Shown one piece after another: positions 1-64,000 of a stretch of DNA of 64,000 nucleotides. Each line of letters opens with the position of its first letter. Position 1 is the first letter of the stretch. The notes under the pieces were generated by a model. The model saw only the letters and a program-made list of their open reading frames with translations, was not told the DNA's origin and did no database searches. The position numbers were made by a program, and so were the translations under genes. Source of the stretch: Callorhinchus milii (Eukaryota); assembly GCF_018977255.1 (NCBI RefSeq), contig NW_024704742.1, forward strand, positions 65,722,001 through 65,786,000, written 5' to 3'.

Positions 1-403
1 AGATTTACATAGATTGTACAGGACAGAAACACAAGTCTTCATCCACTCCTTACTCCTTCACATACCCTTCTATTTCCTTCTCTTTGGTGTGTGTATATTT
101 TTATATATATATATATATGTTATGTATTATTTAATGAGATTGCACGTTAAGTACTGATAGCATCAGGATGATTGTTTGGAGTACTTCCACATTATTGTGA
201 AGTATAGTGTTTAATTTGCTTTGCTTCTCAGCATTTGGTTAGACTGTTGAATAGTAAAATTCAAGTAAATTCACCATTCAATCTGCATTTAAATTATTGT
301 GTATTTATAATCAAACCTTGACAAGTTTTCTATTTCAGATGAAGGTTTCCCCAATTCAAAAATAATTACTGCAAAATTGATGTAGATCTGTTGATTCTTC
401 TAG

Positions 404-473
404 TTGCTGGACATTTCTGAGCTGGATATGGTTGGTGCTGGTCGGGAAGCAAAGAGGAGAAGGAAGACATTAG
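404..473 (+). CDS. NELFA: NELFA coding exon, copy A (approx. exon 6 by homology to human)
   Basis: AG/GT-bounded, 70 nt, LLDISELDMVGAGREAKRRRKTL, matches recalled human NELFA; phase fits next exon. Confidence 0.95.
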
Positions 474-663
474 GTTGGTGTAATCTGACTTCACTTGTAT
501 ATTTGGTATTTTATTTGTCATCCGAGAGATTCAAGTAGGCAACCACAGCGCGAAACCCAGTCTAATCCTCAACTCTGTATAGTGCAATCCCTGTACAGAT
601 GCACATGTGTTTTGATGTCATTGCATTTGCCAAATTTATCATGTTTGAATGGTAGGTACAGGG

Positions 664-706
<43 letters not shown>

Positions 707-2042
707 TAAATGTACAGTTCGCTTGTTGCTGTTTCAGCTGTGAGGTTTCTGTTAGAATCAAGCTATTTTCTTCTGGCTATAAAAAAGTTCAAAAAATCTT
801 AAAACAATTCTTAAATACCACTCTGTCACAAATGTGACCCAAACTGGCAAATTAGATCAGAAGCATTTCCGGTTACGACTGTCTTAAAGTTTAAGACAAT
901 AACACAGATTTACATAGATTGTACAGGACAGAAACACAAGTCTTCATCCACTCCTAACTCCTTCACACACCCTTCTATTTCCTTCTCTTTGGTGTGTGTA
1001 TCTGACTAGTGGGAGGGGGAATGTAAGCTGTCTCTAAGGTGATGTGCTTGGCAACAGAATGACAGAATTGAGTGAATTTTCTAGCAGGCTAGGAAGTCAA
1101 GTTCTTGAGCAGGCTGAGTCCACAGTGCACCAGGGCACTACTAATGATAAACCAACCAATGACTTATCACCAGAACTTGGATAAAAAGGCAGGTCACTGG
1201 GGATAGGGATTCTTCACAACTGGATCCTATTAACCCTGCAAACCCAAGACCATAACGAGTGGAGATTGGTCCCAATTGAGCAAGCAGCAGGAAGCTTGCC
1301 AGACAGAGCTCTCAACGGCAACCTTTGCGGTTTTAGGTGGAGTTTGACCTTAAACTCCAATGCATACTCTGGGTTCCCAAGCTCTGACCCTTGTCAACCT
1401 GCGCCTCATACTCTCCAGAATTGGCAAATACAATTTATATTTATATAGTGCCCTTAATGTCAGGTAAACAGGAAGTTAGGCTTACTCCAGGGAGAGAGTG
1501 CTCATTCCATTCCTGATACATGGAATACACATCAATGGGTAGATCGCATGCATATGTTTTGTTTAATTTGGATACTCCCTAAGCATGGTAACGGCTTTAC
1601 AGACACCTGGCTCCTACCCCCAAAAATAACAATTTTAGATAACAGCTTATCCTGAGTTTTAATTTGGAAGCAGAAAAATAGCTTCCAACTACAGACTGAA
1701 TTTTAGAATTTTCCAAAATTCTGCACAGTCTTAAGATGTCAAGACAATCACTTTAAGGTAATGATGATGATCCTGGGATTTCAGGCATCAAAAGCCTTCA
1801 TTCAACCCTTTGAAAGAACAAGGCATGTGTGCAATTGGCTGCCATTTTTCGCCCACAAAATACAGTCAATCCACTTTCCAATATATTCTGTGAGCTGTCT
1901 TAACCACGTACTAAAGCGCTATATCATATGCAAGAATTATTTTATCTCTGAGGATACTTTGTAAAAATAAATAAATAATTTCAGAGATAGATGCACATAA
2001 TTCAGAATGGTCAACAGATTTTGTTTTCTCTTTAAAATATAG

Positions 2043-2131
2043 ATGCAGATGTTGCAGAAAAGCCTGCCAAAGAAGAAACTGTTCTGGACAGTGTCACACC
2101 AGATTATGCGGTTGGTCTGGTGTCTACTCAG
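2043..2131 (+). CDS. NELFA: NELFA coding exon, copy A (approx. exon 7)
   Basis: AG/GT-bounded, (D)ADVAEKPAKEETVLDSVTPDYAVGLVSTQ, phase 1 to 0. Confidence 0.95.
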
Positions 2132-2932
2132 GTAGGTTAGTTCTGAACTGGAAATCAGATGTGATGCTTCTGGTTTTGATTTGCTTTTAGTTGAGATGAA
2201 TTGCATCCACTCTCTGTATGATGACTGACTTACAAACTCTCTAGAACATAAATCAGAGAATTCTTGGCTTCCAAGTTCCAAGAAGATAGGCTGAGACTTG
2301 TTAGTCTTGAAAGAAGACTTCTCTGAAGGCACCTTAAATAGATGCTAAATAAGATGAAGTAAACTTGGAGGAATGCTTTCAGGTAAATCAAATCGATACG
2401 TTTTGGGAAACAGAAAGAACCAAATGGCAGAAGAGGCCTATAATATTAATTTATTTACTGGAGAACAATATGGAATTGCTCAGGTTTTGCGGAATCTTGT
2501 GCAATTGATCTTAACTAAAAATACTATACACAAAATCCATTTGAGTTGGAACAAACTTTCTGTGGCTTCCACATAACCACGTATGTATGTGACTGTTAAT
2601 TTTAGTGGAGATTACTGTCCTCCACAAAAGAGCCAGTGTCCTGTTATAAACAAACTCTTAAGTAAATAATACATAACATTTCATTCAAGCTGCTATTTTT
2701 TAAAAAAAGTCATTCACTTCATGGCTGTTTGTGGGACCTTGCTGTGTAAAATTGGCTGGTGTCCCTCCACTTTACAGTATATTCTGTGAAGCGACTTGAA
2801 ATGTCCTCCTGACTGAAAGGCGCTATACTAAATGTAAGGATTATTATTATTATAAAGCACAAACCAATCCGTGCAAAGGCCTTTAAGAGCTACAAATGAT
2901 ATCTCACATTTTCTTTTCTGTATTCACTTCAG

Positions 2933-3044
2933 AAACTCGGTGCTTTAAACAATGATAATCCACTACCATCTACCAGTTATTTGCCTGCTACACCCAGCAT
3001 GGTACCATCATCGTCCTACATTCCCAGCTCAGAAACTCCGCAAG
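2933..3044 (+). CDS. NELFA: NELFA coding exon, copy A (approx. exon 8)
   Basis: KLGALNNDNPLPSTSYLPATPSMVPSSSYIPSSETPQ; acceptor ttcag, donor gtgag. Confidence 0.95.
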
Positions 3045-3147
3045 GTGAGTTGTGAGAGATATTTAACATCCATCGATCTGTGATTTATTGTTTGTTTGTA
3101 GAGGGGCATGTAGTAATCTTGCAGATATCTGGGATTGTAGTTTGTTG

Positions 3148-3300
3148 CTCAAGTAGCAGAGACTGGGTATGACTGCACAATCGGAAGCAGTTGTTTTGAG
3201 ACCAACATTAACAATACGGTAGCGAGCCTATTATCCACACGAACGGATCGGCCCCATCATGGATGTGGAAACCGAGCGGATAACTGGTCATCGCACAAAA
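3148..3300 (+). ncRNA. Candidate intronic H/ACA snoRNA/scaRNA (duplicated at about 21290-21442)
   Basis: Hairpin, ANANNA (AGACCA 3199-3204), hairpin (gcga/tcgc, ttatcc/ggataa), ACA at 3295-3297; manual folding only. Confidence 0.35.
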
Positions 3301-3527
3301 TGCAAATTGGCAACAGTGGTAATCAAAGCTTCTTCTATTGCAAGTTAGAGTATCACTAAATGACCATATTGTGACAAACCCCTCTTTTTGGTTGACTCGA
3401 TGTGTCTCTGTCTTGCTTTCTGATTGTTTCTGTCTCTGGCATTGTTTTTCAAACTTTCTCGCTAACATCAGTGTTAAGAGGTTGATGTATACGGAAGTCA
3501 TTAAAAAAAACTTTTTCAATCACACAG

Positions 3528-3868
3528 CCAACACGGGTGGATCAGTGAGGGAGGCTTTACAGACGAATAGACTATCGGAAGAGTCAACAGCACCTACCTC
3601 TGGTCTGCCTGGCCAGTTCAAACAAAGAACGCCCATTTTTAACAGCAGCTCGACTGCATCAACTACCTCAGCCACCACCACCACCCCAGCGTCTGCCTCT
3701 GTCACTACAACAGCACAGACGCCGCCTGCACAACAGCAGACGCAACAGCAGCAGCAGCAGCAAACCCCACAGCAGCAGCCGCAAGCGCAGCAACAACAAC
3801 AACAGGCACAGCCACCGCCACAACAGACACAGCAGCAGCAACAACCTCGGAGGAATCTTTCACTCACA
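3528..3868 (+). CDS. NELFA: NELFA coding exon, copy A (approx. exon 9; Thr/Gln-rich region)
   Basis: ...LPGQFKQRTPIFNS...QQQPRRNLSLT; cacag acceptor, gtaagt donor; phases consistent. Confidence 0.93.
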
Positions 3869-4384
3869 GTAAGTACAAATTGCACTGACCAACGTTGTGA
3901 GTGGGGGAGGAGGGGGAGTTGGATTCTTACTCATTTGTTCATCTGACAAACATCGGAGGAAAGCGCCCAGTGACACTGTTGCTTTTATGTACCGCGATAG
4001 TCATCCCATCGTTTCTCGATCACCATGCGTCTGCATAGAAGACCTCATTTGTTCCTTATAACAACAGTTTTAGGCCAGAATGATGGGCCTACTGTCCAAT
4101 ATCTTACAAACTTCCTTTATTGTATTATTTGGGCACTAGAAGCAACATTGATAAGAAAGCCTTCAAGCCTTTCACAGTGTGACTTTGTGCTCCAGATACT
4201 GTGAGGGAAGTAATGAATTTGTTGCTCGCCGTGCAACTCTTGGACTTGGCCTCGCTGTGCTGCTCTAAGGGCTGGGTACAGTGCATTACAGTAAAACTCA
4301 CAAGTCTTATCAGTTGGGACAATAACATTTAATATGATTTATGCAAAGTATGTGTTATGGCAAACTTGCATAAGTCATATCATG

Positions 4385-4910
4385 ATTCCTCCCTCCATAG
4401 GCTGCAGATCATCCAGAACTCTGCAGCCCGTGTCCTCTCCTGCACCAGGCTCTGTGACCCTATCACCCCCATCCACGCCCAACCCCACTGGCTTCCCATC
4501 ACACAGAGGATACAGTTTAAGATCCTGGCCCTCACTTTCAAAGACCTCCATGGCCTCACCTCCTACCTCGGCAACCTCCTAAACCCTACCACCCTGCTCG
4601 CTCCCTCCACTCGGCGGGCTCCGACCTGCTTCACATCTGCCACCTCGCCTGCCTTACTATTGGCGGGAGGGCCTTCAGCCACTCTGCCCCCACCCTCTGG
4701 AACTCCATCCCGCAGTCACTCCGCCTCGCCCTGACTTGCCTCATTCAAGACCCGTCTCAAGACCCTCCTCTTCGACCGTGCTTTAGGTCACCCTCCTTCC
4801 ACCCCTGCTCTCCCAATCCTGACCCTCGGCTCGGGTCCAAAACACTGATTGTCCAGCGCCTTGGGATGTCCTCCCGACGTGAAAGATGCTATACAAATGT
4901 AATTTTGTTG
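4385..4910 (+). mobile_element. L2-clade LINE 3' fragment
   Basis: LQIIQNSAARVL...HWLPITQRIQFKIL ORF2 C-terminus plus cagcgccttgggatgtcctcccgacgtgaaag tail and ttg repeats. Confidence 0.85.
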
Positions 4911-5112
4911 TTATAACTGATTTATCAATCACTTTTTAAGAAAATATTAAGTCAGACATAAACCCTCAATTCACTCTGCCTGAAAGTATTCATTTCAGGA
5001 TTTGCCTTGCAAAATTGGAGAATCTGGTACTTCTCCTGATAGGTCCTTATCATTATGGTTACTTGGGGTATCTGCATTGCCTGATGCCATGATGGCTGGT
5101 CAAAACCTGTCT

Positions 5113-5490
5113 TCTGTAGTTGTTCACTGTTCTGTACTGAACATGCGATCCTTCAGCTACAGACAGTAAGTGCACAATGTGGTGATGGGTCAGGACTTAG
5201 CTTCCCGCGATTGTCTCACATGGAGCACTGCGTACGTTGCTTCAAGGCTGGTAAGTGCACATGAGGTGCCTGGTCCTCTTCACTCTCCACATGATCAGGC
5301 ATTCCGTGCCCCCTAACGCACTACGTGATCAAGTGATGCTCTTCTCTCCCCCACCACCTGCACGCGTGACAAAGTTGATGTTACGCCCCTGAGAGGGAGG
5401 GTGAGGATCTGTGTGCTTGTGCGTTGGGGTGTGCTTGTGCGGTTTCCCGATTGAGGTAGACGCGGGAAACAAAGCTTTGACCCGACAGCT
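5113..5490 (+). ncRNA. Candidate long H/ACA-type structured RNA (duplicated at about 23268-23645)
   Basis: ctgtagttg/cagctacag hairpin, ACAGTA 5163-5168, stems tgggtcagg/tttgacccg and ttcccgcg/cgcgggaa, ACA 5485-5487; CpG-rich. Confidence 0.4.
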
Positions 5491-6032
5491 GCCAAATGCG
5501 GTAGGGGTGTTACGAGTTATGCAGTGGTCGAAACAACTGGTGCATGTTTAAGTGGATATAATAGGAAATTGAATGTAACTCTGGTTGATGTATGACTTAG
5601 GCGATAATATGATTTATACAGAAGACTTGTGTGAGTTTTACTGAAAAATACTCTAGAGCCAGCCATCCAGCCCGTCTTGTGGGTATCGTCTAGTTACAGA
5701 GCAGAATGGTATTGGTGGAGATGTGGAAGTGGGACTTGCTATTCCACCCAACTGTGAAGATTAATGTCGTGGGAGAGACAACAAGAGGAAAGTGAGAAGA
5801 AACTATTGATTGCTGTGTACATTTGTGCATATATATATCAAAATTATTTGGGAGTTTTATGGACATAGTTTCATGTTGTTGATGCTTCGGGAGGGCTATT
5901 TAGAAGATGAATGCTCTTTATAAAGCAGGATTTTAGTTTGTAAAAGAATCACCTGATACGAGGAACGTTACTTTTTATAGTTTTAATTTGATGGCCTCCA
6001 GTTGACCTTGTTCATGTTTTTGTTTTCTCTAG

Positions 6033-6132
6033 AGAGACCAAATGTATGCGGCCCAAGAAATGTTCAAAACTGCAAACAAGGTCACTCGACCAGAGAAGGC
6101 TCTTATACTTGGATTTATGGCAGGATCTAGAG
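6033..6132 (+). CDS. NELFA: NELFA coding exon, copy A (approx. exon 10)
   Basis: RDQMYAAQEMFKTANKVTRPEKALILGFMAGSR, the conserved NELFA C-terminal domain. Confidence 0.97.
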
Positions 6133-7276
6133 GTGTGTTGAAACCTTTTTTTCTTCTCTCACCTTTCCCCTGCTCTCCTATTTCATCACTGCCTTTTCTG
6201 AACACTTCCCTAACTGACTCCTCTGTCTGCCCGCTCTGTTCAGCTAACCACAGATCTGCTGCATATCCCCCACCCCCTCCTCTGAGGGATTTTTACACTT
6301 CTAACCTCTGAAATTCTGTGATTTTATCCCTCTGCCTTACCCCCTCCCTTCTACTTATCTTTGCATCCCACCTTAAAACCTACCTCTTCAACACCTGTGG
6401 TCACCACCTCTTCCTCTCCCACTTCCTCATTGTGCTGTGAAGCACTCTGAGACGTCATTGTATGTGAAGGGTGCAATATAAAATTGCTGTACTTTTCCCA
6501 GCCCCATTTGGTGATGTGTGGTTCCTCGGGCCTCTACCTTTTGTTCTTTCCTATTCCTCATCTACGTGTCTTGGTAACGTCATCTGTATGTAGGCAACAT
6601 CCAACTCTACCTTTCTGCCTCCACCCTCAACTCCAGGAACACTGTTGTTCTGAAGATGCCTGTCAGACATCAAGCCCTGAACAAACCTTAGCTTTTGCCA
6701 ACTAAACATTGACAAAGCTGAGGCTCTCCTGCTCGGCTCCCATCAACAATTGGTCAGTCCAACTCACAGAGGCTGTGCAAACGTTTGGCATTTTATAAAC
6801 CTTTCATCTGTGTTCAGATCAAATTGGCCACCTCCATAACCTCATCGCTGCCGTGCCCTCCACGTAACTAAAATCTTCAGCTTTGTGACCTCTCACCAAC
6901 CTCCCTAGCTCTGCCTTCCACAAGCTCCTAGATCATCCAGAAAACTTCCCATACCAGTCTCTGTGAGCTCATCTTTCCCATCCCTGCTAGGCTTCACTGG
7001 CTTACTACACCCAGCAGATTGCCTTTAAGATCTCTGATGTTGCCTTCAAATGTCTTGCCTCCAAATGCAGCCAATTTGTGCACAGCAGTGTCCCACAAAC
7101 AGCCATGGAGGCAGTGACCAGTTTTATTTGAGGGAATTGTTGGCCAATTGTACTAAGGGTAGTGCTACCTTGGCTGGGATCAGGTAACTTATCACATCAG
7201 ACCACAGGAATGCCAACCAAGAATGGTTTGTTTAGTTATTCTACACAGCACTGATTGAATCTGTTTATTTCCCCAG

Positions 7277-7461
7277 AAAACCCATGTCCAGAGCAGGGCG
7301 ATATCATTCAAATCAAACTGAGTGAGCACACAGAGCTTTTACCAAAAGCAGACGGAACGGGCAGCACCACCATGCTGGTGGACACAGTCTTCGAAATGAA
7401 CTATGCCACAGGCCAGTGGACCAGACTGAAGAAGTACAAGCCGATCACAAACGTATCCTGA
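7277..7461 (+). CDS. NELFA: NELFA last coding exon, copy A
   Basis: ENPCPEQGDIIQIKLSEHTELLPKADGTGSTTMLVDTVFEMNYATGQWTRLKKYKPITNVS-stop, matches recalled NELFA C-terminus. Confidence 0.97.
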
Positions 7462-8221
7462 GAATTCCCAACGCTGAGAAATCGTGGACCAAAACCAGCA
7501 TGGTTCTCCTGGTTGCCACTGAACTGAGCTTAAATGATTGTATTTTCAGACGTTCTGAAATGTCACAGGAGACACCAATTTTTACAGATTGTGGGGTGTG
7601 AGCAGTGGTTCCTCCTATTTCCTGCCTTGGTGAGGTCATCTCGTCTTCTGTGATGTGTCCGAAGTCTTTAAATGATGGTCCAGACTTCCAGCGACTCAGC
7701 ATGAAAACCCGATCTGTCAAAAGCATGTAGAACATTTGTTATGGTTAGCTGACAGGAATTACTGTGTGGTCACAACTTCGGAGTGGGTTTTTGTCTTATT
7801 CGAAATATGTGGGATGATCATTTCAAGCAGCTTAGATTTGGTTCACTTTCTTTTTTAAAACAAAAAAGAAAAGCGCTGGGTTTTAAACTGGAGAGCATTA
7901 GAAAGCCAGAGCTCTTCCTGGTACCTGGAGCCTTTCCCTCGAGATGTTATCAGTTTCATAAAGTATTGTTGCAAAGGCAGCAAGACTTACATTTTTCTAT
8001 TTTTTGTACAGTTGTAAAGATTCTAGGTTTTTCTCTCTCTTTCTCTCGTATAGTGTAAGATGTAAAATAACAAATTAGATTTTCTATGGAGACTGTAATT
8101 AAGTGCAGTTTAAAGAATGCACAGCCATAAATAGTTTGGTTTTCTGTGTTTAGACAGCTGGTTGAACTGTCAGTGCTTAAGGGACAATAGTGCTTTTTAC
8201 TGGACATACAGTACCAAGCAC

Positions 8222-8227
8222 AATAAA
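8222..8227 (+). terminator. Candidate NELFA polyadenylation signal
   Basis: AATAAA about 760 nt after the stop; an alternative lies at 8991. Confidence 0.55.
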
Positions 8228-10131
8228 GTTACATTGTAACTGGTGTCATAGTTTATCAATCTACTGGTATCTGAATTTTATAATAAGCAACAATTTTTAA
8301 AATGCATAATCAGTAGTTTCATTAAAAACGTCTTTTCTGCAAGTATGGCCTGATTGTTCACCAATTTGTGACATGTTTCGGTGAAGCAGTGACACTTTGT
8401 TCGACTACCTTAGCTAGGTCGCTGAAGTACTTTTGAATCCAATTGTAACTCTGTTGGAAGCTACACCTCTTGAGCTACTTGCCAGGTATGAAATCTCAAC
8501 GAGAAGTCACTTCCTGAAAATTCGCGTCAATATTTTCTGTAACAATAATGGTTTAATTTGGTGCTTTTTTGTTCAGTTAGTAAAACTACACCCAGGTAAA
8601 TTTGTAACTTGTTGCAAACATAGATTTACTGAGAACAACTTGCATTTATACAGTGCCCTTCACGTGGGAGCGTTTCAGAGTGTTTAACAATGGTGTAGTT
8701 TGATGCAGAGGGAGGTGATTGTTGCACAATTAAACATATTAACTTGCTTCAATGCAAGTTCATTTTATAGGTTTAGATTCGATGTGACATTTCAAGCTGA
8801 TTCTGTAAACATTTGCTCTTATGTGGTTTCTCCCCCCTCACACACAGTGCCATATATACATGGACAAATTTCTAAATGTGGCACACACTGCACTGAATAT
8901 TTACTCAAAAGTGCCAGCTGTAAAAGGTACAATTCTCAGGAAGTCACTTCCATTCAATCCTGCAGGTTGTGACGTTTCAGTTCTGAACATAATAAAATGT
9001 ATGGCTATTTTTAACATTTTGGTCATATTTTGGCTTCATTTAATGCAAAAAAAAATGAAACTTAAACCAGTTAAGTTATTTATTTAAATGAGTTGCCTTG
9101 GGTTTATTAATTCAAGTAGAATAGATGAGTCCATTCTGTAAAAGTTGGTTCTTGTTTATTGTGAAATGTCCACTTCCATAGCAGATCTACATAGAACTGA
9201 TGCTCTTCCTAGTCAAAAACTACTTTCATTTAAGTTTCATCCAATAATGTGCTGCATGGAGCTTCTTTCTTTCCAAGGGCAGTTCATACACAATTCTTTG
9301 AACTAGTTTTTCGTTATCCTTCTACCCCCTCTACCCCACACCCAACGCACGTGGGTGCATAGCCAGCTGTGTAGAAGATGTACTCCCAATGTAAAAGGTG
9401 TTATAAATGTAAATCATCATTATATAATTCCTAGCTGGATGTTAGGAATTTGTGAATTAATGATCAGTGGGGGGGATGGAGAAAGGCGGGCTGCTAAAAT
9501 CGAAATGTTTCACCTATGTTAGCAGTCGATCAGCAAATGAAGTTCCACATGTGACAGAGGAATAACCTACCATGTATTTGTTAAGCATTCGATCATGTTG
9601 TCAACACTTCACAAGATTTACTGGAACACACTGCACTGTGACTTGTAGGCTTACTTAGCAGCCAATTTCTCTGCAGCAAAGTCCCACAAATAGCCAATTT
9701 TATTTGGTGGGGATTGTTGACCAAGATATGTGGCAAAATTCCCTTTTAAAATAGTGCTGCAAAATCTTGGTTTAACATCTCACTCCAAAGGACAGCAATT
9801 TCAAGAATTCCAGTGCAATCCATGGGAGTATCAACCAAGAAGATAAGCTCAGAATAGTCAAATGGGGCTTGAACCTACAAGTTGCTGATGTGCTAATGTA
9901 ATCTGGGTAGGACTACAAAGGTATTACTGCCCTCGCCCCACCCTATAATAGAATAATACTCTAGTGTCTCAAAGGATGATGTCACAAAATATACAATTTA
10001 ATTTGATCTAATTAACTATAAATTTTACCTGAGATTGCATAAAAATCCCGATGCATCATGTATGATCCATCTTCATGCATTTGATTATAGCGCTTGATAT
10101 GATGGTTGGAGACTCCATGTTTCTAAATAAG

Positions 10132-10137
10132 TTTATT
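10132..10137 (-). terminator. Candidate INO80B polyadenylation signal
   Basis: TTTATT on + (AATAAA on -) about 600 nt past the INO80B stop. Confidence 0.55.
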
Positions 10138-10746
10138 GCTGCATTTGTTATGAAATAAATCTTTTCAAAAAGCATTATAAATAGAGTACACACATTGGGT
10201 GCCTGTCTGACAGTACAGTGTTGTATTCAGACGAGGGTAGCTGGAGTTTGAATCCTTGTCTTGACTTGCTGTGCTCATGTAGAGCTTTCCTCAAAGAGGA
10301 CTCTTGCCAATCTCGGCTGCATCACCTGTAAAAAACAAAAAGGGGCTCCATTGGCACTCTTTGAAGTGGACCTCCTTCTGGATCAACTGAACAATATCCG
10401 TATGGGTGTCTTGAGCATTTGTGGGGATTGTTAGCTTTGCGTGGAGGGGGAGAAGAAGAAAAACAAAACAAAATTGATAAAATTGCAAAATACCATCCAT
10501 GAATCCAGTCAGTTTTCCTAGAAATGAAACATTGACTGGGTTAAAGAAAAGATAATTTATCACAGTCTCATTCATGACATGTACCTCATATCATAACAAC
10601 TCTAACCCATTGGAGTGCATTATCATTCCTTCATATTCTATCCATAAATGTGAATGTTGCTGGATAGCACTGTGCACTGGTGGCAGCGAGGATCAATGTG
10701 GCTCCTAGGTATCTCTACCTCTGTATCTTTGTTTGTTTACTTCTGG

Positions 10747-11205
10747 TCAAGCCAAACCCAAGTTCAGCAAATTCTTTTTGTAACACCCAATGCTGCAGAG
10801 AGGTAACCCACTTTTGGAACAAGAGTACTTCTTCAGATTTGAGCAACTATCGACCCCACAGGTTATCGGTTTGGGGACAGGTCGCGGGATCCCTGGGAGT
10901 GGAGCAGAACAGCCAGGTGGAAAAGCAACAGTAATCCCCCCAAGGTTATTTGAATATCTGATCATGGGGTAATGGGTTCTCTTGGTCCGTTTCTCTCTCA
11001 GCGTCTTCACTTTAGCCTTGTTTGTTTTCGTCAGGCGCTCGATTGTTTGGTTTTTGCTTTCTTCCGCCTTCTTGGCTGCCTGGAGGCGTCTTTTCCGGGC
11101 GCGCTCTGCACGCTTAACCATCATCTCCTCGGTCATTTCCTTTGCTTTGTAGCCCATGGGCAGCTCCAGGAGGGGCTGGCTTTGCTGCTTGTTTAACAAA
11201 GCCCG
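10747..11205 (-). CDS. INO80B: INO80B last coding exon, copy A (PAPA-1 region and zf-HIT finger)
   Basis: RALLNKQQ...TEEMMVKRAERARKRRLQAAKKAEESKNQTIERLTKT...CGVDSCSNLKKYSCSKSGLPLCSIGCYKKNL; acceptor ctcatag; 459 nt ending in TGA. Confidence 0.95.
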   Translation of the reverse strand, partial: RALLNKQQSQPLLELPMGYKAKEMTEEMMVKRAERARKRRLQAAKKAEESKNQTIERLTKTNKAKVKTLREKRTKRTHYPMIRYSNNLGGITVAFPPGCSAPLPGIPRPVPKPITCGVDSCSNLKKYSCSKSGLPLCSIGCYKKNLLNLGLA

Positions 11206-11544
11206 CTATGAGAGAAGCAAATTGGAGTGGTTTTAGCATTTAGTTACAGCAAACGGACATTAATTTAACAGCAGATGAGTTTGAACACAACAAATTTAGA
11301 CCTCCAAAGCTCTTGTACAAAGACATGCATCCTCTGCCCTACCATCAGTGCCGACACACGCCAGACAACCCATTCTCACTTCCAGACAACCCATTCTCAC
11401 TTCCATGCCATTGCCATGCTCAGTAAGGGGCATGGAAATAACCCAGTGAATAAATAATATGGGGCAAAGGTGGGTATTTGGAGTTGAGGTATAGATCAGC
11501 CATGATCTAAAAGAATGGCAGACCAGGCTCAAGGGGCTGAACGG

Positions 11545-12400
11545 CTACGTCGACCAAGCCCTCCTCCTCCACTGTCTCACCTTGCATGGTTCGAGTCCTG
11601 GGTCGAGTTAACCAACCGCCTGTCTCTGTGCAATGTCATCTGCAGACAATGGGGTAAAACTCCACATGTATGCGGATGACACACAGATCTACTTTGCCTC
11701 CTCCAGTACCAACTCCAGATCTGCTGATGTTCTATCAGCGTGTCTGGCAGACATCAGAGCCTGGATGAGTGTTAACTTCCTGCAGCTGAATATGGACAAG
11801 ATGGAAGCCATACTCTTTGGCTCCCTTCAACGTCTTCACACCTGTGGATCTAAACTGCTCAACCTCCCTGGTCTCTCCCTCAGACTCACCGAACCAGTGC
11901 GCAATCTAGGCCTCCGGTTCGACCCCAACTGTCCTTTGTCCCTGACCAGGACTGCCTTCTTCCACCTCCGCCACATTGCCACCTCCGACTGTACCTAACC
12001 CCAAATGCAGCCGAAAACCTTGTGCGTGCGTTTGTCACCTCCCACCTGGATTCTCAGACGCACTCCTCGCCGGTCTCCCCAGCTCCACCATTCACAAAAT
12101 CCACCTCATTCAGAACTCTGCTGCCCTCATACTGACCCAGAACAAACTCTGTAACCACATCTCACCAAGTCTGGCCAGGCTCACTGGCTCCTCATCACCA
12201 AACTGATCCTCACACTCACGTTCAAATACATTCACTCACTGGCACCCTCCTTCAAGTCCCGTCTGAAAACTTTCCTGTTTGACTGCTTACGGCCACCTCC
12301 CCCTCCCCCCGGCTCGGAGTCAGGCTCTGCTCCTGTTAAGCGCTCTGAGACACTACCCTGCATGGAGGGCGCTATATAAGTGCAAGTTCTTGTTGTTGTT
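11545..12400 (+). mobile_element. Degenerate L2 LINE with RT motif (duplicated at about 29695-30550)
   Basis: YADDTQIY...WMSVNFLQLN...VRNLG motifs, frameshifted, ttg tail. Confidence 0.88.
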
Positions 12401-13007
12401 CCTCTTTCAGGTGCTGACTGTCCTGCGATTTGTGTTATTATTAAAAGGTGACACAAATTGTTACAGGAGCTCACCGCAGTTCATTTCCGTCGAGACAACA
12501 TAGAGAACTAATTTGTGATATATCTTAACAGATATCACAACAAGGGATCTGCCCTGTGCCAAATGGGATTCCTGACAACAAATACTTTATGCTGTGGGAG
12601 CTCACTCTGGTACATTTCCTGTCTCTCAGGAATTCTGAAGGGACTCCTTATGGTTACAGGAAGGAGCTGACTCGTGTTTGGTTCCACCGCATCATGCAGA
12701 CATCCAGTGCCTCAAACCAATGATGGTCATGATGTGTCAGCCAAAAGATGAATGTCAGCAAGCTATTCCATCATGAGGAGAGGGAGAAAGAGAGGAACTC
12801 ATCCAAAGCCATTTGTGAGCTTTGGGATTCCTTATTATGGAATTCCATTAATAAATACTGAAAATTAGGCCTATAATTTTTCTCTCCTACCTGGCGAGTG
12901 GGACTAATTGGTAACTGGACAAAGAGTCGGCACAGGCAAAATGGGCTGAATGGCCTCCTTCTGTGCTGTAGGATTCTATGATTTTAAGACTGAATGCTGT
13001 CTCTCAC

Positions 13008-13180
13008 CTGTCTGGCTGTAAGTAGTGTTTCATCAACTTCCTTCTTTAATTCCCCATTATCGTCCAGCTCCCCTTTCTCCAGAGCATCCAGCCAGCGCTG
13101 TTCCTCATCCTCTTCCCGACCTGGAAGACTTTCCAAATCCACATCAGGAAGGGGTGATGGATCCAAGTTGCTCTCCTCGT
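13008..13180 (-). CDS. INO80B: INO80B penultimate coding exon (present only in copy A)
   Basis: (D)EESNLDPSPL...EEQRWLDALEKGELDDNGELKKEVDETLLTARQ; AG acceptor, gtgag donor; phase 0 joins the last exon. Confidence 0.95.
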
Positions 13181-14193
13181 CTTTTTTGAAAAAAAAGAAA
13201 GGGTATTTTAAAAGCTCAATTTCACAATTATTTTCTCTCCTGTTCTGCTGTCTGTGAAGGAGCTGAATCATGCTGGAGTTTGGTACCACCGGCTCCTGCA
13301 GATCTCCACTGCCTTAACCAACCAAGTAGTGCTCAAACCAGTGCTTATCGAAATTCAAATGACCAACTAGAATCTATCCTCCTGGGGCTGGCCCTGAGCG
13401 TGGAGGTAAGCAAGGTCTCCCTGAAGCTGAGCTAGCTCCAAGCAGACCTTGCTGGCTTCGGTTCCTCTGTTCTCGGGTTCCAGACTCCACCTTGGCTGAC
13501 CAGAATGGCTGGTTTATTCTGGCCGCTCCTTTTGACCCAGGCTGGACAGAACGGTTAATTCCATTAGGGCTAAACCTTTGAATCTAACATCTGTGCCAGC
13601 AACATCCTATAAACTGCAGAGACGGGTAGTCAATTAATTTGTACTTGGATCTGAATGTGGAGGAATGTAAAAATCTGGAGACCCAGAGAAAGTCTCCATG
13701 TTTTGTTCTGAACCTTCCCAGATGCATGATTTCGATCAGAAATTCACTGAGTGTAGAATCACAGGTACCTGTTCTCTATGTCCAGCTCACTGAAGTACAA
13801 GTTGTTTCTGTACACAACTCTTTCAAGACAGCCAGCTTGAAAGAATTCTTGCAGATACCAGAAATGCCCTCCCTCCCCACTCACAAATTCTGCCTAAAGA
13901 CCTTCCTTTTCGATCGTGCTTACAATCACCTCCCCCCCACCTCTTCCCCCGACTTCGTGTCATACTCCGCCAATGTCAAGTGCTCCGGGATGCTGCATTG
14001 CATGAGGGGCACTATATAAATGCAAGTTGTTGGTAAAGTAATATATAAATGTACAGATCAAAATAAATACAAGATTAAGTGAACCTGGCACATTTTGAAA
14101 ACTTGGCTGGAATTAATTTCAGGTCAGAAAGAAGATCTGTTCAAAATGCAATTCCTGTCACTAACCTACAGGTTTGACTTCATCTCATGAAGT

Positions 14194-14552
14194 GGAGTCC
14201 TGTAGCTCCGTGGTTAGAGCACTCGCCTCGCAAGCGAGAGACCTGGGTTCTATTCCCGGCGGGGCAAAATGTTGGGCAAGTTTCCTTACTCCGCACGCCT
14301 CTTTTACCTAGCAGTAAGTAGGTTGTTAGTCGATTGGCGGATCAATTTCCAGAGATAATAATTCCTCAAAAAAGTAATAATAATTTGGTCATTTAAACCA
14401 CGACTATTTGTGGGACATTGCTGTGCGCAATTGGCTGCCCCATTTTGCCCACAAATATACAGTCAATTCACTTTATAGTATATTCTGTGAAGCTCTTTGA
14501 GATGTCTCGAAGACGTGAAAAGCGCTAAATCAAATGCAAGGATTATTATTAT
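14194..14552 (+). mobile_element. Full-length tRNA-derived SINE with L2-type tail
   Basis: A box tagctccgtgg, B box ggttctattcc, core tttgtgggaca...caattggctg, tail aatgcaaggattattatt; many copies in the window. Confidence 0.88.
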
Positions 14553-14582
14553 CTCATATCCTCCAGAGGCAGCTATATTGTG

Positions 14583-14905
14583 CAGGTTGTCCACAAAGTC
14601 CTGTTACCCCCGTGCGTGTGTGTGTTCTTTTACACAGTGACCAACAACTGAAACATGGGGAAGAATGATGATAATTGTTTTTAGAAGTACTTAACTGTAT
14701 TTCCAACTGTCCAGCGCCTTGGGACGTCCTCCCGACGTGAAAGGCGCTCTATAAATGAAATCTTGTTGTTGTTGTTGTATTCAGTACTAGTGCTTAACTG
14801 TATTTAGACCCTCTTAAAGGATCAGTGTTTGTGAGCGCTATCATTTCGAGGGCAGATAATAATCGATCACCATGTTTGGTGTGACATCTTCTGTAACATG
14901 ATGGC
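14583..14905 (+). mobile_element. Truncated Tc1/mariner-like MITE containing an inserted L2 tail (about 14701-14778)
   Basis: Homologous to 50617-50968 and 37649-37978; right TIR missing. Confidence 0.7.
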
Positions 14906-15797
14906 CTCGCTCCCTCCCTCCCTTCCCTCCCTCACCCTGACCATTTCCCCCTTGCTCCCTCCCTCCCTTCCCTCCCCTCACCCTGACCATTTCCCCCATC
15001 GCTCCCTCCCCTCACCCTGACCATTTCCCCCTCCTCGCCCCCTCCATTCCCTCCCCTCACCCTGACCATCTCCCCCCTCCTCGCTCCCTCCCTTCCCTCC
15101 CCTCACCCTGACCATTTCCCCCCTCCTCGCCCCCTCCCTTCCCTCTCCTCACCCTGACCATTTCCCCCCTCCTCGCTCCCCTCCTCCCTTCCCTCCCCTC
15201 ACCCTGACCCATTTCCCCATCGCTCCCTCCCCTCACCCTGACCATTTCCCCCTCCTCGCCCCTCCATTCCCTCCCCTCACCCTGACCATCTCCCCCTCCT
15301 CGCTCCCTCCCTTCCCTCCCCTCACCCTGACCATTTCCCCCCTCCTCGCCCCCTCCCTTCCCTCTCCTCACCCTGACCATTTCCCCCCTCCTCGCTCCCC
15401 TCCTCCCTTCCCTCCCCTCACCCTGACCATTTCCCCCCTCCTCGCCCCTCCTTCCCTCCCCTCACCCTGACCATTCCCCCCTCGCTCCCTCCCCTCACCC
15501 TGACCATTTCCCCCCTCCTCGCCCCCTCCCTTCCCTCCCCTCACCCTGACCATTTCCCCCCTCCTCGCTCCTCCCTTCCTCCCCTCACCCTGACCATTTC
15601 CCCCCTCGCTCCCTCCCTCACCCTGTCCATTCCCCCTCCTCGCTCCCTCCCCTCACCCTGACCACTTCCCCCTCCTCGCTCCCTCCCTCACCCTGACCAT
15701 TTCCCCCCCCAATGCTCGTGTCCCGACCCAACTGTCCAGTGCCTTGGGTCGTCCTCCCGGAGTGAAAGGCGCTCTATAAATGAAATTTTGTTGTTGT
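14906..15797 (+). repeat. Pyrimidine-rich minisatellite derived from the L2 3' tail, followed by the rest of the tail
   Basis: About 20 variable units of ccctcccctcaccctgaccatttcccccctcctcgc; a single unit occurs in L2 tails at about 35700 and 30620. Confidence 0.9.
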
Positions 15798-16264
15798 ATG
15801 AAATGACTAGATGTTTTGAGTAACTTTATTAAACTGATTGTATTTGTCTCAGCTTTGCAGTGTGTTAGCCAAGAAGCCTAAGTCACTGTGCAGCTAAAAG
15901 TTGACTGAGTTTATGAAGAAAACTGTGTGGAAAAATGCAACAAGATTGTTACAATAATATTCTTGAACAGAATAAGTAAACTGTTCAGAAGATGCTCTTG
16001 TGGCGTTGTCACAAAGGGAAACTAGTAAATCAGTCAGGCTGAGTGACAGACTACTTGATTTGTTTTGTATTAAAATGTCTGTTTAAAATTGTGAATTCAA
16101 TGATGCTCTTTTAATTTTAAGGTAAACAATAACTTCTGAATCCTTGCTTAATTGGTTGGAGGAACTTTTCAGGGGTTTACTTGTTATCAATCGTTTTTAA
16201 TCTGTTATGATTTTGTGTCCAATTGGAGTCTGTGTTCAATGCGTGTCATTTTATTGTTTTTCAG

Positions 16265-19200
16265 CAACAGAGACTGCACAACAGCTCAAAAAGACATCTG
16301 GAGTGCCTTTTCTTGCCAAGGGGAGAGGCTTGGTTAAGAAAATTGATACCACTAGTATGTGTCTTTTGTTTAATAGAACACACCCAAAGTTGCCTAAGTA
16401 AACGGATCGGTTTAGAATTATGGTATATCTATTGACCACATGATAGATATGAAAAATGCTCACCGGAATAGCTTTCTTAATTAAAATCTTAATCCGTGCA
16501 GCAAATGGGTTCCTAAGTGGTGGACTGTAATCATAGAATCTTATAGCACAGAAGGAGGTTATTTGGCCCATCGTGCTAGTGCCTGATCTTTGAAAGAGAT
16601 ACCAACTACACCCACTCCTCCGCTCTTTCCCCATAGCCTTGCAATTTTTTTCCTTTTCAATTCCCTTTTGAAAGTTATTATTGAATCTGCTTCCACCACC
16701 GCTTCAGGCAGTACATTCCAGATTGTAACAACTTGGGGCATAACAGAAATTTCTCCTCATCTCCTTCTGGTTGTTTTCCCAATTATCTTAAATCTTTGTC
16801 CTCTGGTTACAGACTCAACTGCCAGTGGAAACCGTTTCTTCTTATTTATTCTTATCAAAACTTCTCATAATTTGAACACCTCTATTAAATCTCCCCATAG
16901 CCTCTGTGGTCTGGTTCCAGGTTGTAAATTGTTTTTATCTAGACCATGATCCCTCACATGAAGTTTTCTGTCTTTATGATGTAAATTCGTGCATGCTCGC
17001 CCACTGTGCTTTGACTGGTTAAAGCTGGCCAGGTTTGGCCGAATCAGACCATGATTGGATGGACTGTCAAGAGTCCCGTAGTGTTGTGATTAGCACGCTT
17101 GCTCTCACAGGCGAGAGGACCCGGGTAGGGTGAAACCTTAGGCAAGTACTCCACACGCAACATGCAGTCTGTTTTTGGGACACTGTTGCGCAATTGGCTG
17201 TTGTGTTTCTCCCACATAATATCCAGTCAATTCACTTTACAGTATATTCTGTGAAGCACTTTGAGACGTCTCACAGATGTGATAAGCCACTATATCAAAT
17301 GCAAGGATTATTATTATTAAATATGTGTAAGTTATTGTTTTCCTGCTCAACTGTTGCCTTGCCTGGTGATCAGACCATGGTAGGCCAGCCTGGACGAGGA
17401 GTCCAGGAAAGAAATGGTTCACACAAAGCTGAATGGCCTCGAGTAGTGATTTAGGTGGAAGGGCAAAATGTCTGGCTTCATGTATATCAGTTGTAAATGC
17501 TGATTGTAACTTTGCAGCTCCTCTTAAGGGGATTCCAAAGCAAGCTCCATTCCGGAGTCCCACTACTCCCAGCGTATTCAGTCCATCTACCAACAGAACA
17601 CCAATGGCAGGTCGGACACCTTTGCGCAAGGAGAGGGCGTTAAGGTGAGTGTAATTGGTTGTCAGTGTGCATGTGATTTGCCATTGAACCTCTTGATATA
17701 TTTGTGTGTCTTAAAAAAATATTCCTCCTTGACCAGTTTTTTCAAAGTGTTTTTGCAAAGTATCTTGTGTAATAATTTTGATGGCTCCTATTGGGAGTCA
17801 GGAATTATGTTACAACTGATAACCAGACTTGTAACCTCAATTGTCCATCTCCAGAAAACAAATCTCTTTTAAAATATCAAGTGTAGCAATTCTCAGAAAG
17901 TGTGTTATCTTAATCCTTTTACACAAAGTGGTTTTAAAACAGATAGTATGTTAATGTCCTGTATGTCCCTATGTTCTCAAGTGCTCTGGGATGTTACCCT
18001 GCTGTGAGGGGCTCTATATAAATGCAAGTTGTTGTTGTTGAAGGTCACTTTCAATTTAAATGAGTGTAAAGGTTACGACTGTCTTAAAGTTTAAGACAAT
18101 AACTTACATAGATTTACATAGATTGTACAGGACAGAAACACAAGTCTTCATCCACTCCTTACTCCTTCACATACCCTTCTATTTCCTTCTCTTTGGTGTT
18201 GTATATTTTTTATATATATATGTTATGTATTATTTAATGAGATTGCACGTTAAGTACTGATAGCATCAGGATGATTGTTTGGAGTACTTCCATATTATTG
18301 TGAAGTATAGTGTTTAATTTGCTTTGCTTCTCAGCATTTGGTTAGACTGTTGAATAGTAAAATTCAAGTAAATTCACCATTCAATCTGCATTTAAATTAT
18401 TGTGTATTTATAATCAAACCTTGACAAGTTTTCTATTTCAGATGAAGGTTTCCCCAATTCAAAAATAATTACTGCAAAATTGATGTAGATCTGTTGATTC
18501 TTCTAGTTGCTGGACATTTCTGAGCTGGATATGGTTGGTGCTGGTCGGGAAGCAAAGAGGAGAAGGAGACATTAGGTTGGTGTAATCTGACTTCACTTGT
18601 ATATTTGGTGTTTTATTTGTCATCCGAGAGATTCAAGTAGGCAACCACAGCGCGAAACCCAGTCTAATCCTCAACTCTGTATAGTGCAATCCCTGTACAG
18701 ATGCACATGTGTTTTGATGTCATTGCATTTGCCAAATTTATCATGTTTGAATGGTAGGTACAGGGTATTTATATATATATATATATATATAAAAACTGTA
18801 AATGTACAGTTAGCTTGTTGCTGTTTCAGCTGTGAGGTTTCTGTTAGAATCAAGCTATTTTCTTCTGGCTATAAAAGTTCAAAAAATCTTAAAACAATTC
18901 TTAAATACCACTCTGTCACAAATGTGACCCAAACTGGCAAATTAGATCAGAAGCATTTCCGGTTACGACTGTCTTAAAGTTTAAGACAATAACACAGATT
19001 TACATAGATTGTACAGGACAGAAACACAAGTCTTCATCCACTCCTAACTCCTTCAACACCCTTCTATTTCCTTCTCTTTGGTGTGTGTATCTGACTAGTG
19101 GAGGGGAATGTAAGCTGTCTCTAAGGTGATGTGCTTGGCAACAGAATGACAGAATTGAGTGAATTTTCTAGCAGGCTAGGAAGTCAAGTTCTTGAGCAGG

Positions 19201-22200
19201 CTGAGTCCACAGTGCACCAGGGCACTACTAATGATAAACCAACCAATGACTTATCACCAGAACTTGGATAAAAAGCAGGTCACTGGGGATGGGATTCTTC
19301 ACAACTGGATCCTATTAACCCTGCAAACCCAAGACCATAACGAGTGGAGATTGGTCCCAATTGAGCAAGCAGCAGGAAGCTTGCCAGACAGAGCTCTCAA
19401 CGGCAACCTTTGCGGTTTTAGGTGAAGTTTGACCTTAAACTCCAATGCATACTCAGGGTTCCCAAGTTCTGACCCTTGTCAACCTGCGCCTCATACTCTC
19501 CAGAATTGGCAAATACAATTTATATTTATATAGTGCCCTTAATGTCAGGTGAACAGGAAGTTAGGCTTACTCCAGGGAGAGAGTGCTCATTCCACTCCTG
19601 ATACATGGAATACACATCAATGGGTAGATCGCATGCATATGTTTTGTTTAGTTTGGATACTCCCTAAGCATGGTAACGGCTTTACAGACACCTGGCTCCT
19701 ACCCCCAAAAATAACAATTTTAGATAACAGCTTATCCTGAGTTTTAATTTGGAAGCAGAAAAATAGCTTCCAACTACAGACTGAATTTTAGATTTTTCCA
19801 AAATTCTGCACAGTCTTAAGATGTCAAGACAATCACTTTAAGGTAATGATGGTGATCCTGGGATTTCGGGCATCAAAAGCCTTCATTCAACCCTTTGAAA
19901 GAACAAGGCATGTGTGCAATTGGCTGCCATTTTTCGCCCACAAAATACAGTCAATCCACTTTCCAATATATTCTGTGAGCCGTCTTAACCACGTACTAAA
20001 GCGCTATATCATATGCAAGAATTATTTTATCTCTGAGGATACTTTGTAAAAATAAATAAATAATTTCAGAGATAGATGCACATAATTCAGAATGGTCAAT
20101 AGATTTTGTTTTCTCTTTAAAATATAGATGCAGATGTTGCAGAAAAGCCTGCCAAAGAAGAAACTGTTCTGGACAGTGTCACACCAGATTATGCGGTTGG
20201 TCTGGTGTCTACTCAGGTAGGTTAGTTCTGAACTGGAAATCAGATGTGATGCTTCTGGTTTTGATTTGCTTTTAGTTAAGATGAATTGCATCCACTCTCT
20301 ATATGATGACTGACTTACAAACTCTCTAGAACATAAATCAGAGAATTCTTGGCTTCCAAGTTCCAAGAAGATAGGCTGAGACTTGTTAGTCTTGAAAGAA
20401 GACTTCTCTGAAGGCACCTTAAATAGATACTAAATAAGATGTAAATAAGATAAGTAAACTTGGAGGAATGCTTTCAGGTAAATCAAATCGATACGTTTTG
20501 GGAAACAGAAACAGAAAGAATCAAACGGCAGAAGAGGCCTATAATATTAATTTATTTACTGGAAAACAATATGGAATTGCTCAGGTTTTGCGGAATCTTG
20601 TGCAATTGATCTTAACTAAAAATACTATACACAAAATCCATTTGAGTTGGAACAAACTTTCTGTGGCTTCCACATAACCACGTATGTATGTGACTGTTAA
20701 TTTTAGTGGAGATTACTGTCCTCCACAAAAGAGCCAGTGTCCTGTTATAAACAAATCTTAAGTAAATAATACATAACATTTCATTCAAGCTGCTATTTTT
20801 TAAAAAAAGTAATAATTATAACTTGATCACTCAATCCATGACTGTTTGTGGGACACTGTTGTGCGCAATTGGCTGTTGTGTTTCTCCCACATAATATCCA
20901 GTCAATTCACTTTACAGTATATTCTGTGAAGCACTTTGAGACGTCTCACAGATGTGATAAGCCACTATATCAAATGCAAGGATTATTATTATTATAAAGC
21001 ACAAACCAATCCGTGCAAAGGCCTTTAAGAGCTACAAATGATATCTCACATTTTCTTTTCTGTATTCACTTCAGAAACTCGGTGCTTTAAACAATGATAA
21101 TCCACTACCATCTACCAGTTATTTGCCTGCTACACCCAGCATGGTACCATCATCGTCCTACATTCCCAGCTCAGAAACTCCGCAAGGTGAGTTGTGAGAG
21201 ATATTTAACATCCATCGATCTGTGATTTATTGTTTGTTTGTAGAGGGGCATGTAGTAATCTTGCAGATATCTGGGATTGTAGTTTGTTGCTCAAGTAGCA
21301 GAGACTGGGTATGACTGCACAATCGGAAGCAGTTGTTTTGAGACCAACATTAACAATACGGTAGCGAGCCTATTATCCACACGAACGGATCGGCCCCATC
21401 ATGGATGTGGAAACCGAGCGGATAACTGGTCATCGCACAAAATGCAAATTGGCAACAGTGGTAATCAAAGCTTCTTCTATTGCAAGTTAGAGTATCACTA
21501 AATGACCATATTGTGACAAACCCCTCTTTTTGGTTGACTCGATGTGTCTCTGTCTTGCTTTCTGATTGTTTCTGTCTCTGGCATTGTTTTTCAAACTTTC
21601 TCTCTAACATCAGTGTTAAGAGGTTGATGTATACGGAAGTCATTAAAAAAAACTTTTTCCATCACACAGCCAACACGGGTGGATCAGTGAGGGAGGCTTT
21701 ACAGACGAATAGACTATCGGAAGAGTCAACAGCACCTACCTCTGGTCTGCCTGGCCAGTTCAAACAAAGAACGCCCATTTTTAACAGCAGCTCGACTGCA
21801 TCAACTACCTCAGCCACCACCACCACCCCAGCGTCTGCCTCTGTCACTACAACAGCACAGACGCCGCCTGCACAACAGCAGACGCAACAGCAGCAGCAGC
21901 AGCAAACCCCACAGCAGCAGCCGCAAGCGCAGCAACAACAACAACAGGCACAGCCACCGCCACAACAGACACAGCAGCAGCAACAACCTCGGAGGAATCT
22001 TTCACTCACAGTAAGTACAAATTGCACTGACCAACGTTGTGAGTGGGGGAGGAGGGGGAGTTGGATTCTTACTCATTTGTTCATCTGACAAACATCGGAG
22101 GAAAGCGCCCAGTGACACTGTTGCTTTTATGTACTGCGATAGTCATCCCATCGTTTCTCGATCACCATGCGTCTGCATAGAAGACCTCATTTGTTCCTTA

Positions 22201-25200
22201 TAACAACAGTTTTAGGCCAGAATGGTGGCCTACTGTCCAATATCTTACAAACTTCCTTTATTGTATTATTTGGGCACTAGAAGCAACATTGATAAGAAAG
22301 CCTTCAAGCCTTTCACAGTGTGACTTTGTGCTCCAGATACTGTGAGGGAAGTAATGAATTTGTTGCTCGCCGTGCAACTCTTGGACTTGGCCTCGCTGTG
22401 CTGCTCTAAGGGCTGGGTACAGTGCATTACAGTAAAACTCACAAGTCTTATCAGTTGGGACAATAACATTTAATATGATTTATGCAAAGTATGTGTTATG
22501 GCAAACTTGCATAAGTCATATCATGATTCCTCCCTCCATAGGCTGCAGATCATCCAGAACTCTGCAGCCCGTGTCCTCTCCTGCACCAGGCTCTGTGACC
22601 CTATCACCCCATCCACGCCCAACTCCACTGGCTCCCCATCCCAGAGGATGATTTCAAGATCCTCATTCTCACTACAAAGCCATCACAGGCCTCCTCCCCC
22701 CTACCTCTGACCTACTATCCCCCTACCTACCTGCCCGTACCCTCCGTTCCTCCGGCTCCGGTCTGCTCCACATCCCCCGCCCCCCCGCCTACCATCGGTG
22801 GTCGGGCCTTCAGCCTCTCAGCCCCGAGGCTCTGGAACTCTATCCCCCAGTGCCTTCGCCGCTTCCTCCCTTTCCTCCTTCAAGGCCGGTCTCAAGACCT
22901 TTCTCTTTGACTGTGCCTTCAGCTCCTCTCTCGACTCTCTACCCTCTCCTCGCTCCTTCCCTCCCCTCACCCTGACCATGTCCCCCCTGCTCAGGTCCTG
23001 ACCCAACTGTACAGCGCCTTGGGATGTCCTCCCGACGTGAAAGATGCTATACAAATGTAATTTTGTTTTATAACTGATTTATCAATCACTTTTAAGAAAA
23101 TATTAAGTCAGACATAAACCTCAATTCACTCTGCCTGAAAGTATTCATTTCAGGATTTGCCTTGCAAAATTGGAGAATCTGGTACTTCTCCTGATAGGTC
23201 CTTATCATTATGGTTACTTGGGGTATCTGCATTGCCTGATGCCATGATGGCTGGTCAAAACCTGTCTTCTGTAGTTGTTCACTGTTCTATACTGAACATG
23301 CGATCCTTCAGCTACAGACAGTAAGTGCACAATGTGGTGATGGGTCAGGACTTAGCTTCCCGCGATTGTCTCACATGGAGCACTGCGTACGTTGCTTCAA
23401 GGCTGGTAAGTGCACATGAGGTGACTGGTCCTTTTCACTCTCCACATGATCAGGCATTCCGTGCCCCCTAACGCACTACGTGATCAAGTGATGCTCTTCT
23501 CTCCCCCACCACCTGCACGTGTGACAAAGTTGATGTTACGCCCCCGAGAGGGAGGGTGAGGATCTGTGTGCTTGTGCGTTGGGGTGTGCTTGTGCGGTTT
23601 CCCGATTGAGGTAGACGCGGGAAACAAAGCTTTGACCCGACAGCTGCCAAATGCGGTAGGGGTGTTACGAGTTATGCAGTGGTCGAAACAACTGGTGCAT
23701 GTTTAAGTGGATATAATAGGAAATTGAATGTAACTCTGGTTGATGTATGACTTAGGCGATAATATGATTTATACAGAAGACTTGTGTGAGTTTTACTGAA
23801 AAATACTCTAGAGCCAGCCATCCAGCCCGTCTTGTGGGTATCGTCTAGTTACAGAGCAGAATGGTATTGGTGGAGATGTGGAAGTGGGACTTGCTATTCC
23901 ACCCAACTGTGAAGATTAATGTCGTGGGAGAGACAACAAGAGGAAAGTGAGAAGAAACTATTGATTGCTGTGTACATTTGTGCATATATATATCAAAATT
24001 ATTTGGGAGTTTTATGGACATAGTTTCATGTTGTTGATGCTTCGGGAGGGCTATTTAGAAGATGAATGCTCTTTATAAAGCAGGATTTTAGTTTGTAAAA
24101 GAATCACCTGATACGAGGAACGTTACTTTTTATAGTTTTAATTTGATGGCCTCCAGTTGACCTTGTTCATGTTTTTGTTTTCTCTAGAGAGACCAAATGT
24201 ATGCGGCCCAAGAAATGTTCAAAACTGCAAACAAGGTCACTCGACCAGAGAAGGCTCTTATACTTGGATTTATGGCAGGATCTAGAGGTGTGTTGAAACC
24301 TTTTTTTCTTCTCTCACCTTTCCCCTGCTCTCCTATTTCATCACTGCCTTTTCTGAACACTTCCCTAACTGACTCCTCTGTCTGCCCGCTCTGTTCAGCT
24401 AACCACAGATCTGCTGCATATCCCCCCCCCTCCTCTGAGGGATTTTTACACTTCTAACCTCTGAAATTCTGTGATTTTATCCCTCTGCCTTACCCCCTCC
24501 CTTCTACTTATCTTTGCATCCCACCTTAAAACCTACCTCTTCAACACCTGTGGTCACCACCTCTTCCTCTCCCACTTCCTCATTGTGCTGTGAAGCACTC
24601 TGAGACGTCATTGTATGTGAAGGGTGCAATATAAAATTGCTGTACTTTTCCCAGCCCCATTTGGTGATGTGTGGTTCCTCGGGCCTCTACCTTTTGTTCT
24701 TTCCTATTCCTCATCTACGTGTCTTGGTAACGTCATCTGTATGTAGGCAACATCCAACTCTACCTTTCTGCCTCCACCCTCAACTCCAGGAACACTGTTG
24801 TTCTGAAGATGCCTGTCAGACATCAAGCCCTGAACAAACCTTAACTTTTGCCAACTAAACATTGACAAAGCTGAGGCTCTTCTGCTCGGCTCCCATCAAC
24901 AATTGGTCAGTCCAACTCACAGAGGCTGTGCAAAAGTTTGGCATTTTATAAACCTTTCATCTGTGTTCAGATCAAATTGGCCACCTCCATAACCTCATCG
25001 CTGCCGTGCCCTCCACGTAACTAAAATCTTCAGCTTTGTGACCTCTCACCAACCTCCCTAGCTCTGCCTTCCACAAGCTCCTAGATCATCCAGAAAACTT
25101 CCCATACCAGTCTCTGTGAGCTCATCTTTCCCATCCCTGCTAGGCTTCACTGGCTTACTACACCCAGCAGATTGCCTTTAAGATCTCTGATGTTGCCTTC

Positions 25201-25614
25201 AAATGTCTTGCCTCCAAATGCAGCCAATTTGTGCACAGCAGTGTCCCACAAACAGCCATGGAGGCAGTGACCAGTTTTATTTGAGGGAATTGTTGGCCAA
25301 TTGTACTAAGGGTAGTGCTACCTTGGCTGGGATCAGGTAACTTATCACATCAGACCACAGGAATGCCAACCAAGAATGGTTTGTTTAGTTATTCTACACA
25401 GCACTGATTGAATCTGTTTATTTCCCCAGAAAACCCATGTCCAGAGCAGGGCGATATCATTCAAATCAAACTGAGTGAGCACACAGAGCTTTTACCAAAA
25501 GCAGACGGAACGGGCAGCACCACCATGCTGGTGGACACAGTCTTCGAAATGAACTATGCCACAGGCCAGTGGACCAGACTGAAGAAGTACAAGCCGATCA
25601 CAAACGTATCCTGA
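16265..25614 (+). pseudogene. NELFA: NELFA copy B, 5'-truncated and frameshifted as assembled. Exons 16265-16354, 17518-17644, 18507-18575, 20128-20216, 21075-21186, 21670-22010, 24188-24287, 25430-25614
   Basis: Includes upstream exons TETAQQLKKTSGVPFLAKGRGLVKKIDTT and PLKGIPKQAPFRSPTTPSVFSP; earlier exons absent; 1-nt deletions near 17635 and 18567 break the frame. Pseudogene vs sequencing error cannot be resolved from sequence alone. Confidence 0.75.
16531..16900 (-). mobile_element. CR1-clade LINE 3' fragment
   Basis: Minus strand VVTIWNVLPEAVVEADSIITFKREL and cctccttctgtgctataagattctatg tail. Confidence 0.85.
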
Positions 25615-28600
25615 GAATTCCCAACGCTGAGAAATCGTGGACCAAAACCAGCATGGTTCTCCTGGTTGCCACTGAACTGAGCTTAAATGATTGTATTTTC
25701 AGACGTTCTGAAATGTCACAGGAGACACCAATTTTTACAGATTGTGGGGTGTGAGCAGTGGTTCCTCCTATTTCCTGCCTTGGTGAGGTCATCTCGTCTT
25801 CTGTGATGTGTCCGAAGTCTTTAAATGATGGTCCAGACTTCCAGCGACTCAGCATGAAAACCCGATCTGTCAAAAGCATGTAGAACATTTGTTATGGTTA
25901 GCTGACAGGAATTACTGTGTGGTCACAACTTCGGAGTGGGTTTTTGTCTTATTCGAAATATGTGGGATGATCATTTCAAGCAGCTTAGATTTGGTTCACT
26001 TTCTTTTTTAAAACAAAAAAGAAAAGCGCTGGGTTTTAAACTGGAGAGCATTAGAAAGCCAGAGCTCTTCCTGGTACCTGGAGCCTTTCCCTCGAGATGT
26101 TATCAGTTTCATAAAGTATTGTTGCAAAGGCAGCAAGACTTACATTTTTCTATTTTTTGTACAGTTGTAAAGATTCTAGGTTTTTCTCTCTCTTTCTCTC
26201 GTATAGTGTAAGATGTAAAATAACAAATTAGATTTTCTATGGAGACTGTAATTAAGTGCAGTTTAAAGAATGCACAGCCATAAATAGTTTGGTTTTCTGT
26301 GTTTAGACAGCTGGTTGAACTGTCAGTGCTTAAGGGACAATAGTGCTTTTTACTGGACATACAGTACCAAGCACAATAAAGTTACATTGTAACTGGTGTC
26401 ATAGTTTATCAATCTACTGGTATCTGAATTTTATAATAAGCAACAATTTTTAAAATGCATAATCAGTAGTTTCATTAAAAACGTCTTTTCTGCAAGTATG
26501 GCCTGATTGTTCACCAATTTGTGACATGTTTCGGTGAAGCAGTGACACTTTGTTCGACTACCTTAGCTAGGTTGCTGAAGTACTTTTGAATCCAATTGTA
26601 ACTCTGTTGGAAGCTACACCTCTTGAGCTACTTGCCAGGTATGAAATCTCAACGAGAAGTCACTTCCTGAAAATTCGCGTCAATATTTTCTGTAACAATA
26701 ATGGTTTAATTTGGTGCTTTTTTGTTCAGTTAGTAAAACTACACCCAGGTAAATTTGTAACTTGTTGCAAACATAGATTTACTGAGAACAACTTGCATTT
26801 ATAGTGCCCTTCACGTGGGAGCGTTTCAGAGTGTTTAACAATGGTGTAGTTTGATGCAGAGGGAGGTGATTGTTGCACAATTAAACATATTAACTTGCTT
26901 CAATGCAAGTTCATTTTATAGGTTTAGATTCGATGTGACATTTCAAGCTGATTCTGTAAACATTTGCTCTTATGTGGTTTCTCCCCCCTCACACACAGTG
27001 CCATATATACATGGACAAATTTCTAAATGTGGCACACACTGCACTGAATATTTACTCAAAAGTGCCAGCTGTAAAAGGTACAATTCTCAGGAAGTCACTT
27101 CCATTCAATCCTGCAGGTTGTGACGTTTCAGTTCTGAACATAATAAAATGTATGGCTATTTTTAACATTTTGGTCATATTTTGGCTTCATTTAATGCAAA
27201 AAAAAATGAAACTTAAACCAGTTAAGTTATTTATTTAAATGAGTTGCCTTGGGTTTATTAATTCAAGTAGAATAGATGAGTCCATTCTGTAAAAGTTGGT
27301 TCTTGTTTATTGTGAAATGTCCACTTCCATAGCAGATCTACATAGAACTGATGCTCTTACCTAGTCAAAAACTACTTTCATTTAAGTTTCATCCAATAAT
27401 GTGCTGCATGGAGCTTCTTTCTTTCCAAGGGCAGTTCATACACAATTCTTTGAACTAGTTTTTCGTTATCTTTCTACCCCCTCTACCCCACACCCAACCC
27501 ACGTGGGTGCATAGCCAGCTGTGTAGAAGATGTACTCCCAATGTAAAAGGTGTTATAAATGTAAATCATCATTATATAATTCCTAGCTGATGTTAGGAAT
27601 TTGTGAATTAATGATCAGTGGGGGGGATGGAGAAAGGCGGGCTGCTAAAATCAAAATGTTTCACCTATGTTAGCAGTCGATCAGCAAATGAAGTTCCACA
27701 TGTGACAGAGGAATAACCTACCATGTATTTGTTAAGCATTCGATCATGTTGTCAACACTTCACAAGATTTACTGGAACACACTGCACTGTGACTTGTAGG
27801 CTTACTTAGCAGCCAATTTCTCTGCAGCAAAGTCCCACAAATAGCCAATTTTATTTGGTGGGGATTGTTGACCAAGATATGTGGCAAAATTCCCTTTTAA
27901 AATAGTGCTGCAAAATCTTGGTTTAACATTTCACTCCAAAGGACAGCAATTTCAAGAATTCCAGTGCAATCCATGGGAGTATCAACCAAGAAGATAAGCT
28001 CAGAATAGTCAAATGGGGCTTGAACCTACAAGTTGCTGATGTGCTAATGTAATCTGGGTAGGACTACAAAGGTATTACTGCCCTCGCCCCACCCTATAAT
28101 AGAATAATACTCTAGTGTCTCAAAGGATGATGTCACAAAATATACAATTTAATTTGATCTAATTAACTATAAATTTTACCTGAGATTGCATAAAAATCCG
28201 ATGCATCATGTATGATCCATCTTCATGCATTTGATTATAGCGCTTGATATGATGGTTGGAGACTCCATGTTTCTAAATAAGTTTATTGCTGCATTTGTTA
28301 TGAAATAAATCTTTTCAAAAAGCATTATAAATAGAGTACACACATTGGGTGCCTGTCTGACAGTACAGTGTTGTATTCAGACGAGGGTAGCTGGAGTTTG
28401 AATCCTTGTCTTGACTTGCTGTGCTCATGTAGAGCTTTCCTCAAAGAGGACTCTTGCCAATCTCGGCTGCATCACCTGTAAAAAACAAAAAGGGGCTCCA
28501 TTGGCACTCTTTGAAGTGGACCTCCTTCTGGATCAACTGAACAATATCCGTATGGGTGTCTTGAGCATTTGTGGGGATTGTTAGCTTTGCGTGGAGGGGG

Positions 28601-30573
28601 AGAAGAAGAAAAACAAAACAAAATTGATAAAATTGCAAAATACCATCCATGAATCCAGTCAGTTTTCCTAGAAATGAAACATTGACTGGGTTAAAGAAAA
28701 GATAATTTATCACAGTCTCATTCATGACATGTACCTCATATCATAACAACTCTAACCCATTGGAGTGCATTATCATTCCTTCATATTCTATCCATAAATG
28801 TGAATGTTGCTGGATAGCACTGTGCACTGGTGGCAGCGAGGATCAATGTGGCTCCTAGGTATCTCTACCTCTGTATCTTTGTTTGTTTACTTCTGGTCAA
28901 GCCAAACCCAAGTTCAGCAAATTCTTTTTGTAACACCCAATGCTGCAGAGAGGTAACCCACTTTTGGAACAAGAGTACTTCTTCAGATTTGAGCAACTAT
29001 CGACCCCACAGGTTATCGGTTTGGGGACAGGTCGCGGGATCCCTGGGAGTGGAGCAGAACAGCCAGGTGGAAAAGCAACAGTAATCCCCCCAAGGTTATT
29101 TGAATATCTGATCATGGGGTAATGGGTTCTCTTGGTCCGTTTCTCTCTCAGCGTCTTCACTTTAGCCTTGTTTGTTTTCGTCAGGCGCTCGATTGTTTGG
29201 TTTTTGCTTTCTTCCGCCTTCTTGGCTGCCTGGAGGCGTCTTTTCCGGGCGCGCTCTGCACGCTTAACCATCATCTCCTCGGTCATTTCCTTTGCTTTGT
29301 AGCCCATGGGCAGCTCCAGGAGGGGCTGGCTTTGCTGCTTGTTTAACAAAGCCCGCTATGAGAGAAGCAAATTGGAGTGGTTTTAGCATTTAGTTACAGC
29401 AAACGGACATTAATTTAACAGCAGATGAGTTTGAACACAACAAATTTAGACCTCCAAAGCTCTTGTACAAAGACATGCATCCTCTGCCCTACCATCAGTG
29501 CCGACACACGCCAGACAACCCATTCTCACTTCCAGACAACCCATTCTCACTTCCATGCCATTGCCATGCTCAGTAAGGGGCATGGAAATAACCCAGTGAA
29601 TAAATAATATGGGGCAAAGGTGGGTATTTGGAGTTGAGGTATAGATCAGCCATGATCTAAAAGAATGGCAGACCAGGCTCAAGGGGCTGAACGGCTACGT
29701 CGACCAAGCCCTCCTCCTCCACTGTCTCACCTTGCATGGTTCGAGTCCTGGGTCGAGTTAACCAACCGCCTGTCTCTGTGCAATATCATCTGCAGACAAT
29801 GGGGTAAAACTCCACATGTATGCGGATGACACACAAATCTACTTTGCCTCCTCCAGTACCAACTCCAGATCTGCTGATGTTCTATCAGCGTGTCTGGCAG
29901 ACATCAGAGCCTGGATGAGTGTTAACTTCCTGCAGCTGAATATGGACAAGATGGAAGCCATACTCTTTGGCTCCCTTCAACGTCTTCACACCTGTGGATC
30001 TAAACTGCTCAACCTCCCTGGTCTCTCCCTCAGACTCACCGAACCAGTGCGCAATCTAGGCCTCCGGTTCGACCCCCAACTGTCCTTTGTCCCTGACCAG
30101 GACTGCCTTCTTCCACCTCCGCCACATTGCCACCTCCGACTGTACCTAACCCCAAATGCAGCCGAAAACCTTGTGCGTGCGTTTGTCACCTCCCACCTGG
30201 ATTCTCAGACGCACTCCTCGCCGGTCTCCCCAGCTCCACCATTCACAAAATCCACCTCATTCAGAACTCTGCTGCCCTCATACTGACCCAGAACAAACTC
30301 TGTAACCACATCTCACCAAGTCTGGCCAGGCTCCACTGGCTCCTCATCACCAAACTGATCCTCACACTCACGTTCAAATACATTCACTCACTGGCACCCT
30401 CCTTCAAGTCCCGTCTGAAAACTTTCCTGTTTGACTGCTTACGGCCACCTCCCCCTCCCCCCGGCTCGGAGTCAGGCTCTGCTCCTGTTAAGCGCTCTGA
30501 GACACTACCCTGCATGGAGGGCGCTATATAAGTGCAAGTTCTTGTTGTTGTTCCTCTTTCAGGTGCTGACTGT
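18110..30573 (+). repeat. Segmental duplication copy B of 1-12421 (offset about 18.1 kb)
   Basis: Colinear near-identity by eye and duplicated ORF track; identity ends at gtgctgactgt (12421/30573). Confidence 0.97.
28897..29355 (-). pseudogene. INO80B: INO80B last exon, copy B (orphan; homology ends at 30573 before the next exon)
   Basis: Same translation as 10747-11205; no upstream INO80B exon recognised beyond 30573. Confidence 0.8.
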
Positions 30574-30965
30574 TTCTCTTTGACTGTGCCTTCAGCTCCT
30601 CTCTCGACTCTCTACCCTCTCCTCGCTCCTTCCCTCCCCTCACCCTGACCATGTCCCCCCTGCTCAGGTCCTGACCCAACTGTACAGCGCCTTGGGATGT
30701 CCTCCCGACGTGAAAGGTGCTCTATAAATGAAATCTTCTTGTGGTTGTATATTTGTGCACGAAACATGGCAGACAATTGCGCACAGCAGTGTCCCACAAA
30801 CAGTCGTAGATTGAATGATCAATTTTATTATTGTTTTTTTCTTGTGGAATTATTATCAGGCGTGTGGAGTAAGGAACCTTGCCCAAGGTTTCGCCCTGCT
30901 GGGAATCAAACTCACGTCTCTCGCTTGCAAAGCGAGTGCTCTAACCACTGAGCTATAGTACTCCA
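30573..30965. mobile_element. L2 tail (+, 30573-30745) abutting a tail-less tRNA-SINE (-, 30746-30965) at the duplication end
   Basis: L2 tail stem-loop, then reverse-complement SINE core and tRNA head. Confidence 0.8.
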
Positions 30966-33100
30966 TGACATTGTAATGATAACAATGTCATTATAATACT
31001 GTAATGAAGATAATAATAAACCATTACAAAGGTAACACCAATTTTTTAAAAAAATGTGATTTATATCAGTTTCTTTTAGTGAAAAACTTGAATTTTCTCC
31101 AGTTAGGCCCCAAATTCCCCATATCTTGCTCCTTGACCAGCTCGGTTACGATCACCCTATTTGGGTTATGACTTGCCATTCGAGCACTGTCTGATATTTA
31201 ATGATAAAGGTATTATTATCAGATACAAGGGATTTTATTCTCCCCGGTGAGTCTCTGCCTTTCTCCTAGCTTTTGAACTAAAAGTGATGCTGCTGTTAAA
31301 GAACAGAAGAAAGAAAAAACAAAAGTCTGACTGAGACATAGAATTAGGGGCAGTCTGGACATGAGGACAAATATCCTTTTTCATCTGCCAGAAATAAATC
31401 ATCCCAGATAAACTAAACTTCATCAGTAATGGTGGTGGGGGGAGGGGCAATCATTTTAAACGCGGACTTTATAGGATGTGTGAAAAAGAAGATATCCTTT
31501 GCGGAGTTGATAATAATAATAATCCTTACATTTGATACAGCACCTTTCTTGTCAAAAGGACGTCTTCGAGATGTATTGCAAAGTGGAGTGGCTGGAGGAT
31601 ATAGACTAGTATTTGTCATAAACACGGCATCCAATGTCCCACAAATAGCCATGAAATAAATGACCAATTTTATTTAGAATCATAGAGGCTATTTAAGAGG
31701 AAAGTTGATGTATAACAACAACAAATTACATTTGTATAGCACCTTTCATGTTCAGAGGATGTCCCAATGCATGAAGGAGAAGGGAATAGAGGGCATTAGG
31801 AGGGGTGGCAGCCTGTGTCGAGTAGTTGAGCTGAATAGCCCATAACCTTCCATTTAATTCTATTGAACGAACACTTTTCAATCAATAAGCGGCATTTAAA
31901 GTGAAATTTGCAGCAGCTCATTTGGTTGACTGCTGTGGAAGGAGGAAAGAGAAACGTGCAGTAAGATCATGAGAGGTTTGAATGTAAAAGAAACTTCAAC
32001 CCATCTGATCTCTTTCCCATGACAGTATCCAGCTGTTTCTCAAAAAAAATTCCCCTCAAATAGCCCCGGCCTCAACAACAATCACCTTTCCTGCAAACCA
32101 GTTCTCCTACTGCTAACTTGCTCCATCCTCTGTGCAAAGAAAGGCTTCCTGGTGTGCAAAATATGCAACAATATCTTTTTAACATGACTTCATACTTGAT
32201 AATATGCAACCCCGTGATCAAAACTTGTATGAGTCAAGTTGTGCTCAATAGACAGGGTTGTGTGTGTATTCAATCTATCCTGGAGTTTTGTAAATTGGAA
32301 TGTGTTTTCGATGAGACTTATCTTTGAGAACGAGCATTCACCTTCACAGACTGTTTCTGACAGTTAAGTTCTGTCAAGTGACTCTGTTTAATACACTTCA
32401 GCATTTCTCGCAGTTTTCTCATACTTCATACAAAGAGAGAGAGAAAACTAAGCCCAGTCCCTTTACATTCTGCCACATTTCTTTTGATCACAAAATACGA
32501 CACCCTTAATATCTGTCAGATACTTTGACATCTTAAAAAAATAGCGCTCAGTGGAGTTTGGCTACAGTTTTATACAGTACACGTGTCACCTTTCCGCACA
32601 AATAGCAGTTTAATAATAATAATCCTTTCACTTAATACAGCGCCTTATCATGTCTTTGAGCTGCCTTGAAGCTCTTCACCGAACATCCTGTAAAGCGCCG
32701 CAACATCATTCCGTGCTATTTAAAGAGATAAAGTTGTATTTTTAAAAAAACAAAAGCGAGGAGTTTTCTGGGTGCGCTCTGGGCAGGATGTGCAAACGTC
32801 CCACCCCCACCCCCACCCCAAAAAAAAAGACACAAATAAATTCCACCTTCAAACTGGAACAAAAGCCCCAAAAAAGGGCGTCTGTGGGTTTGGAAATTCG
32901 TCACATGATTGGGATCATATGATAGACCGGGACTGGTGTGAGAGGGGCTGGTCCAGGCTGCACAGTGAGAGGCAGAGAGGGTTTGCAAAGGCTCAGACAC
33001 ACACACACACACACAGGAGAGAGTGTGAGTGGAGCTACAGCTGCAGAGTGGGAGCCGCCCTGACACTCACTCACTCACTCACTCACTCACTCGCAGCAAC

Positions 33101-33155
33101 ATGAGAGATCGCAGACAGATCCCGAGCTGTGTCCTGGTCGCTGTCTCCTTTGCAG
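33101..33155 (+). CDS. Cys-rich type I membrane protein, exon 1 (signal peptide start)
   Basis: gcaacATG, MRDRRQIPSCVLVAVSFA(G), donor CAG/gtgag; phase 1 joins 45312 to give signal peptide ...SFAGLVVG-Q. Confidence 0.75.
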
Positions 33156-33232
33156 GTGAGAGGGCAACTTGGAAAGTTTTGCTTTTTCCTTTGGGTTTGC
33201 AGTTGCTGCTTTTGCTGTGCACATGTGCCCAC

Positions 33233-33478
33233 TGCCTGCCAGCCCTGCCAGCCCTGCCAGCCTTGCCAGCCAACCTTGCCAGCCTGCCAGCCCTGCCAGC
33301 CAACCTGCCAGCCCTGCCAGCCAACCTGCCAGCCCTGCCAGCCCTGCCAGCCAACCTGCCAGCCCTGCCAGCCCTGCCAGCCAACCTTGCCAGCCCTGCT
33401 AGCCAACCTGCCAGCCCTGCCAGCCAACCTGCCAGCCTTGCCAGCCAACCTGCCAGCCCTGCCAGCCCTGCCAGCCTG
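33233..33478 (+). repeat. 9/12-bp minisatellite (ctgccagcc / ctgccagccaac) in intron 1
   Basis: Direct tandem units; unit lengths are multiples of 3, which explains the overlapping ORFs in several frames. Confidence 0.95.
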
Positions 33479-35589
33479 GCATCAGGTGCCCTGACCACAC
33501 CTGACAGCACTGAAGCCAAAGTCAGTCTTTGAAATGTAATCGACATGTGTTTATCTCAGAGGGAAAGAGGACCTTGTACTGGTGTTTAGGGCAATGCTAC
33601 TTTCTTTTTCTCTCTCTCTCTCTCTCTCTCCCTTTCTCTCTGTTTTCAAGATGTTTTCTACGCTCAGTGTACGAAAAGTAATTTGGTCACTCAATCCACC
33701 GGTGTTTGTGGGACGCCGCTGTGCGCAATTGGCCTATTGTGTTTCGTCCACGAAATGCGCAGTCACAACGCTTTACGGTGCATTCCGTGAAGCGCTTTGA
33801 GACGTCTCAAATACGTGACAAGGCGCCGTATCAAATAAAAAGATTCTTAGTATTCGTGTTTTGGAGAACCCTCTTGGCGGGTAATAAACGTGCTGATTTT
33901 ACAGGCGAAATAATAAAATAATAATCCTTCCGTTTTCGTACAGTGCCTTATCACGTTGTTGAGACGTCTCAAAGCGCTTCACAAGATTTAATGTAAAGTG
34001 GATTGACTGTGAATATTGTGGGCGAAATGTGGCGCCAATTGTTTAATTAAATGACTGTCATCCAGGGATAGATGGTCAGTGAACAGAACAGAGAGAGAGA
34101 GAGATTTCTTCTGCTGATTTCTTCTGCACAAACTATATTGTAAAGTGGAGACTGTGTATTTTTGTCAGTGAAACACAGCATCTAATTGTGCATAGTAGTG
34201 CCCCGACCGGGACTTAACAACTGGCTTCCTACTTACTGCTAAGTACACAGAGGTTCAAGGTGCAAGGGGGCAAGTTGATGTTGGTAAGAGTCAAAGTCAA
34301 GGTATCTTGGGGGAATATCCACTGTGTGGTTTATCTTCTTGGAATTGTTTATCTTTTAAGAATCTTTAAGAGAGAAGTAGATAATTCTTTGGGGAGGACA
34401 AGTTTGCAGGGCTATGGGGAGAGAGCGGGGAAGTGGGATTGATTTGGATACCTCTGTTCAAAGAGCCGGCACGGACACGATGGGCCGAATGGCCTCCTTC
34501 TCTGCTGTATAATTCTATGATTTTAGCTTAATTGGTGCACTGCAATAATGTCCCTTGTCTTGGCTCCTCATCCAGGTTCTCAATAATTATAATAGTTAAC
34601 ATTTTCTTCTAACTAAAAACTGTCCTCTATGGTCTTAAATGTAACTGCATCAGATGATATTATAAATACACAGGCATAAATTTCTGAAATGCACAATGGA
34701 AATTAATAAAAGTAAGTAATAAAATGAATTGCTAAAAATAATTAAGAATAAAGTAATAATTGATCCTTGCATTTTATATCCACGCAGCTGTGGGTTTCGC
34801 CTACAGTCAATGCACTTTACAACTGCTTTGAGAAGTCTCAACAAGATTATATGCCACAATATCAAATACAAGGATTCTTCTTATCATTATATTACCTGAA
34901 AACCTGTGAACTAGATATTGTAGTTTGGGTTCTGCATTACTGACCTGCTGACTCCATATCGACCTCTCTGCTCAGCAGGCTTCGGACTGCTCCATGTCCC
35001 ATGATCTTGGTTGTTTGTGGGACTTGGCCACGTGCAAAGTAGCTATCACATTTGCCTACACAAAAAAAAGTCACTACACTTAACGACCATACCGACTTAT
35101 CCGTCCTGCTCAGTGGACTCTGGCCCGCTCCACATCCCCCATCCCACAGTATCTTTGTCTTGCTCCCTCCCTTATCTCCTTCAAGTCTCAAGACCCTCCT
35201 CTTTGACCATGCCTTCGGCCACCCTCCAACACCTACCCTTCCTGCTCCCCAACCCTCCTGATGCCAACCCCCAGCTCGGATCCAAATCCCTGACTGTCCA
35301 GCGCCTTGGGACTCCCTCCCGATGTGAAAGGCGCTATACACATGTAATTTGTTGTTGTTGTTGACAGAGAGCCATAAAAGACTGAGTGAATTCCTTCTCT
35401 GCTCGGGGAGTGGTGAATGAGGAATGTTGTTTACAAACCGGGTTTCTCAGATTCCTACCATAAAGGTGGAGGTATTCTAGTTAACTGCAGTGCTGCTTCT
35501 GAAAAGTCAGTTGGATTGAGAGATATACATTCCCACTGTAAGGGTGGCATTGTTACAGAATTCAGATATAGCTTTAACAAAATATTAAG

Positions 35590-35970
35590 AGTTGTGGGTT
35601 CAAGCCACTCATTGGGACTGCAGGCTGACACTCCAGTGCAGTGCTGGATTTTTCTCTTTCTCTTTGACCGAGCCTTCAGCTCCCCTCTCGACTCTCTTCC
35701 CCTCCTCGCTCCCTCCCTTCCCTCCCCTCACCCTGACCATTTCCCCCCTGCTCGGGTCCTGACCCAACTGTGCAGCGCCTTGGGACGTCCTCCTGACGTG
35801 AAAGGCGCTTTATAAATGGAATCTTGTTGTTGTTGTTGTGGATGTTATCTGCATTGTTCGAGGTGCCGCCCTTCAAATGAAGCAGTAACACCGAGTTCCT
35901 GTCTGCCTGTTCAGATGGGCATTAAAGATCCCATGGCATTACATCCACGGGAGTTTCTCTCAGTGTCCTG
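35590..35970 (+). mobile_element. Deu-domain SINE (SacSINE1/AmnSINE1-like) interrupted by an L2 tail at about 35650-35838
   Basis: gggttcaagcc...actccagtgcagtgctg and gaggtgccg...accgag...ctgcctgttcag motifs; related copies near 40110-40440 and 53500-53760. Confidence 0.65.
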
Positions 35971-37648
35971 ATCAGCAGTACCCCACTGCCCCCCCACCAC
36001 TCTCCCAACCCTTCGTCATCAAGATAAAATTGCTCATTCACTTCATGGCTGTTTGTGGGACATTGCGGTATACAAATTGGCTGCTGTGGTTGTCGACAAA
36101 TCCACAATCGCTGTACAGTAAATCCTGTGAAGTACTTGAGACATCCTCCCACCGTGAAAGGTGCTATAGTATACAAAATGATACTTGCGTTTGGTATAGT
36201 GCCTTTCACCTTGAGAGGCTTATTCCTTCAAATCCCTACCTCTGCCCTGGATAAATTGCTGTCACTTAGTTCCTTTCCTTTTTGATTTTTTATTGGAACA
36301 TCCAATACGCTTGAAATCTTCAGGAATATCTGATACTGAGGATGGGACATCCTCTTTCCTGACCTCCTCCTTCCCCATTGCGATGTGTTCCTGCAAAAGC
36401 AAGTCGCTGTTATCATAGAATCTTGCAGCACAGAAGGAGGCCATTCAGCCCATCGTGCCTATGCCCACCCTTTGAAAGAGCTATCCAACTATTCCCACTC
36501 CTCTGCTCTTATGCCATAAATCCCCCTGTTGACAGTAAAATCCCGCTCTGAGAAAGTTCCTCCAAGTGATTGACAGTAACAGAATTGATGGTAACAAAAT
36601 TAACTAATTAAAGTGCAGATGTTCTATTCCAAACTGAAACAGTCCTTTCATCGACTAAAATGGTGTGTCTCGTTCTCAATGGGCTGTTGATTTTCGAATG
36701 AGATCGTGTTCCAATACGTCCACATGTGAATAATGCTCCTAGTCACCTATTTCTAATAAAAACATTTTTCTCTTGCTCTGGGTAACTTGGAATAGTCTCC
36801 TGACTATTTGTGATGTGAAACTTGGGATGAAAAGGCTTTGTATCAAGAAGGCACTTGATTCCTATAGCTGTCCTGATTCCATATGTATGTAGCTATCCTC
36901 CGGGTAAACAGATTACAAAATCAGATTTCCGTATATGAAAGCAGTTCCTTGCATGTTTTGAGATTGGATTACGATCATGTTGAGCACCCTGTTGGGTTGG
37001 GTAGTGATGTTGTCTGCAGAGCTCAGTCCAAGTGTAGTGTTGACCTGATGATCATTATGGTTTCTCTGCATCAGTGTCCACTGGTGATCTTCTGACGTGT
37101 CTTGCCAACCTTTGGAACACTAGCTCTTTACATTGATTGTCATCTTGGAAATCTTCAACTGCTTTGATTGAGTCCGACACAAGCAACTTCTACAGCACCT
37201 CATTACTCACCAGCACTTCATTCACTTCATGGCTGTTTGAGGGACGCTGTTGTGTGTGAATTGGCTGCCGTGTCTACATTCATTGCCTTCTCCAGATCTT
37301 GCTCACTAATCGTCATCTTTTTTCCCTTAAATGATCAAATACATTTTTCTGAGTTGCTTGTGTTTTTTCCTGTGATTCTCTCTTCGGGCTTGAGTCTATA
37401 TCTAATTTCGCAGTATATAAAATATACATTGGAAACATCTAATTCTTTTTTACATTGGTTCCTAGAAACTACCCCCATCCCTGAGTGGATCAAATTCAAG
37501 ATCTTGAATTTGATCCTTGTCCTCTTTGAAATGCCCCCACACCCTCGCCCACTGTCCAATCTGCTTCCTCTGTTCAGCTGATACTGGTCTGCTTCACTAT
37601 CGCTTCTGTCCCTGTCTGCAAAACTTGTATGAGAAACAATATTTTCTA

Positions 37649-37978
37649 CAGGGTGTACATAAAGTCCTCTTATCCCCCCGTTACAAAGAGTGATATGAGA
37701 ATACGGAGGAGCTGAAACAAGCTGTCAGAGATGCATTTCGTCTCCTCACACCATGTTACAGAAGATGTCACACTGAAATCGGCAACAGATCATTATCTGC
37801 CATGAAAATGTGGCGGTCACTCACTCATTCTCTGGACATCTAAATACAGTTAAACACTTGTGCTGAATACAATAAAATGCTTCTAAATACAATTATCATC
37901 ATTCTTCCACATGCTCCAGTTGTTGGTCAGTGACTGTAGAAAAAAATGTGGGGCGAACAGGAATTTGTGGACACCCTG
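37649..37978 (-). mobile_element. Complete non-autonomous Tc1/mariner-type MITE
   Basis: TA|CAGGGTG...CACCCTG|TA with imperfect TIRs of about 28 bp. Confidence 0.8.
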
Positions 37979-38679
37979 TACATTTCCTCCATCCCTCAAG
38001 CTCCTCTCCCAGCTCAGTCACTTTGAGATCTCCTGATGCGAAAGGGCTATTTAAATGTAAATCCTTGTTTAACTTTCATTGTAGTTTCATAACAGCCAGG
38101 TGAAGTCTATAATCTCACACATAGCAATATGCTGCTATTTTCCTTAACATTAAGCACTCAGAGATCTTATCTTATGTGAAGGGCGTTAAATAAACACATT
38201 TTGTGTTCATAACTATTTTGGATAATAGTTGAGGTTGTACATAGCTATGATTCAAACTGCCTGACTAGTGATCGTTATTTATCTTGTCTGCATCTGCTTC
38301 CAGTCATTCACCATTGACTAAAAACCACCAATGTTGATTGCCACAACTTCTCTATTTACCTTGGCAGTTTGATGACATTGGACTTAAACAGGTGGTGAAC
38401 TTCCTCTTGTTGCTATATATCAGGTTTTTTGCTGCCGAGGACTTACACTGGGACTTTTCCAGTAAACAGCTCATTGTCAGAGTTTGGGTGTTGGCATTTA
38501 ATGGTAAGAGGACTATATTTTGCTCAAACTTCTCTACAACGCATACGTGAGGAAGGGGGGAGAGAAAGAACATGAAAGAAACTGGGTGCAGATAAAAAAT
38601 AGCTGGTTATTTTATTCTGTATTAAATTGAACAAGCTTTCAGGTTATTGGGCAATTGAGCTAAAATAAAATGCAGATGA

Positions 38680-39606
38680 GAATTTGATACAGTGCCTTAT
38701 CATGCCTTTGAGACGTCTCAAAGCATTTCACAGAACACACTGTAAAGTGAATTGACTGTTTATTTTTTGGGCAAAAGGTGGTTGCCAATTGTGCACAGCA
38801 GTGTCCCACAAACAGTCGGGAATTGAAGTTACCGATTTTTTTTTCTAAGGAGTTATTACCCCTGGAAAAGCGATCCGCCAAACAACTAACAAGCGGGTTC
38901 CTACTTACTGCTAGGAGGAATGTGGAGTAAGGAAACTTACCCAACATTTTGCCCTGCTGGGAATCAAACCCAGGTCTCTCGCTTGTGAGGTTAGTGCTCC
39001 AACTGCTGAGCTACAGGACTATAATAATAATAATCCTTGCATTTGAAATAGCATCTTTCACATCTCAATGAGCTTCATCAGATTTACTGCAAAGTACAGC
39101 AGCCAGTTTGTGCACAGTGTAAGATGATCTGCACCTTGTCTTCTGTGTCTTTAAGTTTGCAATTAACTTGATTTGTTAGACGAGGCGATGTGGTTGCCGA
39201 TTCACTGAGATCCAATATGGCATTGTGACAGGCAGCTGAGTAAAGGGCCCACCATAAAAATAATAGTAATCCTTGCATTCGTTGAGACGTCTCGAAGCGC
39301 TTCACAGAATATATTTTAAAGTGAATTGACTGTATATTTTGTGGATGAAACGTGGCAGCTGATTGCGCACAGCAGTGTCCTACAAACAGTTGTGAATTAA
39401 GTGACCAAATTATTATTTTTGTGGGGGAGGGATTATTACCCTCGGAAAGTGATCTACCGACTAACACGCATGTTCCTACTTACTGCTGGATAAACAAAGG
39501 CGTTTGGAGTAAGGAAACTTGCCTAACGTTTCACACCACCCGGGATTTGAACTTGGGTCTTCTCATTTGTGAGGCGAGTGCTCTAACCACTATGCTATGG
39601 GACTCC
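38680..39606 (-). mobile_element. Two near full-length tRNA-SINEs (about 38680-39020 and 39263-39606)
   Basis: Reverse complements of the 14194 element. Confidence 0.8.
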
Positions 39607-41499
39607 ACAAAAGTACACCTGATTTTGGATTATAATGCCAAGTCACTTTAAGATTTATAATTGCACAGAATTGTGGAAAACATTTTCAATTTAATCTTAA
39701 TTTGGAAGAAGATACATTTTAAGAACTCTGAAAAAACAGATGAATCAAATGGGTTTGCAGGATACAGTCTGAAACGTACAGTTACACTGGTGTCCTATAA
39801 ACCACACTGTAATAGTTATTATCACGTGTTACAGCATACAGATTATAAGATGTAATCGGTGGTTCATGTGAACAACTATTATACAATCATACGCCTATTC
39901 TACATTTAAGAGCAGATATGCATTTGAATATGGTTAAACCATGTTTGTGAGTGAGATCCCACTGTCTCTCAGGTTTACAGACAACTGACTGCTTCCATTC
40001 TTTATTTTCCAACACAAGGTGAAAATACTGTTGTTATTATTGGAGTGAAGAGAGCAATGATGTAAATTTAACATATTCGCTAATATGGCTTCATGTTCCA
40101 CTGTTGACTTTGCTCTGTTGGTAGTTCTCTCGCCTCTGGATCACAGAGATGTGGGTTCAAGCCCCACCCCATGTCACGGTCTTGGTTGACATTCCAGTGG
40201 AGGTGCTGTATGGTGGAGGTGCTGCATTGCCAAGATCACTTCCTTCGGATGAGGCATTAAACCAAGGTCACATTTGCCTGTTTCTCCGATGGGTGTCAAG
40301 GTCTCAGGGTTGTATTTGAAGAGAGGAGAGACTCTCTTCCGATGCTCTGGCCAACAGTCCTGCAGGTTAATCGGTTGTTCACATCGTAGCTATTTGTGGG
40401 ATTTGGCTGTGTGCAAAACGGCAGTGGAATTTAGTTACAAAAAGCAGTTGCTGGAACCATAGAGAATTTCATTGCATAAAGGAGGCCTTGCTGGCTCTCT
40501 GAAAGAACAATCTGTTTAGTCTCAATACACGCGACAATAATTACCCAAACGTTTCTGGGTAGACATTCCTGTTAAAAATACAAAGTTCTTTCTTTGATTA
40601 TTGGATAGTTTTTTTGGCAGTTTCTGCTTCCAACTATTCACCATTGACTAAAAGCCAACAATGCTGATGTCCACCACTTTCTATTTGTGAAATGTGATTA
40701 GGAGTTTATTTGGAACAAAAATAGCTTGAACTGTTTACTTCAAATCTGAGGCTTGGTATTTAATGGCATGGTTATGTGGGGATGGGTTTGAATATGTAAC
40801 AAAATGCACTTGCTTGACATCAGCACCTAAGTGTTGCCTGTAATAAAAAAGTTAATCTACCAACAGACTTAAATTGAGCCTTGTAAAGGGTAGCAATGTG
40901 ACACAGGTTGTAGACCCTAACCAGAAAGTCAAGAGTTTGAATTTCAGGGCTGCTGGTAAGTAAAATGCTTACTTTAATTTGGGATTGGTTCCTCACTGAT
41001 CCTGTATTTGATATACAGCCTTATCACATTGTTGAGATGTCTCAAAGCGCTTTACAGAATATACTGTAAAGTGAATTGACTGTATATTTTCATAGAATCA
41101 TAGAATTATGCAGCACAGAAGGAGGTTTGTCATGTCTGTGCCGGCTCTTTGAAAAGAGTTATCCAAATCAATCCCACTCCCCCACTCTCTCCCCATAACC
41201 ATGCAAACTTGTCCTCCCCATTTTGTGCGTGAAATGAGGCAGTCAATTGTGCTCAGGAATGTCCCACAAACAGTCATAGATTGAGTGACCAAATTATCAT
41301 TATTTTTTATTTATTTTTAGGTTGGTATATTGTGTTTTTATTATTGAGTTCCACTCGGGCATTTCATTTTGATTCTGTGTTCCCCTAATTAATATTAATA
41401 ACAAATTACAAATAATCCTTGCATTTGATACAACATTTTTATCACATTGTCAACTTCTCAAACCGTTTGAGATTTACTGTAAAGTGTAGTGACTTTTTG

Positions 41500-42118
41500 C
41501 CCATCACATCTGTACCTCACAACTAACACAGCCGAAACCCTTGACCACGCCTCGTCACTTCCTGACTGGACTATTCCAATGCCCTCCTCGCTGGTCTCCC
41601 GAGCTCCACCATACACAAAATGCAACTAATTCAGAACTCAGGCGCCCGGATACTCACCCGCACAAAACTCCATACCTCCAACATACCAGTCCTTGCCAGG
41701 CTCCACTGGCTTCCAATCACCCAACAGATCGATTTCAAGATCCTCTCACTTGTTTTCAAGTCCATTTATGCTCTCGCACCTCCCTACCTATCTGATCTGC
41801 TTACTCCCCACTCCACCACCTGCCGCCTCTGCTTGACTGGCTACGACATTCTGTTTGTCGCTCGTCCCCTCCGCTCCACCATCGGTGGCCGTGGCTTCAG
41901 CCACTACGCCCCGAAACTCTGGAACTCTCCCTCAATTCCTCCGCCTTGCTCCCCACTTTCAACTCCTGCCTAAAGACCTTCCTTTTTGATGGTGCTTATG
42001 GTCACCTCCCGCCTCCCTCTCTCCCTGGCTCGGTGTCAGACTCCACTACTGTCAAGCGCTCTGGGACGCTATTCCGTGTGAAGGCCGGTGTATAAATGGA
42101 AGTTGTTGTTGTTGTTGA
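41500..42118 (+). mobile_element. L2 LINE 3' fragment
   Basis: [13 protein letters not shown]...[18 protein letters not shown]...APKLWNS; gttgtt tail. Confidence 0.88.
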
Positions 42119-45100
42119 TGACCGTGTAAGTGAACACAGCAGCCAGTGTGTACACAGCAATGACCCAGGAATTGCCATGAAGTGAATGACTATTATTTTA
42201 ATTCTGGGGGATTTTTGACTAAAACACTGGGAGGAACTCCCTTTCTATTTCGGAATAGTGCCATGGAACATGTTTCAGACACCTGGTTGACCAAAAAGCA
42301 ATCTTAACATACACTCGAAAAAGGCAGAAGAGTCCTGGTGTATTGTATCACCAAACGTTGGCTCCTCCAACAATGCAGTGTCCCCCAGTACTTTATCGGA
42401 GCATCAGCCTAGATTATGAGCTGAATGTTGGGGTTGAATCTATCTCACTTAGAAGTGAGAGTCCAACTGACTGAGCCAGACTTTTTGTCTGAATTAGTTG
42501 GTAGCCCTCTTGGGTTTGGTAATTTTCTCCTCTTCTTTTATCTTCTGAACTCAATATGTTCTCCTTTCCCGCTGAGGGTATTTCCAGTTGCATTGAATGT
42601 GAGTGCCCTCTGGTATCTCCCGAATGCGCTAGTGCGCTATTTGTTTTTGTGATGGGTTAGCCACCCAGCAAGCTCCAAAAAATACCCAAGCTGTTACATG
42701 ATGAAATTTACCACAATCTTTGACTACTTTTAGATGCAAGAAACTCCTGTTTTGGTTTGGGATTTTGAGGATGATGAAAGCACCTTTTCTTCCTGAAGCT
42801 GTTTGGCTCAAGACCAGTGTGTGATTGGGTTGTTGGGGGTGGGGAGAGATGGAGCTGGGTTCCCTTTTTTTGACGTGTCTCTTTTTTTGATGATCTGACC
42901 TTCCTGTTTAACATGCTTACAGTCGCCTCCGCTTTCTCCCCGGCTCAGCATCAAACTCCACCATTGTTCAGCACCCTGAGATATTTGTTACCCTGGATTT
43001 AAGAGCACTGGATAAATGCAGAGAGTTGTTGATCTGCCCAATGGGCTATTGGCTGCTATTTGGTTAGTTTTGCGAGAAGTACAGTTGTGTGCAATCCCTT
43101 AAAATAGACTTGTTTGACATAGAAAGGGGAACTGAGACTAAATGTCAGCTTGTCTGTGATTCCCAAATGACTAATGTGTAGCCAGTTCGCTGTTTCACCT
43201 TTCCGATCTGCTCACACGTCACTCCACTTTCTGATCCCTTCGCTCCATTGGCTCCAGCTTTCTACAAGACCTTCAGTCTCTCGCTACACCATCAGCTGTC
43301 TGCCCTTCAGTCACCAGCCCCCCAAAACTTTGGAATTCTCTGCCTCAATGCCTCTGCTTTTCCCCCTTTGGCTGTCTTCAGATCGCACCTGAAGACCTTC
43401 CTCTTCGACCTTGCCTTACTGTTAAGTGTATTGACTTTTTTTTCAATAGGCAAATGTGATAGCCACTTTACACATGGTCAGGTCCCACAAACAACCACGA
43501 TCCATTCTCCCGCACTCTTGTTGCCCAGGACAATGTACGATTGTCCAGTTTTATTGCTTAATTTGCTTGAAGCTTCCTGCATCCACTTACAGTAATTGAC
43601 AACAGCTTCTCTCTTGTACCTCAACCACACACAAACATCTCCCTTGCATACCAGACTGACCTTTACACTTCCTGAAGGACTAGCCTCATGTTCCCTCAGT
43701 GAGACTCACAATTTGGGCATCTGTTGTTACTGCGTTAATAATAGACGAGCGCTTCGAGACGCTGCCCCTGTGAAGGGCGCAATATAAATACAAGTTGTTG
43801 TTGTAGACATCAAAATTGTCATGCCTGGTTTATCACCCACCAGAACTTCCCTGTTGGTTTCACTTTCTTTTTGTTGACTGCTGCACATTTTGATTCACAG
43901 AGTTTAATGACAATAATAATAATAAGTTGCATTTATAGAGTGCCTTTCACATTTAAAAAACATATATGTTTTGCTGAGCAATGAAAAGGAATGGCTAATG
44001 TTGCCAGCAGCGTTCCTTGAATGAGAGATAAATGTTGGGACAGAGTGCTTGCTGTTTGTCATCAGCTGATGAGACTCATGATTCTCACTTGCAGTGGCTC
44101 CACAACTGGCTGGAAGTGAGATTTCCTCCACCTCTGGAGTCATCTCTCTCAGTAGTAGCTGCTTTGCAGCTGTGACTAAAATTCAGAGCAGTGAGCGTAG
44201 ATAATTTCTGTGGGTTTACTTGAATTTAATCTCAGAAAACATTTGCATCTGACTACAACAGAGAAATTTGCAGTTTCAGCATTCGCCCACAAAATACACA
44301 GTTAATCCATTGTACGCTACATCCTGTGAAGTGCTGTGAGATGTCTCAATGTCGTGATAAGGTGCTATATCCAAGGCAAGGATTATTATTATTGTTATCA
44401 TGATTATTATGTCTTGCACAAGATTGTGAGATATGGGAGGGCACCTCTGTGCTCTTCAGCTGTGGGCGGGCGTGGGCGTGGTGGATGGGGCGTGGTGGGT
44501 GGGTATGATGGGTGGGTGTGTGCTGGTGCGGGCAGGCGCGTGCGGGGGCGCGAGTGAGTGTGGGTGGGAATGGGGGTGAGCGAGCATGGGCAACTGCTGG
44601 GGTTCTTAGATGAGGAGAACTAGAAGTGTCGACCAAACCTTTTGGGACGTTGGGTGGGAAGCTAGATACACCAATACATCAATGTTTTACTTCTGCCCAA
44701 AATGATTATTAATCTCAAAACAATAAGAAACAATCCAAAACGAATTCCGCTTGATTTACCATAGTTTATATTTTGGTCTGTCTGGAGCCTTGGGGCATCC
44801 TCCCGATGTGAAAAACACTTTACAAATGAAATGTTGTTGTTGTTCCCACTTTTTCGGAAGTTTCACTCATTATGCAATTAAATCCTGTATAAGATTTTTT
44901 TTTTTGATGCCTTTACTTGGTTACGTTCATTCTGTGTTATGCATTCAATACAAGAATGTTTTCATTTTGTAACTGTAATGTGTTGTGTTACTAAATGCCT
45001 GGGTATTGTGCACACGTGGGCATCAGTATTGTGAATTAAGAACATAAGAATTTACTAGGCGAAACAAGACCAAGGTCCGTCTAGTTTGCCTTCCCCATCC

Positions 45101-45311
45101 TGCCAGTCGCTTGACGTGTCGTGTCTCAAACTATACATTGTAGCCTGAGATATTATTTTCAAGCAGAAATCTAATTTGTTCTTGAAAGAATCGACTTTCT
45201 GCTTCCACTGGCCCCCCAATGGAGGCTGTTCCGTATGTTTGCTACTCGGTCACTGAAGTAATGTTTCCTCAATTCTGTTCAAGACGCTCCTATCTTGTTT
45301 TTTTTTCTTAG

Positions 45312-45533
45312 GCTTGGTGGTGGGTCAGATGACTACAAAGATGGTTTCCCCCACAGTTTCGCTTCCTTCTGCACCAGTGACCTCTTCGTTTGATGATCTT
45401 ACCAATCAGACTTTGCAGGGCAACAGCACAACAGCTATCATTCTGGTGGCCATCACTTCCTCGTTCCCAAACTGTACGGGAGTGAATACCTCCAGCTGTG
45501 CTGTGTGCCCCGCTGGGCATTATCCCGACAATG
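45312..45533 (+). CDS. Cys-rich membrane protein, exon 2 (Ser/Thr stalk and first Cys repeat)
   Basis: Polypyrimidine-ag acceptor; LVVGQMTTK...NCTGVNTSSCAVCPAGHYPDN; gtaagt donor; phase 1-1. Confidence 0.88.
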
Positions 45534-45855
45534 GTAAGTTACTGTGCAGAGTTGGGTAAATTTTCCATTAGGAGAAGCTATAACTGGTATTTATATAGCG
45601 ACCCTCACACAGGGTAGCGTCCCATAGCATTTGGCAGTGGCGGAGCACTACTCCAAGCCGGGGAGAGGTAACAGTTGAAGAGGAAGGTCTTCAGTCGCAA
45701 CCTGAAGATGAGGAAGGAGGGATAGAGGTTGAGTGTTCCAGATTTTCGGGGCATTATGGCTGAAAGTGCAGCCACCAATGGTGGAACGGAGGGCATGACA
45801 AAGTATAAGTCAAGTAACTTTGCAGATGCTCTAAGATTTTCTCTGTCTCTTTCAG

Positions 45856-45991
45856 CTTCCCTGAACTGCTCCTGTTGTCCTGATGGTTTCTGCGTCTCAT
45901 TGGACAAGTGCCTGAGCTGCCCACAGGGTTACTACCAGTCCCAGTCTGGGCAGAAGGCCTGCTTGCCCTGTTCAAAAGGGGCTTATTCCAA
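45856..45991 (+). CDS. Cys-rich membrane protein, exon 3
   Basis: SLNCSCCPDGFCVSLDKCLSCPQGYYQSQSGQKACLPCSKGAYS; phase 1-2. Confidence 0.92.
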
Positions 45992-46499
45992 GTAAGTACA
46001 GTAGCGAAGTGCTGAATATTATGGTTCCAGATCCTCTGGCTGGGAATGAATTGGTCATTCTGCCAGCAGTAAAAACAATAATGATCCTTGCATTTGATAT
46101 AGAGTCTTGTCATGTGGTTGAGGATCTCAAAGCGCTTCACGGGATACACTGTAAAGTTAGGTATAAACACAGAAGATGCTGCGAACACGCAGCAGGTCAG
46201 ACAGCATCCATGGAGAGAGGAAAATCAGTTAACGTTTCAGGTCTATGACCTTTCGTCAGAACTGGGGGAAGGGAGCAGATTATTTTATTTCTTGAGTGAT
46301 AATAATCTCTCAATAAATTTTTAAAAAAAGTAATAGTTTGGTCACTCAAACCACGAGTGTTTATGGAACGCTGCTGTCACAATTGGCTGCCGCGTTTCAC
46401 CCACAAAATATACAGTCAATTCACTTTACAGTATATTCTGTGAAACGCTTTGAGACGTCTAGAAGATGTGAAAAGTGCTGTATTAAATGCAAGGATTAT

Positions 46500-46900
46500 G
46501 AGAATACATCAGAATATACAGCACAGAAACAGGCCATTCAGCCCAACTGGTCTATGCCGGTGTTTATGCTCCACATGAGCCTCCTCCTGCCCTTCCTCAA
46601 CTAAACCTTCATGCATAACCATCTATTCCTTTCTCCCTCATGTACCTATCTAGCTTCCCCTTAAATACATATGTGCTATTTGCCTCAACAACTCCTTGTG
46701 GGAGCATGTTCCACATTCCACTACTCTCTGTGTGAAGAAATTTCTTCTAACTTCCCCTATTTGATCTATCTATGACTATTTTATATTGATGGCCCCTGGT
46801 TTTGGTCTCCCCCACAAGTGGGAACATTTGCCCTATTTCTACCCTATCAAAACCTTTCATCATTTTAAGGACCTCTATCAGGTCACCTCTTACCCTCCTT
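46500..46900 (-). mobile_element. CR1 LINE 3' fragment (related copy at about 54290-54590)
   Basis: agaatatacagcacagaaacaggccattc reverse tail with body shared between the two copies. Confidence 0.75.
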
Positions 46901-49900
46901 ATATATTATATAAGGACAAACAGAGAAAGGAGCGGGGAAAGAAAAAGGAAACATTTAAGTGAAGATGATGAGATTAGAAACGTTGATGGTGCAAAACAAA
47001 AGGCAGTCGTTCTATAATACCCCTAGTGTTCTGGGACTCTGCCCTGTATGAGGGGCGCTAAATAAATGCAAGTAATTGCTTTTGTTGTAATCCCTCCTCC
47101 CCCCCAAAAAAAATTTGATCACTCACTCCACGACTATTTATGGTTGTGTTTGTGCGACACTATTGTGTCCCATATATCAACCTGTCCGCTCCCTCTGCTC
47201 AGCAGGCTGTAGCCTGCTCCACGTCCCCCGCCCTGCCTGCCCCACCATCATCCTCTCTGAACCTACCATTTGAAACTCCATCCCACATTCCCTTCACCTC
47301 GCTCCTTCCCTTGGCTCCTTCAAGGCACGTCTCAAAGCCTTCCTCTTTGATCACGCCTACGGCCACCCTTCCTACCTTCCCTGATTCCAACCCTCCAGCT
47401 CGGGTCCAAATCCCTGACTATCCAGCGCCTTGTGAAGTCCTCCTGATGTGAAAGGCGCTTTACAAATGTAATTTTGTACTGTAATGTACGCAATTGACTG
47501 CCGTGTTTTGCCCACAAAATACGCAGCCCACTTTACAGTATATTCTGTGAAGCACTTTGAGATGTCTCGAAGACATGATAAAGCGCTATATCAAATTCAA
47601 GGATTTATTATTATTTTTACATATATTCTGTGAAGTACTTTGAGACATCTCAATAACGTGATAAAGCATTATATCAAATGCAAGGATTATTATTATTTTA
47701 AACCTCCAGTTTCTGTCCCGATGACTGAGTGTTTGATAAGTGGTGTTATTAAATCCTTCGGTCCCAGTTTAATCTCTGTACAGTTTTAAAGAGATTTGAG
47801 CTTTTCACAATTTCAGGCCTCTTCCATCATCTGTTGATATGAATTATACGAATGTCGTGCTAAACCATTTAATGCTGGTTTGTTCATAAGTGTGTGACTG
47901 GAGCTGGATCCAAGTGACCATTCATTGTCCAGAATGCTGACTATTTGCCGGGTAACCAGCCCAGACTGTTCTCCGCTGTCAACTTGTGTTCATTTTAGTC
48001 TCTGTTCTTCAATCAGCATTGCAAGGGTTGACAAATGGGTCATTAGCTGCTTGAAATATGGCCATAATGCTGATTTTTGGTGCCAAGTTTAGGTTTTGCA
48101 CCAATAACAACAAATTCTACTTAATTAATTTGCGCCTTTCACGTCAGGAGGCCATCCCAAGGCGCTGGACAAAAAGGAGGGGGTTGTACCTGAGCTGGAT
48201 TTAGGATCAGAGAGAGGTGGAGGGCAAGGTAGGGGGTGGAAGACGGAAGATGACCGAAGGCACGGTTGGCTTTGAAGGAGGCAAGGGAGGGGGCTTCTTC
48301 CAAATGCCCAAGAGTGTGCGCTTTTTAAAAAAAAACTAAGAATTTATGAACGTGTAAATAAATCCCCTTCCCCCAGGACTGAATTTCGAAGATCCTCACC
48401 CTCACATTCAGATCCCTCCACAGCCTCGCCCCAAACCCTACCTCTGTGACCTCCAGCACTCAGTGAGCACCGGCCTGCTTCATGTCCCCTGCCTGACTTG
48501 CTTGCACTATTGCTGGACAAGCTTTCAGCCATCAGCCCTTGCTCTCTGGAAATCCATATCTTTCAACTCGGAACTCCCTCCCAATTTTAAAGCCTGCCTT
48601 AAAATTTGTCTCTGACCGTTCTTTTGGTCATTTTTCTTTTTCCTTCCTTTCCCCCCTCCCCCCACACGCCCGCTCGGGTGCCCAGCAAGCTGTGTAAAGC
48701 GGTTTGAGACTTCCTCCTGACTTGAAAGAGGCTGTGTAAATGTAGGCAGTATTGTGTATGAATTATTTTTTGTTTTGTGCCTTCTTGCTTTATTGTTGTG
48801 TGTGTGCATGTGGTACTTTGGCTCATGTAGCTTCAGATAACCTCTTGTGATCAGGCAGAAGGAAGATTTTTCCTGTGTGTGTGTTTCGTGTGGTTCTTTG
48901 AAGTTTTCAAACTCTACTTTTTTTTTGTGATTCAAACCGAATTTTCTGTAGTTTGAGTTTTGTGTTCTGGAATGCTGTACACTGTCCAGCTCCTTGGGAT
49001 GTCCTCCTGACGTGAAAGGCGCTATACAAATGTAATCTTGTTGTTGGTGGTGGTGGTGTTTGGGTTACAGCACAGGAGCTGACCAGCAACACTCTATTCA
49101 GTACTGTGTAGAACATTTGAGACCCATACTCCATGCTCAACCAGCTGGGCTACCCGGCATGTCAAGTAGTACTGTGGTCAGTGACTGTGTGACGTGGGTT
49201 CAATTCAGAGCAAACTGTTGTGCTCCTCTATCTTATCAACTATGCCTATGGTTTTCCTACCCCCCCACACACACAGGCTTGGTGACCAATCCCACCACTG
49301 TGCAGTGCTCCAAAGCTATCCTGCACAAAGAGCACTATATAAATGGAAGTTGGAACATAAGAATTGTGAGATGAAGGTCCATTCAGTTCACCTTCCACCA
49401 ACCTGGCAGTTGCATACACATGTCATGTGCCAAACTCTATACTATATCCCACAATAGTAAGAACAAATACGTTGTTGTTGTTTTATATCCGATTATTCGA
49501 TTCCAGAGTATGTTGACTTAAAATAATCATAGCAGCAGCTCCAAAGTGTTTGTATGTTCCAAGTGTCCATGGGGAATGGTGGGGGGAATCTCACAGTACT
49601 GCTCTACATCTTTGTTAGTCAATGGGTTAAAGAATAACATTTGGAACAGTTGTAAACCCTGGTGGCTGAGATCCATCCCACTCAGCTACTGTTAACCCTG
49701 CAAGCCAAAGCCCTAATGGGTAGGATGGTCCAAGCTGGACAAGCAGAGGGAAAGCAAGACAGCAATATTTATGTGGTTTTAGCTGGTTAGATTCTAGCAA
49801 TGCCACAACACACACTCTGGGGTCCCCAAGTCTTGGCTCTTGCCAACCTGTGCCTAATACTTTCTGGAACCGGAATTAGAGAAGTGGAGAAGCAGGATGT

Positions 49901-50504
49901 GTGTTTCCACCTCATCAGAGTTCACACTGCATTCTAAAACACTAATTTTCATGTCTAGGTGTCACGATGGAACTGTTTGGTTTGGATACTCTTGAGCATA
50001 GTCATGGGTTTCCACATGTGTCTGACACTCCGCTGATCAAAACCAAATCTAGTTGTAAAAAGTGAGGAATGTAGTGATGTAGCTAATATCCCCTCAGGCT
50101 GCCGAAGCCCTCATACATGCCTTCATTACATCCAGGCTCGGCTATGCCAACTCCCTGCTTGCTGGCTTTCCCAACTCTTCCCTCCACAAGCTGCAGATCA
50201 TCCAGAACTCTGCAGCTCGTGTCCTGTCCTGCACCAAGCTCTGTGACAGAGGATCGAGTTCAAAATCCTCGTCCTCACCTTTAAGGCCCTCCATGGCCTT
50301 GCCCCCTCCCTACCTCTCTGACATGCTAACCCTATATCAACCTGTCCTCTCCCTCTGCTCAGCAGGTGCTGGCCCACCCCCCCACCATCAGTGGTCAGGC
50401 CTTCATGACTGTTCAGCACCGCGGGACGTCTTTCTGATGTGAAAGGCACTACACAAATGTAATTTTGTATTGTACTATATATTTTCTCACTTCTCTCTCC
50501 ATAG

Positions 50505-50593
50505 CTCTACGGGAAGCACTGAATGCCAGCCCTGTCAAGCTGGGTTTTACGCCAACGAAACTGGTTCAAAACTCTGCCAAGACTGCTCTTCAG
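50505..50593 (+). CDS. Cys-rich membrane protein, exon 4
   Basis: (N)STGSTECQPCQAGFYANETGSKLCQDCSS; phase 2-1. Confidence 0.92.
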
Positions 50594-50616
50594 GTAATGG
50601 TGTGCGTCATTGTGTA

Positions 50617-50968
50617 AGGGTGTTCACAAATTCCTGTTACCCCCATGTTTTTTTTTACATAGTAAACTGACCAACAACTGGAACATGTGGAAGAATGATA
50701 ATTGTGTTTAGAAAGTACTTCATTGTATTCAGTACAAGTGTTTAACTATATCTAGACGTGCAGAGGATGGGTGTGTGTGAGCGTCATCATTTTCATGGCA
50801 GATAATGAACTGTCACCATGTTTGGTGTGACATCTTCCATGACATGGATGGAGCGAGGAAGAAGTTACTGGTGTCAGACATTGTTACACTCGACTCATCT
50901 GCAACAGAAAATAAAAATTCATTGTAAGAAAAAAAAACAGGGGCTAACAAAACTTTGTGAACACCCCG
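50617..50968 (+). mobile_element. Tc1/mariner-type MITE 23 nt downstream of the exon 4 donor
   Basis: agggtgttcacaaa...tttgtgaacacccc TIRs; body homologous to 37649-37978. Confidence 0.75.
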
Positions 50969-51411
50969 TGGAGTGTAGGAAATAAATGCTCAAATTATTT
51001 TGTGGGGAGGAGAGGGGAATAATTCAGCTACTACACCCCTAACCTCTGGTATCCCTCTGTCTTGCTCCGTCTTTCGGTCTTCAAATCCCACCTAAAAAAA
51101 ATACTCTCTGCCTTCGACCTCGCTTACAGTCACTTCCCCCCTTCCCCACATGGTGACAGGCCCTTGTCACTGTGAAGCGCTCCGAGATGTGAAGAGACTT
51201 ACATGAATACAAACTGTTATGATTGCTGAATATTTTCCTCTTTGTTCTTTGCTTTTGCCCTGCCTACCCCCCCAACCCATGGAACAAATGGAACAAGACT
51301 TTGTTTTGTTGGGGGGGGGGCTGCTTATTTTTCCACCAATGGGTGCTATTGTCACTTGACACCAAGGAACTATCCCGAAATCCCACTAAAAATCTGTTCT
51401 ACATTTCCCAG

Positions 51412-51472
51412 GCTACTTTTCCGAGAAGAATGCCACTTCCTGTGAAGCCTGTTCCCAGGGATTCTTTTGCAA
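51412..51472 (+). CDS. Cys-rich membrane protein, exon 5
   Basis: (G)YFSEKNATSCEACSQGFFC; cccag acceptor, gtaagt donor; phase 1-2. Confidence 0.9.
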
Positions 51473-51664
51473 GTAAGTCAGGGAAGCTTGTTGAGCTGTC
51501 GGAAGTATTAACAAACCCGTCTGTCATTGAACTCACCTGGATTGACATGTAACACCTCACTCTGTGTTGCGGCCTCAGTTTATCATTGCATTAGCTCACT
51601 CCGCAGGTTTTGATGGGTTTCCGATCTCTTTTTATTTTGATCATTTGTGTTCTGGATGTTGATA

Positions 51665-52335
51665 CTGTCCTGTAGCCTAGTTGTTGCGTGCTCACCTCAT
51701 AAGCAAGAGGATCCGGTTTAGAATCCGGGCAGTAAGTTTCCTTACTCCACATTGCCTCTGTTTATCTAATAGTCAGTAAGAACCTGGTTGTTAGTCGATT
51801 GGTGGATCGTTTTCTGGAGGTAATAATCCTTCCAAAAAAATAGGTTTTGCTGTTTGTGGGACACTGCTGTGCGCAATTGGCTGCCGCGTTTCACCCACAA
51901 AATATACAGTCAATTCACTTTAATAATAATATAATAATAATAATCCTTGCATTTTGATATAGCGCTTTTCACGTCGGGAGGACGTCCCAAAGCGCTTCAC
52001 AGAACACACTGTAAAGTGAATTGACTGTATATTTGTGGGCGAACGCGGCAGCCAATTGCGCACAGCAATGTCCCACAAACAGTCGTAGATTGAAAATGAC
52101 CAATTTTATTATTGTTTTGTTTTGGAGGGACTATTATTAGGTGTGTGGAGTAAGGAAACTTGCCAAAGGTTTCGCCCTCTGCCTGGAATTGAACTCAGGT
52201 CTCTCGCTTGCAAAGCGAGTGCTCTAACCACTGAGCTACAGGACTCCACTTTACAGCATATTCTGTGAAGCACTTTGAGACGTCTCAAAGACATGATAAG
52301 GCGCTATTTCAAATGCAAGGATTATTATTATTATT
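51665..52335. mobile_element. tRNA-SINE (+) with a nested antisense tRNA-SINE (about 51923-52246)
   Basis: Outer SINE split at cacttta, which is duplicated at 51916 and 52247 (TSD). Confidence 0.85.
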
Positions 52336-53300
52336 ACATACCACTTCACAGGTACCCAATGAGGAAGAATATTGAGGGGATTGTATGAGGAGGAAAAGTG
52401 GGAACGTGAGTACAGTGATGCTCTCTGAGCACTGGCTGGTTTGCTGCTCAAAGAAGGTGTCTGACGTCTAAATTGTCGGGCTGTTGCTGACATCATTTCC
52501 TCCGTTTGCTGTGACATTTGCGGCAGCCCTAATGCTCATAGCTGGTTATGCTTTTATGAGCATTGCTGGCTGGGTTGGCTCGATCCCTGTGTGCTCATCG
52601 GTTCCTTCATTCCAGAGAAACAATATCTGACTTCAGAGTCATTGCTAACTCATCGCCACTGTCACTACCTGTTTACTGTGTATGTGTAAAGTAGGAGGTG
52701 ACACTGGCAGCGATCTAATGACCTGGAAGTCGGACATTTTAGTTGTGAAAGGTGTCTGGTGTAGAGGAAACGAGTGAGCTGAGCACGTGTCCGTGTATAT
52801 TTTATATTTATATATTATATGCACAGCCCATTACAGCCTCAATTTACTTATTACAAGGTTCACTGTGAACTCACTCACTGTGTGTCCGCTTCCCTCTGCT
52901 GGACGGCTGGGTTAGTTTGTTGTCACTTCCTGTTTTGTTGTGTGCGTGCAATCAGGAAGTGACATCGACGACCACCGAATTACCCAGAAGTTGGCCATTT
53001 TAGCTTTTCCCAGACAAAACGGAGGCCGACTGGGTTGTCAGGTTGCTGTCAGCATCGCTTCCTGCTTTGGGGAGGCACAGCAGCAAATGTGGGAATGATG
53101 TTGGCCACTGTTTCTTAAAGCATCAACCAGCCAGGGCACAGAGAGCAGTCAGCCGGCTGAGCACATTGCAATCGCTTTCCTAGCTTTTCCTCTACGTTTA
53201 ATCCCTTAATTTTTTTCCTTCACAGGTACCTGTGCAGGCAGAGTGCCCTGGTTTCTCTAGCTGCGTTTATATAAACCTTGTGTCTTTTTTTTTCTTGAAG

Positions 53301-53389
53301 CACAACTCATTGCACCCACTGCACCATGTGCCCTGCCGGACAGGAGGCTTTGTCTTCAGCCACAGAAAAATGTTCCTTTTGTCGCCCAG
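53301..53389 (+). CDS. Cys-rich membrane protein, exon 6
   Basis: (N)TTHCTHCTMCPAGQEALSSATEKCSFCRP; phase 2-1. Confidence 0.9.
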
Positions 53390-53989
53390 GTAACTGTGTC
53401 CAGTGATCAGCCCCTGCCCCCACCTCACCCCTTCAGTATCTAAATCATTAAACTGGGAGAAAAGAGATTGGGGTGGGGGTGTTGAAGAGTAAAATTCCTC
53501 AGTGGTAGCACTCTCACCTCTTGAGTCAGAAGGTTTGTGGGTTCAAGCCCCACGTTGGGACTTAGAATCACATAGTCTAAGCTAAGACTCCAATGCAGTG
53601 CTGGGGAGATGTTACATTGTGGGAGATGCCGTCCTTCGGATGAGACATCAAAACCGAGGTCCCATCTGCCTGTTCAGGTGGATGTTAAAGATCCCATGGC
53701 ATGATTCGAAAAGAGAAGGGAGTTTCTCCCGGTGTCCTGGCCAAAAATCCCTCCAATAAAATTGGTCACTCAGTTTATGGCTGTTTGTGGGACATTATTG
53801 TGTGCAATTGGCTGCTTCATTTCGCCTACAACATACAGTCAATTCATTTTACAATATATTCTGTGAAGCAATTTGAAACGTCTCGACAAGGTGATAAGGC
53901 GTATATCAAATGCAGGGATTATTATTATTTGAAACTTGCAGTGATATCAGAACAAGAAGAACGAATGGTGGAATGTTTTTATTTGGCAG

Positions 53990-54102
53990 GAATGCACAAG
54001 GTAGAAAATGAGCTCCGGTGCAGGATGTGCAGGACTGGATTTTACCAGACTCTGCAGGGGCAGCAGGAATGCAACATCTGTCCTGAGAATTATTATTGCC
54101 CT
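53990..54102 (+). CDS. Cys-rich membrane protein, exon 7
   Basis: (G)MHKVENELRCRMCRTGFYQTLQGQQECNICPENYYCP; gtgagt donor; phase 1-0. Confidence 0.92.
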
Positions 54103-55169
54103 GTGAGTAACTGCGAGTAACTTGTTAGTAACTTGCTAGTAACTGTTGGTAACGGGGTCTTTCACGCAGGCCTTTGTTGGTGTGATTGTGTGAATGGAAT
54201 ACAATTTAACATCTGAAATATTGAACCTGGTTTGTTGTAAAATGTGTGTGTATGTGAGACATTTGATTATATGATGGAAGATCTTTTAGAATACATTAGA
54301 ATATACAGCACAGAAACAGGCCATTCGGCCCTACTGGTCTATGCTGGTGTTTGTGCTCCACATGAGCCTCCTCCTGCCCTTCCTCAATTAAACCTTCAAG
54401 CATAACCTTCTATTCCTTTCTCCCTCATGTACCTATCTACCTTTCCCTTAAATACATCTATGCTATTTGCCTCAACAACTCCTTGTGGTAGGAGTAACTG
54501 CGAGTTCAGGTGTTCCACATTCCCTCAACTCTATGTGTGAAGAAATTTCTTCTAGCTTCCCCTATTTGATCTAATTGTGACTATTTTATATTGAGATTTA
54601 TATATTTTATATTTTAATCCATTTCATTTTTTCTGTTCCTTCTCTGGTGTTTGTGTGACTCTCTTTTTCTCTTTCTCTCACACACACATAAACACAAATG
54701 TCTATTTATTCTGCCTTTCCTCTGTGAGACAAAATGTGTCCTGGTATTTGCCCTAATTTGCTCTTCACAGACTTGACCCCAGGCTCTCTTGTTCTGCGGT
54801 CTTGGCGTATCTGAAAACGCTACTTTGTGGAATACTCTCTAAATCCCATTTATCATGTGTTCTAAACCTCTAAGCCCATCCCTCTGAGACTTTCCTTTTT
54901 GATGCTGAAGAGTTATGGCTTATCTTGTTCCTCACAGCTCACCTCCCAGCACTGAGTATCATGTTTGTTGCCCTTCACTGCGGCCATGTTATGTTGCAGT
55001 GACCACACCTACATGTAGTTCTCTGGGTGTGGTGTTCTGCTTGCACAAGATCCCAAAACAGAGCCATGGTTTAGTATGTCAGACAATCACTTGTTCAGAT
55101 AGAAACTTTGAGTGCTATTCCCCCCACCACCCCACCCCCACTTCTCTATGCTGTGTATACCCTGCTTCT

Positions 55170-55738
55170 CAACAACAACAATTTGCATTTATATAGCACC
55201 CTCTCCGCTGGGTGGTGTCTCGGAGCGCTTAACAATCGCGGAGCCCGAGGCCCAGCCAGGGGAGGGGGGAGGTGACTGTAAGTGTGGTTGAAGAGGAAGG
55301 TCTTCGGGCGCGACCTGAAGATGGGGAAACAGAGGGCGAGGTGAAGGGGTTGAGGGAGGGAGTTTCAAAGTTTCAGGGCTAGTGGCTGAAGGCACGGCCG
55401 CCGATGGTGGAGTGGAGGATTCGGGGGACGCGGAGGAGGCCAGACCCAGAGGAGCGGAGGCAGTGGGTACTGCTGTGGGGAGAGAGGAGGTTAGAGAGAT
55501 AGGGGGCTGCCAAGGAATGGAGGGATTTAAACACTAGAGTGAGGATCTTGAAATCGATCCGCTCTGTGACAGGGAGTCAGTGGAGTTTGGCAAGGCCTGG
55601 GGTAATCGGGGCATGAAGTCTGGTGTGGGTGAGAATGCGAGCGGCAGAGTTTTAAATGAGCTGAATTTTGTGAATAGTGGAGAAGGAGAGACCAACAAGG
55701 AGGGCTTTAGAGTAGTTCAGCTGAGAGATGACAAAGGC
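55170..55738 (-). mobile_element. L2 LINE 3' fragment
   Basis: Reverse complement of L2 ORF2 end and caacaacaa tail. Confidence 0.8.
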
Positions 55739-56707
55739 ATTTGCTTTTGTACTTTCCTTTTGAACCTCAGCATTATAACTTAGTTTAAATCCCACTAAAG
55801 TTGTCACACGTTTGCAATGTCGTAGTGTGAAGTAGGGTTAAGCTGTGCACAGGCTGAAAATATTCATTCTATCAGCCTGCTGCCTTCTCAGTGCAAAGTC
55901 CTGCTCGATGTGTGGAGGGTCATTTACACTAAATCTGAGGGAGTTGTTTTCTCCTGAATCCGAGCAAATGTTGGCAGAAACTATCAGCAGTTGATGTGAC
56001 TAACTTCAGCCCAGTCCGAAGTCACTTTTCTTTACACTTCAAAATAATTTTAGAAAGTTTGGAGGTGGTTTGCTGGGGGGTGGTAGGCGCAGTTTTGTTT
56101 TTTGCTATTCACATAGTGGGCACTAGCCTGCTTCATATCCCCTGCCCTACACCCCATCATTGGCATTCGGGCAGTTAGCCTGTCTGTCAACGCTCTCTGG
56201 AACTCCCATGTCGCTCCAGGTCACTCGCTGGCTCACTCATCTTTTTCAAGGTCCGTCTTCAAGACTCACCTCTTTCACAGCGCTTTGTCACTCCCCCGCC
56301 CCCCCCTCCACTCAAAGTCCCTGCTCCCATCCCCAGGTCAGGCACTAAGCCAGGATTGTTCAATGTCTGTGGAAGTTCATGTTGGCGAATGCTCCCTCTG
56401 TTGAAGTGACCTTCTTGTGATCACTTTGAGTGTAAAGCGATTGCTAGTTCTAACTCCTCGTGGTTTCTCAAGCCTGTCCCATTTGACTTCGGTCACCCTC
56501 CTACCCCCACCCACCCTGCCCTTCACCCCTCCTGATCCCAACCCCCTGCTCTGCTGCAAATGCTCGACTGTCCAGCAACTTGGGACGTCCTCCTAATGTG
56601 AAAAGTGCTGTACAAATGTAAATTGTTGTCGTGGTTTCTGTTAAGGAAGAGCCTCAGAATTGTTTTCTTTAATATGGAAGATTTACTGACTTCTGTCTCC
56701 CCTACAG

Positions 56708-56864
56708 AGTCCAGACATCAATCCTCTCCAGTGTCCGGGTGATGCGTTTTGCCCAGCGGGAAGCACTGCCCCTCAGTTCTGTATGGAGACGTTCTTACGT
56801 AAATCGGGAAGTCAGTGCGTGCTCGCTCCACTCACCATCTTCCTGCTCGTGGTGGCAGCAACCT
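56708..56864 (+). CDS. Cys-rich membrane protein, exon 8 (juxtamembrane and first half of TM)
   Basis: SPDINPLQCPGDAFCPAGSTAPQFCMETFLRKSGSQCVLAPLTIFLLVVAAT; phase 0-1. Confidence 0.9.
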
Positions 56865-58249
56865 GTGAGTAGATGGAATCTTTCTTACTGTTTCCCAGCA
56901 GTTGGGGGCGTGTGGAGAAAGATAACCTTAATGTGGGTTCACCAATGTGGTCTAGACTGACACTCCAATGCAGTGCCTTGGAAGGGAGCACCACATTATC
57001 CGAGGTGCTGTCCTTGGGTGAAAGATTAAACTGAGGTGGACCTTAAAGATAATAATAATAATCCTCACATTTGATATAGCGTCTTATCATGTCACTGAGA
57101 TGTCTCAAAGCGCTTCGCAGAATATATTGTAAAGTGAATTAACTGAATTTTGTGGATGACACATAGTAGCCAACTGCACACAGCAGTGTCCCACAAGCAC
57201 GTCGTGGATTGAGTGACCACATTTTTTGAGGGTAAGAGATTATTATACCAGGAAAGCGATCCACCAATCGACTAACAACCAGGTTCCTACTTACTGCAAG
57301 GTAAACAGAGGCATGTGGAGTAAGGATACCTGCCTAAGGTTTCTCCCCACTCGGAAATTGAACCCTGGTCCTCTCGCTTGTGAGGCGATCCATGGCACGA
57401 CTCAAAGAAAGAGAAGAGAGTGTCCTGGCGAGCAATCCACTTCATTGCTGTATGTCAGACATTTCTGTGTGCAAATGGGCTGCCGCAATTATCTTCAAAA
57501 TGCAAAGTTTTCACCAAATCACTGGATAGGAAACAAAATGGGAATCCGGATGCTTCTTCTTGTTCTTTATTACCTTTCCACTTCTATAGAGTGAATCAGA
57601 AGTCCTCGATTCACTCTAATATATCAGAACTGCTTGAACAGCTAACGTGAGAGACCAGGCCTGAAATCCCTTTGTGATTGTGACCTTGACAGCGTTGTTC
57701 AAACTGATGGTGTGAGATTGTGCAGAATTTAGGAAAATTCTTTGATTTAGTTTGGAAGCCGGTTCAGGACAAACCGCGTCCAAATTGAAACTGAATAAGG
57801 TATTCCCAAATTCCGCAAACGTTACATAGTCACAACATTTTACAGTAAATCCTATGAAAAGATGGCATCCAGACATGAAAGGTCCTACATGAAATGCAAG
57901 GATTGTTATCTGATCTCCGCTCGACTGGCTTCGGCCTCCTGCTTATCCCTTGGGCCCTCTGTCCCAGAATCGGTGGGCACCCTTTCAGCCACTATGTCCC
58001 GAAACTCTGGAACACACTCCATCAATCTCTCCACCTTGCCCCCTTGTTCCTCATTTTCAGGTCGCGTCTGAAGACCTTCCTCTTTGACAGTGCTTACAGT
58101 AATCTCCCCTATCCCCCTGGCTCAGCATCATGCACCGCCACTGTTGAATGCTCTGGGAGGCTACCTTGCCTAAGGAGTGCTACGTAAATGTAAGTTGTTG
58201 TTGTTGCGTGTCCTTTTCCATTCTATTTGATTTATTTTGTTTTCTCCAG

Positions 58250-58413
58250 TTATCTTGCTGATAATAATACTGATTGTTCGCCGGAAGAAGGATGCACGTC
58301 CAATGGACCCAGCGAGGACTCCGCTGCTGAACAAAGAGGAGACTCCGAGCAGAGGGTTTCAGCCCATCTACGGAATAGCCTGGGACAGAGAGCCAGTGTA
58401 CGCAGGCTGGTAA
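58250..58413 (+). CDS. Cys-rich membrane protein, exon 9 (rest of TM and cytoplasmic tail)
   Basis: (F)ILLIIILIVRRKKDARPMDPARTPLLNKEETPSRGFQPIYGIAWDREPVYAGW-TAA; completes the TM and positive-inside RRKK. Confidence 0.88.
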
Positions 58414-58874
58414 CCACGGATCAATCTGTTCCCCTAGGCACAAGAGAGTTTATGGAGGGGTAAAATTTAGGTTGGGCTGTTCACGCTGCTAACACCTGAC
58501 ATGTACACCCTCATAAAAACCACCCACATCATACAGTCCACTGGCTCCCCCACACTCCTCTGGTCCACTGCAGACAATGAACACATATAGTGTTTTTGCC
58601 TCGTTGGTTGGTTTACTTTTGGACCAGGATTGTGCTGTGTTTTTTTTGGGGGGGGGTGTGGAGGGCTGTGGACTGTCCCTGAGCCTTACACTATCGAGCG
58701 TGGCCTGTGATGCTGATCAGTATATTTTATATATATATATATACATATTTGCCATGAGAATACCATTGGTTGATGTGGGCTCCGCCAGGTCAACCAGAGT
58801 ATTGCGCAGCACTGCCACCTAGAGGCTGACACAGAGAAGTGCAAGTCTCTGCCCCTTTCTGGAAACAAAACAGC

Positions 58875-58960
58875 TGCCCGCCCGCCTGCCCGCCCGCCTG
58901 CCTGCCCGCCTGGCTGGCTGCCCGCCTGCCTGCCCGCCTGGCTGGCTGCCTGGCTGGCTG
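58875..58960 (+). repeat. (GCCY)/(GGCT) tetranucleotide microsatellite in the putative 3' UTR
   Basis: Direct tandem 4-mers. Confidence 0.9.
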
Positions 58961-59800
58961 CATAGGGAATGCAACTCATGGATGGAGTCTGTACTGAAAA
59001 ACATTCTATGGTGCCTTTGTCACCAAACTCCCCCATATCTGCACACAACCTACTCGCTAGTTATGATGCAAATATCAAAAGGCAGTATGAAAACTATTCT
59101 ATTTTGCATTCATTTTTTATTACGTTTACAGTTTTTAAGATTTAAAATGACTGTTTCTGTATTGCCAGTTAGGTAACTAAAAAAAGGCACTTAATTAATC
59201 GATTGATTAATTAACTATTGCTTGTATGCACTTAACATAGGCGTACTTTGAAACCAGGTGCGTAGGAAGCAGTTACATTGTTTTTAGTTGTTGAAAGTTG
59301 ACACAAGATGGTTGACCTGAACTCTTGGTTCAAACAGAACCGTGCATAGTAGAAATATTCACTTTGTGGAGCTCTGCTGAGCAGTGTTAAACTAACCGGG
59401 TTAAATGACCAACTTGTGACTGTGCTCCTGGGAGGGAGGGAGGGAGGGAGGGAGGGGGAGAAAGAAGGTAAGTGGGATCTCATTGGAGTTGAGCTGCCTC
59501 TACTATGACAGTGATTGGCTCTGAAATGTCAGTGTCGAGTTAATTCTCTGCGGTGGTCTCAGTAAACAGATTCCTGAGCCAGCCAGTCTGGACTAGCGAA
59601 GGGGGGGGGGAGAAGACTGGGAGGCAGGGATTTTTCCCAATTGCCTCCTGTTATCCTTCACGCCAAAGCCTTAACTGGTAGAGTGGTCCTAGCTGGTCAA
59701 GCAGCAGGAAAGCTTGCCAGACAGAGTTAAACTGATGGAGAACTAAAACTGATTTTAAAATCTTGTATTTTTTTGAATGAATTTGTTCTTTTTTTTAAAA

Positions 59801-59806
59801 AATAAA
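59801..59806 (+). terminator. Candidate polyA signal of the Cys-rich receptor gene
   Basis: AATAAA followed by T/GT-rich sequence; further candidates near 60595-60611. Confidence 0.4.
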
Positions 59807-60014
59807 GACTACTAATGAAATACGCTTTTCATTATATTTTGTAGTCAAACTATGGTGGGTGTACACGAAAGGGGGTGTTTATAATTACATAAGAATTGCT
59901 GGACCAAAGACCAAGGTCCATCCAGTTCACCTTCCACCATCGTGGCAGTCACATGTACTTGTCATGTCCCAAACTATGTGCTGTATCCATTGGGCCAACT
60001 TTGATGTTAATTGA

Positions 60015-60314
60015 TGATAATAATCCTTGCATTTGATATAGCGCTTTTCAAGTCTTCTAGACGTCTCAAAGCACTTTACAGAATATACTGTAAAGTGAAT
60101 TGATTATATATTTGTGGGCAAAAATCGCCAATTGCACACAACAGTGTCCCACAAACATTCGTGGATTGAGTGATCAAATTATTATTTTTTCCTTGAGGGA
60201 TTATTATCAGGCGTGTGGAGTAAAGAAACTTGCCCAGGGTTTCGCCCTGCCGGGAATTTAACCCAGGTCTCTCGCTCGCAAGACAAGTGCTTTAACCACT
60301 GAGCTACAGGACTC
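60015..60314 (-). mobile_element. Full-length tRNA-SINE
   Basis: Reverse-complement head gagctacaggactcc and tail aatccttgcattt. Confidence 0.85.
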
Positions 60315-61394
60315 CTGATGGTAAAAATAGATGGTATAGGTTAATAACTTCTTGAATCAACACCCCCCCCCCCCCATTCTAGATAGTTTATATTTTGAAA
60401 GGTGAAGGATCTGCCTGCAGCTTTTTATTAGCTTGAAAATCTTCAGAACAAGCTCCCTTTCTCCCCCATTTTATAGAAAACAAAGTTACATTAGACCAAA
60501 TAAGGGTCAATGCCTTATCCACTTTTTTTCTCAAATGTTTAAATTTCCTTTGTGCTATAAAGATCAAACACTTCCATCAGTTGTGCTTTGTGAAAATAAA
60601 AGGTAAATAAAATGAACTACTGTATAGATTCTTGTTTTTTTTAAAAAAGGCACAGTCGACATTTGAGAAGAGAGAGCCAGCGTGGTGTCATTTGTTTAAC
60701 TGACTCTAATGATGTGAAGGAACTACTGAATGTTGATCATTAATCAATCGGACTAAAAATGACTTTGAAACCCATAGGTTAATTGTATACTTTCCACTAT
60801 CAAATTCTGTACTGTTTGTGCTCAGTGTCATTGGTCCTTGCTGCTTTAAACAAATAAGATGATTATTTTTCGGTGGTCGGGTCTTTAACCTTTTGCCTCT
60901 CTGCACCCACCCTCTGGAACTCCATCCCAGAGCCCCTCTGTCTCGCCCCCTCCCTTGCCTCCTTCAAGACATGGCTGAAGAACTTCCTCTTTGACTGCAC
61001 CTTCTGTCATCTTCCCACCAGTTGGGGGCATGTGGAGAAAGATAACATTAATGTGGGTTCACCAATATAGTCTCGACTGACACTCCAGTGCAGGTGCCTG
61101 GGAGGGGAGGATTGCATTATCCTAGGTGCTGTTCTTGGGGAAAGATTAAACCGAGGTGGATCTGAAAGATAATAACAATCCTTACATTTGATATAACATC
61201 TTATGTTCAATGAGATGTCTCAGAGGCTTCGCAGGATATATTGTAAAGTGAATTAATTGTATTTTGTGGGTGAAACGTGGCAGCCAATTGCACACACCAC
61301 CCTTTGCTCTCCACCGCTCTCGAGATGCAAACTCTTGAATGTCCAACGCCTTCAGACATTGTGTATGTGTGTGTATATATATATATATATATTA

Positions 61395-62104
61395 TGGAGT
61401 TCTGTAGCTCAGTGATTAGAGCACTCGCCTCGCAAGCAAGCGACCTGGTTTGATTCCCGGTAGGGCGAAATGTTGGGCAAGATTCCTTACTCCACACGTC
61501 TCTGTTTACCTAGCAGTAAGTAGGGACCCAGTTGTTAGTCGATTGGCGGATTGCTTTTCCGGGGATAATAATTCCTTCAAAAACATAATAATAATGAATT
61601 GGTCACTTCAATCCACAACTGTTTGTGGGACACTGCTCTGTACAATTGGTTGCCATGTTTCGCCCTCAAAATATAGTCAATTCACTTTACAGTATAGTCT
61701 GTGAAGCACTTTGCGACGTCTCGAAGACGTGATAAGGCGTTATATCAAATGCAAGGATTATTATTATTCTATACACAGGGTGACCAAAAATAATAATAAT
61801 AATATAATAATCCTTGCATTTGATATAGCGCTTTTCATGTCGGGAGGACGTCCCAAAGTGCTTCACAAAACACACTGTAAAGTGAATTGACTGTATATTT
61901 GTGGGCGAACGCGGCAGCCAATTGCTCACAGCAATGTCCCACAAACAATCGTAGATTGAAAATGACCAATGTTATTATTATTTTTGTTTTTGGAGGAATT
62001 ATTATTAAGCGTGTGGAGTAAGGAAACTTGCCCAAGGTTTCGCGCTGCCTGGAATTGAACTCAGGTCTCTTACTTGCAAAGCGAGTACTGAGCTACAGGA
62101 CTCC
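61395..62104. mobile_element. Tail-to-tail pair of full-length tRNA-SINEs (+ 61395-61768, - about 61790-62104)
   Basis: Both carry tRNA head, core and att tail in opposite orientation. Confidence 0.85.
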
Positions 62105-64000
62105 ACAAAAAATAAATCTTAAAAGAAATGATGATATTCATTTTTTAGATAATAGGGCAGCTAACATGACTTTTTGGTCATCCTGTATTTGCTGCAATGC
62201 AAATAAATTGGCTGAATTAAAGAGACCCAGATTCCTTTGCCAAAATTATCTGGAGATGCTTGAAATAATCTTGTGTGCCTAATACTAAAAGTTGAGAAAT
62301 CCACTTTGCAGTAGAATCCTGGGAAGCGCAGTGAGATGTCTGGATGTGATAAATCACTATACCAAATGCAAGGATTATTATTATCATTATTATTATTTAT
62401 TATTCTAACCCGGGCAGGGAATGTGCTGGTGGAGTCACCTGCGGTATTGCCGGGCGGCACTTGGTCTATTGGTTTGGGACGATTTTCCAAGAAACCTTGG
62501 CAATGCCAGCAGTCTGGAAGCTCTTGCTGTGTGACATGTCATCTGCCAGTTTTGCAGCAGGAGGCAGTGGAGCCTGCAGACAGAACGGGAAAGACCCAGC
62601 CCCGGGGGAAGGCGCCTCTGCTCTGGAGGGAAGTGGGCGGTGCTGCTTTATTGCAAAAAAAAAGGGAATCTCGCGTTTTAATCACTGTTAAAAGCTGGAA
62701 AGTGTGACTGAAGCTGCTGTTGTAATCAAGAGCCGGGGCACCCGAACAGATACTGTTACCATTGCCCACGACCCTGCACTGAGGCGGGGAGCTAGCAATA
62801 TGATAGTTACTGTTAAACTGGCTCCTGTTCTGTAGTGATAACAAGAGGTGATGTGGGGATGGGGACATCTAGCAATCTGGGGTGAGGAGAACCAGGAGAA
62901 TGCGATGCACTATCACACTATTACAAAATACACTATTATTATAGTCTCTCAATAGTCTTCAAATCAGTCCAAATCATTATCTCTTTACCTTCCTAACCCA
63001 CCCTTCCCCCCTCATGAATGAATGGATGAGCAGCAGGAATACCTGGATGACCGTATATTTTGGAAAGTGGGTGATCAAGGCTGGAAGCCAAGTGATGGGC
63101 AGTTTTGCTGGTCACCACAGACTAGATTCACTGCACCAGGACACACACTGGGCATCTGGAAATAGGGATTTATTGGGTGCTGCTGTTCTGTCTGCAGAAG
63201 CTGCCAAACACAAACACACAGGAACCTTTTTGCATCGACTGTAAGGTTATTTTTATTGTATTATTCCTTATTGCCTTAAAACACAGTCCCTTTAATCATG
63301 AGCGTAGTGGAACACTTAAAATTGCCACGACTAATGGCTTATAATCATAGGTACGTTTGCGATGTTGCAAAACTGACCAATCTGCCCAGTGTTTGTCTTT
63401 TTCTACTTTTAACATTTTTTTTTGTGTGAGTGGGTCCGTCTCACATACCCCTTTGGGGATGGTTCATTTTGCATTGTGGCCCAGGTATGCACCACAATAT
63501 CAATCTTATTATCTACCTCCTTCATAACTCATAAAGGGGAATCACCAAATACACTTGTACTAAAGTATCTCAATATTTTTTCATCCAATTCATTGTTTAT
63601 CTTCCTAACTCTTCCCCGCCACCCACACACACTCAAGTTTACAGATTCTTCCTCACTTCTTCAATCTGTCTCTGAAGCACTGTCAATTGATGGGGATGCA
63701 CTAAATGTAGGCTCACCCAGTAGGGTGGGGACCGTCCATTTTACATGTGGGGTGAGTAATGGATACAAAGTTAAATTAACCTTTTTAGAACATCTAATAA
63801 AAAATAATTTCCATGGGTATGGGGAAAAGTACATATTGTATATGGACAGATTGTTCTTTCAAAGTACCAGCTTGGACAAGGTGGGCTGAATGGTCTCCAT
63901 CTGTTCTGCAATTTTCTATATCTGCATCCAGTGAAATGCCCTTGATATACATTCCAATGGCTGAGTACTGGGGCTGGTGACTGGATTATTTTAGTTGTCA

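Follow-up and report, generated by a model that had tools for sequence, protein, structure and literature searches.

Cysteine-rich repeats of the Ephrin_rec_like type (PF07699) occur in ELAPOR1/2, SCUBE1-3, SVEP1 and the Eph receptors. These proteins carry additional domains, whereas in the vertebrate family described here the same repeats make up the entire ectodomain. A second set of described proteins, Pragmin, CagA, BepE and LspA, shares with this family a Glu-Pro-Ile/Val-Tyr-Ala core. Some bacteria use such a tyrosine signal to hijack host kinases, and the tail signal of the family is similar; here the motif is carried by a transmembrane protein of the host and sits at its free C-terminus, while Pragmin is a cytoplasmic pseudokinase. 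According to the available text of one paper, EPVYA belongs to the EPIYA-related motifs, Csk is bound by Pragmin, CagA and BepE through their EPIYA motifs once these are phosphorylated, and mammalian proteomes contain few motifs of the EPxYA type (PMC3593179). Excerpts of a 2014 paper name Pragmin as the only characterised mammalian EPIYA protein and report that purified Src phosphorylated an LspA1 fragment bearing EPVYA (PMC4030455).

The window analysed here is a 64,000-nt stretch of the Callorhinchus milii genome (contig NW_024704742.1, positions 65,722,001 to 65,786,000). Nine exons on its + strand (55+222+136+89+61+89+113+157+164 = 1086 nt), spliced from the window sequence, form a single open frame of 361 aa, with GT..AG borders at 8/8 introns. 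This reproduces the phase-matched model of the preliminary description, and spliced contigs and orthologues agree with it. The gene had also been called invisible to the open-reading-frame track, which simply reflects the shortness of the exons. The features, in window coordinates, are as follows:

33101..33155, + strand, coding portion of exon 1, with start codon and bulk of the signal peptide (GT donor, phase 1; weak shark N-terminus match)
45312..45533, + strand, exon 2: end of the signal peptide, Ser/Thr-rich stalk, first Cys unit (X1 and X3 contigs)
45856..45991, + strand, exon 3: three Cys units (contigs; Ephrin_rec_like 31.4 bits, cut-off 23.1)
50505..50593, + strand, exon 4: two Cys units (contigs; Ephrin_rec_like 26.8 bits)
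51412..51472, + strand, exon 5: one Cys unit (contig joint 50590>51409; 13-15/19 residues identical to sharks)
53301..53389, + strand, exon 6: two Cys units (length sum in X1 contig; 15-17/29 identical to sharks)
53990..54102, + strand, exon 7: final two Cys units (X4 contig; Ephrin_rec_like 28.6 bits)
56708..56864, + strand, exon 8: membrane-proximal cap and first half of the transmembrane helix (reading frame, contigs, conservation)
58250..58413, + strand, coding portion of exon 9: remaining half of the helix, basic stop-transfer patch, then the cytoplasmic tail and stop codon
58324..58329, + strand, conserved dileucine L333-L334 (114/116)
58369..58374, + strand, upstream tyrosine motif Y348-G349 (109/116)
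58390..58410, + strand, C-terminal EPVYAGW motif, residues 355-361 (80/90 hits; 115/124 in a larger set)
58414..59936, + strand, 3' untranslated region within contig coverage (provisional end)

Recomputation recovered the signal peptide, Ser/Thr stalk, roughly ten Cys units and ten sequons, two-exon transmembrane segment and short tail proposed earlier. The spliced protein has 33 Cys, ten CxxCxxG units plus an eleventh ending in N, and 10 sequons (family median 7). Ser/Thr account for 37% of residues 24-80, and the hydropathy peak (3.5) spans the exon 8/9 joint, leaving a tail of about 43 aa. Downstream of the coding end, AATAAA occurs at 59801, 60595 and 60606.

The gene is confirmed as real and spliced. 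Contigs from runs X1, X3, X4 and X9 were compared over the stretch 44000-60500; their RNA status is presumed, none of the runs being on record as RNA, and X1, X3 and X4 are provisionally taken for RNA runs, as their spliced contigs suggest. Across two studies, transcript-like contigs give direct evidence for four of the eight introns and exact-length evidence for three more. GT..AG joints are present for intron 2 in X1 and X3 contigs and for introns 3 and 4 in X1, X3 and X4 contigs, while an X4 contig shows adjoining pieces at intron 7. In a 1663-nt X1 contig, exons 3 and 9 are separated by exactly 509 nt, equal to the combined length of exons 4-8; for introns 5, 6 and 8 this is evidence from length only. 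Over the same stretch, X9 shows none of the joints and reads through exon borders as DNA would. Exon 1 lies outside it; its support comes from the splice signals, from the X1 contig, which carries 141 nt ahead of exon 2, and from a weak match to shark signal peptides (5-6/18 identical). An artefact or chance chain of exons is ruled out by the spliced contigs and the orthologues.

Judged by sequence, the window gene is the cartilaginous-fish orthologue of zebrafish si:dkey-21a6.5 (ZDB-GENE-131121-257, ENSDARG00000091813). All nine exons align with shark orthologues, and similarity runs end to end, including cap, helix and tail; identity is 58-61% to sharks and a ray and, across most of the chain, 43-55% to bony vertebrates. 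Nothing different in kind separates the window protein from si:dkey-21a6.5 and its orthologues, a comparison made via the orthologues. A gene tree of 31 chosen rows follows species groups and places the window protein within the cartilaginous-fish clade at 100/100; starred clades are cartilaginous fish, ray-finned fish, frogs, and turtle plus birds, and resolution stops short of their deep order. In the window, NELFA precedes the gene on the same strand, and two bird models show it fused to the orthologue, whereas teleost neighbours differ: a CFAP99-named gene and MRPL35, the latter in a fused turbot model and a published gene list. True fusion with NELFA, CFAP99 or MRPL35 was rejected; the fused models are isolated cases and are taken as annotation that ran on into a neighbouring gene.

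The family is not strictly unnamed, as it had been called, since five database entries already bear the placeholder si:dkey-21a6.5. Its description as lacking a characterised orthologue holds: beyond the placeholder, only arbitrary automatic names were found for the orthogroup (laminin, SCUBE, SVEP1, MEGF, PCSK, KRTAP, FLO11, TNFRSF). Literature searches found no functional paper on si:dkey-21a6.5, no mention of the Ensembl id, and dkey-21a6.5 in the main text of one paper only, as an item of a gene list. Among the papers listed for the EPVYA motif no title concerned the family, and the listings for its synteny, TNFRSF evolution, mammalian loss, Csk motifs and GCC2/GCC3 likewise showed nothing on it.

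Both the Ephrin_rec_like repeat type and the repeats-only type I architecture put forward in the preliminary description were borne out. The Pfam cut-off was passed in 3/7 scanned exons (exons 3, 4 and 7) and in 4/4 full-length orthologues (61-75 bits), in which no CUB, EGF, sushi, vWA, mannose-6-phosphate-receptor or kinase domain was found at E 0.01; the chain has no space for SCUBE-, SVEP1-, ELAPOR- or Eph-specific domains. A fragment of SCUBE, SVEP1 or ELAPOR was rejected, since the protein begins with a signal peptide of its own and has its own helix, tail and stop codon. In the predicted fold, cysteine units of 17 residues form a rod resembling Mst1 and ELAPOR1. In the model of a shark orthologue the stalk has pLDDT < 50, and a homodimer prediction for residues 76-332 scored 0.04. 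The most conserved part of the ectodomain is the exon 8 membrane-proximal cap (mean 0.78, non-Cys positions). This cap and the near-invariant tyrosine signal of the tail, neither of them remarked on in the preliminary description, are the most informative parts of the protein.

The best and longest structural match to the rod is Mst1 of Chlamydomonas mastigonemes (Foldseek E 4.9e-12; Z 10.2, with rmsd 5.3 across 217 residues). Mst1 is a filament subunit of 1987 aa with a structural role; the likeness is of the repeat only and does not imply orthology. A match to a structural protein is consistent with an adhesion or spacer role, in which stalk and rod would serve as a strut in the glycocalyx or as a homophilic contact, with the invariant C-terminal peptide anchoring the protein to a cortical scaffold without phosphorylation. 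Stalk length is also highly variable (birds and turtle have long stalks, frogs short ones), and the lungfish orthologue has 16 units, as a spacer would show. However, kinase-substrate-like residues before the terminal tyrosine are conserved, and the C-terminal Trp to our knowledge fits no common PDZ class, leaving this role quite doubtful.

It is less probable still, and indeed very unlikely, that the protein is a divergent TNF-receptor-family member whose ligand would be a TNF-family protein of non-mammalian vertebrates. Like 4-1BB, OX40 and CD40, the window protein is type I with a cysteine-rich rod and a short tail, and weak profile and fold matches exist: several automatic names are TNFRSF4-like or TNFRSF9-like, a profile matches 4-1BB (E 4e-7), and TNFR_c6 exceeds its cut-off in one of four full-length orthologues. 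Yet TNFR_c6 is absent from the other three and below cut-off in 7/7 window exons scanned, the fold fits 4-1BB poorly (Z 5.2, rmsd 9.2), and the cysteine period differs from that of the superfamily. TRAF motifs are not conserved (11, 0 and 0 of 116 for three patterns), nor is there a death domain, for which the 43-aa tail is too short.

The zebrafish orthologue is enriched in myeloid cells. In the available supplements of four zebrafish papers, the si:dkey-21a6.5 transcript is listed in macrophages, microglia and neutrophils; three of these papers cover immune cells only, and in the fourth, a whole-body atlas, it ranks low (rows 453 and 392 of 1000). In the one of the four that deals with larval leukocytes, it turns up solely under infection-induced genes (1/8 files). 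A grn2-high macrophage cluster contains it together with lysosomal genes.

The tail end is near-invariant from shark to bird while the remaining tail drifts. The C-terminus reads [ED]P[VI]Y[AT]GW in 80/90 hits (115/124 in the larger set), EPVYAGW or EPIYAGW ends 76/90 unselected hits, and the core E[PNS][IV]Y[AEG] is found in 112/116 tails chosen for an intact end. Val or Ile precedes the terminal tyrosine, and the chain stops three residues past it. A second tyrosine (YG) stands ten residues upstream in 109/116 tails, with identical spacing in 109/109. Likeness to an ITAM is limited to this spacing: the canonical ITAM consensus occurs in 0/116 and that of an ITIM in 1/116.

These features could also describe an endocytic or endolysosomal phagocyte glycoprotein that cycles between surface and endosome or lysosome with cargo on its cysteine rod, the dileucine and last four residues binding AP adaptors. 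The dileucine is kept in 114/116 tails, N-glycosylation is heavy and accompanied by a mucin stalk, the closest vertebrate fold is that of ELAPOR1, itself endolysosomal (Z 8.6, with rmsd 1.6 across 81 residues), and the lysosomal co-listing fits. A Tyr-x-x-hydrophobic signal at the very C-terminus is the position used in LAMP1, CD63 and CD68, although Trp is unusual as the hydrophobic residue and the tyrosine usually lies 6-9 residues from the membrane, not about 40 as here. LAMP/CD68-type glycoproteins have the LAMP luminal fold and a GYxx-hydrophobic end near the membrane; the fold of the window family is different, and Val/Ile rather than Gly precedes its tyrosine. Only one of the 116 tails has the acidic residue of the [DE]xxxL[LI] form (115/116 lack it), and sorting would need neither the invariant E-P-V nor the fixed second tyrosine. 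An endocytic or endolysosomal role of this kind is possible, on the unlikely side, and is the chief competitor of the reading preferred below.

Our preferred reading, held tentatively and at somewhat below even odds, is a phagocyte type I receptor that signals by tail phosphotyrosine, perhaps via Csk. It builds on the gene and its splicing, the orthology, the conservation pattern, the predicted fold and the myeloid enrichment documented above. The protein would be a single-pass surface glycoprotein without an enzyme of its own, displaying a mucin-like stalk and glycosylated cysteine rod on the conserved cap. Ligand-driven clustering may lead a cytoplasmic tyrosine kinase (Src family, Abl or Fes/Fer) to phosphorylate the terminal tyrosine, that of EPVY, and probably that of YG too; SH2 proteins, Csk being the first candidate, would then dock and damp Src-driven activation and uptake, while the dileucine may take the receptor off the surface. 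At the sequence level the tail end matches both the substrate consensus published for Abl/Fer and the EPIYA motifs of bacteria: in available excerpts, DEPIYA.. and DEPIYEWWW are library-derived best substrates of c-Abl and Fer, and Fer prefers Trp at +2 to +4 (PMC10065799). Together with the near-invariant tail end, the fixed tyrosine pair, the EPIYA-Csk precedent, the LspA1 fragment phosphorylated by purified Src and myeloid expression, this substrate likeness argues for the receptor. Against it stand the near-complete lack of a canonical ITAM or ITIM, the stop of the chain only three residues past the tyrosine, the invariant A-G-W at the free C-terminus, which could equally serve a phosphorylation-independent partner, the low whole-body rank and the mostly immune-only datasets, as well as the LspA1 EPVYA fragment, for which excerpts report no phosphorylation in cells and no block of phagocytosis (PMC4030455). 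A Csk SH2 consensus was not found in the available part of PMC10016382.

A bolder version, which we regard as improbable though worth stating, is a native vertebrate EPIYA-type macrophage receptor whose C-terminal EPVYA phosphotyrosine recruits Csk to the membrane and brakes Src-driven phagocytosis; sharks through birds would have retained it and mammals lost it, possibly in the rearrangement that separated its neighbours. If true, it would be the host counterpart of bacterial EPIYA effector action. Should the tail bind Csk, a transmembrane host EPIYA protein would join Pragmin, with a bearing on the scarcity of EPxYA-type motifs in mammalian proteomes.

What is new here is the description of a conserved orphan receptor family, already known only as a placeholder and misnamed in databases, where it was dispersed under a dozen wrong names. 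The family is now defined and gains a testable mechanism and a cell type in a tractable animal. Its range extends from sharks to birds. The suggested loss in mammals agrees with its absence from the searches made (0/101 clusters) and depends on that absence, the searches being non-exhaustive and returning neither the zebrafish nor the chicken protein; squamates, crocodilians and jawless fish were likewise unseen in them. Since zebrafish and chicken are standard macrophage models, a phagocyte receptor apparently missing in mammals matters for how they are read. A profile search of 1.84 billion representatives placed six family members among its best 150 matches, lungfish and a sparrow being new; it was swamped by giant repeat proteins and is therefore uninformative on mammals or invertebrates. 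In the ESM Atlas, a cluster of 68 members (449 aa), most of them from molluscs, scored 0.90 and 0.91 and is an unaligned candidate lead to an older origin of the family.

The nine exons proposed for the gene at 33101..58413 (+) are all present in the window at the claimed lengths, every intron runs from GT to AG, and the joined exons form one continuous frame of 361 aa. The product has the described hydrophobic N-terminus and Ser/Thr-rich stalk, ten CxxCxxG units spaced ~17 residues apart, ten sequons, a single transmembrane segment spanning the exon 8/9 joint, and a cytoplasmic tail of about 43 aa. Splicing could be followed across much of this chain: spliced contigs from three runs in two studies, presumed to be RNA, directly cross introns 2, 3, 4, and 7; one contig of run X1 has exactly 509 nt between exons 3 and 9, the length of exons 4-8; and the fourth aligned run, which is DNA-like, shows none of the gene's splice joints. 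The placement of intron 1 is tentative, drawn from splice signals and from weak sequence similarity. At window 45489, 50556, and 58371 (exons 2, 4, and 9), spliced contigs of X1 or X3 (another of the runs) show C-to-T differences, probably alleles.

The preliminary description likened the repeats to Ephrin_rec_like units in a repeats-only ectodomain, and both points held: Pfam placed Ephrin_rec_like above cut-off in all four orthologues searched and found no CUB, EGF, sushi, or kinase domain in them. An AlphaFold2 model of the shark orthologue P0064, built from a 42-row alignment, had a mean pLDDT of 77 (174 residues at ≥90). It shows a run of short strands across the repeats and a single helix (302-329), and its stalk and tail were modelled with low confidence. 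The model's best structural match was Chlamydomonas Mst1 (Z 10.2, rmsd 5.3, 217 residues); ELAPOR1 matched more locally (Z 8.6, rmsd 1.6, 81 residues), followed at Z 5-6 by class C GPCR, EphB2, and 4-1BB cysteine domains. Membership among TNF-type receptors finds no support and is unlikely: TNFR_c6 exceeded its cut-off in one of the four orthologues, and TRAF patterns are not conserved. In turtle and birds (P0058, P0073, P0077, P0083) the Ser/Thr/Pro stalk is far longer, with some repetitive stretches, and in frogs it is very short. The lungfish model P0161 has 16 cysteine units, against about ten in the family; its N-terminal part is GIY-YIG-like and resembles a retroelement attached by annotation.

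The spliced protein shares 58-61% identity with its shark and ray orthologues. A tree of 31 chosen rows places it as their sister within a cartilaginous-fish clade (support 100/100), and the remaining clades agree with species groups. Exon 8 as query retrieved proteins of bowfin and frog (71-75% identity); querying with the C-terminal region of the bowfin protein gave 89 matches, and with that of the turtle protein 73. Five matches carry the zebrafish placeholder si:dkey-21a6.5, and the others bear arbitrary automatic names. Public gene models join the orthologue to its neighbors in birds (P0267 and P0272, both fused to NELFA) and teleosts (P0313 and P0051; CFAP99-named part, MRPL35), which reveals synteny and has caused mis-naming. 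Because a fused turbot model has the orthologue flanked by a CFAP99-named part and MRPL35, and MRPL35 is listed next to si:dkey-21a6.5 in a salmon paper (PMC6786245), the family can be tied to the zebrafish name, a link made from neighbors rather than from the zebrafish protein sequence. The gene was not quite unnamed, as first supposed: its family is already known to databases, but as a placeholder. A search of largely open-access literature returned si:dkey-21a6.5 in one paper's main text, as a list entry, and its Ensembl id in none. The component parts are of known kinds, but the literature searched does not describe their combination: an ectodomain made solely of Ephrin_rec_like repeats together with an invariant EPIYA-like C-terminus, in a myeloid receptor that seems to be missing from mammals.

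The 101 distinct clusters span sharks, ray, sturgeons, gar, bowfin, teleosts, coelacanth, lungfish, frogs, turtle, and birds, with no squamates, crocodilians, or jawless fish among them. Mammals are absent from the 90 with a readable source name; of the 11 without one, ten lie closest to teleosts and one to a frog. The suggested loss in mammals is therefore likely but short of shown, since the homologue searches were word-seeded and length-limited and missed even the zebrafish and chicken proteins. A mostly molluscan ESM Atlas cluster (449 aa, 68 members), which scored 0.90-0.91 whether compared with the C-terminal part or with the full mature protein, may represent a branch of the family in invertebrates.

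Expression evidence comes from supplement rows for the zebrafish orthologue. In a whole-body atlas (PMC8517238), si:dkey-21a6.5 is in 3 of 63 cluster lists: macrophages (logFC 1.70, p 2e-5), granulocytes (logFC 1.60, p 0.046), and retinal cells (p near 1); among the blood matches listed it marks grn2-high macrophages (72.5% vs 9.4%). It also marks brain macrophages (21.5% vs 3.1%) and is 6-7 log2 lower in dendritic-like cells than in microglia, down in one of two compared datasets only (PMC12698085). Means are 0.54-0.72 across macrophage/myeloid subsets and 0.09-0.72 in neutrophil subsets, and the gene was not among the matches listed for the B-cell table (PMC10948150). It belongs to a set of 330 genes raised in infected macrophages and was not found in that paper's other seven supplement files (PMC6499218). 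As three of these four papers are immune-focused, expression at other sites is possible.

Leaving cysteines aside, mean conservation rises from 0.29 in the stalk to 0.50-0.59 across the repeats and reaches 0.78 in the membrane-proximal cap (exon 8). Among 90 unselected matches, 73 end in EPVYAGW, 7 in one-letter variants, and 10 otherwise; of these ten, the ones inspected look like alternative splice products or incomplete models. In 116 tails picked for an intact end (14 near-duplicate frog sequences included), a second tyrosine lies exactly ten residues upstream of the last in 109, and pattern matching found ITAM in none, ITIM in one, and NPxY in none. EPVYA has been classed as an EPIYA-related motif; Csk binds the EPIYA motifs of Pragmin, CagA, and BepE once these are phosphorylated, and EPxYAxV is under-represented in mammalian proteomes (PMC3593179). 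The family's EPVY end resembles the library-best EPIY peptides of c-Abl (DEPIYAVPP) and Fer (DEPIYEWWW, which c-Src also binds tightly) (PMC10065799). Our best reading, held tentatively and at somewhat under even odds, is of a phagocyte surface receptor lacking its own enzyme, whose signal would be carried by tail tyrosine phosphorylation, with Csk the first candidate to bind; here we infer ligand, phosphorylation, partners, and location alike. An EPVYA-bearing LspA1 fragment was a Src substrate in vitro; however, the same fragment was not phosphorylated in cells and phagocytosis was not blocked, which counts against an EPIYA-type reading (PMC4030455). The main rival, less probable but compatible with a phosphotyrosine receptor, is that the dileucine, kept in 114 of the 116 intact-end tails, and the terminal tyrosine serve endocytic or lysosomal sorting. 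A spacer or adhesion role is unlikely.

Within the window, the gene shares its strand with NELFA, which lies upstream of it. Human NELFA and CFAP99 map to 4p16.3, with NELFA next to NSD2, and INO80B and MRPL35 map to 2p11-13; on these positions, the gene would sit where the ancestral block broke in mammals.

Neighboring sequence and repeats in the window
1-12421 and 18110-30573: two tandem copies, about 98% identical
in each copy, +: NELFA 3' exons
in each copy, -: last INO80B exon, PAPA-1 and zf-HIT
14910-15708: C/T-rich 33-46-bp tandem array
33235-33476: 9/21-bp tandem array just inside intron 1
38600-62100, both strands: short interspersed repeats in introns, many copies, 170-370 bp, 75-93% alike
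58874-58961: CTGC array in the 3' untranslated region of the gene

The second tandem copy ends before a counterpart of the acidic exon at 12987-13313, and the pair is either two haplotypes that the assembly set in tandem or a duplication that is recent and partial. Contig depth over the interspersed intronic repeats is very high.
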